This document shows, one piece after another, positions 1 through 64,000 of a DNA stretch of 64,000 nt. How positions within the stretch are numbered: the first letter of the stretch is position 1; the number at the start of each line of letters is the position of its first letter. The DNA is taken from the NCBI GenBank assembly GCA_051294905.1, contig CM119371.1, forward strand, positions 30,196,001 through 30,260,000, read 5' to 3'. Below the pieces are notes generated by a model that saw only the letters and a program-made list of their open reading frames with translations, was not told the DNA's origin and did not search any database. The DNA is from Botryllus schlosseri (Eukaryota). Both the position numbers and the translations under genes were made by a program.

Positions 1-116
1 AGTATTTAATTGAATAATACATTCATATTGAAATAAACCCAAATATATTCGTATATCAACAACAGTTCTGTATACCAACAATGTTATTCTCAATTCTCTA
101 CTAGTTGCTGACGATT

Positions 117-150
117 ACTCCTGACGAGTGTCAGCCGAAAATATTCGGGT
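117..150 (+). ncRNA. Minimal type-I hammerhead ribozyme motif in a Penelope-derived short repeat
   Basis: ACUC-CUGACGA-GUGUCAGCC-GAAA-AUAU-UC-GGGU: intact core, stem I ACUC/GGGU, palindromic stem III (AAUAUU). Confidence 0.7.
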
Positions 151-225
151 TCATTTCAATATGAATATGTTGAAGTTTTGTACTTCCGAGAAATTCTCTA
201 GCAATAAACAAAACATTTGGCTTAC

Positions 226-352
226 TTTAATTTTCTTAGTTCTTGCGGGAAAGAAGTTGGCTTTTTCATGGGAGTATATGTGTCCTGCTGGCCGGAAACG
301 TCGAATGATTTCTTTCTGATCGCCGACTCGATGGAATTTTCGTCGTGAGAGT
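226..352 (-). CDS. NBEAL1: NBEAL exon 38 SHDENSIES...QELRKL
   Basis: ttcttcag/GTAAGC, 127 nt, phase 1-2. Confidence 0.8.
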
Positions 353-3300
353 CTGAAGAATTGCCTTTGAAACAATTTGGACGGAATTAATTTTCAAATA
401 CCCAATGTGAAGACAGCTAATTTATTTCACCACCATGAGAATGTTTACGAAAATAAAAATTTTACCACGATTTCAATTCGAAGAACCTTACCCTTGTCGA
501 CGCTGTGGCCCTCCGTAACGCCTGAATCTGTGCTTGGGGTCAGGACGCTGTCGGATACTGTCCCGGCGTCCTCAGATCTAGGCAGGGAACGCATTGATTT
601 GCTATCTGCCTCATAAATAACTAATAGGATTGTTCAAAATAACTTCAGATTTATTACGTTATTGTAAAAAATTGTTAGGTTGGCTAAAAAAATGATTGAA
701 AAACAAATTTGACTCGATTCCAATACGTAGAAACGAACTTTTTCGTTATTAATTACGGGATTACTCACCGTCAATGCTATTTTTGCAAATCCGAAATTTA
801 CAGCTGTAGTATCTATGCTTCTACCAGTGTGAGCGAAAATCTTTAAGCATCATTATTTTAGACAATTTGACGATTTTATGGGGTTGACAGTAAAATTAGA
901 AATATTCTTTTTCAAATATTCATGGTAAATTCAAAATTTTTCAACTCCCACGCACATCTACTAATTGGAAGTGAGCCAAATTTGGTGTGCAACGTCTTTT
1001 TAGCGGACCCAACAATTTTATGGAATAGCTGCCAAAATTTTTTAAAAAGGCCCTGCCCTTATAGTATATAAGTTATGGAGTTGACAGCACCTACTGCACT
1101 GCACTCACAATGCTTTGTGGAATGTTCACAAGGCTAAGTGAACACATGTTCAACCGCAGAAAAGTGTTCAACAAAACTCAAAGATAGCCTAAGTTCATAC
1201 AAGCTCACATGGTTATTTAGACTGGCATTCAAGTTCACAAGAACATTTCAAGTTGAAGGCGATCTCTAATGACCTCGCCATTTCGAGTTTACATAACCTT
1301 ACGAGTTCATTTCAACTTACATCCAAGTTCTCAAGGATGCTTGAACTCGAGGTAGAGTCAAAATAGGATGATAAGCCTGAGTTCGAACAAGCTCTCAAGG
1401 TTATGTGAACTTGCGTTCAAGCCCACAAGGGCGTTAAAAATCGAGGTTGAGTTCAAATAAACTTGCAGGCTCCAAATAAAAACTAGTTTAATCTGAAGGG
1501 CGAGTTCATACAAGCTCACACGGTTATTCAACTCACATGTTTCAAGTTCACAATAACATTTGAAGTACAGGCTGATCTCAAATGACCTCATGACTGTGAG
1601 TTTACATAACATAACATAACATAACCTCTCAAGGTTATATGAACTTGCGTTCAAGCTTACAAGGGTGTTAAAACTCAAGGTTGAGATCAAATATACTGGT
1701 GAGGTTCAACTACAAAGTACTTAATAATGAATAATAAACGAACGTTTAACCTCAGAAAGATGTTTCAACTGAAGGTCGAGTTCATATAAGCAAACGCGGT
1801 CATTCGAACTCGCATTCAAGCTCACAATAATATCCTAGTAGAGGCTGATCTCAAATAACAAAGCAAGTTAGAGAGTATTCAACCTTACGTTCAAGCGCAT
1901 ACGGATGAGCGATACTCGGGATCGAGTTAAAACAAGATCCTGAGTCCGAGTTCAATCGAGCTAACAGGTTTATTCAAACTTGTGTTCGAATCCAGAATTA
2001 GTGGCAGTGACCAAATGAATCATATATTGAACACTTGGATTCTTGGCCTGGTCCATTTTTTGACGTTTAGATCAAATTATTATAATTAAATTCATTCTAA
2101 CATAGAAAGTCCAATAGTTAGCTGGAAAGCCAATACTTATGGTCATAAATTGCACGCTCTCACCTGATAGAAATGCTACCTCTCTGCGAGGATGTGGAGT
2201 TATACTTCTTGACAAGCAGTCTCGTTACAACATCCTGAACGTATTGAGAACTCGTTACATCGTGAAGACATTGTAATCATTCGATAGAAGAAAAACTTCA
2301 ACAGTTGGGTATAAATAGAGCGTTGCAGGGCTCAATTTGTCAAATTAAGAAACACATAAATATTAAACGGATTCATTCTAATTCGCTATAACTGATCACA
2401 CTCACTCGACTTAGGAAGTTAAAAAAACAGCATTTAACATTAGAGAGATGCTATTTTAAAACCAGGTGAAAATCATTGAGATTACCTGCCACCCAGGCAA
2501 AGAGGAGTATTGCGCTGTGAATCCAGTGTCCGAGTTGAGCATGTGAAAGAGGTATTTGGCTGCGTCGCGCCGCACCGACATTTCGGCGTTGTGGAAGTAC
2601 TGCATCGCAGCCAGAAACGCACCGGCTCCCAGACCTACAAAGCATATCGCGAAAAACCCCTTAAAATACTCAAATAGACAATGATCACGTCACAACGACT
2701 AATTTATGGCTCAGACTATGTCGGATTTGTTCGTAATCAGTTGAGTCTGTATACATGGAAAATGATAAAGTTCAATTGAAAATAAGCCATAGCAGTAGCA
2801 GACTCGGCCAACTAAATAACCTACTGTTTTCCTTAGATAGGTGTCGTTCTAGCTTCGGATTTCTAAAAGGGAGTTGATTCTAGTTCTAGCTCAGAGTTTT
2901 GAGTGGTTCTAGTTCTTGTTCCAGTTATCGATTTTGAAAAGTGAGCAGCTCCTGCTCCAGTTGCGAGTTTTGAACTGTGAATAGTTCTGGTTCTACTGGC
3001 GCATTTTAATAAGCGAGCAGTTCTAGTTCTAGTTGCGCACTTTAAAAAGTGGTTAGTTCTAGTTCTAGTCGCGAGTTTGGAAAATTCAGTAGTTCTAGTT
3101 CTACATCTAGTTGCGCATTTTCAAAATTCATAAATTCAGTGGCGAAACTTCAAAATTGTTGCCACACTGTTTCGCACAATTTGCCCAAACAAGCTGGGGG
3201 GGGGGGGATAGCCCAACCCAAGCACCCAAAACAGTAATTGAAAACCCATGCTTCTGAAGGTCGGAAGGTGGAAACGCATTCTTGCCTATCTTATCGCATT

Positions 3301-6300
3301 ATGCACACTCGGTCATCTTCACAATACGGCAGACGTTGTGAAATATATTCCAATGTCAGTGCCAATTATATGGCCTATTTTAGCGGGAATCACGGATATT
3401 TTGCTGTCAAGAATTAGATTTTGAAGCATTCTGAATAAATAAACCTAAAATAAAGAAAAAACCTTTGACCAGTATTTCGGTGTATGGATACGCGATGGAG
3501 TATGATATCAGGTCAATATAACGTCGCAGTGGCATCAGAGAAGCTCACGTTTATTTTTAACAGACCAGTTTTTTCATTTTCTTTCAACCATCAGCCATGC
3601 ATGTTTTACACAATGTTAACAATAGGCATAAGCTCCATAAGCTGATTCCACCACGTCGATATCGGCCGGGCCTTGGACATCTATTGTAAATTCATCATCC
3701 TTTATTGTTTGCAAAACAAGTTCAAGTTCATTAGCTAAAAGCAGGCAGCATACATGTTTCAAGCAGGTGAATTAGAGTGTCTATGAGACGTACTGAGCGA
3801 AACAGAATATCTCTCCACCAATAGTACTACACAAAATAATTCGTCACAGGGTGTTTCAATCACGAATAAACAAAGCTTGCCTACAAGTTTACTGCAGGTA
3901 TAGAGAGAAGAGCTGGAGGAGCACTTGAGTAGAGTTAGTTCCACCATTTCATGCCAGGACAAGAGAAAAAATCAAACCAATCAATACATGCGGCTATGAC
4001 AGATTGATATGTGGAGAAATCAAAAATTCGGACAAATCAAAAGGTACTAAAAATTCCGATCGGATCCGAGTATTTTCGACAAGAGCATCACCCGTATTTC
4101 AGAACGATACTATTTTGTTCTATTACACCGTATCTTACGTTTCGATTTTTTACTCGCCGAGCAGGATTCCGCTGAAGGCAAATTGAGAATTACGATATCA
4201 AATATCACTATTTTGAGTGGCTACCATCTTTAACCTGGTACGTTCATTAATCGAGATTACTAATACAACAGATCATAACAAGCAAGTCAATCTCGGCTAT
4301 AAGCTTCACAAGAAATGATTTGTATCGAAAATATTTGTTACTTTCATATCGTATACTTTGTATGCGAATTTTAGGGTCCGTAATTCTGATTGCCGTATCA
4401 TCATTAATTTTGCTTTTGAAGACAATAGAATCTTGAAACCAGGCACCAGACAAGTACTGTGTTTTTGCAATGGATGGCCTAGTAAAATAATCAAGTTATG
4501 CACCACAAACTAGCTCTTTAAGCATTCAGTATTTGATGGCAGTTCTGTTAATGTTCTGTACTATGTGTACGGTATTTATTTTGTGTAAAGTTTGAAGTTT
4601 ATAGGTCTCTGAAACTAAACCATCTTGCTCTACATTTAGTAAGCCAGTGATTAGGGCACATTAGCACGTTCACAAGAATGCAAATTAATATTTCAACAAA
4701 TACAAAATGCATTTAATTTTGTTTATCCTATTTATTGGGTTCTGAAACTCAACTATATCTCTAGATTTGGTAATCCAAGGGTTTACGGCATATGCCTGCA
4801 TCAGATAATCTACAGTAAGCCAAGTGAGTAGTATAGTAAGCTACATGACAGCATTAGTAAGAACTCTAACACTACACTTCAACAAATACCCACCAATTTC
4901 AACGACGAGATTAAGAAAATGCGAACAAAAGGCTCTGGTCGGTTGTACGTGCTTTAGTCGCATTGTAAGCGCCGAAAACCCGACAGGCTGCAGCTTCAGA
5001 AAAGACTTGTTCTTGTCGTAAACGAATTCCGTCTTCAACAGCCTCGTGAGCAGCTAAGTGTAAGTAAAGAGCAAAATCGCATTTTTTAAGGCTTGTTATG
5101 AGGTGGGGCATCGAATTAACTACAGACTGAAAACTATTATCGTATAAAAACCGATGTCTAAAGCACATGTGCAGACACTGCGCCAGCATTTTTCTTTGTT
5201 TCGTTGTTACAAAATCGCGTAGAATGTATATATGCACTGGCACATACTCAATGCCCAAGACACAGACCAAATATCAAGGGCTGCAGACTTGATGCCAAGG
5301 TCCACAAAATTAATGCCAGGGGCCCCAGACCAAATACCGAAAAGCCACAAACTCAATGCTAGGGGCCAATACTTAATTTCAAAGGCCACATACTCTATTC
5401 AAATTACACCAAGGGTCACAACATCGATGCCAAGTGCCAAAGACTAAATGGCAAAATCCAAAGATTACACATTTAACTCTAAGGGCCACTAATGCAATGC
5501 CAAGGGCCACAGACTGAATGCCAAAAGCCACTAACTCAATGCAAAGGGACACTAATTCAATGCTAAGGGCCACACTCTGAAAGCCAAAAGTTACTAACTC
5601 AATCCAAAGGGCCACAAACTAAATGCTACAGGCACTAACTTAATGCCAAGGCGCACAAACTCAATGCTTAGGGGACGAACTTAGTGCCAAGGGCAACAGA
5701 CAAATTTAATGCCAAGGGCCATAGCCTCAATGCCAAAAGTTACTATCTCAATGCAAAGGGCCACAAACTAAATGCTACAGGCACTAACTTAACGCCAAGG
5801 CGCACAAACTTAATGCTAAGGTCCACACACTTAATTCTAAGACCACAGACTCAATGTTAAGGAACCATTAGCTCGTCGACATCTTACTTTGCAAGCTTTG
5901 ATGCGTATCGCCTCCGTAAAGCGTTCGTCTGACAAAACGACGTAAAGGATGTCGGCCTTGCCATGCTCGAACAGCAGACAGTTGAGATGGCCGCGGCAGG
6001 GACACTCCAGCAATGCGTTCAGAAGGTCGAAGCATTCAGACAGCTGCAAAAGAAAGCCAGTATACAATTGAATAGTATATTCATATTGAAATGAACCCGA
6101 ATATTTTCGGCTGACACTCGTCAGGGGTAATCGTCAGCAACTAGTAGAGAATTCAAAAGAACAGCGTATATATGTCAGCCGAAAATATTCGGGTTCATTT
6201 CAATATGATTATACTATTCAATAGCATATTGATGTTCTGTACCTCCAACAAGCTGTTCAAAGCCAATATAAGTACACATAATCAAAACATTCCTGCGTTC

Positions 6301-9300
6301 TGTTCGAATTGTAAGTAAAACGGATAAAGTTTTGACGTCGGCACCGCAGAAAATACCTTGAATTGACTGTTGGAGGTCAAAACTAGAACATACAACTTAA
6401 TACCATATTCATCTTGAAACAAACCCAAATATTTCAACGGACATTGAATATACTAAATGTATATTGCCTACAATTATTATTGATGTACAATGTTCTTTCC
6501 GATTCTCTACTAGTTCCTGACGATTACCCCTGACGAGTGTCAGCCGAAAATAATCATGTGTATTTCAATATGAATATACTATTCAATTGTATGTTGAAGT
6601 TTTGTACCTCCAAGTGTATTCAAAAGATGTAATAATTTAGGATTTAAAAATTTTATTCGGATTGAGACTTCAAATAGAAATATTAATCCGGATACAGCTC
6701 AGGATTCGACTCGGAACTACCTTCATGGATCTGGATTTGTATTTATGTCTCAGACTCTAAATCCAGTTACTAAGGTTTTGTATAAGACATATCTTCCTCA
6801 ATTTGGACTTTTGGCAGCGTCACAGACAACCTAAACCCACCTGAGTCTCCTCGTCATCCTTCGCAGACACGATGAAGCCGAGTATCGAGTCCAATTCGTC
6901 CGCCGTGATGTCGCGCGCCGCGTAACACTTCACGAGACCGAGCAACGAGCTGCGTATCACTTTGGTGTCGTCCGCACTCAAATTCGGATCTGCCGAGCTG
7001 CAAATCAGAGATGTGCGGAACAATATTACAAATTGCAAATCCAAATATTTCAGTAACAAATAATTCCGAATTCCAAATATTTCAGTAACAGCTACCTATT
7101 CCAAAATTATACATATAATCTCAGTCAAAACTATATATTATTACTAACCTACGGATAGATATGCAACTCGCGGTGGTTAAGCTTGGGCAAACAGTGTCTC
7201 TTAATGCTGAGCAATCTAAAAGTAGCATAACCGGTAGTGCTATAGCTGGCGAAAGCTAGTGTCGCACCGATTCCGAAAACACAAGGTAAAATCTTATCAG
7301 GGCAATGGAACCAGCTAAAAACATCCCTTAAAAACGGCATTGTTCCAACAATAGCAGTCCACAACACAATAAGCATAACAATGTCCAATTTCGTTAAGCT
7401 GATATTTGAAACAATGCCAATTTTCAGACTTTGAGGGCTGTTTTGAGGTAGTTCCATTGCCCTGACAAGATCTCAATTTATATTTTCGGAATCAGTGCAA
7501 CACTAGCTTCCAATTAGGACCAGTTTTGCTAACTTTTAGTGCTTGGGTCGCCAGCTATCGCACTACCAATCATGCTGCTTTTAGATTGCTCAGCAATAAG
7601 AGAGACTGCTTGCTCAAGCGCAACGATGGGTTTTGCGCGAGTTGCGTATCTTACCAGTTTCATACCATAGGCCGGACCAGATATGTGCTATCATTTGTTA
7701 CAATAACGTACAAAGCCAGTCAACCAACAGACACACCGACAACTCACCAGTAATAGGTCTTGATCACGTCGAGCATGTATTGCACTCCGTATTTTTTGCG
7801 AAACAGCTTCCGATTGTCCTTTATAACAGTGGCGAGGTACTGAATGTGTCCGATGCGTACCAGAAACTCGCTACGACTCCAGATGCTAACGAAAAAAATG
7901 ATATGCTCAAAATAAAAATATCTTCCGAGGACACTTCAACTATTACACATTAAAATATGCAGAGATGATCAAAGTATTACGTTCAGTTCAGTAATTTTCA
8001 ACAGGAAGCCCAAGCAACCACCCAAAATACATTTATGGGTCCGTGCTAATACTGATAGCTACAAAATCTTGTGGAGTCTTACCGAAAATCAAAAAGTAAA
8101 TACTGGTAAATCTGCTGCAGCAAGTTGTTCCCAGACTGTACCGACGCGTCGATGGACTCGACTAAAAGTTGCGTAGCGGTAAGAACGTCCGTATCGATCA
8201 GCTCTGTCGGCATCTTTGGATTAAATACTATATTAAAGCCAGGGAAGTGTTACAGACAGGCTATGGTTACACTCAATCAAACAATATTAATCTCGATCAC
8301 AAGTTGTTATAGGTGTGCCCATTAGTTTGGATTGTTCAAATGATCACCAAACTGGTGTCTGTACAAAATCAACATATGGAAGTTGGCTGCAAATTCCAGC
8401 ACAATTAAAATAATTTACATAATATGGTGGTTTTTGATTCGCCTTGGTTTTGACAATAGGCTAGCCTATACAAAAAATACTCATGACAAACAGGCATATA
8501 GGCATCTAGGTGTCACCAGATCACAGGCAAAAGCATTGCAAGTTGTAGCTGATCAAATATTGTAGTTTGATGTGGAACAAAGATGAGAACATGGATGCAT
8601 AGGTTATCTTGACTTAATATGACCTCGGCCAAACTGGGTTCGGGAGTTTAAATTGCTCATCGTGGCCTCACTTTTAAATAAATCGGGGTCATGTCAGCAA
8701 GACTCAACTGCCTGATTCTTTAAAGTATCAATACATTAAAATCACATATAAATTGCACGGTTTTTCTTGATGACAAAATCTTTTCGTTACTTCGATTGCC
8801 GTCAGCGTCACTGTTGCATCATTAACACAATTTAGCGTGTGATTTACATTGTCTCGAAGCTTCCAAAATCATGGCGAATTAGACAAAAACACACAAAATA
8901 CCTCTGTAGATACGTACTCGTAGCTGAAAGGCAATAAATTAAAACGTAGAATGTTATGGGTGTGAAATTTCAGACTGAGAAAATCCTGGAAACGTTTTTT
9001 CCAGCTTAAAACAGGGTACCACGCCATCGCACCTCTATTTCATACATAAGAAAACAGACAAACATACTTTCCTTTTACTATACATTAACAGTAACACAAT
9101 GAACATTGGTAATACATAATTTATAGTGAACTTGAAAGTATTGACCATAAAATATACCAAAATATTAGTACCGCATATACCCATATGTTACAGTATTATG
9201 ACAGGAAGTTGATATGCTAGGGATGCTGAAGAGTTGCCAATTTTTCGTGGGAAATGATTAGGGAAACAATTGACAAGACCTCAAATAAAGCTAAGGTACG

Positions 9301-12300
9301 CATCTGGCTGGAATTACGTTGTACAGGACTACAGGTCTATTCAATGAAATATTTCTGTGATTCATGGTTGTGAGGGGGGTTTATGGTCGTAGTTTGAAAG
9401 CGCAAGTGCCACGTCAGCATGATCTGCGTGAGAGTCACGCTAATTACACCGAGAAATATTTCTAATAGTCATTTTCTAACGAAATCCCACATATGGCTAG
9501 TTGGGGCATTGATGAAATGTTGTGATTGCCAACAACACATTACCGCCGTATATACATTGGCACATTGTCGTCATGCAGAGTCATAGGCTACGTAACAATC
9601 TACATCTACAATAAAGATATAAAACATATAATATTTATTAAACATAAAAAATCAATGGTTTAATTCCAGATTTGCACACAGCTAATGTCCAACTGTTGTA
9701 ACACCTTTTTCATCCAGGCGGTCAGGCCAATTCTGACCAGCTTACCTTCTGCAGTAGAGCCCCGATAGTGGCTACGCCACACGATTGCACTAAATTGTCC
9801 TCGTTGATGTCGTGTCTGCCGACCGTGCCCAGACCGGAGTGGACGATGAAATTTTTCAGCAAGATCAGGAACGCGGCTACGTGATTCTTTTGCAGTTTCA
9901 AATCTGAGCACCGAGAAAGAAAGCCACTTCAAGCGGAAGTAGATACCGAAAGGTCTGAGACCTTCATACATTTTGCAGTTGATCGGGAGTGGGTTCTTTC
10001 AAAATATGAGGGTGCATTTTCCAAAAATACATTTAATTACCATGCCACGGACGCAATTACTACACTCGGTTATGAAAATCCTATCAAACTTTTACAAGTG
10101 AGAAGGTCAAAACAACCGATGGATATAGCCTCCGTGTCATGGTAACAGACTTGTACAAACTACTCAATTATTTAGTTGACTGTCAAGTAACTAACGGCTT
10201 TTCAAGTAGTTCTGGTTCCAGTCGCAGAATTTGAAAAGACCTTAGTTCTAGTTCTACAACTAGAAAACACGTGCCGGTTTACGGGGAAGAAACTAGAAAC
10301 CCCTCCGATTTCCATTTCAAAACACCGTCTTTTTCAGGGGCAACTTTGGACTTAGGTAGCTTTGGACACTAAGCAGTAACAGATTTAAATGGTTATTGAT
10401 GAAAAAGGGTTGCCGCTGGATGTCTAATCCGTTTTCGTGAGGCAACAGTACCAAAAGCAGTCTCACTAAAAGGTGGATTCATTTCACTACCAGATAAACT
10501 TGATCCAACATTGATAAATTAATAGCGGGGGTCAATTTCATAAAATTGATGGCTGTCAAAATTCTTATAATCAAACATAGATAGCATGTGAGTCATAGAT
10601 TCAAAACTTGGTAGCAGATACCTCTTTAAGTAGTCTTAATCCATGGCAAAAATCTCAGTGGGCTCACCCTCAGATCATTATAAGAGAATGCGATGTCCAA
10701 AGTTACCCCGTCAAATGTTATCAGAACGGGGTAACTTCGGACAGTGGAAAATGCGATATTTAGAGCTTTGGAAAGTTGCTGCTTCATCTGTGTCGAAGTG
10801 TAACTTTGAAAAAGGATAATTTACAAAAATAAAGTACTTATTGTTGACCATGAAGATTTTGGATTAGTTAATTCTAATCTTTGTTCCATAACCTCTGAAA
10901 AACACAAAACTTGCCTCCACTACACTCTAGCATTTCGTAGATACAAAGCGAAATTGTTGAAAATTGTCCAAAGTTACCCCGGTTTATGGTACAGTGGTTA
11001 TAGTTCTAGTTGCGAATTTTGAAAATCGCGTGGTTCTAGTACCAGTTACGAGTTTTAAAAAGTGGTTAGCTCTAGTTCTAGTAGCACATTTTGAAAGACT
11101 AGTAGTTTGCACGATGTCATCAACGCAGCATACTTACCGCAAGATTTCGGACTTTCAATCACGACCCACTCCATGTCTTCTCCGAGAGGGGTGTTGGGGG
11201 ATGGTGATAAATCGTCGTCTTGCATTACGTCGCCGTTGGGACTGTGAAAATCGGTTGAATAGTATTGCTATCCTGTCTTTGTTCGTTAGTAGGGCTGTGC
11301 CGTTACAACAGTATGTAGGATGTGAAATGTTCAAATAGATATCACTGCTTGAGTGATATAGAAAGGAATGGCTCGCATTCATAACAATTTCCTCAGTGTT
11401 AACGGTTTCTGGCCCTATTTTCCTAGTATCAGGACTTACAGACGAAACACCAATCATGTGGTGACTTTACTATTCTCGCAAGTTACAATGAAACGTCTGT
11501 CTTGGCCGTCCTAGTCTCGAGTCATATGATTGGGTTAGAGTCATGCACAATGACTCGAATACAAGTCGAGTGAATTCAAGAATTGACTCGAGTCAAGTCG
11601 AGTCGCCAAAAATCACAACCAGCCATTTCTCGAGTCACTACTACCCTGTGTATCACTACATCTGAAGTTAAAAATACCTCGATCAAACACAAGTCTCGAT
11701 ATATCAGTATAGTTTAGATGTCAACCTTGTCGGTTCCAATTCGCCGTTGACCCGTTTGAAGTACATCGTGTTGATTTCTTCGAGCAGGGGAAAAAGAACG
11801 TGAACGCCACCGATTGCGTTTATCGAGTCCTGAAATCATACGCAAGAAACAAATAAAGCACGTCAACCTTTCGCATGGAGGTTGGTATATTCACGTTGAA
11901 ATGACCCCGAATATTTCCGGCTGACACTCGACAGGGGTAATCGTCAGCAACTAGTAGAGAATCGGAAAGAACATTGTCTATCAACAATTGTATCACAAAA
12001 TATGACGTCGCCGGCAGGAAATTTCGAATTATCGGAGCGAAGAGATCACTTAATCATGTAAACAAGCACCTTTTGTTGGCACAAACTTCGTTGGCGTAAT
12101 TTGATCAAAGTCAACTCAAAGGCACACAAATCAAAGTGTGAACGCCCGACGAGAAATCTGTTATCTCGATAATTTTCACAGTTCCACACGTTAAAAAGTA
12201 TTTGAAAAGTGAAGACTCCTATTCGTCGTGACCCTTCCCTGTATCAGAAAGCAAAGAAATTTTCATACCTTTACGTCCCACGTGACGACTTTATGTCCAG

Positions 12301-15300
12301 TCAGGGCACCGTCTCTCGGGTTAGGCCCGGGCGACAGGTCCCTGCAAATGTGTTTGTGGCAAGCCTTCGCCGCGTAGTAGATTACGAGCTTCTGTTTCAA
12401 ATCGCTCGGCACGTTTTCTGCGTTCATCAGGGTGTTTTTATCGGGACCTGTGTGTGAAACGGAACAGAATGGTAAATTGGTTATAGCTAATGTTGATGTA
12501 TGTAGGCAATCTGTTTTGCAAATAGAATACGTAAGAGATCTCGATACATAGAGAATTTGCTCTCTAGCTAGGTTGGAATGAAGTGTTCCAACACGAATAA
12601 CGTGAATACCAAAGTTTTGCTCGAATAACATTACTTCTATCACTCAACTGATTGAAATTGCGCGTTTTAATGTATCACTCAAAGAAAAACACTATTCTGT
12701 CTCTTAAATGGCTCTTTCCGAAGTCAAGCCAACGCTAACACTAACATCAGAAAACCCTGATGCAAGCTAATCCAAACTGAAGCTATGGCTAATCCAAGTG
12801 GTTCCCAACCGGGGGGGAATTCCCCCCTTGGGGGGAATTTTGAAATTTTTAGGGGGGAATCTGGCTTCAGGCTTGTATCGGAAGATACACTGGGTTCTCA
12901 AGGTTTTTAGATTTTGATTGTAGAATTGTTAAGTATGAAACTGGTTCTTTACAATTGTATGTTTCCTTGGCGGATTTTAAGCTAGGTGAATGTTTAAATG
13001 CCGTCCGTAGATATTACACCCTCTGATAAAGTGAGGCTCACGAGACGATTTCGTTGGGCCCGTGACAGCCTCTCGACCAAATTGCTACTAAGCAGGAAAA
13101 AGTCAAGCCGAATTCAGCACAAGGCTGCTGGTGAAAACGCTAACCTTTTTAAGCCAACGTATGAGCGAGCGTGAAGAACATATCAAATTCATCGATTCAA
13201 CTCGAGGCCTTAGCAAACTGACTTATGGTGATTTATTTTCGTTAGCGGCTACCCGAATGGTAAAAAAAACAGGCCACATTTAGCGGAACCTTACCAAAGT
13301 GTAGTGTGGTCCGCATTCGTCATGGTTCAGGCATAGGCCTATCTGAATATGTTTGGCCATAAATTGTTTAGTCAACAAATGGTTGTGCGGTAGAAAACAC
13401 ATTTTTTAGTCACAGGCAACTTATTCACAGGGGGGAATTTTAGCCCAAATATCGGCCAAGGGGTCAACGAGACAAAAAAGGTTGGGAACCACTGGCTAAT
13501 CCTAATCGTAAGCTAACTGGAACCCAAGCCAAACCTAAACCAAGCTAATACTAGCCCAAGTTTAAACATACCCCAAAGTGACTTCAAGTCAAGCTAACCA
13601 TTTCGCAAGCTAAGTTTAATAATAACACGTGGCTCAACTAACTCAACCACAAGCTAAATTTAAGCCAAGCATCCTCTGACCCATGCTAATCGTATCAAGA
13701 AAACAAGTGAACACTAACCTTAACGCTAATCCAACCTAATCCTAACTCAAGCTGATGCAAACCCTGACCCCTAAGGCTAATCGCAGTGCAAGCGAACCCT
13801 GACCCTGAACCAAGCAAACCCCTCCACCTTAACCAAAGGCAGCTCTTGTTCAATTCTAAATTCTCGACAGAGGTTTAGTTCTCTTAGTTCCATTGAAAAA
13901 AACTCGAACAGTGCTCCATTAGAAGCACAATATCCAAAGTACTAGGCCATTGAGCACCTCATCAACTCAACGATATCTGTATATTCTTTTTCACAGGACG
14001 AACGGCATTTACAAAATGCATTACCTGCTGAATTCAACGCCTTCACTTGCCCCTCCGTTAGCACGTCGTTAAATGCGGCCACAGATCCCAATTGCCCGCG
14101 TAGCGACACGGCGCGGCCCCATGTATCGTCTTGCATACCGGCGTCTATAGTCAGGAACTGCTCAACGCTCCTCGATTCGACATTCCTATTATGTTAAATT
14201 TTAAAAAAGGTCCATCATTTCGAAAGTATAAAAGACAGAAGCCAGCCAATTCGCAGTTTTCCCACTATTCCTATCAGGACTTTGAAAGGAAAATTGCACA
14301 GGCTAGTCGATTTGCCTTATTCCCACAATTTCTTCGATTGGGATTCCCATCACGTTGAATTTCACAGGCCCATAACTATTCGAAGAGACTCCTTGATACA
14401 ATAATATAATCATGTCGGAAAAAGCCCGAATATTTACGGCTGACACTTGTCAGGGGTAATCTTCAGCAACTAGTAGAGTAGAGTATTCAGAAGACCTAGC
14501 TGTGTATCAACAGCTATCCCACTGTTCCTTCGATTAGTCATACATATCACATAGAATTTAAAGAGATCCATCACTTTGAAAATAAACTATCACGGTCAAT
14601 TTGCTGTCTTCCCGATATGCCTGTCATTGCCAATTTGAAAATTAGAACATTCAAACATAGATCGTCGCATGCAATTTGTAACCAAACTCGAACACGCCAT
14701 TCAAACATGGATAATCATGCATTCCAATTTGGAATAGCAGACAAGCTCAATGCATGCAATGTTACGACATGACCACAAAAAGCCAGTATTAACTAATGTT
14801 TAAGATTGCAAGTGCTTTGTAAAATCTAGACTAGCAGATAGATAACAGCCTTGACTCATGGATGTATATTCTAAGGGTTGTCCTAAATTTGGAAAATCTC
14901 AAAAACGATGCGTATCATCGTCTCATTCTATAGATTATTGGTAAAAAACAGCAATGAGCCTGGAATAAGGTCACAGGAAAGTCGTTGAGATTTGCCCCAA
15001 AGCATTTGAAAGTAGCTACCCACGAGCGGGCGTGCCAGCGACCATAGAACGGCAACAAGACTAGTAATCACGAAATCACAGCTAATCGGCTATGCTCCAA
15101 TGATCACGACAGTGGTGGCTTGCTGATTAGTTGTTGAAGGAGTTTGCTAACGGTGGTGATTCTGTAAGCGCATTGTAGGTTGGTTGGCAGATAATGATTT
15201 AAGATTAATTCAGGACATGTTGAGCTACTAAATACATAATGATGTTCAAACAACAGCTGCTTCACATAAACTTAAAGCATGACTGGATTATTGTGTAGGA

Positions 15301-18300
15301 AACCGCAGTAGCCCACATGCCTGTTTTGGCCGAGGGAAAGCACAGAACCTGAGTAGTGCCCACTCGTTGGTAGCTACTTTCAAACGCTTTGCGACAACTC
15401 TTAACGACTTTCCTGCGAGCCTATTCCAGGCTCATTGCTGTTTTTTATCAATAATCTATAGAATGAGACATTGATACCCATCATTTGAGATTTTCCGAAT
15501 TTTGGACAACCCTGATGTATATTTAAGACTCAGCGTACATGAAGTATTGCATTACCAAACAACGTTTTTGTGGTAAGGTATTACTTTGCAGACCAGTGGC
15601 TCCTAAACTGCGAGGCGCAAAGCCTTCAGACAGTAATAACACATTCTCGAGGTTGGTGTCTAAATTATCAATTGAGTTGTGCTCAAACAGAAATGATCAT
15701 TAAAAACTTGAACATGATAGTCAGATGGTATTGCTGAGTGGGTATGCAATGTGTTTTTCAGGCAGACACTAAACTTTTTTCACATTCGCCAGGGGAGGCT
15801 TCTGTCAAAAAGTTCCGGTAGCTCTTGTTTCGGCATGTGGGGACATATTTTAAAAACAACTGTCTGCTGCTTAGGTGGATAAATGAACATAACTAAAGTC
15901 TTGAGGGCTATACCGATGCCACTGAATCACCAGCGTGATCAGTGTAGCATAAAAACCAGAATTAATGCAAAAAAATCAACATAATCAAAGTCTTCGAACG
16001 TATATGGTCCGACAATATCGGGGTCAGAACGAAAACTGATAACGAACGAAACATACCGTGATTCATGAATGCGATTTCAGACTTATTTCAAATCACGGCT
16101 TGTGATGTAAATCATAATTAAAAAACAATTGATAAAAATACCAAATCTATGTCTCAACATTGTGTACCTTTGCGGCGACGTATTTGGTGTTAGTAGATTT
16201 TTCACCTTGCTAAAGAAACGCACAGCAAATTATACCTACACCTAATAAAAGAAAGTATTGAGTAATCAACAACTAAGCAAATAAGCATGTAACCTTAATG
16301 ATTTCGGATTCAGATTCAGTTTCGACTCGAATCCAAATGTTGCTATGAATTTAGGATTAGGCCTATGCTAAATCTTGTCAGATTCTTATTTTAACTTGAC
16401 TTATCACAAATGTCATTTGGTGACAGGACAAATTCATGAATATGAGTCTGCGGGCTTGAAAATCTCTTAATTTTGATTTAGATTGATAAATTCATACCAT
16501 TGCTATTAGGCTATAATAATTACTAATGCTACAGTTCAGACAAATATCAATCTGAAGAATAATTTGTGAAAAGTTTCCCTGCTCTAATTTCAATTCTAAT
16601 CTAATATCTGGTTATCCTGAAAACGCTATAGGAGAACTGCATTGTGCGAAAGGGGCCAAGCTTGCTGTACAGACGTTTGCCGTTCTCATGCACTTGTGAG
16701 AATGAACTATGGTTTTACATTGACTTAACATGATTTTTGTCTCTTCATCTCTTTCTAATAAGAAATTCAATTCAATTTACAGGTTTTTGCAAATTCAGCA
16801 ATTCTAATTGTAGTAAAATTTAGAAAACATGGTGTAGATTGGGCTATAAAAATATGTTTTTCAAATTTCACTGAATACGTGATTAAATTTTTAGTTGGCT
16901 AAAAAAACGCTGGTTCAATTTCATGAATACTATTCTATTCAAATCCAATTATTTCTAAAGCAATAACTTTGCTTCTACTGGTTGGAATTGAGCCAAATTC
17001 GGTTTTCGTCTTCTCTACTCTGACAGCCTAACAATTTTATGGGGCTGGGCTGAAAATTAGAATACTTGCTCATTCATTTTTCGTAAAATAAATCCAAAAC
17101 TTTCTACTGCAAGAACTCCGCTTCTACTGATTGGAATTGAGCCAAATTTGGTGTGCAGCGTTGTTTTAGTCAACCTAACGATTTGATCGCGTGGTCTAGT
17201 GAAAGGTAGATTTCTGTTGAACAGCCCTAGTGTAGTTACAATTTTAATTTATATCTAGGACGATTTTTTTTATGTCAAAAAAAGTCGAAACTTTTTACCA
17301 AGTTTACAATTTCGTTTGTATCGTAGATTTTGGACTGTCAGTGAACTTATCATTCGACACTTTACAGCTTGTAGCCTACTTCATAGGCCTACCGTTGTAG
17401 ACGGCCCATTGTCTGCTCATTGTGAATCATAAACATTCAAACAAAACAAATAGGTTGACATGGTGTTCACCGCATTATCCCAAGTGAAGCAAGACTGCGT
17501 GAGCATTGCATGGTTCTTATAACAAGAAGCGCATGATGGAAAATTGTGATGTAGACACCATAGGCGCTGAACTCAGGTATGCTAGGTATGCCGCGCATAC
17601 CTAGGAATTTTTTTGGGTATGCGGCATACCCAGAATTCGGTTTGGTCTGTTATTGTCTGGTTGGTGAATTGATCGATTTAGAAATAAGCGTTTCGTAGTG
17701 TTGCTGAACACGTAAGTAAACCGGCAGCAATACGTTCGGGCGCTTAACAAAACTCCGTCCTTCAGTTACAATTCAGTTGTCCGTATTTTATCAGTGTTGC
17801 GCGCGGCCACGGCCAATTAGCCGGAAGCGCGTTTCCAATTTGCGAGAATCGTTTGTACACAATGTAACGCAACGCGATCTCGACGCTGAGATGATTGCGA
17901 AATTAGGTCATTGATTACCGCGCGCAATCGTCGCAGGCCTGATTTATCGCGTCTCCGTAAGGTCTAGTTCCGCTGGCTTGATGAATCGCATCTGCAATAG
18001 GCCCGGTGCGCACTATACCATCACTGTCCTGCGCACGATAACATCGTTGGCCTACACAATTGCGTCTGCGTGGTTCGAAGTATATCATTGCCGGCCTAAC
18101 TATCGCGTCTCCGGCCTAGCATGCTTCGGCTTCTATCTATCGGTTGTGATTAAAGATTGACATCACGAAACTTACTGACATCGAATGTCCGCAAAAATGT
18201 GTGACTTGTGCGTACATGCGTACTTGATTTCCGCTAATACTTAAACATAACCAATAACCATCAGAAGATGCGAGTCAAGGCTTGAGTTTTGAGAAAGGTT

Positions 18301-21300
18301 TGAACCACCTGAAATCGATGCGGATTCCGTTATAGAACACACTCCATAACAACTCGGCTATGCGCCTGAATATTTGATCAAACGCGAGTGGTCAGAAGAC
18401 GCAACGCGAGGCAACAAGACCGAGAACTAGATACTAAAGATGTCAATTTCTACATGCGCGAAATGTTGCGATTGTCATCTCCTGCTGTGAAGGAACATGA
18501 TATCTTATGCGCCGGCCGGAACTATCGCTTCTTCTGTGATTGTGATGTCAGACTGGCTCAGACATTGAACAATGAACATGGACGGAATTGATTGAAATAC
18601 ATACTGACCGTGAACAGACAGCGGCGTAATTGATTTTGACTAACGCTAATACTAAAACAGAACGATCAGAAAATGTCTTGCAGGCTCTTGATATTGAAAC
18701 TTTCAACTCCTATGAAATCAAAGTCACTAATGAATAGAGTCCAGAACAGACTTTCTATTTGGGAAAATAATTCCTGCAACCTTATTAGCCGTCGCCGAAG
18801 ATGCGTATTCGTTTGTTCTCGAGGCGGAGTGATTGAAATCTCCCGATTGTCGGCGCGTGTGTTGGCGAATATGTTGCGGAGATTGCGAGCTCGCTAATTG
18901 ACAACACAGTCGCACGCGTTGGTAATCTTATGGTAGCGTGATGTGTCGAGTATATTACACAAGGATGCTGATCCGATCGCTGTATTATCGGCATTGGTGC
19001 ATCGTGCATGTTCTTAATCATAATAAACTGATGCTACCTTGGTAAATTTGAAATGGATTCAATCAATTCAGCAAGCGGCCGGCTGGCTACGCGGCCTGCT
19101 TAATCATATCGTAATTTCTTCACCATATACAAGTGCCAGGTGATATTGAACGCTTGCGAGTCGGCTAATTTGCCAATTCTGGCGCACTATGACGTCATCC
19201 CTTTGTGACGTCATCGATCTCGCATACCTAGGGAAAATTAGAGTTCAGCGCCTATGGTAGACACCATTGCCAGAATGAAGCAACATGGTGTGTCACCAAC
19301 ACAAACAACTGCTGCTGTTGAACGTTCTTTCTCCATTCTTGGCAAGCTACTTAGCAAGGACAGACACTTTCTACCCGAGAATGTAGGAAAGTATCTTTCG
19401 CTGTACTACAACAAATTCTAATCATTTCTACCATAATACGTGATGTAACTATGGAATTCTTCATAAGGCCAAATTTCGTTAAAATCAAGTTTTTTCTGGT
19501 AAAAATTTATCAGTTTTTGAGTCAGTTTTTCCAGGCCAAACTACTTCGCAAGGACAGACAGATCCAACCAAAAATGAAGATAAGCAGTACAATTCTAATA
19601 TTATGTGGGGAAAACACCTAATTTGCATACATTATGTCAAAATTTGGTCAAAATTAAGTTTTTTTAGGTGAAAAAATCGTCATATTTATATCTAATTTAG
19701 AAAATATGAATATTTTACAGTAGTATAACTCGGCCCGTACGAGTCTAATACCACAATATCTCTTTCAATTATATGTATATACATATTGTACTTACGCAGC
19801 TTCCGACGCGATCCCGCTACGAAAGGCAGAAGGCGAAAAATTCGCAAGTGTCGGGGATAGCGAGCCGGCAATTTGTCGCGGAGACGGAATGTTGAACGAG
19901 AAACGGCTGTGAATCATGCAAACGATCAACAAGGATTTTCAGGCATGCCACGTTAGGCCGCGTGTAGTTCATTGGCATGTTGAGACAGTCGAATAACATG
20001 CAATGCGGCGCCCGCTGCTTCATAAAACACCGTGGTAGCATAGCAAATCACAGCCGACAATACACGGACAGGTTTTTGGCAGTAATTTCTGCACATTTGG
20101 TCGCGTTATCAGTCGGAATCAACGAATACGGTATATAGTAACTTGAATATATTGTCATTAATATATTCAAAACTGAATATCCGATTGAAAAATCCTCGAA
20201 ATCCAGGCTGAAGCCAGTGGGGTCGAACACAATTTATCAGATCATACTTTGGAACATTTCAAGTAGTAGCCCAAGTTGGTTGCCATCAGCCGTTTCAGTC
20301 TATTTTTCTCAATCAGCTCAAACCATGCAAATTATCAAAATTGCGTCCACCGTTAATTAATCAATAGTCAAAATTACCACCTGGGCGACCACCAATACAA
20401 TTTCAAGGTGTTACGATGTAGAGGTCACAGCCTGCTACATATGAAAAGCCTTACACTGGCAAGTTCAATTGGTCTTTATACTGTCGTGGTGTTGTCCAGT
20501 GAAACACAAATGCCGCCATACTGACATGCGATACCAGCAGTACATGTTAAATGTTGTAGTAGCTCTTTCGAGCCAAGCTTAAATCTGCGATTGGTATCAA
20601 AATTTGGGATTTTTGAGAAACGACACGGTAATAAACTTGAATATCGCTTTCAGGGCAAGGCTACATTCATTGCGGTATATTTTATGGACTCAAAGACCTT
20701 TCGGGGCATATAAAATGTATTTCAGTGAATAAATTATAGACTACATCGAATGTAGTCCCGTTAGCAATCAAAATATATAGGGACACGCTAGGTCGAAAGA
20801 GTCAAATATGCATAGCGACCAGCATATATGAACATTGTACACCTTGCTCACCAAGCAGCACCCCCACAACACTGACGCAAATACAAGCACGCATGCAGTA
20901 TAGCCTACTCGAGATTCCACTGGTCACATCAGGTCACACAAATTGTAAAGACATTTCCCAGTCCGAATTATAGGCCGTGGCATTTTGAAGGCTGATGGGC
21001 AGGAGAACAGGGGTACAGGGTTACAGCGGATTCAGTAACGCATAGCAGATAACCATAGACCAAATTCCGAATATTCTACGACACCTTCTACAAGCCAGGC
21101 TGGTAATACAGCTTCACACAGCCACAGTAGTATTCAAAATAAACATTTGGCTAGCAAATTCCACTATGACGTCTATCGTCAGAGCGCAAAGCCACCCAGC
21201 ATTTTTTAAAGGCACCCGTTACCTCTTTAACGGGTCGTAATGCGGCGTGAACGCCTGTTCGATGCTGTCCACGAACTTGTTACTTTTGGCGTGGATAAAT

Positions 21301-24300
21301 TGCTCAAATGAAGCTCTGCGTCTCCAAATTCAAAGAGAAAGCGCTTTTCAAAGCATTGCCGACTCCAGCAGAGAGCGGGATACAATCATATTTTATCAAA
21401 AACAATGACATTTAGGGAGGATATCGAATGTCATCTTTTAAATGTATTTTTAGAAACAAAAATGATATTAAAAACAATAATTTGAGATTTTCTTCTTGTC
21501 AAAAAGGTATGATTGTTGTGATCTTTATATGTACATTAATAAATAGAAATGACATTTGTTAAACAATATTTTCCGATTTACTGAGATTTTTTTAGTAAAA
21601 CCTGCAAGATATCTATTGTGATATTATACATGTCCAAACTCCAACGTCTATAAATGATTTTCATAAATAGGCCTAATTGTATTGAAAGCAATATATTTGT
21701 ATTTTCTTCAACTCAAAAAACTTTTTCACCGGGCAAAAATGCGAGTCTAACTTTCACAAGCCGAAATTTGACTCAAACTCTTTTCGACACAGTACCAGTA
21801 TATACCTTTAACGAGGATTTTAAACTAATCTGTGGCGAATGGAAAGTGTTACGAAACATTGAATATTATGGCATTTAAAGACTTAATAATTGTAAAAATA
21901 CCTGGAAGGGGTAACCGGCGAACCATACATGTTGGGAGTGGCGGGGGTGCCCATTTCGCTGCCCGGCGTTCCGGGTATCGGAGTGGACAGCGATATGTTG
22001 GACGAGCTTGTCCTCAATCCGGCCGATCCGATATGGCAATTTGTGAAGGTCTCGCCGAGATTCGGGCATCTGAAAGGTTTATTCGACGCATATAAGTAAG
22101 TGTTAACGCTGAAATACCTTGCTCGAGTTTAAAAGTAAGAAATCAGAGGCCACAAGAGACCTTGAGCAGGGTATATAAGTATTCGAAAAGTTGAAGAAAG
22201 ATAAAAAATTTGGCCGTATTTGAACAGATTGGAATTTACAATTCCCTCTAAACTCGACTCGAACATGATCAGTCTGATAATTTCCAGGAAAGAATTACCA
22301 AGATATATCCACAGCATATCCGGTGATAAGCATAGATTTAGACTTGCAAAAGAAAGATTTTCGCCTGATTTGGAAGGTTCTGGAATTATTGCAAAGCATC
22401 CAAAAGTTTTATTATCAAATTTTACCGGCTACTACATCAAATTTGTTCAAGAGATGTTATTGGGGTAGAGAATATCGGATTTAAAAAATATATCATTTAC
22501 AATGGGACAACTCAAGCATTTCACAAAGCTCAAGTCAGGGTTGTAACCAAGAAACAAGGTTCCGTGTCACAAGTCAATCTCACTTTTATGCTTTTGACTC
22601 GAGTCAAAGTCAGCGAGCAGAGGGTCAAGTCATCATGTTGACTGCTCAGTTTCCAGTTAAAGTCTCGTTAAAAACACTTTTCCTAACTCTGTTTGGTGAC
22701 ATCGAATGGTTCGCATTAATAATATATTAATTTCCATCCCTTGTAGCAGTTGCTGGTCGCATTTCAAGTACCAGTACCAATAGACGAAATCCCAACAGTG
22801 TGGTTACTTTACTATTGTTCGAAATTACAATGAAATGTCGGCCTTTGCCGTTTGAGTCTCGAGTCATGTGACTTGGTTCGAGTCATTCGAGTCCAAGTCG
22901 AGTCAATACTCAACGGTATTGAACATGATGCTTCCCGTTTTTAAATAGTATTATCACCCACCTGAGCGTAGTGTTAAGCACCATTCTGCCGTCAACGTAA
23001 ACTTGCAATGTACCGGTGGAGCCAAACGGACGTTTCGCCGGATGGTGTACGATATCCAGACAGTGCTGAGAAACAGACACCAAACAGGATACGTTACAAT
23101 ACACTATTGGTTAGAAGTAGTTCAAGTTTTACAAAAAAATTGAAATGGTAATTGCACATCTGTTTCCAGTATGGGAGATTCATTCTTCGATATATAACAG
23201 CTCTCAAGATTTCTTACGGATCGTGACTTTGTCACAAAAATTTTCAATCACGCCGAATTATTTTGACATCACTTGTGGCTGTAGCCAGTATTTACATGGA
23301 TTCGGTCACTTCACAGAATGAATTCAATGAATTTTTGTTGACTTGGGTTTAGGTTCGACATGTATAGGTATTTGTAACTATTTCTTTATTAATCACCCAT
23401 TTATTATCGTTGATTGGTTCCTGCAGTTTCACAGTCAAATAATTCTTTTTGTTGCATACGGCGATGACGAGTTCGCATTCGAGAGTGAAAAACGCTTCCA
23501 TCCCGGTGCCGTTTTGCGAGAAAAAGCTGAAACAAAGTCTCGACTGTAAAACTACTCAAAAACATAGGATCTGCCAAATTATTCTATGACTCTTGCATAA
23601 GAATACACTCTTGAAAGGTAAAGAACTCGTCATGAGTAATCGTCAGCAACTAGTAGAGAATTGGAAAGAACATTTTATATATTGTACTCGCGTATAAAGA
23701 AGGTACTCTTTGTTGTCCTTATGTATCTCTGAAAGAGACATACCCGGGAACTAAGAGATTTTCTGTATTTCAATGTCTCACGACATATAATAATCAAACA
23801 CATAGTACCTTACACAATTGAATAAAAGGAGCGAGATTTGAAATCATCTCAAAAGATGACGGGCCACAACTAATCTAGAATGTAAGAGTTGGAAAGAATC
23901 TTCAAGTATTCCCAAAGAGACGGTAACTAACATACCATATAAAATTCTCGGGTCCATGGAGGCACGAGCATGAGACATAACAGCGTGCGACACTCGAGCA
24001 TGTTGGTTAAAGTTAAGGTTGGGTTAGGATTAAGTTGAATAAGGAATCTTAAACATTTTAGAGCTTGACTTTTCTAGTGTTTTAGAGGTGGCACCCTCAA
24101 ATTGCCTAATTCAAAATAAAAAAACGTCATCATTTAAGCCCAACCTCTACTTAATGCCTGAAAAGCTACCAAAAAAAAGTTTAAAAACCCCTTGGCGAGA
24201 ATTTGAGTTTCCGTTAGGGTAACAGTTTATTTTGGGGGTGAGTAAGGTTAGGGTTAGTGTTAGTATAGTGTTGATAAAGTCAAATGCTCAAGTGAGCATC

Positions 24301-27300
24301 CTCAATGGTTATTTTTCACCGAGACGCATGCTCCACTGTCGCTTTTGATTATATCATATGCTCAAAAGTCAGGCAACCAATTCTCACTCAAACAGATGAC
24401 AAAATCTCCGCACACTTCTTAGTAACTTCAGACATGTGGCCCGCCGTACCTGTACAGCTGTCTCCTGCATTTGCTCCTGCGCTTCGAGTGGCGATGATGA
24501 TTGAGACAGAGCCAGGCATGGAAAGAGAAGCCCGAACCGCCCCATTTCCTGATTCCCGGCACGGTAATGCCCTGAATCGACGGTAAAGCCGTCAACAGAT
24601 GAATATATGATAGAAAAATAAGTAGGTTGTTTTAAGCCACCTAACAATTCCATCGAATACTGTAAACCGGGGTAACTTTGGACAATTTTCAACAATTCCA
24701 CTTTGTATCTTGGAAATGCTAGGGTGTAGGGGAGGCAAGTTTTGTGTTTTTCTTGGGTCATGGAGCAAAGATTAGAATTACCTAATCCAAAATCTTCATG
24801 GTCATAAATAAGTACCTTATTTTCGTAAATTATCCGTGTCCAAAGTTACCCCTGCATGTGGGGTAACTTTGGACAATGTAGTTTTTGTATGCCTTTACAC
24901 TCTATTGTTTATGAAACCTCGTAAATGAGGCTTATTTGGTAAGAGTTGATGAGAGCAGTGGCTAAAACTGAAACAAAATAGTTTATGTCTGGCCTATTGC
25001 ATGATTTTTTACCTAATCCACCCCCCCCCCAAAAAAAAAAAAAAATAGGTAGTTTATGAAGGGTAATGCCCCCTTATTCACCCCTTATCTCAATTTTCCC
25101 TCATGCCTTCACCAATTAGGACTTATAAATAACATATGGTGATGAGGGGTATCCCACTGGCAGTGTCAGCAATCGACAGCAAACATAAAGCATGTTACCG
25201 TGAATTATTGCCGATTTCAAATATGTTACTGTTCTTTAAAAGAAACACTTTCCCTTTCTTATGTCCTCTGATGGATATATTTGTCATAATTTACGATATC
25301 CCATATTCAGCAGGCACATTTTTAGGAGTATGTGATAAGTTTTTGAAGTAGCTCACTCCCAATTACAATCTCTCAGCTCATTGCCTACCCATTTTTCATA
25401 TTTTGGCAAACTCTTAATTTGTTGACCTTCTCATTCCATTTTAAAAAGCCATCAAGCCGGTCATAATGACTATAGTTGACGATACACTTCGACACAGATG
25501 AAGCAGCCACTTTCCAGAGCTCTCAATATCACGTTTTCCACTGTCCAAAGTTACCCCGTTCTGATAAAATTTGACGGGGCAACTTTGGACATCACATTTT
25601 CTTGTATTGATCTAAGGGTGAGCCCACTGAGATTTTTGCCATGGATTAAGACTAGTTAGAGGTATCTGCTGCCAAGTTTTGAATCTATGAATCACATGCT
25701 ATCTATGTTTGGTTGTAAGAAGTTTGATGGCCATCAATTTTGATGAAATTGACCCCCGCCATTAATTTATCAATGTTGGGTCAAGTTTAACTGGTAGTGA
25801 AATGAATCCATCTTTTATTGAGACTACTTGTGGTACTCTTGCCTCATGAAAAAGAATTGGACATCCAGCGGCAACCCTTTTCCATCAATAACCATTTAAA
25901 TCTTTTACTGCTTAGTGTCCAAAGTTACCCTTAAGTCCAAAGTTACCCCGGTTTACGGTAGCCATTAAAATTTGACTGAAACAATTATTTTCGAACAACC
26001 CTAGTAGGCTACCCTATACTGATACACAAAACTGAAATCTTACCGACGTGGAATCCTGTAGGTCAAAGAAATGCGACGATTTCCTCTCCGCGTTATCTTT
26101 ACGCGCCATCGCAGACAGACTGTGCAACATCCGGCCGAAGTACGGATTCTGAATAAACGAGGAATTAGTCAAGTTTCCCGTCGGCTAAATGATAAAAAAA
26201 TCAATATCCAGACACAATATTCGATATTTTACATCAAGTTTAATACCGATGCAATCTGGAAATATTGCACATCGCTATAGATAGCTGCTGCACAAAATCA
26301 ACTGTGAATTAACAGCGCACTACAAGAACAAAACCACAAAACCATTATGGTATTACATAATTTTCACAAAGCGAAAATATTATAATGCATATTTGTTGAA
26401 AATCAGTGCGACTCATGTTGTTCCCACCCAGATATCACTTCAGAAACGCTGGGCTTCATATTGGCGCCATCGTATTATTCAGTCGAAACTTAAACAGCGT
26501 GATACCAATTTCTTAACTATAAATGAGTCTATAAGTATCTGAGATAGAATCGGCATTTGAGAATGTCGAGGATTTGCTCTCTAACCCAGCGTAGTAATGA
26601 CTCAAGTCCGACTCGAGGCACGATTATTTGGTGACTCGACTTGACTCGAGTCATTTTTTCGAATTTTTGCATTGACTCGACTTGTACTCGAGGGATTATA
26701 CATGACTGGAACCAAGTCATGTGACTCGAGACTCGGACCGCCAAGACAGAAATTTCATTGAAACTTTGAAGAATAGTAAAGTCACCACATTATCGGTATT
26801 TCGTCCAGTAGTCCTGATACTTGGAAAATAGGACCAGAAACTGTTGAGACTGGGGAAAATTACGATATTATGAATGCGAGCCATTCTATATCACTCGAGC
26901 AGAGTTTAAAAGCAGATTGAACTCAATGACTTGGACTCGGACTCGAGTCACAACACTATGACTCGGGACTCGACCCTCTACTCGCTGACTTGGACTCGGA
27001 CTTGACTCGGTGGTGAATTGAAAATGACTCGACTTGACTCGAGTCAAAACTATAAAAGTGAGATTGACTTGCGACTCGGAACCTCGCGACTTGGTCACAA
27101 CCCTGACAGCGTCTGAATAAACCATTTATTGACTGTAAGTTTACTCAATACTTAATTATAATTAATATCCAACAATTCTCACCAGGTGCTTGTGCTGGTT
27201 CGAGTCCTGCCTCAAGAGCTCGATGAAGGCGGCGGTCTGCCTGGGCAGCATGGAGTAGGTGCCCAGCGTTTGCACGAGGTCCAGTAAATGAAGAACGGTT

Positions 27301-30300
27301 TGCCGGTGAAGGTTTGGGTGTGAGACCAGAATCGCTGAAAAAAATCAGTTTTTAACGATAGAAAATAATGACACAAATTTCGTTGCTGCTTCAAAAGGTT
27401 AATAAGGCATTCACAAAACACGGCGCAATTAAAAACGTCAGTTGAGCATGTAACATTTGAGCATCAGCACAGATGTCAATTGCAACCCGTAGAACACTAT
27501 TAGCATAAAAAATTATTAGGAACTTGAAATTTTTTCAAGTTTCACAAAAAACAAACATGAAATACGTTGGATTGCTTGATTGGATCGATTGGATTGCTTA
27601 GAAACAGCTGCGAAAACAAACTTTGGGTCAATTCCAGTTATAAAAGCAAAATTATTTAAGTCAAAATTTTAGATTTAAAAAAAAAGGTAAAAAGGCGGAA
27701 AATTTCATTATTTATTTACATGTCTCGTTATTTATGACATTATAGTCACCAATTTCCAGTTATGCGCCAAAGAATGGTTGTGGCAGATTGTGGCTCAATG
27801 ATAATAATCACTATGTTGTGAGTGTTACGTCGACTTTTTCCTATAATACAAGTTACCTCTTTCAGTGTAATTGGTGTCAAATCAATTTCAAATATATGTC
27901 AACAAAAGGAGTCAGTGTACCGTCTAAAAATAGTACATTGAACGTTCTCTTATTCGAAATTCCATCCCGGTGACATCACATTTTGTGATACGATTGTTGA
28001 TATACAATGTTCTTCCCAATTCTCTACTAGTTGCTGACGATTACCCCTGACGAGTGTGCGAAAATATTCGGGTTCATTTCAATATGAATATACAATTCAA
28101 TTGTATATTGAAGCTCTGTGCCTCCGGGAAGCTCTTCAAATATACGGCAACAGCTCTCGATTGCCAGCAATTATTCACATTAAGACATGTAAATAAGCAT
28201 TACTTCTCAATGTATAGTAAAATTAAACTATTATATACATACCTAACACTTTGGTCACGACCCTGCAAAGGCACGCGATAATCTTATTGTCATTGCATGA
28301 AGTGAAGATACGTTTCAGAACGCCGGCCAGCCAGATTTGCTGTTCCACCTGCACGAAAGAAAAAATTGAAATCGCTAATCAATTGACACAGAACAAATAT
28401 GAGCATGTTGATCACAAATGAAATTCATTGCAAGCCGAATTTACTTTACGGGCCACGATTTCATGATAGATTGTTCAAAGATATGACAGAGAGAGGAGAG
28501 GGAAGAATTAATTTGAATTGGACCGAGATAGAGCCTACATCAGGGTTGCAATGACTCAAGTCACGATTTTTTGGTTACTCGACTTGACTCGAGTCGTTTT
28601 TTCAAATGCGTAAAATGACTCAACTTGTAGCCCACCCGAGTCATTGTGCATGACTCGAACCAAGTCATAATTATTAAAGTAGAATTGACTTGTGACTCGG
28701 AGCCTTGCGAGTCGGTTGGTTACAACCCTGGCCTATAAAGTTTTGCTCAAAAACAGGTTCAGATCAAGTAGTCCAAAAACAAACATTTTTGTAAGTAAGT
28801 ACGGTAGGCAAAACCTAGTGAAGTAATCCAAAAAAGGCAGAAATGCTCTGCTACTGAACACCTCTGACGATCATAACCAACAGACACTGACCTGTTTGAT
28901 ATCGGGCAGCCATTGCAGGAGCATTAGCACCACGAAAATATTCTTGATCGGCTGAGGATGCTTTAGCAAGACGCGACATTCGACAGCCTACAACGCAGAC
29001 ACAAAAACACGTCTTCGATAAAGAGAGAGTCGTAATAATGATGCGTTGATGCAAGAAATTCAATTCCGAAACGGAATTATTTGAATATTAGAAATATCTA
29101 ACTGCTCGAGTGTCACGAAATTCATAAAAACTGCGTGATTGTTAAGGTTATTATCATCAATAACCTGTGATTTAAAACTAGCCAAAGAACACCACTATTG
29201 ACCAGGCCCAGGCCAGAAGATCTTAATGATAGACGATACGGAATTGAATATTGTTCAGTATATTCATATTAACATGTAATTTAATCGTATATATTCTGTG
29301 CCTCCACAGAGCGTTTCAATATGAAAATACTATCCAATTGTATATTGAAGTTCTGTACCTCCAAGAAGCTAATCAATATATACCAGTGAAAGCATAGGAA
29401 GCCATCATTCTTGCAATCCTAGCCTATTCCTCAAAATGATCGTACAACACAACATGTCAAATTTCTATGACAAATAACCCAAAAAATCATGAGTAGACGC
29501 ATGCGGCGGGAACACAAAACGAAACGCACTAACCATGTTCAAGAACGAGGTAAATATCCGGTTTGTCGGAATGCTCAGCAAACGTACGCGTTCAAACAAG
29601 CAAACGTAACCCAGGCTCTCTTGAAAGTGGTCCTGCCAAAACCGCATGCCGACGTGCAAATGAAATGAGCCACAACACAAGGACGAGGCGCGCATGCATG
29701 AATAAACGGAACGGCATGAAATTCAAATGATGCTGCACGCAAATGAAATTGGAGGCAGTAAACAAGACGCTTTGCAGAGTAGAGTCTAGAGCAGTGGTTC
29801 CCAAACTGCGGCCCACAAGACAATTCGTTTGAGCCGGAAAGCCCCAGGGTTGTAATGTAATGATGACTCGACTCGCGATTTTTTTGGTGACTCGAATTGA
29901 CTCGAGTCATTTTTTCACATCCGTAAAATGACTCGACTCGAGTCAATTTTTGTATTGACTTGACTTGGACTTATGTCATTATTGTGCATGACTCGAACCA
30001 AGTCATACGACTCAAGACTAGGACGGCCAAGACGGACATTACATTGTAACTTCGAAGAATACTAAAGTCCCCACATTATTGGTATTTCGTCTATCAGTCC
30101 TGATACTTGGAAAATAGGGCCAGAAACTGTTAAGACTGAGGAAAATTACTATATTATGAAGGTGAGCTATTCCATATCACTTGAGCATAGTTGAAAAAGC
30201 GGATTGAACTTAGAACTGAACAGTGAACCCAATGACTTGGACTCGGACTCGAGTCAAAACACTATGACTGGACTCGACCCTCTACTAGCTGACTTGGACT

Positions 30301-33300
30301 TGGAGTTGGGTAAGGGACCTTGAGTCACTTAAAAATCTTGCCAAGTGACTGCTTGGGAGCCACTGGTCTACAATGGCGATCCAGTACTAGTCATCTGTTG
30401 ACATGTCTTGCAGAGATAAGCGAATTCATTTTGGTATTCCAAACCACCAAAAAATTACAGATTGATAAAAACTACACGGTGCAAAAAGAGGTTCTAAATC
30501 TGGAAATCCAAAATTTCAAACAAAAACAACGTGTCTCGATTTCCCGAGTGATCAACAAAAAAAAAAAAAAAAATCCGAAGAATTGAGAATTTCTCGAAAC
30601 CGCATGTCCGAATTCTGCTAATCATTAACGAAAACTTAAAATCAGAAAATTAAAAATCATCAAAAATCATAAGGCAAAATTCAATCGAGTGTAACAAAAA
30701 TCTTCAAATTATAAATCTCTCAAAACTTTTATTAAATTGATACTGTATTTTGTAATTTGATAATAACACAAAGATTCAGCATCCCAATCAAAACCCGCGG
30801 TCGTCTCTGATATACAGTTTTGAAATTCAAAACAATGTAAACAATGGCAAAGGAACAAGGCAACCTTACCTTGGCGCTCATCGAGCCAGCGACTAGCGCC
30901 GTCACAATATCCACGAAATTGGTGCAGAATTCCTCAGACTCTTCAGAGGGTGTTTCTGACAACAACAAAAAACTTTGTAATGTTGAACGTTCTTTCTCCA
31001 TTTCTTAGCAAGGACAGACACAGCACTTTCTACCCGAGAATGTATGAAAGCATCTTTCGTTGTTGGGCCTACTACAACAAATTTTAATTATTTCTACCAT
31101 GATGCGTGATGTAACAACTGGAATTCTTCATAGGTCCAGATTTCGTTAAAATAAAGTTTTTTCATGTATAAGTTTGTCAGTTTTTGAGTCCAAAATATTT
31201 TTTTGAGGCCTTACTACCGTAATTTTCCATGTATAATGCGCAAAATTTTACCAATTTTTTGCCCTAAAATAGGGGGTGCGTATTATACATAGGTACAGCA
31301 AGCCTTGAAAATAATTCCCCTCGATCAAAATCTTGAAACAACACCTTTCTTCATGTTTTTTTAAATCGCGCATCACCTCTAGCCATTGGGCCCCGTAATT
31401 CGTATTATAGATTATAAGAGCCGCCAAATAGAGAAGCGTGTTGCCAATTAACGAAAAGCGTGTTTCCAATTAACGAGAGTGGTCTGCACAGCACGCGATC
31501 TCTTGCTGAGTTGGTTTGCCGTTTGTACCCGAGCGAAATTAGGTCGCTGATTGCTACAAGCGTGCGCAGCAATCCTTGCTGATTCATTGCCTTAACAATC
31601 GCATACACAAGAGGCCATGTGCGTAAGATATAATCGCTTGCGTAATCAGTCGCATCTCCAACAGCGCTGCTGCGCCCGACATAATCGTTGGCCTGAGCAA
31701 TCGCATCTGTAATTGTAATAAAACTCGTGCGCAAGATGTCGTGTGTCGCTAGCCTGAACTATCGCGTCGCCGACCTCGCATGCTTTGGCCACTATCTATT
31801 CTCGTTTAGAGACAATGCCGTTAATTGTATTATGATTAGCGATCGTTATGTCCTGATTGTGCGACAGTGGCATCGCAAAACAGAACAATATCGAATACTA
31901 AACCGCAACTATTCATGTGCTGCGAATGCCAGGTGCTTACTATACATGGGCAGAGGCTTTTTCCCAGAATTTACACGCCATTTAAAGGAGGCGTATTATA
32001 CATGGGGGCGCACTATATTCGAAAAATTACGGTACTTCGTGAGGACAGACAGTTTCGAGTTTCAACCAGAAATGAAGATAAGTAGGGCAATTCTAACATT
32101 ATGTGTGAAAACACCTAATTCACGTGCACAAGGGCAAAATTTTGTCTACAATAAATTTTTTGAGGTAAAAATTTTCAAAATTTTGATTGTTAGGTCAAAT
32201 CTTCCGTTTTTAGGTCAAAAATAAATCGCCACACTTTATTACATATTACAATCTAGAGAAGTGCCCATTGAATGTTGGTCAAACTCTATAGCGAGATTGA
32301 ACTCAAACCAGATCTGATGCAAAGCACCAAATATTTTTCAGAACTATATTCCGAGAGCTTCTTCGAGGATCAGAACATTCATAACGTTGAATAGTGTATT
32401 GATATTGAAATGAGCCCGAATGTTCTTTCCAATTCTCTACTAGTTGCTGACGATTACCCCTGAAGAGTGTAAGCCAAATACATTTTTTGGTTCTTTTCAT
32501 TACCAATATACCACTCAACTATATACGAGCATACTCGTTATTCAAGAGAGAAAAACAGTCTGTTACAAACCTGGACAATAGTTGACCAGAACGTTTTTCA
32601 GCTGATCGAAGCATCCCTGCTGTAGCAACATCATCTGCAACGCCGGCCGGTCCAAGGTGTTTAAAAACTCCGGTATAAACCCTTCGAAAGCAAAAAAACA
32701 TGATCAGAGTCGCAGTTCCATAAATACATATAAAATCTTGCGCTGGGCACAAGGATTGAGTAGTCAAGTTGCTGATTGTAATGATTTAGTTAGGTAATAA
32801 GAGTCAAAATAAGTACAAATACAACAAAATATCATGATCATCAATTACATCTTATTTAGAACCAGGGTTGTAACCAAGTCACAAGGCTCCGAGTCACAAG
32901 TCAATCTCGCTTATATAGTTCTGACTCGAGTCAAGTCGAGTCATTTCCAATTCAACACCGAGTCCAAGTCATCGAGCAGAGGTTCGAGTCCGAGTCATGG
33001 TATTATGACTCGAGTCCGAGTCCAAGTCATTGTGTTGACTGCTCAGTTTCCAGTTAAAGTCCTGTTAAACCTACTTTATATAACTCTGTTAGGTGATATC
33101 GAACGGTTCCCATTTATAATATATTATTTGTTAATTTTTAGGAGTTTCTGGTCGCAGTTTCAAGTACCAGTACCAGTAGACGAAATCTCAATAGGGTGGT
33201 TACTTTACTATTGCTCGAAATTACAATGAAATGTCGGTCTTGGCCGTCTGAGTCCCGAGTCATATGCCTTGGTTTGAGTCATGCGTAATGACTCGAGTCC

Positions 33301-36300
33301 AAGTCGAGTCAACACAGAGATTGACTCGAGTCGAGTCGAGTCATATCCGTATTTTGAGAAAATCGTGACTCGACTTTCAGCATTTCAAAATACCTCTACC
33401 GAAATCTCAAATCGCGGGGTCGCATAATATGACCTCGGACCAGGTGTTGGTGACCCCTGATATAAAGCATGTAGATGAGGGTTGGTGTGTTCGTAGGAAC
33501 TACCGTTTATTGCAGCTTCATTATAACATCGGTATTGTAACATAGGTATGGTAAACAGATAGAAAAATATCGAAAAGGTCGTGTAACTAATATTATTTTC
33601 ATTCTGATTGTTAAAATTTGAATTCATCCTCACCATACATAACACCATAATGAATCGTACTTCAATACTCAACTAAACTCGAAATCGGACCAATCAGATT
33701 CTCGATTCTGCCCTGGTAATGACACGCCAACTGGAAATTAGCGCTAAATATACTTACTGATCATTTGCAATTGCATATCTGGATTTCCGCTGGATCTGGT
33801 TAGCAGCGAAAAGTATTTGTTCAAAACTTCAGTCACCGACACTTGGCGCTGTGGAATGGATAAGGTCCAACTCATAAAATCATTCGGACAAGAAAGTTTT
33901 TTGGGTGGTCGCGTACTGTTGGTGGCTATTTTCAGATGGAAAGATGTATTTTCATGACTAACGTAAAACAAATAAAGACATCACAAATTGGTACAATCGT
34001 CTAAAACAGTGGTTCTCAATCTTTTTGTCTTCGCGGACCCCAAGTCACGTGCCCCGCTACCAAGCTCGATTATGTGAATTGCGTTAAAAACCAGCAAAAA
34101 CACACCTGGTCCGGACCGGCACCGTGGAGCACGTGTACCATCTTGATAACTAGTCGCAAAACGATCCGGGCGCCATCTGCGTCTTTGCTTTGGCTGATTT
34201 TCCTAGTCGACCCGTCCATGGACACTTCAATTTTCGGCACGAGGGCCCCGTTACTTGTGGCCGACGCCGGGCCGCCGGATTCGTCCAGGCCCATGTACCG
34301 GGACAGGAAACTGGCAAGACATAGTCTCGGTCAAACAAATCGCTATTTTTATCATGCTAGATCAGGGGTGGACAACCTTTTTTTATTCTCGGCCGCATTT
34401 CAATGGTACTTATGTTAGCTACGGTCGCATTCCAGGACACAGCCGAAATGAAATAACTGACGCCAAATACCCATGTTAATCTGTCTTTGCCCATTTCCGA
34501 TGAGCTCTGGACTAAACTACCTTTTCATATCGGCTTACTGCCCATGCGTAGAGCTGATGGAGGGGGTTCAGGGCAAGTTATAAATTAGAATACATTACTA
34601 TTCATGTCATTAGTTGCATGTGTTATCTCCCTTGACCTCCGGTCAGGATTGCCGGTATAGTGGAAAGGTGTGGGAATCGCCCAAAAGTATCAGAAACAAA
34701 TTTCACACGATTCCGCATAGGTACCGTGATTTTCCATGTATAAACCGCAAAATTTTCACGATTTTTTGCCCTAAAATCGGGGGGTGCGTATTATACATGG
34801 AAACAACACGCTTGAAAAAATCTCCCTCGATAAAAAACTTGAAATCACACCTTTCTTCATATTTGTTTCCAATTGCGCATCACTTTCAGCAATAGTGCCC
34901 GGTAATTCGTATTATCAGTGTAACGCGCTACCAATTAGCAAAAAGCGTGTTGCCAATTCACGAGAGTCGTCTGCACAGCACGCAATCTCCTACCAAGTTG
35001 GTTTGCCGTTTGCACACGAGCGAAATTAGGTCATTCATTGATTGCTGAACGCGCGCGCGGCAATACTCGCTACTTCATCGACAGGCACCAGTCGCACCTA
35101 CAACAGACGTGGTGTGCACGACATAATTGTTGGCATGAGCAATCGCATCTGACCTCGTGCGCAAGATGTCGCGTCGCCGGCCTCGCAGGCATTGGCTGCT
35201 ATCTACTGTCGTATAGAGGCAATACCGATACTTGCATAATGATTAGCAATCGCATCTGTAAAAGGCCTCGTGCGCAAGACGTCGTGTCGCTGGCCCGAAC
35301 TGCGTCACCAGCCTCGCAGGCTTTGGCTGCTCTCTACTATCGTTTAGAGACAAAGCCGTTAATTCCATAATGATTAGCGTTGGTTATGTCATGATTGTTT
35401 AACAGTGACATCGCAAAACAGAACATCATCGTGTACTAAAGCACAGCTATCCATGTACTGCGAATGCAGGGTGCGTACTATACATGGGGGCAGGCTTTTT
35501 CCCAGAATTTGCATGCCATTTTAAGGGTGCGTATTATACATGGGGGCGTACTATACTTGGACAATTACGGTACTTCTTTCCAATCCAAAATTCGATTCAA
35601 TTTGCAGTTTTTTTGCAAATTCACCAATTCCAAGTTTAATTTAATTTGGAAAAAACTGTATAGCTAATTATAATTCTAACCCATTAAAATTTTTTTTAGT
35701 ATTATATCCTTATAAACGTTTCCAAACGCAATTATAAAGATCGTTACTTGAGCAAGATATCCAACGTCGTGGTGGAAGACGACAGCAAGGCGTTTCTCTG
35801 CGACCCGCACAGCAACGCGCCGAACATATGCAAGAAATGACGCTGCAAGTCCTCGCTCAACGATCTGTCGTGAGTTTGAAGAGTCCCTGCAACAAAAAGG
35901 AATAGCGATCAACAGATTACCAAACCAAATACAATGCTGCAGTTATTTAAAATGTCTACCAGCTGTTGACGATTACCCCTGTCGAGTGTCTGCCGGGTTT
36001 ATTTCATATGATGATATTATTCAATTGTACACTCAAGAACAATTAAAATATCTTACCATAGAAAAAAGGTATGATGTCCACGTTCAGTAACGGTGTCACG
36101 CTTTGGGCGTCCAAGTTCATTTCGGCACTAGAAAGCAAAAAACATACGACTCAGTGACCCTTAAAGCTGACTACTGAGAATTTACAATGTTATGTCAACA
36201 TATGAATCTCTATTTGAATACAAAATGGACAATGGCACACGGTCAAATAGCAATCCTCATGTAGACTAATAAAAGTGTGTCATATAGTCTCTTGCCCATA

Positions 36301-39300
36301 CAAAGCTTTTATATGGTGTACAATTGAATAACATACCGTATTCATATTGAAATAAACCAGAAAACGTTTGGTTGATACTCGTCAGGGGTAATCTACTACT
36401 TGCTGACTGTTACCCTGACCAGTGTCAACCAAAAATTTTCGGATATATGGCAATAAGAATATATCATCCAATTGTGTATAGACGTTATGCACCTGTGAGA
36501 GTTAATTTAACACAAGATACTGATATATTATTCAAAAGTGTGTTGCCTTGATAGAGTTCAAAGCATTAGGCAATCTAAGCTTATCACCATTTAAAAAACA
36601 AATGAGGGATGAAATTTGGTACTGATTTGCGTCTGTTCAAGGCGGAGAATATACACGGGCATAAGTGGTCAAAGTGCTGTAGTCATTGGGGTTGTCCGAA
36701 AATGATACACATCAATGTCTCATTCCATAGATTATTGATAAAAACATTAATGACCAGTGACCACGCACTAAGCTCACAGGAAAGTCGCTAAGATTCGCGT
36801 GAAGCGTTTTGAGAATAGCTGCGGAACAGTGGACGTGCCAGCGACCATAGAACGGTGAGAAGACTAGTAATCACGAAATCACGGCTTGATTAGATAATCG
36901 GTTATGCTTCAATGATCACGACAGTGGCGGCTTGCTTGATAATTGTTCAAGGAGTCTGCTAATGGCAGTGATTCTGTAAGAGCATTGTAGGTTGGTTGGC
37001 AGTTAATGATTTAAGATTAATTCGAGAGGTGTTGAGTTACGAAATACACAATGAACAAACAGCAGCTTCTTTCCAAAAACTTTTAAACCATGACTGGCTT
37101 ATTGTGAATGAAACTGCTGTAGCCGACATGTCTTGTTTTCATAGATTGAAAGCAGGGAAACACATGGAGAAATATTGCAGTGATGCTTATAGAAGTGGCC
37201 AACGAGCTCATTATTTCAGAAGGGATGCACCATCTTTGAATGCAAATACAAAGATTATCAATGACACTACTTCGTTTGATCTTATTAGGCTTCAGTTGTG
37301 GTATGTAATTGAAGTCATGAATGCTCAAAGGATTGGCTGAATCAGCCGATTATGCTGTGCACTTATCGGATTCTTACAGCTAAACGAATTCTCCCATAAG
37401 TGCTGTCACTATGGTAAAACTACTTCCCACATCACAAAACGATAAGTCTATAAAAAATATGTGGTTTTGCTCAAGAACTCTGAAGTAGAAGTGGGATTCG
37501 TGTAAAACATAAGCAGAGTACAAAACCTACTTTAGTAGTCGGAATAAATAGGAGCACTTCGTCACTAAACACCTCAGTGCCTGGGTGACAGATGACACCA
37601 TGACCAGTATTTCTGTCATCTGAGGATTAGAGCATATCATGTCGTAGGTAAGGTATTTCATACCAATGATACACTACTTCATATGTGAGTATGTTAGCAT
37701 CTCAAATCTCAGTCGTTGGCATTCGCTTTGATGTATACAGCAATGTCATCAAAGTTACTACAGACTGTTATTCAACCACAAAGGCAATGTAACATTGTAC
37801 AATCAAAGATGTCCACAAACCGTTATATCATCAGACACAAGCATATAAAACTCATACACTCCGTGTACTAAACAAATACTACCATAAGGAATGTTACTCT
37901 TGCAAATGGAAGACTGGTCAATGAATTCAGTGGAAGCCATCAAAGGCAAATAATTTTGACACAAATCTTCCTGTTGGAAATAACTAAAACAAACATTGCA
38001 TATGCCTGTATCGTTCCACTACATAAAGTATGTTGTAGTATTGATATGAGGATTCGATGAACCTGTACTGGGACTTTTCGGAAAGTATTCAGAAGGTATT
38101 GTGTACAAAGCCTATACAAATACGGGCATTCAGTGTAAATACCAGTTTAAATATGAAGATGGTAAATAGTTTTGGGACAGGTGTGTGGGCCATCATGGAA
38201 TCTGTAAACTGTAGGTACTAACTCTGGGCAAAATCGAGTGCCTGAGTCACTGAGTGATTGGATAATGAATGGAATATTGTCACTCATCATGACATCATAT
38301 GAGTATAAAAGATGTGGAATTTAAAATATATGTAGCCAACCATTTGTGCAACAACAAAGAATATAATGCCAACACTAAAGATACTTTCAAGGTTGTAACC
38401 AAGTCCCAAGGTGCCGAACCAGAAGTAATCTCTCTTTTATAGTTTTGACTGAGTCAAGTTGAGTCATTTTCAATTCACCACCGACTCAAGTCCGAGTCCA
38501 AGTCAGTGAGTAGAAGGTCGAGTCCGAGTCATAGAGTTGTGACTCGAGTCAAAGTCCAAGTCATTGTGTTCACTATTCAGTTTTGAGTTAAAACAGGTTC
38601 AACACACTATTTTCAACCATTGATATCAGATGGTTCGCATTCATAATATCGTAATTTTGATCAGTCTTACCAGTTTCTGGCCCTACTGCCCAAGTATCAG
38701 GACTGATAGACAAAATACCGATAATGTGGTGACTTAACTATTCTTCGACGTTACAATGAAATGTCAGTCTTGGCCGTCCTAATCTCGAGACATTAATGAC
38801 TTAGTAACAACTGAAACTGAATGAAGGCAAGTTATGTAGGCTAATCACAGAAAAAAAACGAAACTGCCCCTTCAAGTGTACAGGTCTCAGAGCAAAGAAA
38901 ATACAAGATCGATCATGTGATTGTATCAGTATATACTTTTACGAAATTACAAATGACAAGCTTAAAATTCAGTAAAGTGCCTTATTGCCTTATCGCCAAT
39001 CAATACTAATCAATCGGGCTCACAGAAAAGTGAGACAGATACAATGTGCCATTCTTGCAGACACGGTTTTTAGCCCGAGGCCGAAAATTTTATTTTCGGC
39101 GGCTAGAAATATCGCGCGCGTATTTTCGTACAGCCATAGTTCCGAGGGATAGCCGACATGAAAATAAACTTTCGCAAACACAGTAAAATCAGATTATGTA
39201 AAGTTATCTAGAAACTAATTTAACAGCGGTATCAACAGATAACATAACCTGAAGCTACCCGGGCATAAAATCGATTCAGAACATGGAAACTATCATCAAA

Positions 39301-42300
39301 TTTTGTTGAAAGTGGTTGCCACAGATTAATAAAAAGTGGAGAATCAAAGTTTACTAAGCCGAAACAGGCAGACATAGACTAGAAGTAGCCCTCATTGGTA
39401 CCAAGGTAGAAGTATGGTAACGACATAAACTTGTACTCTAGTAAGCCTACAAGTAGAAGCAGCTATTTCAAAGTACGGTATGTTCAACAATATTATAAGT
39501 ATTCTAGACCGCCCTTCTACGTTTTACGCTCAGTAACAAGCCAGTGTTCCCCATGACACATAAATGTTTCCCGTGAACATGTCAAAATTTACAAATGTCA
39601 AAATAGATTATTTAGAGCGAAACAGTAAATTGTTTCAATTCCTTGGCCCCAGAATTGGCCAATTAGACAGTTAGCCTACATTGGTTCTCTAGGATCACCG
39701 AAGCGCAGAATATTGATTTTAAAGATTTTTCACATATAGCGACACCTGGTGACGGGAAAATTCTAAATCGCATCATCTTTTGAACCGTTGAAAATTTTAC
39801 AAAAAAATTTTTTATCACAATTCTGAGGATATGCATTACAGCCCTTGCTAAGTTATAACGGAGTTAGCCTCATCTCGAATTCCTAATTGCAAAAGATAAG
39901 TAGTTTGGTTGAAAATCTGTAGAAGTTGGAGTAGCCCACTGTAAAACATTGCCACTTGGGAATGTAGTGCAAATAGACACATGGGCTACATAACCTACTC
40001 GAGTGCCATACCCTGAAAAAGTACAAGTTTTTCGTTACTATAAATCTCTGTAAACAATATCCCCATTTTTAGGCTTATTCGTCATCGAATCATATTCTCA
40101 CCCCATCATCCTTCTTCTCCAGGAATGTTCGGGATCGTAGAGGCATTCGCAGAGGTGAATCGCGTGATGCACAAACAGCTCGAGCTTTTGAAGTATTTTG
40201 GCGTCTTCGTAGTTGCCGTCTGTTATCTGAGTCGCAAAAAAGAATGGTTAGCACGACTGCACGAGTCTTCTATCGGTCGGCTTGGTTACGGGAGGGATTT
40301 CGGCACTGCAATGCCATTTAAAACAGTGGTTCTCAACCGCTTGTACAACAAATTTATTTCAATGTTATCTCACAATTGCCAAATGCAATAACTTTAACGC
40401 AAGTAATGTCATTGGTTACAAAAATATACCACCAAACTTAAAATTGATTTAGATATTTGGAATGCGTTTTTTACATCATGTCCTATCATATATAGCGTTC
40501 ACAGCAGGGTTGTAAACAAGTCACAGGGCTCCGAGTCACAAGTCAATCTCACTTTTATAGTTTTGACTTGAGTCAAGTCGAGTCATTTACAATTCATCAC
40601 CTAGTCAAGTCCGAGTCCAAGTCAGCGACCAGAGGGTCGAGTCCGAATCATGGTATTATGACTCGAGTCCGAGTCCAAGTCATTGTGATTCCAGTTAAAA
40701 TCTTGTTAAACCCACTTTTTATAACTCTGTTAGGTGATATCGAATGGTTTTCATTCAAAATATACCAATTTTCCTCACTTTCTGGTCGCATTTCCAAGTA
40801 CCAGTACCAATTGACGAAATCCCAGTAGTGTGGTTACTCTACTATTCTTCGAAATTACAATGAAATGTCGGTCTTGGCAGTCTGTGTCTCGAGTCATACG
40901 ACTTGGTTCGAGCCGTGCGTAATGACTCGAGTACAAGCCGAGTCAATAAATAGATTGACTCGAGTCGAGTCATTTCCGCATTATGAAAAAATGACTGGAG
41001 TCAAGTCGAGTCGTCAGAAATCGTGACTCGAGCCGGACTCGAGTCATTGCAACCCTGGTTCATAGTCTACTTTAGCCTAAGCGTATGTCGAAAGAAGACC
41101 ATAAACTTAATGACAAAAAGTGATAAAAAATTTTTGTATAAAATTCGCAAGGCTGTAATGACTCGAGTCAAGACTCGAACTCCGATTTTTAGTAGACTCC
41201 ACTCGACTCGAGTCAAATTATGTACGACTCGGCACATTCTATATGACTTATTCCAGTTTCGTATGTCATGACCGGCAATATCTGTTTGAATAAACATGTT
41301 CAGAGTGAGAAAAATGAGTAGGCCTTACATTATAAATCCGAGACCATCGATATCAACCGAGAGTGATATAATAATTCTTCTCGGACTTAACAACGACTCG
41401 ACTCGATTCGACTCGAGTCAATACGGTAAAAATCAAATGGACTTGTGACTCGGAACCTCAATTGTTTACAAGCCTGGACATTTGGCAGTTTAAGCTAACA
41501 AACAGCAAAGTCGCAGTTCTTTTAAAATAATTGAAGAATATCAAGCGGGTTTGTGATTGCAACAGGATTTCAAAGCATAGAACTTCAATATAACCACAAT
41601 GAACATCAAAAAGGCAGCAGACACAACACAACCTTACAATCTGCAATCGCTGATCAACAGTGCACTGGACTTCAAAGGACTTACAATTTGAACGACGGCC
41701 GTCGCGATATTCAGAACGAGCCCGACCAAACTTGCGGAAGACAGAAGCTTCAAGTTTTCGTGGTTCCTGAAACGCAGCTCATTAAAAAGACGAAACCAGC
41801 AAGTGCTTTATTGAGGACACCCATAATTCACACGCACAGAACTATTGACAATACCATCTTCCCGCAGGCTTGTCTAAAACTACAAATCAAGCTAGTTGAT
41901 GTTCAACTAAGGAACTGTTTTTTCAAGTACTTCTAGTGCAGTGGTTCCCAACCTTTTTGTCTTCACTCCCCACTTCAGATTTATTCCAAGTCTTCATTCC
42001 CCACTACCAAAAACTCCTACATACCCTTTAAAATAGGGTCATCCTATTTTGAGATCCTAAAAAGGAGACGCTTTTTTTTAATTCTGAAAGCTCCGAGAAA
42101 ACTTGTGATTTTGAAATTTTTTCGACCGATAGTATTGTGCTCACTAAAGAAAGGGTCATCACTTTGTTTCAGCTCCGGATTTTTTAGGAAATCCTGATGT
42201 TCGGCGCGTTGGAGTTGCATTTTTGGTGGCATTCAAATCCTTTTCAGAGAAAAAGAGGACGAATTCCCAAAAAGAGGGCATTTAGGCGTCCTCCGAGGGC

Positions 42301-45300
42301 ACTTTCATTTATAATTTTCGATACACACATTCCAGAGCAGTTAACTGGTAACGGTAATTGCGCATGTGTCTCCGTAAATATGTAGACTATCCTGTATATA
42401 ATGTTTGTTCCCCACCAGAAACCATTGAATTCCCCACCGGTTGGGAACCAATGTTCTTGTTCAAGTTGTGTACTTTGAAATGTGAGTAGTTCTAGTTCTA
42501 GTTGCGGATCTAAAAAATATTTAGATCCCGAACAACTAGAATACAAGCGCATCGCAGTTTGGCGTGAATCATGATACCTGTATTGGCATTTTGTCGTGTG
42601 ACATCCCTGCAGCCCTTACGAGCTCAGAGTCATCACTACCAACAGTGATGGGGTGGGATTAGGGTGTGGAAACGCCTCCCATTTCCAACTCTTATTCATG
42701 TTATGTGGTAAGCTGACATGATTTCGGTAAAATGAAAATCATTATGTTGGTTAGGATTCGAATGTAGTTAGTTATGCTTTGGTTAATTCTAGTTGTGAAT
42801 TCTAAAAACTGAGTAGTTCTAGTTGTAGTTGCACATTTTGAAAACCCAGTAGTTTGTCACACTGTGCCTTGTTCACTATATATCATTCAATCCTAGTACC
42901 ATAACACCGAACACTATCAATGACCTCTGCCGTTTGCATTTACACTCATAACGGAAAGCGATATCCATATTTTCAAATGAAGCTGCATTATTAGGAAGCG
43001 CATCTGCGCGTGAAAATAATCATCCTTTACATGTAATAAATGTCTGAACAAATGAGAGTATAGGCAAAACACGAGGATGGCATAGAAGTATTTCTACTTC
43101 AGGTCTATTTCCGTTCTAAGCTACACCACTCATTTAGGCCACACTTCTTTTGTACTATATTGATGGAATATTTGAATAACACTTTCTGAAAGACCCATCT
43201 CAGACTGAGCCAAGCTCTGAAGTTATCTGCAACCATGGAAGACTCTCTATGATCGCCATTTCTCCAACAGATAAACAGATTATAATCAATGGAAAAATTA
43301 TTGTTCACTGCCCAATGGCCACAAATTATGTTATTTTCCATCTACAAGGTAATAGTTTCAAACTAGCGAAGGTATAGATTTTTGTCAGAATTTTAAAAAT
43401 TTCGCGTACAATTTGATGCAGCCGTGTTGGATGGCAATGTCGCAATGGCACTCAACAAATTGAGCATACAAAATATCAAGTAGGAATTTGAATAGACTCT
43501 TGGAGGTGCAGAAACGCAATATAAAATTGCATTAAATTCATATTGAAATAAGCCCTAAGATTTTCAGCTAAAACTCCTCAATCGTCAGCAACTAGTAGCG
43601 AAATAAAAATAACACGGTATCTCAGCAATCACATAAAAATTGTAGCTTACAGAGTTGGCAGATACAAATACAAAGGCCTACCTAATCCCAACTTCAAACC
43701 ATTTGCTACCCGAACGACATTTACAAATGTAACTACGTGACTTTGGACCCCACCAAGTGCACATTCCAACCTATTCAGGAATTGAGCATTACAAATAACA
43801 ATAACAAAACTATTACAAGCTTTCTTACTGAGGCCCGCTTCACTGCTTCGATGCATTCAAAACAAACATGCGTGCAAATGTAACATACCGTGGAAACCAA
43901 ATTATACATGTAGGCCTACCCTATATCCTTTACCATTACCACACTATTATTAGGCCTACCACAAACTACTATTACAGATATTTGTATGGATTTGATATCA
44001 CAGAACTTACTTGCAAATAATAACCAATGTCTTCACAAGGTTTGTCGCGTAGACCACCTTTTCCACCTTGAATTTGGAATTATCGGGAGATATCGCCGAA
44101 GTTTTGCAATAATCGTGTATGCCCATTAGCTGCCTGCTTGCGGCCTGTGAAAAAGTTAAAGATTAGATTCTAGTAGGTTAAATTCACACATACATATAAT
44201 TCATAATTAAAACTAACTTGTAGGAACTGGTCCGGTAAATCAGACAGCTTCGGAGGTCCAAGGTCGATCTCGGAGTCTTTCGGGTTTTGCAGCAGGCTGA
44301 CCGGAGCAGATACCGATCTTGGTTTCGTGGGTGTGGATTTTCCATTCTGTAAACGAAATTCCCATTGCATTGAGCACGTCGGTAGGCTGTGGAGGCACAA
44401 GTTCACACAAACTCTAGCTGTTAATGGCCGGACAGCTAAAATCAGGCATGCCGCTAACATTCGAGTCACATCAATATACCTACCATATTCTTTCGAATCA
44501 TAATTTTCTCTGGTAACCACAAATATTAAGATATTGTGACTTTCTTCCAGAATGCAATAGCGTGTTTCACCTGTGCATTTCATACTTGTGTCATACGATA
44601 AGCGTGTTATTACTGAAGCGTTATGTGTGCTTCTAAAGCTACACTTTTGGCAGAATACTTGATGAAACCGAAAGACTTTTCGTGGGCTTCTTATCGAGAG
44701 TTTACAACACACAAGCTTAGAAATGAAGCAGCTGGAATATTGGTGGCGAAACACCAAGTCTGAAAAATGATAGCTGGGCTTGCTACTGTGGCTGTGACTA
44801 CACAATAGCGAAAATTAGGACCCATCTAAGAAGTAGAGGTAATTTGTTACCGACAAAGCTCTGATGATGACATGAAATTGGATTTTTGTCCCCATCAATG
44901 TAAGGACAAAACCAAGATATGCACTTGACTGCATACTGTACGCGAACCTCAGAAACTTGCACAATGTATTGCGGGCTAGTGACTCTCCCAAACAAATGAT
45001 TGAGTTTGGGTAGCCTTGTTGATTTCATACCGTAAAGAGCACTGAGCAGCTCACATATAAACAAGGATCTGAAAATTCACTTTCTGCATGCAAAACAAAA
45101 GTTATTTTATGTACAGGTGACCCTAAATGGCCTACATTAGTACATTATTATCATTTGTCTTTGTAATACCATGGGAATCCATAGATTTCTAGCATTTCCA
45201 GGAGACTATACCTCAGAAGATAATGGGCAAGGAACATACTTTACGCCCTACACTTGGAATGAATGATTGAAACTAATTTTAATAATTGTAATCCTGGCGT

Positions 45301-48300
45301 GCCAGATCAGGTAGGCTGGGTCCTGGGCTACAGCCATCCATGTGATACCTTGCAATCATAGTCTTGAATTCAAAACTGCAATATCCTTAGCCGCCTAATG
45401 AGGGGTTTCATTTTAATTTGAACTTGTAGCCTACTTGTTAATCAATAGAATGGGAATCATGGTATAATCGTATCTAGTACGCAATAGAACAGCGAGGATC
45501 ATGGGCCACAGCAACATTTTCTGGGAGAACAACTAGTGAGGGAGTTGAACTAACAGCTAAATTTATGAATTTAAATTTATGATAATTCTTAGAGAGTCCA
45601 CTGCTACCAATTCTAGCTCTATTTGATAAAGCCAATGAAATTCCACATTCCATTCCACACCACTACACAACTCGAGCCAGTCACACAAGCATAGCCAAGC
45701 TGATAATCCAACAACAAGGCTGATAATCCAACAACAAGGTTGACCCTCCATATTGGTTTGGCCTAGTAATTACCATACTTGGTCTGAAAATAGCAGGCTA
45801 GAAACAGATCCAATTCACATCAGAATACTCCTGATAATTTTCAGTTGGTCACGATTTATTGTCATAGATGAACAAGATTTGAAAATGTCTAGCCTTTTCC
45901 CACCCCAAACTACAAGACTTTGATTGTACAATGCAAAACTTCAGGTTCTCAAATCAGCAAAAATTAGATCCATATTATGAAATTGATTTTTAAGTTCTGA
46001 GTAAAATTGAAATGTACGCAAACGGAAGACTTACATCACTGTTGTTGTTTATAGAGCCAAATACAGTGTTGCATTCTATCAATTTCTTTGCCATGCTCCC
46101 AAATTGATATAAGTTGTGGCATTTTGTGTCACATTGATAAGTATATTTAGTTGAAATTCCATCATTGTAGGGAGGACAATTATAGTTACAATAATGGACC
46201 CATGTCAAACTGAAACTGTGCACAATAAATATGCATGACAGTTTCAAACTGGAAGATAAAAACCTGGAAGATATAAAACGGTATGAGATTACCTCTATAT
46301 TGTTTCTTCCAGACTTCGAGGAGATATCAAGCAGTTCGAACTTCAGATCTATGACGCTTTCGTAGACATGAGCGAATTCTTCAACATAACGTTGCAGGTA
46401 CTGAGGCTCTTTCTAAACGAAGGAGAATGAAATTTTATCAACCGCAGAGATTGATCACCACTATAGAATGCCTCAAAGTATTGACTTCGAATTTCTAATC
46501 GAAAACCTGTCACAATTTCCGAGCAAACTTGTTGACAATTCGTATCTTAAAAATCTTTTAATATATATAAGTTCGCAAAATTGGCAGCAATCTCACAACA
46601 CAAATGCGATGATAGTTATGCTACTATATCGTGTATATATAAATTTGAATTTTGAAAATGGGGGTCCATCTGGTGTATATCGCAAGGTCAATTACAAAAG
46701 AAATTCAGTTAGTTTGTCTGAAAGACAATAACAAAAAGGACCCGCCTCTCATTGTGGAGTGATATTCAGCAAAGACCAAACACTGTAGCCATGCTGTCCT
46801 GTGAATACAACTTCCCCAGTTAAAAAGCATCCTCAGATGTAATCAACATCAGGCCCCAGTACAAACCCAAGATTTAGCAAGGGAAACATAATTCTCGAAG
46901 CCTTGCCAATTTCCGACATCAAAATTTAATAGTGCACGTGACAGGCCAACTGAATAGTCAGGTCTATTTTTAACCTGCCTGATCATTGATGAAGCATTTT
47001 CACGTAAGGGTAATCCCCAATACAGGTGATATCTAGGGCAAATTTTTGTTGCACCAAAATCGCGAGGAAGTTGCACTTGAAAGTTGCAATAATAATTGTG
47101 CATTTAGGATTTTATAGCCCCACAGTTTCAGATTCACATCTGTGAAATGTGTCCGTGAAATGAGAACTACCATAAGTACCTATAATTTAACCGACAGAGA
47201 ATTAATCAAACGATATAGTTACATATAGTCCAAACACGGTCGTTCGACGTTCGTGCCCGGCTGGGGGTAGTTGAACTTACAGCTTGCAAGCCATTGCATC
47301 ACAGATAACATTGAGATGCAGCTCACCCATCACATGACTCTTTGTTATGTAAATCAAAGAGAATAGAACCACGACAATAGTTTATAGCATGTTTTTAAAT
47401 CACTCCTTCGCAGTTTGCGCAATATTTGATGAATGTTGCATTGAAAATTTGCATGAAAAAAGCTGCAATAAAATTACTGCAAACAGCTTAAAACATCATA
47501 CTGCATGAATTTCGAGTATCTCAAAAGCTGCCAAGTTGCAAAAACTTGCCCTGGTGACTACAATTATCACATTCATATTCTTATAGCAAAATGGTTGTTG
47601 TAATAATATTAATAGTGAAACAATAGCTTGGGAGATGTATTTCCACCTCTGCACAAACAAAATATTATTGTGCTGTAGTTGGTGTCATAGTTTGTAGGCC
47701 GCGCCAACCAGTTGAGAAAAGGAAGTATCAATCAGACCAAGCTTGGCTGTGGCTGCATCACTGCAATTTCCTTTCCTGCTCATCAGTGATTCATATTCAC
47801 AAACCACCGATTTCGGATAGCACTTTCAACTCGCTATAACACACAGTACACGTGGACAATTAGATAATTCTGGCAATTTAATTCAAATCTAAATTCGGAA
47901 ATTTTCTATCAACTCATTTTAATTCTAATCTGATATTGGGTTTTCCTGAAAATGCATCAGAACTGTATCGTGCGAAAACGGGTCAAGCTTTCTGTACAGA
48001 CATTCGCGACCATCAGGCTTATTAAAATGAACTCCGATATTCAATAGCCTATCAGCTGAACTTAATTCAATTACCAAGTTTCCGCATGCTGGTAGTCAGT
48101 AATTCTAATATAATTTGTGATACAGAATGTAAACATGGAATGGCAACGACCGATGTTGCAGCATCGTTCCGCTTCGCTGAGGCTGTATTTGAGAACTGTT
48201 TTGCGTAAGCGACTGTAGGCTTTCTGGCAATCCAAAAGTTTTCTTCCACAGTGCAGAATTTACTGAATCTGGTATTGATCAAAAGCTACGGTTGCACTGA

Positions 48301-50264
48301 TTCCGAAAATATAAATTAGAATATGGCCAGGCTCCAGACTTAAAAGAAAATTCACCCTGAACATCTGAAATGTGCATTGTTCAGAACAATCAGATAATTT
48401 GAAGAGACTCTTTGGGGTACAGAACTTTAATATACATTTCAATAAAATATTCATAGTAAAATATATTAAAACCCGAAGCAGGAACATCAAACAACATGTT
48501 CCTAGCGTTATTAGATCACGCACATTGGACTCTCGCGAAGACGCAGCCGTAACTGATCTGCAATTACTAGAACGTAATCAGACCATGGCTATGAACTCTG
48601 CCATCGGCAAGCATTTGGCTGAGAATGCAACTTGCGCTAAAAACTATCGCGATGAAAGATTTTCTATATATTAGGTAGATGCCGCACTAATTTCCATCTG
48701 TCTGCACTGGAATCAACTTATATTAAAATCCACCGACCCCACTTGTGTCAGCAGAAGGAATTTTTAGTGAATCTAAAAATTGGCCAATAGCTGCGCTCGC
48801 GGTTTGCCTGTTTTTCATGTTGTTTGTTTCTATGATGTCATAGTCGGTTGTATGCAATGTAGCTAGATGCATGTTTTTGAAATTCTCCATTTGCTGACGA
48901 TTGCCCTTGAAAAGTGTCAGCTCGAAAAGCTTTGGGTTTTAATATATTTTACTATGAATATATTATTAAAATGTAAATCAGAAAATTGCAAAACAATGAC
49001 CATAACATATTTCGGACTTGGAGGGCTTATTCTAAGTGGATCAGTGCCTGATCATATTTAAATTTATATTTTCGAAATCGGAACGACAGTAGCTTTCGAT
49101 CAAGACCAGATTCAGTAAATTCTGTGCTCTGGAAGATAATTTTTGGATTGACAGAAATCCTACAGTCGCTTACGCAAAACAGTGCTCAAATACAGCCTCA
49201 GCGAAGCGGAACGAGGCTGCAAAATCGGTCGTTGCCATTCGATGTTTACATTCTATAATTTGGGAAGATCTGTGTGGGCAAGCTATAATTCTAGTACAAT
49301 TCAGGAAGAACCGTGTTACTATAATTCTAATATAATTTGGGAAGAATTGTGTAGCTCTAATTCAAATATATATAATTTGGGAAGAACTGTGTAGCTATAT
49401 TTCTAATTCTAATCTGCTTTGGTAAAACTGCATTCTAACTATTATAATTCTAATTTTCGATTTGTTCTAGTGCCTCGTGAATATCATGAAGATGTTGGTA
49501 AAAATGATAAAATAAAATAAAACATATATACCGTAATATAATATCGATTAGATAAATGAAAATGACCATCACATTCTCTGTCTCTCACCATTTTCATCAC
49601 TCTCTGTGAAATACTAGATATATATTTATGAAGACCAGCAACTTCGAGTTCTAAATAGCTGGTTCTTGGTACAGAATTCCATCACAAATTCCATTGACAC
49701 GTTTTTTTTAAACTCTCAAGACTTTTCAGGTGCGTCTTTTCAAGCCTTATCAGCACACTATAATGGAATTCAAACAGATTCAAAAGTAAAACCAATATGG
49801 CAAGGTATGACTTGCCAATCAAAATTGCAGACCGTGAAATTCGCAATGTAAAAGTGGCAGCAACAAATTTTGAAGTATAAGGTAGGACTACTATAATAGG
49901 CAACAACTTACTACCGCAGAATCACCATAATGATATAGTGTATGATATGACGAGCATTATCAACAAAAATGACGTTAATTAACCTACAAAATCAATTCAA
50001 AAAACTTGGACAGCAACAAATGACAAAAAAACTTGGATACCGTACCGGGTATGGGTAGTCAACGCTATAGTGTCTAGTACGGTATGCTGTAAAATTTAGA
50101 CTTAAAATGGTACAGTTATAGGCTACTGTGAAATAGTTGGTTAGGACCTATTCATTTGAACAATCACATTAGGTTAGTGTTTATTAGATTCTGGAATGAA
50201 CGAATTGACATACCTTAATCGCGTACAATGTCCAGAGCTCATACAGATGATCGGTACTTCCCAT
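226..50264 (-). CDS. NBEAL1: Neurobeachin-like protein (NBEAL1/NBEAL2 orthologue), 5' portion: 38 coding exons, about 1517 aa, continues beyond the left edge
   Basis: Manual splicing of GT-AG exons with consistent phases gives one open frame. It is colinear with recalled vertebrate NBEAL1/2 motifs: LYELWTLY, CECLYDP..WRRR, PFFY, GSQRNAL, LLQWLP, GFSFHAWLCL, GMEAF, KRPFG, GQLGSV, YYAAKAC, GHKVVTWDVKDSINAIGG..VLFPLLE, GVATIGALLQK, YQYLLFDFRIW, RIGHIQYL..FRKKYGVQ. Assignment to NBEAL1 versus NBEAL2 is not resolvable. Confidence 0.95.
492..577 (-). CDS. NBEAL1: NBEAL exon 37 SEDAGTVSDS...HSVDK (acceptor uncertain: 577, 605 or 620)
   Basis: Donor GTAAGG is clear; the acceptor ttccctgcctag at 577 fits the incoming phase 2. 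Confidence 0.75.
1150..1990. repeat. Degenerate tandem-like repeat (gagttcatacaagctcacacggttattcaactcgcgttcaag units)
   Basis: Recurrent gttcaag/ctcacaa/aggttat motifs with longer duplicated blocks. Confidence 0.7.
2164..2234 (-). CDS. NBEAL1: NBEAL exon 36 DVVTRLLVKK...SISI
   Basis: cag/GTGAGA, 71 nt, phase 0-2. Confidence 0.9.
2486..2634 (-). CDS. NBEAL1: NBEAL exon 35 LGAGAFL...SVRRD...LPGWQ
   Basis: tag/GTAATC, 149 nt, phase 1-0; joins exon 36 as the GWQDV motif. Confidence 0.9.
2840..3125. repeat. Degenerate tandem array of about 32 bp (agttctagttctagttgcga.ttttgaaaa)
   Basis: Repeated unit; related arrays at about 10200-10260, 10990-11105 and 42455-42855. Confidence 0.75.
4894..5053 (-). 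CDS. NBEAL1: NBEAL exon 34 LLTRLLKTEFVYDKNK...VVEI
   Basis: tag/GTGGGT, 160 nt, phase 0-1. Confidence 0.88.
5245..5860. repeat. Minisatellite with unit of about 21-22 bp (actcaatgccaagggccacaa)
   Basis: More than 20 diverged units directly visible. Confidence 0.85.
5888..6043 (-). CDS. NBEAL1: NBEAL exon 33 LSECFDLL...LLFEHGKADILY...KACK
   Basis: cag/GTAAGA, 156 nt, phase 0-0. Confidence 0.92.
6065..6615. mobile_element. Cluster of Penelope-derived hammerhead-bearing short repeats in inverted arrangement
   Basis: Units at about 6065-6260 and 6400-6615 share ctactagttgctgacgattacccctgacgagtgtcagccgaaaatattcgggttcatttcaatatg; related copies at about 1-190, 11885-11990, 14410-14510, 23625-23680, 27990-28140, 32385-32480, 35960-36030, 36320-36490 and 43495-43600. 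Confidence 0.8.
6095..6128 (-). ncRNA. Minimal type-I hammerhead ribozyme motif, intact, sense to the NBEAL pre-mRNA
   Basis: Minus strand reads ACCC-CUGACGA-GUGUCAGCC-GAAA-AUAU-UC-GGGU. Confidence 0.72.
6841..6997 (-). CDS. NBEAL1: NBEAL exon 32 SADPNLSADD...IRSSLLGLVK...EETQ
   Basis: cag/GTGGGT, 157 nt, phase 2-0. Confidence 0.92.
7150..7657. mobile_element. MITE with imperfect terminal inverted repeats of about 100 bp
   Basis: About 7150-7252 is the reverse complement of about 7547-7657. Confidence 0.7.
7748..7885 (-). CDS. NBEAL1: NBEAL exon 31 IWSRSEFLVRIGHIQYL...FRKKYGVQYMLD...YY
   Basis: tag/GTGAGT, 138 nt, phase 2-2; highly conserved. Confidence 0.95.
8083..8213 (-). CDS. NBEAL1: NBEAL exon 30 MPTELID...IYQYLLFDF
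   Basis: aag/GTAAGA, 131 nt, phase 0-2. Confidence 0.94.
9746..9903 (-). CDS. NBEAL1: NBEAL exon 29 LKLQKNHVAAFL...GVATIGALLQK
   Basis: cag/GTAAGC, 158 nt, phase 1-0. Confidence 0.94.
10335..10988. mobile_element. Deleted, inverted copy of the pogo/Tc1-like MITE at 24660-25958
   Basis: Long homology to about 25520-25945 and 24660-24830; terminal gtccaaagttaccccggtttatgg followed by TA. Confidence 0.8.
11138..11241 (-). CDS. NBEAL1: NBEAL exon 28 PNGD...MEWVVIESPKSC
   Basis: cag/GTAAGT, 104 nt, phase 2-1. Confidence 0.88.
11726..11829 (-). CDS. NBEAL1: NBEAL exon 27 DSINAIGGVHVLFPLLEE...EPT
   Basis: cag/GTTGAC, 104 nt, phase 0-2; IGG..VLFPL motif. Confidence 0.92.
12269..12447 (-). CDS. 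NBEAL1: NBEAL exon 26 PDKN...YYAAKAC...GHKVVTWDVK
   Basis: cag/GTATGA, 179 nt, phase 1-0. Confidence 0.95.
12796..13494. mobile_element. hAT (Charlie-like) MITE
   Basis: TIR agtggttcccaacc / ggttgggaaccactg; perfect 8-bp TSD GCTAATCC at 12788-12795 and 13495-13502. Confidence 0.9.
14025..14185 (-). CDS. NBEAL1: NBEAL exon 25 NVES...AGMQDDTWGRAVSLRGQLGSV...QVKALNSA
   Basis: tag/GTAATG, 161 nt, phase 2-1. Confidence 0.92.
14873..15514. mobile_element. Foldback/Mutator-like MITE with TIRs of about 150 bp
   Basis: agggttgtcctaaatttggaaaatctc... mirrored at the right end; atgtatatt on both flanks; partial second copy at about 36688-37200. Confidence 0.8.
16168..16209 (-). CDS. NBEAL1: NBEAL exon 24, candidate 42-nt microexon KVKNLLTPNTSPQ
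   Basis: tttctttag/GTACAC, open in phase 2-2. Confidence 0.55.
17559..19256. mobile_element. Non-autonomous hAT element
   Basis: 16-bp TIR CATAGGCGCTGAACTC; perfect 8-bp TSD GTAGACAC at 17551-17558 and 19257-19264. Confidence 0.92.
19296..19421 (+). pseudogene. hAT-type transposase C-terminal remnant in an older host element (about 17228-19723)
   Basis: Translates PTQTTAAVERSFSILGKLLSKDRHFLPENVGKYLSLYYNKF*, a TS..VERSFS-like dimerisation motif; second copy at about 30982-32254. Confidence 0.7.
19796..19906 (-). CDS. NBEAL1: NBEAL exon 23 (symmetric) RFSFNIPSPR...GIASEA
   Basis: cag/GTAAGT, 111 nt, open in phase 2-2; GC content like the other exons. Confidence 0.75.
21223..21315 (-). CDS. 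NBEAL1: NBEAL exon 22 (symmetric, possibly alternative) ASFEQFIHAK...YDPLK
   Basis: cag/GTAACG, 93 nt, open in phase 2-2; no recalled homology. Confidence 0.65.
21902..22069 (-). CDS. NBEAL1: NBEAL exon 21 CPNLGETFTNCHIGSAGLRT...PVTPS
   Basis: cag/GTATTT, 168 nt, phase 2-2; C.IGSAG.RT motif. Confidence 0.92.
22962..23065 (-). CDS. NBEAL1: NBEAL exon 20 HCLDIVHHPAKRPFG...VYVDG...TLR
   Basis: cag/GTGGGT, 104 nt, phase 0-2. Confidence 0.93.
23397..23526 (-). CDS. NBEAL1: NBEAL exon 19 FFSQNGTGMEAFF...IAVCNKK...DNKW
   Basis: cag/GTGATT, 130 nt, phase 2-0. Confidence 0.93.
24450..24571 (-). CDS. NBEAL1: NBEAL exon 18 GITVPGIRKWGGSGFSFHAWLCL...RRQLY (start of ConA-like domain)
   Basis: cag/GTACGG, 122 nt, phase 0-2. 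Confidence 0.93.
24660..25958. mobile_element. Tc1/mariner-pogo-like MITE
   Basis: TIR C(C/T)GTAAACCGGGGTAACTTTGGAC with TA on both flanks; internal TIR-like repeats. Confidence 0.9.
26044..26148 (-). CDS. NBEAL1: NBEAL exon 17 NPYFGR...AMARK...FFDLQDSTS
   Basis: cag/GTAAGA, 105 nt, phase 0-0. Confidence 0.92.
27183..27334 (-). CDS. NBEAL1: NBEAL exon 16 ILVSHP...TLGTYS...LLRQDSNQHKHL
   Basis: ttcag/GTGAGA, 152 nt, phase 1-0. Confidence 0.9.
28043..28073 (+). ncRNA. Minimal type-I hammerhead ribozyme motif with shortened loop II
   Basis: ACCC-CUGACGA-GUGUGC-GAAA-AUAU-UC-GGGU. Confidence 0.68.
28243..28348 (-). CDS. NBEAL1: NBEAL exon 15 VEQQIWLAGVLKRIF...TKVL
   Basis: cag/GTATGT, 106 nt, phase 0-1. 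Confidence 0.9.
28892..28987 (-). CDS. NBEAL1: NBEAL exon 14 AVEC...LLQWLPDIKQ
   Basis: tag/GTCAGT, 96 nt, phase 0-0. Confidence 0.92.
29534..29632 (-). CDS. NBEAL1: NBEAL exon 13 DHFQESLGY...FLNM
   Basis: cag/GTTAGT, 99 nt, phase 0-0. Confidence 0.9.
29792..30365. mobile_element. hAT/Charlie-like MITE containing a nested GACTCGAGTC-family insertion
   Basis: cagtggttcccaa ... ttgggagccactg; flanks gtctagag/gtctacaa. Confidence 0.75.
30870..30955 (-). CDS. NBEAL1: NBEAL exon 12 TPSEE...TALVAGSMSAK
   Basis: cag/GTAAGG, 86 nt, phase 1-0. Confidence 0.9.
31217..32032. mobile_element. pogo/Tigger-like MITE
   Basis: TIR ccgtaatttt / aaaattacgg with TA TSD; inserted in a second copy of the hAT-remnant element. 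Confidence 0.85.
32571..32681 (-). CDS. NBEAL1: NBEAL exon 11 FIPEFLNTLDRPALQ...GCFDQL...YCP
   Basis: aag/GTTTGT, 111 nt, phase 1-1; DRP.LQ motif. Confidence 0.88.
33758..33848 (-). CDS. NBEAL1: NBEAL exon 10 RQVSVTEVLNKYFSLL...QMI
   Basis: cag/GTAAGT, 91 nt, phase 0-1. Confidence 0.9.
34106..34310 (-). CDS. NBEAL1: NBEAL exon 9 FLSRYMG...VHVLHGAGPDQ
   Basis: cag/GTGTGT, 205 nt, phase 2-0. Confidence 0.9.
34724..35570. mobile_element. pogo/Tigger-like MITE, second copy
   Basis: Homologous to 31217-32032; TA flanks. Confidence 0.85.
35748..35886 (-). CDS. NBEAL1: NBEAL exon 8 TLQ...LHMFGALLCGSQRNALL...DILL
   Basis: cag/GTAACG, 139 nt, phase 1-2; the frame differs from the ORF-track call here. 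Confidence 0.92.
36057..36127 (-). CDS. NBEAL1: NBEAL exon 7 AEMNL...DIIPFFY
   Basis: tag/GTAAGA, 71 nt, phase 2-1. Confidence 0.9.
40102..40226 (-). CDS. NBEAL1: NBEAL exon 6 ITDG...CECLYDPEHSWRRRMM
   Basis: cag/GTGAGA, 125 nt, phase 0-2; conserved E.LYDP..WR motif. Confidence 0.92.
40505..41057. mobile_element. hAT MITE rich in GACTCGAGTC palindromes (most complete copy of an abundant family)
   Basis: TIR CAGGGTTG(T/C)AA; 8-bp TSD gttcacag/gttcatag; other copies at about 11390-11647, 22537-22905, 26590-27104, 28541-28730, 29846-30300, 32862-33375, 38388-38800, 41150-41475 and 59040-59252. Confidence 0.9.
41685..41766 (-). CDS. NBEAL1: NBEAL exon 5 NHENLKLL...AVVQI
   Basis: tttcag/GTAAGT, 82 nt, phase 2-0. 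Confidence 0.88.
41939..42453. mobile_element. hAT/Charlie-like MITE
   Basis: cagtggttcccaacc ... ggttgggaaccaatg; imperfect 8-bp TSD. Confidence 0.75.
44011..44144 (-). CDS. NBEAL1: NBEAL exon 4 AASRQL...LVKTLVIIC
   Basis: cag/GTAAGT, 134 nt, phase 0-2; follows a 73-nt intron. Confidence 0.9.
44218..44346 (-). CDS. NBEAL1: NBEAL exon 3 NGKSTP...LSDLPDQFLQ
   Basis: cag/GTTAGT, 129 nt, phase 0-0. Confidence 0.88.
46293..46412 (-). CDS. NBEAL1: NBEAL exon 2 KEPQYLQRYVEEF...GRNNIE
   Basis: tag/GTAAT, 120 nt, phase 0-0. Confidence 0.9.
48433..48975 (+). mobile_element. 5'-truncated Penelope-like retroelement: GIY-YIG endonuclease C-terminus, 3' UTR with degenerate hammerhead, and an inverted 3'-end copy at the 5' junction
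   Basis: Translation IKQHVPSVIR...SAIGKHLAENATCAKNY..FSI, a 2-nt frameshift, then LGRCRTNFHLSALESTYIKIHRPHLCQQKEF..stop at 48790; 48433-48479 is the reverse complement of about 48929-48975. Confidence 0.85.
49255..49420. repeat. Tandem repeat of about 36 bp, about 4 copies
   Basis: tataattctaatataatttgggaagaactgtgtagc units. Confidence 0.8.
50214..50264 (-). CDS. NBEAL1: NBEAL exon 1 (start codon) MGSTDHLYELWTLYAIK
   Basis: ATG at 50264 in aaaATGG context; 51 nt; donor GTATGT; resembles the NBEAL1/2 N-terminus. Confidence 0.92.
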
Positions 50265-52777
50265 TTTCAATAAAATTCAATAATCCTCACTTCATTGCAC
50301 GGACAAACTCTGACTACACTAGGTCCAACTCGAACCATGCATAGTCAAGAAATTCCAATGTAAAAAAGGAACACTATACACTGTGATGAAAAGCAATGGC
50401 GTAACAAGGGAAAAGGTAAGAAAATCTCTTGATCAAACTAATTTCATTTCCCATGCATTTAATTATTCATGCTAAGGACCGTATATCTGAGTAGAGAATA
50501 CGAAAACTGATCGAAGCATGCAGATTAACTCACTATTCTATAAGGTGGTCAGACGTGACTGAACCTAGGCAAACCTGCATTTCAGATTGTGATATGTATA
50601 GCAAGCTAAAAAGCAATCCAAAAATCATTGATCACCAGAATATAGTTATATATTGAAACCAGTATACATGAGATATTAAAATCAATATATAGGCTATAAA
50701 TCCGATTCCTGAATGATTGAATTATATATGGATTAAGATATACTGACAGCCCAAACACAAGCATAAATTTGAATGATCGAATGATACAATTGAATCATAT
50801 GTGAATACAGGGTTGACAAGTATATAAAGCTTCGAATTCCGAAAGGACTAAAACATTGCTATGTAAATGTTCATCATTTTTAGTGGCTACTGATAATAGA
50901 CATTGGCCTATATGTCAGCCTACAGATTACAGGAATCGGTATATGCAATAAGAGGAATAAGTCGTATCATTTTTATCAAAAGGAGACCTTACACAAAATG
51001 CCAGAATTCCGTTACTGTAAACATAGTTTGTTCAGTTGGGCCAGACATAGCAATTTAGATCATGTCTACACTCTACCACCAAAGCACCAAACAGAACGTT
51101 GGGTTGAAGGTGGGAAACAATAGAAGTTTCATTGTAATAGAAAAGTTTAAGCCTCATTTTTGGCCTATTGTACTTTTGCAAATAAATACTGAATCTGATC
51201 CGTGTTTCTTCGGTTACCGATATGGTTCATAACTTGCGCAATCTGTTTATAGACATTTTTGGCAGACAAATGGTTAGGGTTACATGTTGCTTGGTTAAAA
51301 TGAGGGTTAGTCTGTTACTTGGAGTCAAGATTAGGGAAAGGTTAGCTCTGATTAGTTCACGTTAGTTCTGTAAACGGTTAGCTAAGGACACTAAGGTTCG
51401 GTTCAAGTTAGCTTAGCTATGATTTCATTTTATGGCCGGGGGTTTTGTTGACTACGCTAACGTATGTCTGTTCTCATAAACTCTAAACATCTATCGGGAT
51501 CCTGGCCCAAGCTACAGAACCAACCCAATCCTAACCGCTAACCTTAACCATGTAGGCTAATCTCCGATGTGTGCAATCGGCAGAACGGGCGTTCTAATAT
51601 TACTGGATCATTCTTGCAAGCCGTCAATCGCCTTTCCGACTACCATTGTGACTCAAGGCTCTCAGGAGTCTTGCAACTGCTGTAAGCCTGCAACCCAATT
51701 ACCCAACGGCCAACGGCTCCAATATTGCAATTGGATGCCTATTTTTGCAATCAGTTCACTACGACGGAGTTTATTCGGTACAACTGCTTTATTCAGCCTG
51801 TTTCAATGCTACTTGCATGGCAAGGTGGTGTCTGATTATTAGGCTGCACTGAAACTAGACTTAACTCCTTCCTATCTTCTCATATAACGTAGGGCTATTA
51901 TGTTGGCGACTTGGTATTTGCACTGTGTTTCGACCTGGTAACTTTTATTCAACTGTGTCGCGTGACTCTGGAAATTTGCCAATATTCGAAATTGGGAAAT
52001 TAGCAGGCGAAAACAGTCATAGAATTATAGCTAACGGCAGAACGCCGGCAAACAAATGCCGAATCATAATATTTAAGAAATGAATCAGAACTGTCACGGC
52101 GCTTGAACCATAAATAATATTAATTAATAAAACTTTGCTTGCACTGCGAGACTCCTAGCGGTTAAAGATGAACAGATCGCAGTTTATGGTGTCCGCATCG
52201 CGCATCACTCTACCTACGCAACACCCGGTGAGGATAATCTGCGGTTTTATTGTTTTTATCTGCTGAAGACGCATTGTAGGCTACAATGCGATGTCTGAAG
52301 AGATAGGAGGATGCCGAAACGACCAAGAACGGTCTCTCAATCTAATATTCACATCAGCCTAATGTCGGCGTGTAAAACAGATCGATCTTGATCTTTTCTG
52401 CTAACTATCTTTTCAGATAGTATTCCTGGCTCTGTTTTCATTCGATGCTTCCTTTGTCATCCATCGACAAACTTTTTTACAATCCTACACAGCTGCAAGC
52501 ACATACTGTATTCCACGATTATTTTGGTATTAATATTATTCAATATCCAAAAACGGAACTGAATTTTTGTGCAATAATCCGCGTCTCAGGCTCATAGCTG
52601 CAGGCAGTCAGTTTCATTAATATTTTCATCATTTCAACACACCACAAAACTGCGATACAATGAAAAGATAGGACGGTGTCGAAACAAATTGGAGTAGTCT
52701 TCAAGGCAGACACCCACCTTGGACTAGGAGGCGATCGAAGTAAAGAAAAAGGCATGCACTGCACACTGAATGAAAAG

Positions 52778-54031
52778 CAGCACCGTAACTGCCGCACCCC
52801 GACCCCCCCCCCCCCCCAATTCCCCTCCGAGGGGGCCAAGCTCGAAGGGGGCCCAAAATTATTACGTGAATTAGCATAAATCATAGAGTATTTTTTTGAA
52901 AATTTATGCAATTTTTTTTAATTTTTTTTCGCGCTGCCCGCGAATTCAAGCAGCCATTTTTCTATATTATTGGATATTGGACCATTACCGCGCCACGGCC
53001 CACCAAGACATACAATCAAGTTTTAGGCCATATAACATATGCGACCCCAAGAAGTGTGCCAGAACGATTGGCAGCGAGAAAAGCTTGGCCGAAAAGGTCT
53101 ATGCCCTTATGCAGACCGAAGACTTCGTTATATAGGCTATTCAAAATACATGTTTAATTGTCCATAGGCGCCTATAAATGACTGGCGCCGAATGTTCCTG
53201 TCTTTGCGATCTGAACCTCACAAGACAAATGCCATCCCGCTGGAAAAAAATTTATGTCAGTGAAGAAATAATAATTTCAAATCGTGTGCGTGTCTTAGTT
53301 TAGAAGCCTACGTTTGGGCGATTCTATATTTTTTGATATAGCAGACTGGAAGTCACGAAATAACATCATGTAACGAAGTCATATCAACGAGTCCGCCCGC
53401 CCGAAGATGTTTAATCATTACTTACGGGCCCTCCCGTTTTCAAGACACTTCACTCAGCTAGTCAGCTCTACCGGTAAATATAATTACGTGAGTAGATAGA
53501 ACAATAAATTGATAGCATAATATATATGCAATCGCCGATCTGATTGACCGATTTTATCATAAATTATCGAAAATTTTCGCGCTTCGCGCTGGCTCACAAT
53601 ACAGTAGGCCTACAGATAATTTCCTGACAAACGCGAACAACATGATGGAGGCCTGACGAGGTGCTGTTTCGTTCCTGCCAACGGGTGTTTAATTATTATT
53701 GAGTGGTCCTACCTTTTGAAAAAAACACTTCACTCAGCTCTACCGGCAAATCTGATTACGTGAGCAGAGAGAAGATAAAAATAGATAACAAATATGCAAT
53801 TCCCGATCATACTGACCGACGAAATCATGAATTCTAGAATTTTCCCGCGCTTCGCGCGCTTAAGCGACAAAAGCTGTTTCACTAAACAAACTCCCAATGA
53901 GGATTATGAATAGCGGCAAATGTTGTATCGTCGGAGGTGGGGCGAAGCCCCCCATAAGTTCGGTCTATAACCCTATGGGGGGCCCAAGACCAAAGTTTTG
54001 GGGGGGCTGACGAAGTGCTGTTACGGCCCTG
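52778..54031. mobile_element. Probable hAT-like non-autonomous element
   Basis: cagcaccgtaac ... gttacggccctg termini, GGGGCCC subterminal motifs, internal direct duplication (about 53445-53590 versus 53725-53857). Confidence 0.55.
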
Positions 54032-54192
54032 ATGAAAAGTAATGCAGAGAATATAAGACGCAAGCTTGTGTTGATATCGAATGGTTCGCATTATTATAAT
54101 ATAGGTCTACTAATTTTCCTCGTTAGCAGTTTCTGGTCGCATTTTCAAGTACCCAGTACCAATAGATAAAATCCCAATAGTTTGGTTATTCT

Positions 54193-54655
54193 TCATCATC
54201 ATCATCATCATTGGTTTATTAGCAATTTTATCATTTCAATACACCAACAAAAATGCATTAGGCCTACAATGAATAGACAGGAAGATGTCGAGGCGACTTG
54301 GATTTGTCTATGGAATCAGACACCCACCTTGGCCTGGGCGATTTAAAGAGGAGGCATGCACACTGAATGAAAGTAAAGAAGACGGTATAGAAAAAGAAGG
54401 CGACAAGAATAGGGCGGCATGTCATGGGAAGCGAGATCGATAGGTAAGTCGTGGTCCGGTAATCTTGAGAATGGACTGTGGGCGTATTTATTTAATAGTA
54501 ATTGCTTGTATTTCTACTTGAATGTGGACATGCTCGTCGACTGTCGGATGGCCGGCGGGATACTGTTCCACACATCAGGTCCGGCATATTTTATAGAGCG
54601 ATGATCTTTTCGGTCGATCATATGATATTTGGACGACGTGGACGCGCGTGTGTTG
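54193..54655 (-). mobile_element. L2/Crack/CR1-type LINE 3' end
   Basis: Translation NTRAS...RSIKYAGPDVWNSIPPAIR...FK*KYK; 3' UTR with AATAAA followed by a (TGA)n tail. Confidence 0.8.
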
Positions 54656-54657
54656 TA

Positions 54658-55618
54658 GGGGATATGTGGTACCGATGGATCAAAAATTGGAGAATGATCG
54701 CTGGCCCCAAAATGTTAAGCCGAAAACAGCAGATTTTTTGCTGGCTCAGCACTTTGATACAAGCTCTACCTATCGCGCACATATACATGAATATCCGTCT
54801 TTTCAAAAAATATTTATGGACGTTTAAAATTTGTTGCTCGAACGTGTCATCGGTCCCCACCCGGTGGGTCCAATGGCACACGACCCGGGGACCTATGACA
54901 CATATACCCTAAAAAACTCAGATGTAACAACTTTTCTAGCTCAGTATTATAATCTAAGCTACAGCAAGCCGAAGAAGAATTTTCGGTCGCAACCGTCAAA
55001 TAATAGATTAAATATTGACTCAAATGTTGTCATAGAATCACGTTTCGATTTAGGCTCGGACTTATAAATTTGAGGGTATATACATATTGCCCGAAAATCG
55101 ACAGTGTGACTTTCAAAGACCTCGTTATAGCGATAAAACATCATATGCAATTATTACATAAAGATTTTCTGTACGTAGTCATGTTTCATTTGTTTCATGA
55201 TTAGTAGGCTTGTTTATTTTGCTTGATTTGGCTATTGTATCATCGGTCCCCACCCTACTAATTTTGTAAATGAATCGAAAAAAATTCCACTCAAATAAAG
55301 TACTTAAAAAAATAATAGGTTCCATTATATAGCCTGATACAAGCCCTAGACTTCACAATAAAAATGATTGCTGGTTTGTTCGCGTTGAAGGTTACAAAGA
55401 AAAATGTATATGTCGATATAAATTTAGTTTACACCCCCCAAAACAAAAAACATCTGTGAGAGACCCATAGTTCGTGCACGTCGAATTTTTTTGTATGTGA
55501 GAAAAGATGTTGCCAGCATGCAATTGTAGACAAGTTCACGGAGTGTAATCATGGAATTATCATAGAGAATTTTCAAAGTAGTTTCGGTCCCATTGATCCA
55601 TCGGTACCACATCTCCCC
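54658..55618. mobile_element. Tc1/mariner-pogo-like MITE
   Basis: TIR GGGGA(T/G)ATGTGGTACCGATGGATCAA; TA flanks. Confidence 0.9.
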
Positions 55619-55620
55619 TA

Positions 55621-57011
55621 GGGGAGACCGGGGACAAATGTAACTAGGGGCAAATGTAACAATCGACCTCACCGCTAGTAGGATGGAGAAATCAGCTTGA
55701 TATTTTAAGTGCGCATGCAGTAGTTATCTCTCCTATTATACCTGGAGTTACGTTGAGCTACGATGCGAAACCCCGGAATAATTTGCAAAAAACGAAATTT
55801 TTGACTCTTGAGTAAAGTTTTTCTGGTCTGGAATAATTTGTCTGGACGAATAGTAGCCTACCTCAAGTAGTTACAACGTAATATGTGTAGCTGGAACAAT
55901 GTTACTATAGTCTACCGTGGTGATGGAAAGAATAGGACTTGCATCGCCGGGAAGGTACCATACTGAGACACTAATCATGGTGGAGCGTGTCAGGGGCAAT
56001 CGTAACACTCTGTTACTTTTGCCCCGTTACAATATGTTATCAATTCTGAATGTCTTTGTTCATATGTTGGTATATATTACCATTCATCTACTGCAGAATA
56101 ATCTTGCAACAGCCAGAAGTTCACCAGAACAGATACTGCCTTGCGATACCAATTCTAACATGATCATGATCATCTGTCGAAACTGCCATACAATAGTGGT
56201 GATGTGAATCTGACGGTTCGGTTATTTTCGTGATTCAACCACCCTTTCTCATGTTGATCGACTTTTGGTGTGTCGAACTTCAATAGTCATGTCTTAATTC
56301 TTGTCCTCTGACTTTGATCATGGCCCACTTACATTTTGATATTTGATCTGAACAATTTATGTTAATTTTCTACAGCACTGATAAATGTCATTATAACTTT
56401 GACGCCACACAATGTTGCGTCCTCGATTTACTATACTATCATCGGCCCATTCAACCAAGATATGTTAGCCAGGTCGGTTTCGCACCTTCGCAGGTGACCG
56501 AATGACCAACCCATTATGCCCGCTGAACAACAGAACCTTCGTAGAAGAGGCCGAATATGTGTAGGGAGATGATGGAATGAATGTGTCTCTTGTACACTTT
56601 AAGCTTGAACAAGACACGAAGGGTGATATTGCATTCAGATGCCATAAATGCGATGGGGCGTAGCCTGGAAGCTTTCAAACGTCTCTTCCTTTAGTTTCAT
56701 GCAATATTACAATTTGTGCTTCCGTTTTCGTTGTTCATTCAGTTTGTGTTTAGTTATAAATAACACTGTTACAATTGCCCCGCAAGGGTGGTACAATTGC
56801 CCCTGGGTACGGGGCGATTGTAACATTTGAGCAGCGACTTTTGCGACCCAAAATTTCCATGATTGATTGTTGATTGAGTTCCAATTTCGTTTTCATATCA
56901 ACTATCGAGTTGTTGGCTTCTTTATATAACACTTTGGAAGTGAAATTTCCACGAGAAGAACACGTAATGTTGGAAAATACGAAAAGTGTTACAATTGTCC
57001 CCGGTCTCCCC
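55621..57011. mobile_element. Tc1/mariner-pogo-like MITE
   Basis: TIR GGGGAGACCGGGGACAA(A/T)TGTAAC; TA flanks. Confidence 0.9.
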
Positions 57012-57013
57012 TA

Positions 57014-57124
57014 CTTGTGCGCTTTTGATTCGGAGGTAAAGAAGTCATTGAAATATTCCGGGCAACGACCGCAGTGGAACTGATACATAAACTTGGCGAT
57101 TTCTAGTTTCCGCATATCTTCTAT
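57014..57124 (-). mobile_element. Middle fragment of the L2/Crack-type LINE
   Basis: Translation IEDMRKLEIAKFMYQFH...PEYFNDFF...AHK joins in frame to YNTR at 54655. Confidence 0.8.
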
Positions 57125-57815
57125 GTGGCGCTCCGTGCCACCTCCTCCCAGATGAGAAATCAGCATGACTCTAGTGTCGCAGCCAGCAGGTCAACTGGCA
57201 CGCCTTCGCCCGATCTCTCCCGAATCGTCAAATGTAGCAAATGTGGCAATGTCATGAAGAAGTATAAATTCTTGCATGGGAAGTTTGGTAAGCCGAGGTT
57301 GCGCGACTTTAAACAATGTCTAGCCTGCTGGACCATTGATCTTTTGGTCTCCCCCCCGGCAAGCCGATTATGCCCAGTTCAATAACCAGCGTCCAAAAAT
57401 ATCACCAAAGAAGATAAAGGCGATATCGGACACTGGTGCACAATCATCCTTGATGGGATTGAAACTGTTTCGAGCATGCGGCTTCAAAGACCAGCATCTC
57501 ATCCCGGTGAAGAAACGCATGGTTGCAGCTAATGATGAGTGTATCCACATCCTGGGCGCTGTGTTTCTGCAACTTTCGGGTGCAGCAGTTTCTGGCGATG
57601 TCATAGAAACCGCTGAGATGGTATACATTACGGATGCTACGAAACTATTCTACTTTAGTTGAGATGCCATGCAGAAGTTGGGCATCATTGGGCCCGATTT
57701 TCCTCAAATTGGGGCAGCGGCACACCACGCGACACGAGAGTCAACCCTTGAGGGTAACACGCATCAAACATGTAGCTGCCCACGGAGGTCCACGCCTCCT
57801 CCACGCCCTCGGCAA
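57125..57815 (+). mobile_element. Ty3/gypsy LTR-retrotransposon gag-protease remnant
   Basis: Aspartic protease motif AISDTGAQSS, then AAN..I.ILGA.F, LGII..DFP and CSCPRR..PPP; contains a stop and a frameshift. Confidence 0.8.
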
Positions 57816-58049
57816 CTGGCCAGCGATATTCCATGTTTGTGTTGTTGTTATTCACACATATACAGTGGCGCTTATTGCCTATAAGGTCCTTTGCCTTTGT
57901 AATGTTTTGGACGACTTCCATTCTCGCTCTCTTCCATGATCGGTCACGCTCGTTTTTCGTGCGCCCATATCTTGCACTGTGCTGCCGACTTTCGGCTCGG
58001 CTCACCTTCACTCTGCTCTGGGCATTGGAAACACTGCTACTGCAGTGAT

Positions 58050-58175
58050 GTCAGCGATGAGGCGCCCAGAGAAACCTCCGACTGAGTCCGACACATAGTA
58101 CTTGGGACGAACCGGGATTCGAACCACTGCCATTGGTGTCGTGACGCTGGTGTTTAACCAACTCGCTTCCCCACC
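58050..58175 (-). mobile_element. tRNA-derived SINE head
   Basis: Minus strand has an A-box-like AAGCGAGTTGG and B-box GGTTCGAATCC; no cloverleaf acceptor stem. Confidence 0.7.
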
Positions 58176-58304
58176 CACGTCTTATTGTGAGTTGTTGGAG
58201 CAATAGCGATTAGGCTAGTGGCTAGTCGGTGCAACTGTTCTTTTGTATTTCAGTTTGATCATTTATTACGGTATTTAACCTATGAATAAATGCGAGGTTG
58301 CACA

Positions 58305-59030
58305 TTTAGGACGCCGAATCTCTTCAGCAGCGACTTGTTTGATGGGCAACCAGGCCCCTTTGTGACCCTAGCTATGATTCGGAGTACTTTATGCTGTAGT
58401 TTTGCAGTGGCTTGAGTGCAATTTTACTGGCAGCCCCCAAACAAAGGATGCCATAATCTAACTTCGATTGGATTAAGGATTTAAAGAGTATCAGAAGAAC
58501 CCATGCTGGCATGAAGCGCCTATAAGGCTGTAGAACAGGCCGCACTTCGGTGATGATTTAGTGTCTAGGGACTGAATATGACTCTTCCAGGACATGTTCG
58601 AGTCCATTAAAACCCCGACATATTTGGCATTATCTGTGTTGGAAACGGGCTGACCAGCGATATTAACGGTTAGGTTATTTTTTGAATTTACTGTCTGCAA
58701 TTGGGATTTCGAAGCGTTTATGCAAAGGTTGTTCTGGGCCGTTCACTCATGGACTTTGGGCATTTGGTCACTAGTCAGGGCATCCAGCTCTGCCGTCGAA
58801 GATGCGGAAGAAAGGAGGTGAGTATCATCAGCGAACAGTGGTGTTCAATGAGGAGGCTTCAAAAATGTCGTTGACATGTAGGGTGAAGAGGACCGGTCCA
58901 AGTACTGAGCCTTGGGGTACACCACAGGTCACCAGCTGAGGAGAGGACAAGGTGTTTGAGATCGCAACCATTTGTTGGCGTCCAGTGAGGTAACTTTTCA
59001 TAAGCTCAAGCTGTGGGCCCCGAAGTCCGC
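58305..59030 (-). mobile_element. L2/Crack/CR1-type LINE reverse transcriptase remnant
   Basis: SYLTGRQQMV..CGVPQGSVLGPVLF..VND, frameshift, FADDT; KYVGVLMDSNMSWKSHI; LDYGIL; multiple frameshifts. Confidence 0.9.
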
Positions 59031-60059
59031 AAGGCGCGAAATTACAATGAAATGTCGGTCTTGGCCGTCGGAGTCTCGAGGCATATATGACTTGGTTCGA
59101 GTCATGCGAAATGAATCGAGTCAAAGTCGAGTCAACACACAGATTGACTCGAGTTGAGTCGAGTCATTTCCGTATTTTGATAAAATGACTCGAGTCAAGT
59201 CAAGTCATCGGAAAACCGTGACTCGAGTCGGACTCGAGTCATTACAACCCTGCGAGTTTCTCTCTTACTTTGATCTGGTACCTGTGATCGATAAGCCTAC
59301 TAATATCATTTTAGTAGAGACAATCCTTCCTACACCGTATACGACAGGGATCGGGAACCTTTTTCGATCGAAGACTCTACGAAGAGCCATATTGGCCCAA
59401 TATTTTCAATTGTGGCTCCCAAAGAGCCATATATGTCAGTCAGCTGTTACGTCACAATTGAAAATTCGTGACGTAATGTTAGCACTGATATATGGGATTC
59501 GTAGTGTGCACAATATTTTTGTGCCCGCATGTGTAGGTGGAGTCAAACATGGTCACTATAGCAGCACATACTTCTACTTTTTAGAAGTATTCAAGTAGTT
59601 TTCCTCTACTTCTGGTACTTACTCAAGTAGATCTGATTTTCGCTACTTCTACTTCGTAATATTTTGTGATTTACTTACTTACTTTTCGCTATTTTCAGTT
59701 CGTCAAGTAGAAGTAGTTCAATCCTCCAATCAGGAAGATAGCCTGAGGAATTTCGAGGCTGTTTTCACGGAGTATCAATATTTAATTTTCATAAAAGTTT
59801 AGTAAAGCCAAGAATTTTCGTCGCGCTTCGCGCGCAGTGCTTGATACGGAGTGACCGGTATGATTTCACGAAAGTATCGGTGAATATAATTTAGGTAGAG
59901 GGCTGGCGTGGTTCCGTTCACACCACATTGTCGCCCTTCGTCCATATCAAATAATTTATCACAGTATATATGGCTCATCATAACGTTTGAAACTGATGTT
60001 TGGCAATCTAGCATTTACTTGTCATATCGTCCTGGATGTCTGCTACAGACAATTTTTGC

Positions 60060-60478
60060 GAAAAATGGTACATGGAGCTAGGCTACACTCGAAGGGGAAA
60101 CGATCACGCATTCAAAATCAGCAATCAGAATCTTCATAGAATCTGTCGCACTGAAGACCTCTCATCATTCATAGATCACCAACAAGCTAAATTTCTTGCA
60201 CACATAATTCGAAAACCTTATGACAGTGTCGTGACGTCAATAACGTTTGAAGATGAAAGGAGAAAGAAAAAAGGAAGACCCTCTGCAACGCTGATGAACA
60301 ATGTCCTCAATCGGAACGACACCGACATCAGGACATTTTCAAAAGCAGCACTTTCACGGGAAATTTAATTTATAATTCAAATCTTTGATGCTCTCTTTTT
60401 TGATGGATACTTCCATCACCTCGGTGATGGTGCTCTAAGTCTGAACGCAGACAGAGCTAGACCTATATATATATATAA
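60060..60478 (+). mobile_element. RTE-like LINE 3' end
   Basis: ORF end ISNQNLHRIC..QAKFLAHIIRK..KKKGRP; hairpin-rich 3' UTR (CCATCACC-TC-GGTGATGG); (TA)n tail. Confidence 0.7.
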
Positions 60479-61327
60479 TCTAGCATGTCCATGACGTGTC
60501 CAAATCTGGAAAAGTGGCTTTTTTTTAGTTTTAGAGCTGTTTTAGCAAACTACCTTTGAAACTTTCTGGACTAAAAACATGAAATACATGTTCCGCTTTT
60601 ATAAGTAGTATTTATATTTCACTTTCAATTCCCAGTATCATATACTTTGAGCTATAATTATTATCAGCTCTTTTGTCTGGATAACATACATGTTGAAGCA
60701 TAAAAGCAAGTGCAATAATGCCTTTAATTACTGGAAATAAAGCTACACAATATGGCATTTTTACGGTTCACCGTATTTTTTATTAACGTTTACTAATCGC
60801 GCATAATGTTTACACCGTATCCTACACAACTTCTCCGTATTGCTCTTCGACTAAACTACGGGCCTTATAATATGGGGAATGGGGCCGTACCATGCTATTT
60901 TCTAAAACGTGCTGTTCGAGAAAACAGAGGATTAGCATCGCATTTCCATATCAATACTATCATTTTCATCCCATGATGTGGACGAATACTTATGCTATCA
61001 AAAATTGGATACCTGCTGGTATGCATCAATATGAATCAAGCTTGTCACCTATCGCATAGCTCAATTTGCACCTTTTTACAATCCATGTGAACGAATTAGG
61101 ATCGTTTTCATAACTACTTACTTACTTGAGTACTTTTAAAGTCGGTCAATTCTACTTCTACTTCAAGTAGTTTTCGGTTGCTTATGGAGGAAGTATTTCT
61201 ACTCGTACTTGAGTAGATATTTTCGTCGCTACTTCTACTTCTACTTGAGTGGATTTCTTGACTACTTTGACCACCTCTGCTACTCACCCACTGCAGCGTG
61301 TGATACGTCAGTGACGTGGGGTTAGGG

Positions 61328-61360
61328 CAGGGATATATAGAACTCCTCTATATATCCCTG
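61328..61360. mobile_element. 33-bp micro-MITE (perfect hairpin)
   Basis: CAGGGATATATAGA-actcc-TCTATATATCCCTG flanked by 8-bp direct repeats GGTTAGGG. Confidence 0.8.
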
Positions 61361-62819
61361 GGTTAGGGGAGGCAAGTGAGGCACTGTCTTACATCAGGGA
61401 TGAGTGAAGTAAAATTGTGAAACCTCAATGATGTTTATGAACGACTAGATTTTGAACAATTTTATTTCCAAAATCACGGAATTTTCATAATTCTTGTTCA
61501 AAAATAAAGCGCGAAAGGAGAGGTAAGGCACAGATGGGCCAAGCCTCACCTGTGATAGCGCAACTCATTGTAAATAGTTTAGAATTTACAATCACAAATA
61601 TTAATCAAAAGTAATTGTCATGCTGATACCGAAAATCTAAATATTGATCGACGTGACCGACACCTACATTTTACGGCGGCGCTAGAAAGCTATCACTTAG
61701 CAATAATAAGGAACATGGTTATCTATGACGTTGTCTTTAATTTCAATTTGTAATTGTGAATATCACTTCGATGGCAGTTTACTTCTTGGCGTATATCACG
61801 AAGACAATGTGTTTCTGAAAACTGCATTGTCCTATAAGCGTCGCCATGTCTGCTATCCTCTTTGATCAATCAAGGTATGATGCAATCCAAGATTTCGAGA
61901 CGCGCGTTGGCGGGTAGATCAAATTAGCGAGTGGTGTTATTAGTCGCCGGCGCGACAGCAACTTAAATTTGGGGATTTTGAAAAGGGGGTACGAGCCTCT
62001 AACCCAGCATATCCCACTGTCTTGACCTCTCAAATACATGTTTATGCTGCCACGAGAATAATTATCCTGGCAGCCATGAAAATTTACGAACAAGTTGATG
62101 AAATATTGATAAATTAAGTACAAAATTGAACATTTGTCAAGGAGCCATATCTTATACCCAAAAGAGCCATAGGTTCCCGACCACTGCTATACGGTATAGC
62201 AAGATTTGGTTTCAAACCCATGTCCGGTGCTCCAAATAATCATGCGAATTCTTCAGAAAATTTGTTGACCGGTTTATATTTACCAATCACAAGTCAGAAA
62301 GGATGTGGCAGATGACAACCTGACTGGATTCTCGCCAACTTCTGCATTAACAATAAAATCGAGGATTTTGTCATAATTTCATACTCGTGCGATTAGTAAT
62401 ATTTTATACTCCGAAAAAGTATCGAAAATGCATCGCGATCTTGATAATTTTTTGAAAAGTAAAGGGGACTCGGACTGTTTAGCTTGCATAATTGAAAACT
62501 ACCGATACCCTGACGGCACAACGGGTTCATCTACTCAGCAGAGCCTGGTATGAAAACACTGCTGATGAAGATATAGCCTAGTTATTGCACCATAAGCCGT
62601 GACTTATGGCCTGGAATCATGGAATTTGCATGTTCTAGTGTGGATAGCACACAAGCCAGGCTACAACCATTCGTGGTCAAATGAGCACATAGGAAGGAAT
62701 GAAATGAGGTTTTTAACTATTTGTGGTATTCATGGTGTTGTCGACTACTATGGTAATTTACACCAGACTGATATTCTTCAGTTTTCGGCTTATAGTAAGA
62801 CTAAAAGACTTCTAGGCTT

Positions 62820-62976
62820 TTCGTAGGACACCGCTTACGCGGATAAGATGGCGAGGTGGCCTATATAAACCTCCAACACGTAGGTAATGAAATTCTGAAG
62901 CCGACCTCGGTCGGACTCGAAACCGCAACCCATTGGCGTTGCAGCCGCGGTTTATACCACTGCTCTATCTCGCCAC
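62820..62976 (-). mobile_element. tRNA-derived SINE
   Basis: A-box TAGAGCAGTGG and B-box-like GGTTTCGAGTCC; body motif gacaccgcttacgcggat recurs at about 63835. Confidence 0.65.
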
Positions 62977-64000
62977 TGAAATGAGCCTACAGCCGCAACA
63001 ACGAAATCATACTGCATGAACGAAAACGAAATTTTTCGCTTTCGCTAACATCCATTACACATGAGACAAGATTAGGCAATATATGCAATCAAATCTCGCA
63101 GCAATTTTTCGGTTTCCTTCACAGCGGATAAAGAAAACGCCCAGGGCTATCGCGCTGCGTTGCGTTGTGTCGCTTTGCGCGATGAAGTTTCATCGAAGAA
63201 AATGGCGGAAACCTTTCATCAACGTTTTATTAGGAGACCGCAACAAATAATGCAAAACCGCAGTTCATTTTCGGTGCTTCAAGACAATGCAGCCTGGTCA
63301 TTTCATCGGTCGGGTATAAAATACCGTTCATTACCCAATATATCTCATGCTTCAAACACGAAGTGAAACAGTTATCGCAAACGATAAAACGAACAGGTCT
63401 ACTCACATCACTTTATTCAGAAAGTTTGAAGCAGGAGCCTGAACGTGGTACGTATGGGTAGTTGTCAGCAGTGTGTTTGATTGAATCTAAGGCACTGATA
63501 GCCCATTTGCAGGTTATCGAGGATATTGATAGAAGGACGAGGATCGATCCACAATGAATCGGTTCCGTGACTTGAACAGGTTCGATTTTTCACGCCCGAT
63601 CGCCTTCACAGCCCGGTCACTATCATCCTATTCATATTGATTTCTCATTTGCCCTACATAATTTTCGATCTCTAGTTATAAAGATATTGCCGCGCGAACT
63701 TTACCGGTAATATTGTTGTTTTAGGTTTGCCGGATGTTTTGTGACTGTATTTTCATTAACACTTGTACACTAGATCGATTGTTATGATCCCGTATCTGCC
63801 GACTTATAGCACGGGGCACTTCTATGCTTTTTATGACACCGCTTACGCGGATGGGATAGCCATACTGGTAATGCAGCGGAACGTGTTTGACGTATAAAAC
63901 GGGGTAATAGTGCAGCTGAGCAGTGTGAGTTTTTAGTTTAAAATCGACTCTTTATCATTCTTGATGTCTCATGATTCGATTCTGGTTTTCCGAATAAAAT

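Follow-up and report, generated by a model that had tools for sequence, protein, structure and literature searches.

The short repeats scattered through a 64,000-nt stretch of the Botryllus schlosseri genome (the whole stretch analysed, hereafter the window) are very probably end fragments, 5'-truncated and often arranged head to head, of an autonomous Penelope-like retroelement that is intact elsewhere in the genome, with the hammerhead ribozyme being a passenger and the copies likely dead on arrival. All copies in the window map onto the end of this intact element, which measures 2,684 nt from hammerhead to hammerhead and contains an 848-aa RT/GIY-YIG ORF, and their colinearity with it bears out the link to Penelope-like elements made in the preliminary description.

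The parent element

The intact element is present in many copies that are 99–100% identical, and in a search with an ORF-end fragment all 40 scored hits (the best 40 of 1,733 candidates) were ~100% identical. Its hammerhead sits in the pLTR, and the ORF starts with an ATG 15 nt past C17, the predicted cleavage nucleotide, from which all element positions given here are counted as 0. The 848-aa ORF matched RVT_1 (E 8e-9) and, weakly, GIY-YIG (E 0.022, below the cut-off), the latter being matched by 6 of 20 relatives at E≤0.05 (best 1.4e-4). The motifs DKG, YVDD and VYEY..C.C.YVG could be read directly in the ORF, and a family profile compared with the PDB gave six hits, weak TERT matches among them. 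An extra Zn-finger in the RT–EN linker is found in Neptune and Nematis and not in Penelope/Poseidon; no CxxC was seen by eye in the linker of this ORF. With a single ORF having the RT followed by a C-terminal GIY-YIG, the element is, judged by its sequence, a canonical EN+ Penelope-like element. Tandem or partial tandem pLTRs together with an inverted 5'-truncated arm were present at loci L051, L054 and others, and further intact tandems were found. When the ORF was used in tblastn against the window, copies were matched at both ORF ends (E 1.8e-23, 1.2e-9 and 1.9e-4).

Copies within the window

Sequence alignment confirmed that all 11 sites listed in the preliminary description are copies of one family, and two further sites, at 29314–29383 and at 48397–48978 (the latter of a second family, B), bring the window to 13 sites with 19 aligned fragments; shuffled and reversed queries against a random set gave no hits. 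The genome-wide count that had been suggested as a check came to an estimated ~43,000 fragments. The repeat had been described as a unit of 150–250 bp without an ORF, which does not hold: fragments span 44 to ~400 nt with variable 5' ends, three window copies retain endonuclease codons (the C-terminus being encoded at 12049–12204, 27894–27938 and 48486–48781), and the 3' flank consists of ORF codons 1–20.

At the window start, an inverted arm (8–51, minus strand, element −10 to +33, 86% identity) is accompanied by a forward arm (78–190, plus strand, starting at −68), identified by alignment and hammerhead descriptor. The hammerhead of this forward arm (107–150, plus strand) has its leader at 107–112, stem I at 117–120/147–150 with one U–G, core at 121–127, G–C pair at 128/136, loop II helix strand at 130–135, GAAA at 137–140, palindrome at 140–145 and C17 at 146. 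A complete head-to-head insertion lies at 6053–6270, inside the spliced intron 6044–6840, with a minus arm (6058–6171, −72 to +41), a plus arm (6173–6261, −17 to +71) and a 12-nt target duplication (6053–6064/6259–6270, one mismatch). Its hammerhead (6095–6138, minus strand; leader 6138–6133, core 6124–6118, C17 at 6099) is the only one in the window to match the intact element throughout. An older head-to-head insertion at 6358–6624, having a minus arm at 6358–6434 (−7 to +70) and a plus arm at 6476–6624 (−79 to +71), carries a mutated 3' strand of stem I.

Two truncated minus-strand copies follow, both with mutated cores, at 11885–12204 (−277 to +24 by blastn, with the endonuclease C-terminal codons at 12049–12204 being degenerate) and at 14400–14478 (−50 to +28, in the spliced intron 14185–19794), and then a minus-strand fragment without GAAA at 23625–23680 (−72 to −17). 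The plus-strand copy at 27887–28146 (−183 to +74) comprises the last 15 endonuclease codons (27894–27938), the 3' UTR, a hammerhead with a 3-nt deletion in loop II, a tail of ORF codons 1–20 (28084–28143) and a 12-nt duplication (27887–27898/28135–28146). The newly added site at 29314–29383 is a tail-only fragment on the plus strand (+8 to +74). A head-to-head insertion with a mutated core occupies 32336–32525 (minus arm 32336–32424, plus arm 32419–32525, −66 to +38), and an old one, with both cores mutated, 36323–36494 (arms 36323–36393, minus, and 36392–36494, plus). Two other old copies have lost the GAAA region (35955–36037, plus strand, −49 to +44) or stem I and part of the core (43486–43630, minus strand, −80 to +72). 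The family B insertion, which was likewise absent from the earlier list, spans 48388–48987, with a minus arm at 48397–48462, a plus arm at 48486–48978 that encodes the endonuclease C-terminus (48486–48781), a 12-nt duplication (48388–48399/48976–48987) and a hammerhead at 48893–48937 having a U3–A8 core and an AAGCUU palindrome.

The hammerhead and its predicted pseudoknot

Both a descriptor and the comparison of families confirmed the minimal type-I hammerhead with palindromic stem III as a motif. The minimal-hammerhead descriptor gave six hits in the window and none in the reversed window, and four of the six had a palindromic stem III (121+, 6124−, 28047+ and 48907+). The pattern CTGANGAN{2,30}GAAA matched 20 times in the window versus 5.27 expected, with none of 100 shuffles reaching 20; several of the 20 matches are nested, as each copy has a second CUGACGA 13 nt further upstream. 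A scan of the window with Rfam gave eight weak matches, none reaching the gathering score, and no hammerhead; the minimal motif lies below what Rfam can detect. The three motifs that the preliminary description quoted are found where it placed them, with the corrections that 117–150 reads ACUC, not ACCC (a U–G wobble), and that 28043–28073 is short of 3 nt in loop II, a loss that removes the pseudoknot described below.

Two of the 17 family A fragments in the window are identical to the intact element in core, stem I and G–C pair, nine are mutated and six contain only part of the motif. Over the dispersed copies the core differed at 51/457 positions (0.11) compared with 350/2803 in the flanks (0.09/0.14; Fisher p 0.49). 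Core conservation in excess of the flanks was not seen across the genomic copies, one half of what the preliminary description itself had named as speaking against its reading; the dispersed copies are therefore likely in neutral decay.

Between families the picture was one of retention. Stem I, the closing pair and a palindrome, full or nearly so, are retained in families A–D and in four metagenome families, and a U3–A8 core variant occurs in families B, C and L137 in place of C3–G8; of 25 ORF-end matches among the metagenome relatives, only 8 were followed by a hammerhead-like motif. On the aligned sequences, the ribozyme is conserved across element families, with compensatory changes. We also predict a 5–6-bp pseudoknot between the 5' leader and loop II, which was absent from the preliminary description. 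The leader/loop-II pairing of seven families corresponded to 1 of 5,040 permutations in a permutation test that left out family B (the chosen copy being core-mutated, with a helix equal to that of A) and L123 (being close to L119), and this covariation shows selection on a folded ribozyme. Taking the upstream CUGACGA for the core was rejected, since it serves as the pseudoknot leader and the C3–G8/U3–A8 covariation sits in the downstream CUGACGA. An A6U core as a feature of all of family D was also rejected, with 21 of 23 motifs reading CUGAUGA.

The minimum-energy fold of the monomer consists of two decoy hairpins, not the hammerhead, and dimer energies from ViennaRNA were uninformative because pseudoknots are not scored. 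Cleavage is predicted to occur after UUC in a palindrome-paired dimer that the leader/loop-II pseudoknot holds in place, and in such a model the hammerhead would likely be functional only in the tandem RNA of the parent element.

Ends, arms and target duplications

The 5' ends of 49 fragments were scattered from −2033 to +22, with 15 of them at −65 to −89, a cluster that could reflect a preferred RT stop, alignment decay or a short master. The 3' ends were sharply grouped: out of 31 young ends, 18 fell at +28 to +36 and 10 at +67 to +75, with none between (the other three are not ends, and one of the 18 is an older copy running on). Both clusters lie inside the ORF start. Since the copies thus extend 28–75 nt beyond the predicted cleavage site, the template was uncut there. 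Inverted insertions had one short and one long arm in 8/8 cases, differing by ~40 nt, and a 12–13-nt duplication in 7/8, counting bases shared with the element ends. A 12-nt target duplication was kept in 3/13 window insertions versus 7/300 random pairs, with the remaining 10/13 having none.

These features would fit the following course of events. Transcription of a tandem element would run past the hammerhead and on into the start of the following ORF, and the element protein would make a staggered cut in AT-rich DNA. Reverse transcription would start inside the uncut RNA, ~32 or ~71 nt beyond the cleavage site, with both target strands often being primed, one at each start site, to give two opposed arms, and synthesis would usually halt within ~100–300 nt. 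By analogy with the anole element, the short copies would be missing the region bound by the protein and so would not be copied again.

Host gene

The window contains a spliced minus-strand host gene having DUF4704 (neurobeachin/BDCP) exons, with a match in the exon at 6841–6995 (E 0.0067) and in a reading frame at 7747–7935 (E 2.5e-5, above the curated cut-off), and BEACH exons are found on the same strand, 17–25 kb outside the window on the side of its start. A search for homologues with one host exon gave no hits, and a DUF4704 search of the genome did not have the host gene among the matches listed. From these domain matches the gene is of the BEACH family, an assignment that stops short of the NBEAL orthologue. 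The intronic position earlier given to all of the repeats stands for copies in the spliced introns 6044–6840 and 14185–19794, and would probably apply to the others.

Alternative explanations

The preliminary description had seen a non-autonomous, ribozyme-processed SINE-like family without an ORF. In such a SINE- or retrozyme-like scenario, which we consider improbable even for some of the copies, a short ORF-less hammerhead RNA is excised by its ribozyme, may then become circular, and is copied in trans by a Penelope RT. Most copies are indeed <300 nt, many of their 5' ends fall in the −65 to −89 cluster, and non-autonomous PLE derivatives and pLTR trans-mobilisation are reported in PMC8557442, PMC3846280 and bioRxiv 10.64898/2026.07.22.740005. 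RNA reads also pile on the hammerhead segment, which fits circles or tandem read-through alike; these reads come from both strands, and 932/969 in run X23 matched only in part, as passengers in host transcripts would. Read ends showed no pile-up at the predicted cut, in standard cDNA libraries that are uninformative on cleavage. A joint from 4411 to 1730 was rejected as evidence of circles, being the ordinary ORF-to-pLTR continuity of the query stretch. A fixed unit would have a common 5' end and lack coding remnants, whereas the 5' ends are scattered, copies carry endonuclease and N-terminal codons, and fragment lengths grade continuously into those of ORF-bearing copies. All three junctions tested were unique in genome searches with the best candidates scored (28–102 and 6410–6500 to their sites; 6137–6207 with only look-alikes of 78–86% identity over 58–83 nt). 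The window sites had no head-to-tail arrays of a short unit, copies being single or head-to-head, and what repeats in tandem is the coding element of 2,684 nt. Ends away from the cleavage site and the lack of excess conservation also speak against such a family.

Several copies form hairpins with a duplication on either side, as would be seen if the arms were terminal inverted repeats of MITE-like DNA transposons moved by a transposase; with arms unequal in all eight cases, unique junctions and arms that are pieces of an RT-encoding element, this is extremely unlikely. It is just as hard to believe that the host retains some intronic copies as cis-acting ribozymes that cut the pre-mRNA of the BEACH-family gene. 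The fully intact copy at 6095–6138 is sense to the host transcript, but its intron is spliced in contigs of two runs, in the pre-mRNA it is predicted to pair with its own inverted arm into a long hairpin that locks it (−97.1 kcal/mol, z −13.9), and most copies are mutated.

Relation to known elements

Reading the repeats as ends of a Penelope-like element places them in an ordinary class: truncated Penelope ends with hammerheads have been on record from animal genomes since 2014, and the tail and inverted arm had been described before that. The same layout is published in PMC3846280, PMC8557442 and PMC11167929. Like Pen2a_Av of Adineta vaga (PMC3846280) and the general layout in Craig et al. 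2021 (PMC8557442), the present element has a single ORF of ~840–850 aa with RT then C-terminal GIY-YIG, a pLTR including the first ORF codons, a 30–40-nt tail on one end, an inverted 5'-truncated arm, a short target duplication and heavy 5' truncation; the duplication is ~12 nt here compared with 8–10 nt in the rotifer examples (PMC3846280). Compared with known Penelope elements it is a new family in this host, which may already carry a Repbase/Dfam name.

In PAc/Poseidon_Ac of Anolis carolinensis (Frangieh et al. 2024, PMC11167929), too, the tail separates two internal RT start sites, targets are AT-rich and the template is uncut at the hammerhead. PAc is cut 26 nt inside the ORF, whereas the ATG here follows the cut, with RT start sites ~15–20 and ~55–60 nt into the ORF, and the two arms use different sites in 8/8 genomic pairs, whereas PAc showed no strand difference in vitro. 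The minimal template of the anole element requires the first 172 nt of the ORF, and its transposition in vitro works without hammerhead cleavage (PMC11167929).

The core, short stem I, G10.1–C11.1 pair, palindromic stem III, U3–A8 variants and mass occurrence as single truncated copies agree with metazoan PLE minimal type-I hammerheads (Cervera & De la Pena 2014, PMC4209133). Those have a long helix II of 6–8 bp (PMC4209133; review PMC6765202), in contrast to the one-pair stem II here, with predicted pairing between its loop and the 5' leader. A 5–6-bp pseudoknot from the stem I side to the stem II side, a single-pair stem II and C3–G8 to U3–A8 covariation are found in hammerheads of PMC3088659 (2011), where the one-pair example that was tested is of type II and metagenomic; here the predicted knot occurs in a eukaryotic retroelement, together with a palindromic stem III of the dimer type. 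A type-I hammerhead and a Penelope connection are also seen in non-LTR retrozymes (bioRxiv 10.64898/2026.07.22.740005; PMC7229834), which are tandem ORF-less units with a hammerhead per repeat, whereas the copies here are single or inverted, length-variable and carry ORF ends. Within the ribozyme fold only the predicted knot looks unusual; a literature search by titles and abstract starts found no leader/loop-II pseudoknot in PLEs, and Lunse et al. 2017 or the supplements of PMC4209133 may already show it.

We tentatively propose, as a possibility that we hold to be doubtful, a Penelope clade with a distinct hammerhead build, having a one-pair stem II, a covarying 5–6-bp loop/leader pseudoknot and a palindromic dimer-type stem III, that would cleave rapidly as soon as two tandem copies have paired, and whose two-armed insertions would each draw on the two RT start sites, with a different one for each target strand. 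Because the element is abundant and very young, its intact copies being many and nearly identical, its insertion geometry (two start sites, asymmetric arms and a ~12-nt duplication) is measurable on thousands of events. For the role of Penelope ribozymes, this clade offers a sharply defined construct to test; if the proposal is true, it would give a fast-cutting contrast to the sluggish minimal hammerheads tested so far, and the cleanest handle yet on what the hammerhead does in Penelope elements.

Dispersed copies and their parent element

The repeat with its hammerhead motif was seen in the sequence at 1-190, 6058-6624 and 27889-28143, and all 11 sites of the preliminary description were recovered by blastn and nhmmer, together with two extra sites at 29314-29383 and 48397-48978. 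Aligned against a natural reference unit, this gave 19 fragments at 13 sites. A loose core pattern yielded 20 matches, some nested, against 5.3 expected, and a structural descriptor for minimal hammerheads found four palindromic ones in the window but none in its reversed sequence; Rfam detected no hammerhead motif in the window. Of 40 random 10-kb genome stretches drawn, two did not exist and the 38 used held 33 fragments (1.2% of bases), with zero matches there for shuffled and reversed queries. These counts gave a genome-wide estimate of about 43,000 fragments (bootstrap 21,000-69,000), and the window carried about 3.4 times the average density.

Using the 28-kb copy as a genome query (913 candidates, best 40 scored), we found that many of 30 fetched loci extended upstream into a frame with a GIY-YIG-endonuclease-like end; break points differed between loci, and the sequence often doubled back into an inverted copy. 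The frame itself matched at about 100% identity in all of the best 40 scored of 1,733 candidates. Intact or long ORFs were present in 10 longer stretches, including locus L051, where a partial tandem carries an inverted arm, and the tandem locus L054. The resulting Penelope-like element, family A, has a unit of 2,684 nt from hammerhead to hammerhead and an ORF of 848 aa, with the ATG 15 nt past the predicted cleavage nucleotide and the stop codon 125 nt upstream of the cut. RVT_1 was matched at E 8e-9; the GIY-YIG motif gave a weak Pfam match, was found in 6 of 20 relatives and was readable by eye. Among 8,000 scored proteins, 2,516 proved to be relatives, the top one being 64% identical. Many relatives (P0002, P0009, P0016, P0038) lie on contigs of about 2.7 kb, near one element unit, which may be either collapsed tandems or circles.

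The window copies span -331 to +82 of family A, relative to the predicted cleavage nucleotide. The repeats had been described as lacking any ORF, which was wrong, because endonuclease codons survive in three copies and ORF codons 1-22 are matched by seven stretches. The genome holds at least three more Penelope families, B, C and D, with intact tandems in C and D. The family-B insertion of the window (48388-48987) is flanked by inverted repeats of 212 nt, 89% identical, at 48121-48332 and 49046-49257, probably a foldback or MITE-like element hosting it. Intact families coexist at loci L199-L228 (e.g. G000:C6:30407922-30418982), some of which carry arrays of 3-4 full units, the families being about 58-60% identical over the C-terminal 560 aa.

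Ends, junctions and target duplications

Breakpoints were collected from 52 fragments of the window and random set, of which 49 were retained after removal of two from family B and one below 72% identity. Their 5' ends were scattered between -2033 and +22, 15 of them lying at -65 to -89. Two of three inverted-arm junctions tested were found only here, and the third had only look-alikes of 78-86% identity and variable length. With scattered ends and unshared junctions, the proposed SINE-like short master was not supported. Among 31 rows for 3' ends of young copies, 18 fell at +28 to +36 (one being an older copy running on) and 10 at +67 to +75, the others being two internal tandems and one locus edge. 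All eight inverted insertions examined had one short and one long arm, seven with an AT-rich duplication of 12-13 nt, counting bases shared with the element ends; a 12-nt duplication was kept at 3 of 13 window insertions versus 7 of 300 random pairs. At L085:7650-7900, an inverted arm was joined to a deep RT-region piece (-2033 to -1876), a sign of template jumping.

This insertion layout is that of Penelope elements as published (PMC3846280; PMC8557442). The former describes Pen2a_Av with an 842-aa ORF whose first 12 codons lie in the pLTR (the repeated element end); one inverted end bears a 31-bp tail, and the duplication is 9 bp. PMC11167929 traces a PLE tail to two internal RT start sites, with RNA uncut by the hammerhead.

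The hammerhead within and between families

In the dispersed copies, the catalytic core differed from the intact element in 51 of 457 cells (0.112), compared with 0.093 upstream and 0.141 downstream (p 0.49; p 0.74 after dropping three subfamily sites), and the hammerhead was intact in 10 of 49 fragments, mutated in 25 and partial in 14. The excess conservation of the core raised in the preliminary description was thus absent, and with core rates like those of the flanks and few intact motifs, the short copies are likely not under selection for the hammerhead.

Between families, the motif is clearly under selection. The core pair C3-G8 is replaced by U3-A8 in B, C and locus L137, a core already known (PMC4209133; PMC3088659); the stem III palindrome changes from AAUAUU to AAGCUU, and stem I varies but stays paired over 4-8 bp. 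Loop II is moreover complementary to a leader 8-11 nt upstream of the core, which the preliminary description overlooked, with predicted helices in seven families of GCUGAC/GUCAGC, CGUGCC/GGCACG, ACUAAC/GUUAGU, UCCGAC/GUCGGA, UGACGC/GCGUCA, UCUGA/UCAGA and GCAUU/AAUGC. Matched pairs totaled 40 bp, a sum attained in 1 of 5,040 permutations (the mean for mismatched pairings was 2.95), in a set chosen by short loop II and not by the pseudoknot, which had been noticed beforehand in several. Pseudoknots and one-pair stem II occur in other hammerheads and affect speed (PMC3088659). The short-loop, one-pair stem II seen here differs from the long helix II of PLE minimal hammerheads, which have low activity as dimers, as described in PMC4209133; remoter relatives at metagenome loci also have a long helix II. 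Our literature search, which did not extend to Lunse et al. 2017 or to one supplement, found no report of a pseudoknot in PLE hammerheads. Against the ribozyme count a hammerhead-like motif behind only 8 of 25 ORF-end matches in metagenome relatives and a monomer minimum-energy fold predicted as two decoy hairpins.

Host gene, RNA and other features

The host gene is on the minus strand, spliced and has DUF4704 exons; BEACH exons 17-25 kb further on would belong to it. The described intronic position was confirmed for the copies in introns 6044-6840 and 14185-19794 (CT..AC joints) and is inferred for later copies, because RNA mapping covered 1-20,000. Intron 6044-6840, which holds the sole fully intact window copy, is spliced, and structure prediction for the pre-mRNA has this copy paired with its own inverted arm. 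RNA depth, taken from three raw runs and one contig set, was highest on the pLTR, on both strands, with the ORF interior nearly bare and most reads being partial fits (932 of 969 in X23), which fits passengers in host transcripts. No pile-up of RNA ends was seen in these data, which is uninformative on cleavage since such libraries miss these ends.

A second dispersed family, rich in GACTCGAGTC palindromes and with weak miRNA-like Rfam matches, was present on both strands at 11388-11625, 22626-22941, 26662-27105, 29881-30197, 32863-33363, 38450-38805, 40505-41020 and 59037-59252. We also noted a long inverted homology of 89-92% (10355-10991 versus 24658-25929, about 14-15 kb apart), a 36-nt periodic repeat at 2912-3152, 10961-11109 and 42451-42856, and a 21-nt minisatellite at 5241-5871. 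Other retroelements left remnants at 58831-59163 (minus; RVT_1, E 1.6e-5), 57324-57659 (plus; aspartyl protease-like, E 0.009) and 60012-60365 (plus; LINE-like C-terminal frame by eye, no Pfam match). Just upstream of another insertion, L004:1-700 (oriented) holds what we take to be an inhibitor-of-apoptosis-like frame, BIR-type.

Proposed mechanism

The analysis directly supports a parent element with which the copies are colinear, the geometry of their ends, the duplications, the neutral decay of these copies and the covariation between families. Judging from structure, the ribozyme may form the pseudoknot and cleave as a dimer. By analogy with anole work, insertion would be primed on a nicked target, RT would start at internal sites on uncut template, and a binding region past the tail (the ORF-start piece beyond the cut) would be absent from short copies.

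Follow-up and report, generated by a model that had tools for sequence, protein, structure and literature searches.

A Penelope-like retroelement copy in Botryllus schlosseri, probably primed from both target strands, whose hammerhead is predicted to be pseudoknotted

Positions 48388-48987 of a 64,000-nucleotide stretch of Botryllus schlosseri DNA (contig CM119371.1, 30,196,001 to 30,260,000; hereafter the window) hold an endonuclease fragment, a hammerhead-like sequence, and an inverted copy of part of that sequence. The locus raises the question of what was inserted there, and whether ribozyme cleavage decided where the insertion ends. The insertion is probably a dead, 5'-truncated, frameshifted copy of a Penelope-like element (PLE), which would have been primed from both nicked target strands on uncleaved RNA, and whose pLTR hammerhead is predicted to be pseudoknotted and to cut only as a dimer. 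The overall layout, with a GIY-YIG C-terminus, a pLTR with a hammerhead, an inverted 5' pLTR with a tail, and a target duplication, is already known for PLEs.

The insertion is 576 bp long and sits inside a MITE-like inverted repeat element (Table 1). One contig of run X1, which may derive from a paralog, carries the empty-site joint from 48387 to 48976, and no read or contig piece from the runs examined spans the entire insertion. Empty-site joints for the MITE-like inverted repeat were found in runs X1, X14, and X23. The copy belongs to a multi-copy family, and X1 read depth climbs from 18949 to 50044 at 48792, where the pLTR starts. By blastn, the inverted arm matches the direct copy over 50 nt (48430-48479 versus 48929-48978; 92% identity, E 9e-15). 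The earlier note had placed an inverted copy at 48433-48479; it is real and close to the predicted cut, but it is longer, reaching 48400 with a tail. This tail consists of about 55 nt of the ORF start and encodes the peptide MNILLKCILKFCTPKSLFK, which is similar to the N-termini of full-length RT-EN ORFs. The insertion's outer ends reach 22 nt into the ORF start on one side and about 55 nt on the other.

Table 1. Features of the insertion, its host element, and short-repeat copies, in window coordinates
Feature	Position	Strand	Remarks
MITE-like host element, 212-nt inverted repeat	48121..48332 (left arm), 49046-49257 (right arm)	none	arms 89% complementary
Left target-site duplication	48388..48399	+	12 bp, 11/12 identical to right copy; sequence and empty-site joint
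Inverted 5' arm	48400..48479	-	last 3-5 nt before predicted cut, stem I 3' strand, tail
Microhomology GC, 2 nt	48478..48479	none	inverted arm/direct copy junction; loose-end consensus of family contigs before 48485 versus sequence
C-terminal half of PLE GIY-YIG endonuclease	48478..48790	+	5'-truncated; frameshift near 48665; stop 48788-48790
pLTR	48791..48975	+	3' UTR with ribozyme, then first 22 nt of ORF from ATG 48954
Pseudoknot helix, 5' strand	48893..48899	+	predicted pairing with 48915-48921
Type I hammerhead	48902..48938	+	stem I 48903-48906/48934-48937
Core U3..A8..A9	48907-48913	+	TTGAAAA
G10.1	48914	+	hammerhead
Loop II	48915-48922	+	hammerhead
C11.1	48923	+	hammerhead
GAAA	48924-48927	+	hammerhead
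Palindromic stem III AAGCTT	48927-48932	+	hammerhead
H17 = U17	48933	+	GGG begins 48934; predicted cut between 48933 and 48934
Right target-site duplication	48976..48987	+	sequence and empty-site joint
Longest short-repeat copy	11880..12204	-	own endonuclease C-terminus upstream of pLTR; tblastn E 8e-11 (12204-12049)
Second short-repeat copy with endonuclease end, pLTR, tail	27894..28140	+	endonuclease end 27894-27938, E 0.01

The endonuclease peptide is split over two frames, and none of its three pieces alone matched the Pfam GIY-YIG profile, because the GIY and YIG motifs were lost in the 5' truncation. A phmmer search returned 20 matches; 18 of these were aligned, all of them over the C-terminal half of a GIY-YIG domain. 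Pfam GIY-YIG was found in four of the five matches of this kind that were scanned, twice above the curated cutoff; the sixth match scanned, P0003, was an unrelated protein. Full-length RT-EN proteins align to both frames of the fragment (P0030, E 3e-18), which bears out the Penelope identity that had been proposed for it, with the clade placed from motifs of relatives and not from a tree with reference elements. The full-length elements anticipated earlier are represented by L007, whose open frame of 864 codons contains RT and EN motifs; it has the same ribozyme in its pLTR, immediately before the ORF.

The hammerhead-like sequence at 48891-48937 and the upstream stop stand as first read, and the region is colinear with the short-repeat family (48875-48975 versus 6158-6063; 76% over 103 columns, E 5e-12, blastn). 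The earlier note called the core mutated and probably dead, a view that the data do not favour. U3:A8 occurs naturally in schistosome PLE hammerheads, and activity in vitro has been reported for this covariant, which is also present in L001. A8 was the majority letter in all four runs (55% of depth in X1, 69% in X14, 73 of 103 reads in X21, and 9 of 17 in X23), with reads aligned on the 48388-48987 copy itself and hence biased toward its letters. These frequencies concern position 8 alone; the 40 differences listed, out of 118, do not include core position 3, so the frequencies do not link U3 to A8 within the family. The U3:A8 pair would preserve the core pair and abolish a competing hairpin, calculated at -5.1 kcal/mol in the short-repeat family versus -0.1 in this copy. 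Judged from its sequence, the core is likely not dead and is predicted still to be able to cut.

The unusual part of this hammerhead had been missed in a parse that lacked stem II. Stem II is predicted to be a single G10.1-C11.1 pair, whose loop would base-pair, in a 7-bp helix, with a strand lying 5' of stem I. In a fold alignment of 13 mutually related sequences, 94.5% of 220 cells were paired and the pseudoknot helix reached 97.8%, versus 26-41% in slid controls. Two-sided changes occur at the outer pseudoknot pair (GC/UA), at 3:8 (CG/UA plus UG), at the palindrome centre (GC/UA), and in stem I; five of the seven pseudoknot pairs are constant. Inspected by eye, the distant family in L082 retains both stem I and a helix of 6 bp, built from different letters. 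Monomer folding z-scores were unremarkable (+0.93 to -1.82 in five copies), as would be expected of a pseudoknot, which the folding program cannot score. Rfam gave no match for the pseudoknotted fold, and no description of it for PLEs was found in the literature surveyed, coverage of which was incomplete. The palindrome is AAGCUU in this copy, in L001, L081, and L082, and in at least 44 of 52 copies of a relative family, and AAUAUU in the short-repeat family. Its retention across families, as the first reading had it, fits the published dimer model without being a test of it. The 6-nt palindrome is predicted to form stem III between two RNAs, so that cutting would occur only as a dimer.

A rival reading, which we hold to be doubtful but the best of those considered, is that the ribozyme is catalytically weak or vestigial, and that the conserved helix binds a protein or acts as a promoter or translation element where the ORF begins. 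The PLE hammerheads described in the literature cut slowly, and neither cleavage nor a pile-up of read ends was seen anywhere on the stretch in the runs examined. In the relative family, 41 of 52 copies carry a U3-G8 wobble and U17 is the usual letter, which could reflect relaxed selection on catalysis. G10.1-U11.1 is found in L007 and L081, and in L007 the change yields an in-frame ATG. However, G5, A9, G10.1, A14, A15.1, and U16.1 are invariant over the 13-row alignment, 3:8 is pairable in 12 of the 13 rows, and stem I and the palindrome vary on both sides.

As for the insertion itself, both nicked target strands likely served as primers for reverse transcription of the element's uncleaved RNA. 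One nick would have given a cDNA of about 500 nt from a first internal start site and the other an 80-nt cDNA from a second, and the two cDNA ends would have been joined via the GC microhomology. That the inverted arm stems instead from subsequent DNA repair, or from a fold-back that primed itself on an antisense template as Arkhipova et al. (2013) suggested, is rather unlikely. Fold-back was proposed from palindromes at inverted junctions (PMC3846280), and the arm at this locus does end in the palindromic loop. Against it, each arm ends at a start site of its own and a clean duplication flanks the pair, so the short arm has sequence absent from the long arm; moreover, for PAc, a Poseidon element of Anolis, the available text of Frangieh et al. 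(2024, PMC11167929) reports two start sites and both strands cut and extended in vitro.

The ribozyme cut probably does not set the element ends, as the earlier note had suggested it would, and an explanation in which cleavage sets the element or arm ends is improbable. Among 16 inverted arms, of which those at relative loci come from a choice of long endonuclease matches that favours long arms, no inner breakpoint lies at or past the cut and none begins at it; three lie within 7 nt upstream of it, four inside the ribozyme (8-34 nt upstream), and nine beyond the whole ribozyme (76-299 nt upstream). At this locus, the arm breaks off 3-5 nt short of the predicted cut, on the upstream side; its TTC is unambiguous and corresponds to uncleaved RNA rather than to the direct copy, and its GC is also found at the direct-copy start. 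Two of the three arms near the cut, L022 and that at window position 32424, have only 1-2 unambiguous nt upstream of it, so the template there may have been cleaved. All six window arms stop within the ribozyme, and the window families are Watson-Crick at 3:8, whereas the family with mostly read-through arms is mainly U3-G8. Yet an L082 inverted arm with an intact C3:G8 core still extends 243 nt past the cut, and PAc ribozyme mutants inserted normally in vitro (PMC11167929). An unpaired window copy at 29314 starts 7 nt past the cut. Outer ends are clustered inside the ORF start: of 45 non-reference ends in the relative family, 23 lie at 20-33 nt and 18 at 56-60 nt past the cut, or 17-30 and 53-57 nt into the ORF, in agreement with 22 and 55 in the 48388-48987 copy. 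Cleavage, if any, likely acts at another step.

Since two short-repeat copies have their own endonuclease end, the short repeats are, on sequence grounds, truncated copies of a sister coding family; the proposal that this element accounts for them holds at the level of class but not of family. That they are non-autonomous, retrozyme- or SINE-like repeats mobilised by the family of the 48388-48987 copy is very improbable: most window copies have the pLTR only, and animal retrozymes are derived from pLTRs according to the accessible part of a preprint (10.64898/2026.07.22.740005), but besides those endonuclease ends the tails encode their own ORF start and the copies are scattered in the window, not tandem.

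We compared the element with known systems as described in the available portions of the papers cited. Penelope/Poseidon-type EN+ PLEs (Arkhipova et al. 2013, PMC3846280; Craig et al. 2021, PMC8557442) share the C-terminal GIY-YIG, the pLTR holding the ORF start, the inverted 5' pLTR, the one-arm tail, the short duplication (8-10 bp in those reports), the microhomology junction, and strong 5' truncation, and no structural difference was found from the elements in those portions. In PAc, too, reverse transcription begins internally, at two sites within the ORF start, and so creates the tail, and an ATT cut preference is reported for it; its starts lie 111-118 nt into the ORF, whereas the 48388-48987 copy ends about 22 and 55 nt in, and its ORF begins at stem II, whereas the ATG of this copy lies 21 nt past the cut (PMC11167929).

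The ribozyme shares features with two groups. Minimal PLE hammerheads (Cervera and de la Pena 2014, PMC4209133), which lack helix III or tertiary loop-loop contacts (PMC7761336), share Type I, a 4-5 bp stem I, a tiny palindromic stem III, G10.1-C11.1, the natural U3:A8 variant, and the pLTR location. Pseudoknotted hammerheads (Perreault et al. 2011, PMC3088659; Zhan et al. 2024, PMC11300833) share the one-pair stem II and a pseudoknot replacing helix II, and a cleavage rate above 1.2 per min in 0.5 mM Mg2+ is given for one with a 1-bp stem II. The 1-bp example of Perreault et al. is type II and metagenomic, whereas the 48902..48938 hammerhead is Type I; the crystallised form (PMC11300833) depends on an A-rich linker and an additional stem-loop (helix IV), neither of which fits into the 2 nt present here; and neither published form requires the palindromic dimer predicted here. 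Helix II is a 7-8 bp stem in the PLE hammerheads of PMC4209133, and in the 48902..48938 hammerhead, with its one-pair stem II, the 7-bp helix predicted to form with the strand 5' of stem I would substitute for it.

The copy in the window is an ordinary truncated insertion of a Penelope-like element (PLE), and the element itself is dead. One contig of sequencing run X1 joined 48387 directly to 48976, as expected of the empty site, and related empty forms were also found in runs X14 and X23. The sequence quoted in the earlier note and the stop at 48790 were both real, as was the colinearity of the copy with the short repeats dispersed in the window (E 5e-12). The inverted arm at the 5' junction was likewise recovered (50 nt, 92%, E 9e-15), but reached 48400, farther than the note had it. 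Both outer ends lie within the ORF start of the element, the right one at 22 nt and the left one at about 55 nt, and the tail peptide of the copy resembles the N-termini of full-length ORFs. The copy shows the pseudo-LTR (pLTR) with ORF start, the optional tail, the inverted 5' copy and the target duplication that together characterize EN+ PLEs, and such a layout is described in two reports on PLEs (PMC3846280; PMC8557442). Summed contig depth, which is not equivalent to copy number, was about 6,000 at the 5' end and reached 35,000-50,000 over the pLTR, with about 40 in the right flank, and fits a large 5'-truncated family.

The PLE inserted inside a 212-nt inverted repeat, which surrounds it as a MITE-like host element; a related copy and short tandem units were also observed. 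Elsewhere in the window, a second abundant repeat family of about 500 bp, rich in GACTCGAGTC palindromes, is present in about 10 copies; of the three weak Rfam matches to microRNAs, two are due to it. Another repeat occurs in two copies of opposite orientation, and open frames in two regions look by eye like an LTR-retrotransposon protease region and remnants of a non-LTR RT.

Coordinates of the PLE copy, its target and other repeats in the window
Feature	Position	Remarks
Target duplication	48388-48399 and 48976-48987	12 bp, 11/12 identical; flanks 576-bp insert
Inverted arm	48400-48479	inside insert
GC microhomology	48478-48479	inside insert
Endonuclease fragment	48478-48790	inside insert; two frames
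pLTR	to 48975	inside insert
Hammerhead core	48907-48913	predicted cut 48933/48934
Predicted pseudoknot helix	48893-48899 with 48915-48921	
MITE-like element, arms	48121-48332 and 49046-49257	89%
MITE-like element, related copy	about 7250-7526	
Tandem units after right arm	49253-49407	36-41 nt
Short-repeat pair	1-200	arms about 27 nt apart
Endonuclease ends kept by two short-repeat copies	12204-12049; 27894-27938	E 8e-11; E 0.01
GACTCGAGTC-palindrome family copies	11345-11614; 22534-22909; 26586-27109; 28541-28731; 29837-30311	
GACTCGAGTC-palindrome family copies, rest	32862-33373; 38384-38805; 40505-41477; 54069-54192; 59034-59260	
Two-copy repeat	10337-10986 and 24663-25949	about 90% identity; one split by about 630 bp
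Open frames	57324-58050 and 58831-60365	

Together, the two frames of the insert cover the C-terminal half of a GIY-YIG endonuclease of the Penelope type. A Pfam search with three window pieces did not find GIY-YIG, and a word-indexed protein search with a 66-residue piece scored none of 18 candidates. An exhaustive protein search gave 20 matches to the window endonuclease, 18 of which aligned with both frames, and Pfam GIY-YIG was detected in four of the five related matches scanned (two above cutoff), in agreement with the earlier identification of the peptide. Of a CCHH GIY-YIG enzyme, the fragment retains both histidine motifs as well as the C-terminal end; the cysteines and GIY/YIG were lost by truncation and are kept in the relatives L007 (a metagenome locus) and P0030 (a full-length RT-EN protein), the latter of which aligns to both window frames (E 3e-18). 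With a profile of 12 matches, 75 longer proteins were retrieved, the majority with precomputed RT domains. RT and endonuclease share one ORF only in the relatives (RVT_1 in all five proteins rescanned; 864 codons in L007), the window copy having no RT. Near 48665, the family contigs are two letters short of the window copy, which makes the frameshift private to that copy. A motif scan of L007 and P0030 revealed DKG and CCHH, and their RT-EN linker has no CX2-5CxxC finger; the resulting placement with Penelope/Poseidon is by the motifs of these two relatives.

Relatives comprised the best 80 of 225 confirmed metagenome loci and three loci from genome contigs. An exact DNA pattern found nothing in metagenome contigs, and none of 12 candidates in viral contigs was confirmed. 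Most of the 80 loci are members of a single family, which occurs in several assemblies with insertions in common. In L007, the ribozyme lies directly upstream of the open RT-EN frame, so that the earlier reading of the element class withstands its own check on the presence of the motif in full-length elements. The short repeats derive, by truncation, from a sister family that is coding: two keep their own endonuclease end, and of four translated tails three encode a similar ORF start, whereas the fourth has decayed. With coding remnants and dispersed copies, they differ from non-LTR retrozymes, in which hammerhead-bearing units without coding capacity are repeated in tandem.

In the short-repeat pair at the start of the window, the spacer is partly inverted upstream pLTR sequence, which suggests an internal deletion or an additional template jump. 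At about 2870-4075 of L062-L065, an inverted RT block (residues 233-601 of P0031, another RT-EN protein) adjoins a direct endonuclease fragment; it is an internal L1-style 5' inversion and not an inverted pLTR. PLE insertions of animal-type structure at L081, L082 and L083 lie within contigs filed as bacterial MAGs (one of 836 kb), which are likely host DNA that was binned with that of symbionts. The copies L082 and L083 do not differ in sequence and share a contig, at a distance of 6.4 kb.

We then considered the ribozyme core. Read as U3-U4-G5-A6-A7-A8-A9, TTGAAAA holds U3:A8, the covariant of C3:G8, and all the elements of a type I hammerhead are present (the 3:8 pair, U4, G5, A6, A9, G12, A13, A14, A15.1-U16.1, H17 as U17, and stems I-III). 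Rfam returned no hammerhead among its three matches in the window at E<=1. U3:A8 is natural in schistosome PLE hammerheads according to PMC4209133, and in vitro activity with this pair is reported in PMC3088659; a literature search for C3U/G8A data found none. Among reads mapped on the window copy, a procedure that favours its letters, G at position 8 made up 12205 of 27306 in depth in X1, 261 of 843 in X14, 30 of 103 reads in X21 and 8 of 17 in X23, figures that come from 40 listed of 118 differences, position 3 lying outside those 40. G was thus below half in every run and A8 was the majority. The judgement that the core is mutated and probably dead is accordingly not borne out for the ribozyme. 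L001, a related locus, likewise has U3:A8. The 52 parsed copies in other metagenome loci, in which near-duplicate assemblies may be counted twice, comprised 41 U3-G8, 9 C3:G8, 1 U3:A8 and 1 U3/U8. The U3-G8 wobble (L002-L080), a predicted intermediate between C3:G8 and U3:A8, thus occurs at family-level frequency. U17 is private to the window copy within its family (C at 29727 of 30389 in depth) and is the commonest letter in the relative family. A subfamily (L007 235-330, L081 3676-3727) has U at 11.1 (G10.1-U11.1); in L007 it makes an in-frame ATG within the ribozyme and the usual ATG past the cut is lost, so that the start codon may have been relocated into the ribozyme.

Downstream of the core, a single G and a single C enclose a loop of 7-8 nt, and GAAA follows. 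Over 7 bp, this loop can pair with a strand 5' of stem I, forming a predicted pseudoknot. In a 13-copy alignment, 94.5% of 220 cells were paired versus 26-41% in slid controls, a score that is weak by itself as the rows are mutually related; the pseudoknot helix was 97.8% paired; five of its pairs are invariant, and in one pair both partners have changed. In the distant L082 family, a 6-bp helix, stem I and the palindrome are conserved in different letters, as judged by eye (model score only 14-18 bits). Folding of the core onto the loop was computed at −5.1 kcal/mol in the short family versus −0.1 for the U3:A8 core, and the model predicts that the former can fold in this way whereas the latter cannot. 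The upstream CUGACGA (48894-48900) was considered as an alternative core, or as part of a non-circular permutation (PMC10085705), and rejected because its neighbours do not pair, by eye, as stems I and II. The palindrome AAGCUU of the window copy is common to L001, L081, L082 and at least 44 of the 52 parsed copies, and the short repeats have AAUAUU. This two-sided change fits the dimer model, which is already published for PLE hammerheads (PMC4209133), but as a single evolutionary event it is no test of it.

Whether ribozyme cleavage defines the element ends, as had been proposed, was judged from where 16 inverted arms have their inner breakpoint; 6 of these arms lie in the window, 9 represent distinct insertions in the set of 80 loci and 1 is in L082. 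None begins at or past the cut; 3 begin at most 7 nt upstream, 4 at 8-34 nt and 9 at 76-299 nt, and the last 9 read through the whole ribozyme, which does not support the proposal. A sensitive search of the 80 loci for shorter inverted arms found no others. The arm of the window copy retains TTC, which is explained by an uncleaved template RNA alone. Against such a template stand the six window arms, all of which end within the ribozyme, and two near-cut arms with just 1-2 unambiguous upstream bases; a polymerase crossing a nick could leave no trace, and selection of the relative loci by long matches also counts against it. The 45 non-reference outer ends of the relative family fell at 20-33 nt (23), 56-60 nt (18), 40 nt (1) and 67-68 nt (3) past the cut.

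An uncleaved template would accommodate the following scheme. The target strands would be nicked 12 bp apart in a staggered fashion, and each nicked 3' end would prime on uncleaved RNA at one of two ORF-start sites. The long and short cDNAs would then be joined via GC, the duplication being formed by repair, and the ribozyme would act at a different step, upon pairing of two RNAs. In vitro, the Anolis Poseidon element PAc cut and extended both strands, used two internal start sites and inserted normally with a dead ribozyme, according to PMC11167929 (Frangieh et al. 2024), which also gives ATT as its preferred motif. The duplication terminates in ATT on both strands, which lends the scheme weak support, the DNA being AT-rich.

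In X21, a single-cell run, sense-strand family reads numbered about 170 versus 4-17 over the pLTR; with only 8 of 725 reads 99% alike, they were rejected as evidence for the window locus. The fall in X21 depth near the cut was likewise discarded as a sign of cleavage, since no pile-up of ends was reported and the fall could be due in part to 65 reads that have a loose end at 48875. On 48336-49044, X21 also revealed transcripts of family copies that lack the ribozyme core (43 reads, with a loose end before 48946) and others with a 5' end at 48875 (65 reads).

The insertion itself is ordinary genomic debris. The genomic ends agree with the one in vitro study in pointing to two internal start sites and an inserted template that is mostly uncut. 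The predicted pseudoknot makes this a candidate PLE hammerhead that may outpace the sluggish ones assayed to date, with three natural core-pair states as built-in controls, and the case reveals a blind spot of ribozyme annotation. It is possible, if rather doubtful, that an animal PLE clade carries an undescribed hybrid hammerhead, in which a 7-bp pseudoknot locks a one-pair stem II, much like that of fast microbial hammerheads, while a palindromic stem III restricts cutting to encounters between two element RNAs; families would tune it via the 3:8 pair (C:G, U-G, U:A at family level), the reach of inverted cDNA would be set by the ribozyme activity of the family, and the class would be missed by Rfam and stem II descriptors and hence undercounted.

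The ribozyme variant of the window copy, as predicted from pairing, is apparently undescribed so far. We found no description of a pseudoknotted PLE hammerhead in a literature whose scope stopped short of Lunse et al. 2017, Arkhipova 2017, and the figures and one supplement of PMC4209133, and two supplementary files of the latter gave no match. Published PLE hammerheads have a helix II of 7-8 bp according to PMC4209133, and lack helix III or tertiary loop contacts according to PMC7761336. The minimal PLE hammerhead (Cervera 2014) has a hairpin helix II of 7-8 bp, and here local pairing is possible only for G10.1-C11.1; its short palindromic stem III is present, with an AAGCUU self-duplex of −4.3 kcal/mol and a centre changed on both sides between families. 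The PK hammerhead (Zhan 2024) has a helix IV partner loop and an A-rich linker, in place of which only 2 nt separate the partner strand from stem I here (1-3 nt in the parsed copies, a range imposed by the search pattern). Microbial hammerheads that combine a one-pair stem II and a pseudoknot have been described (PMC3088659; PMC11300833), and the window copy resembles the PK hammerhead in its single G10.1-C11.1 pair and, by pairing and covariation, in a loop predicted to be held in a 6-7 bp pseudoknot helix.
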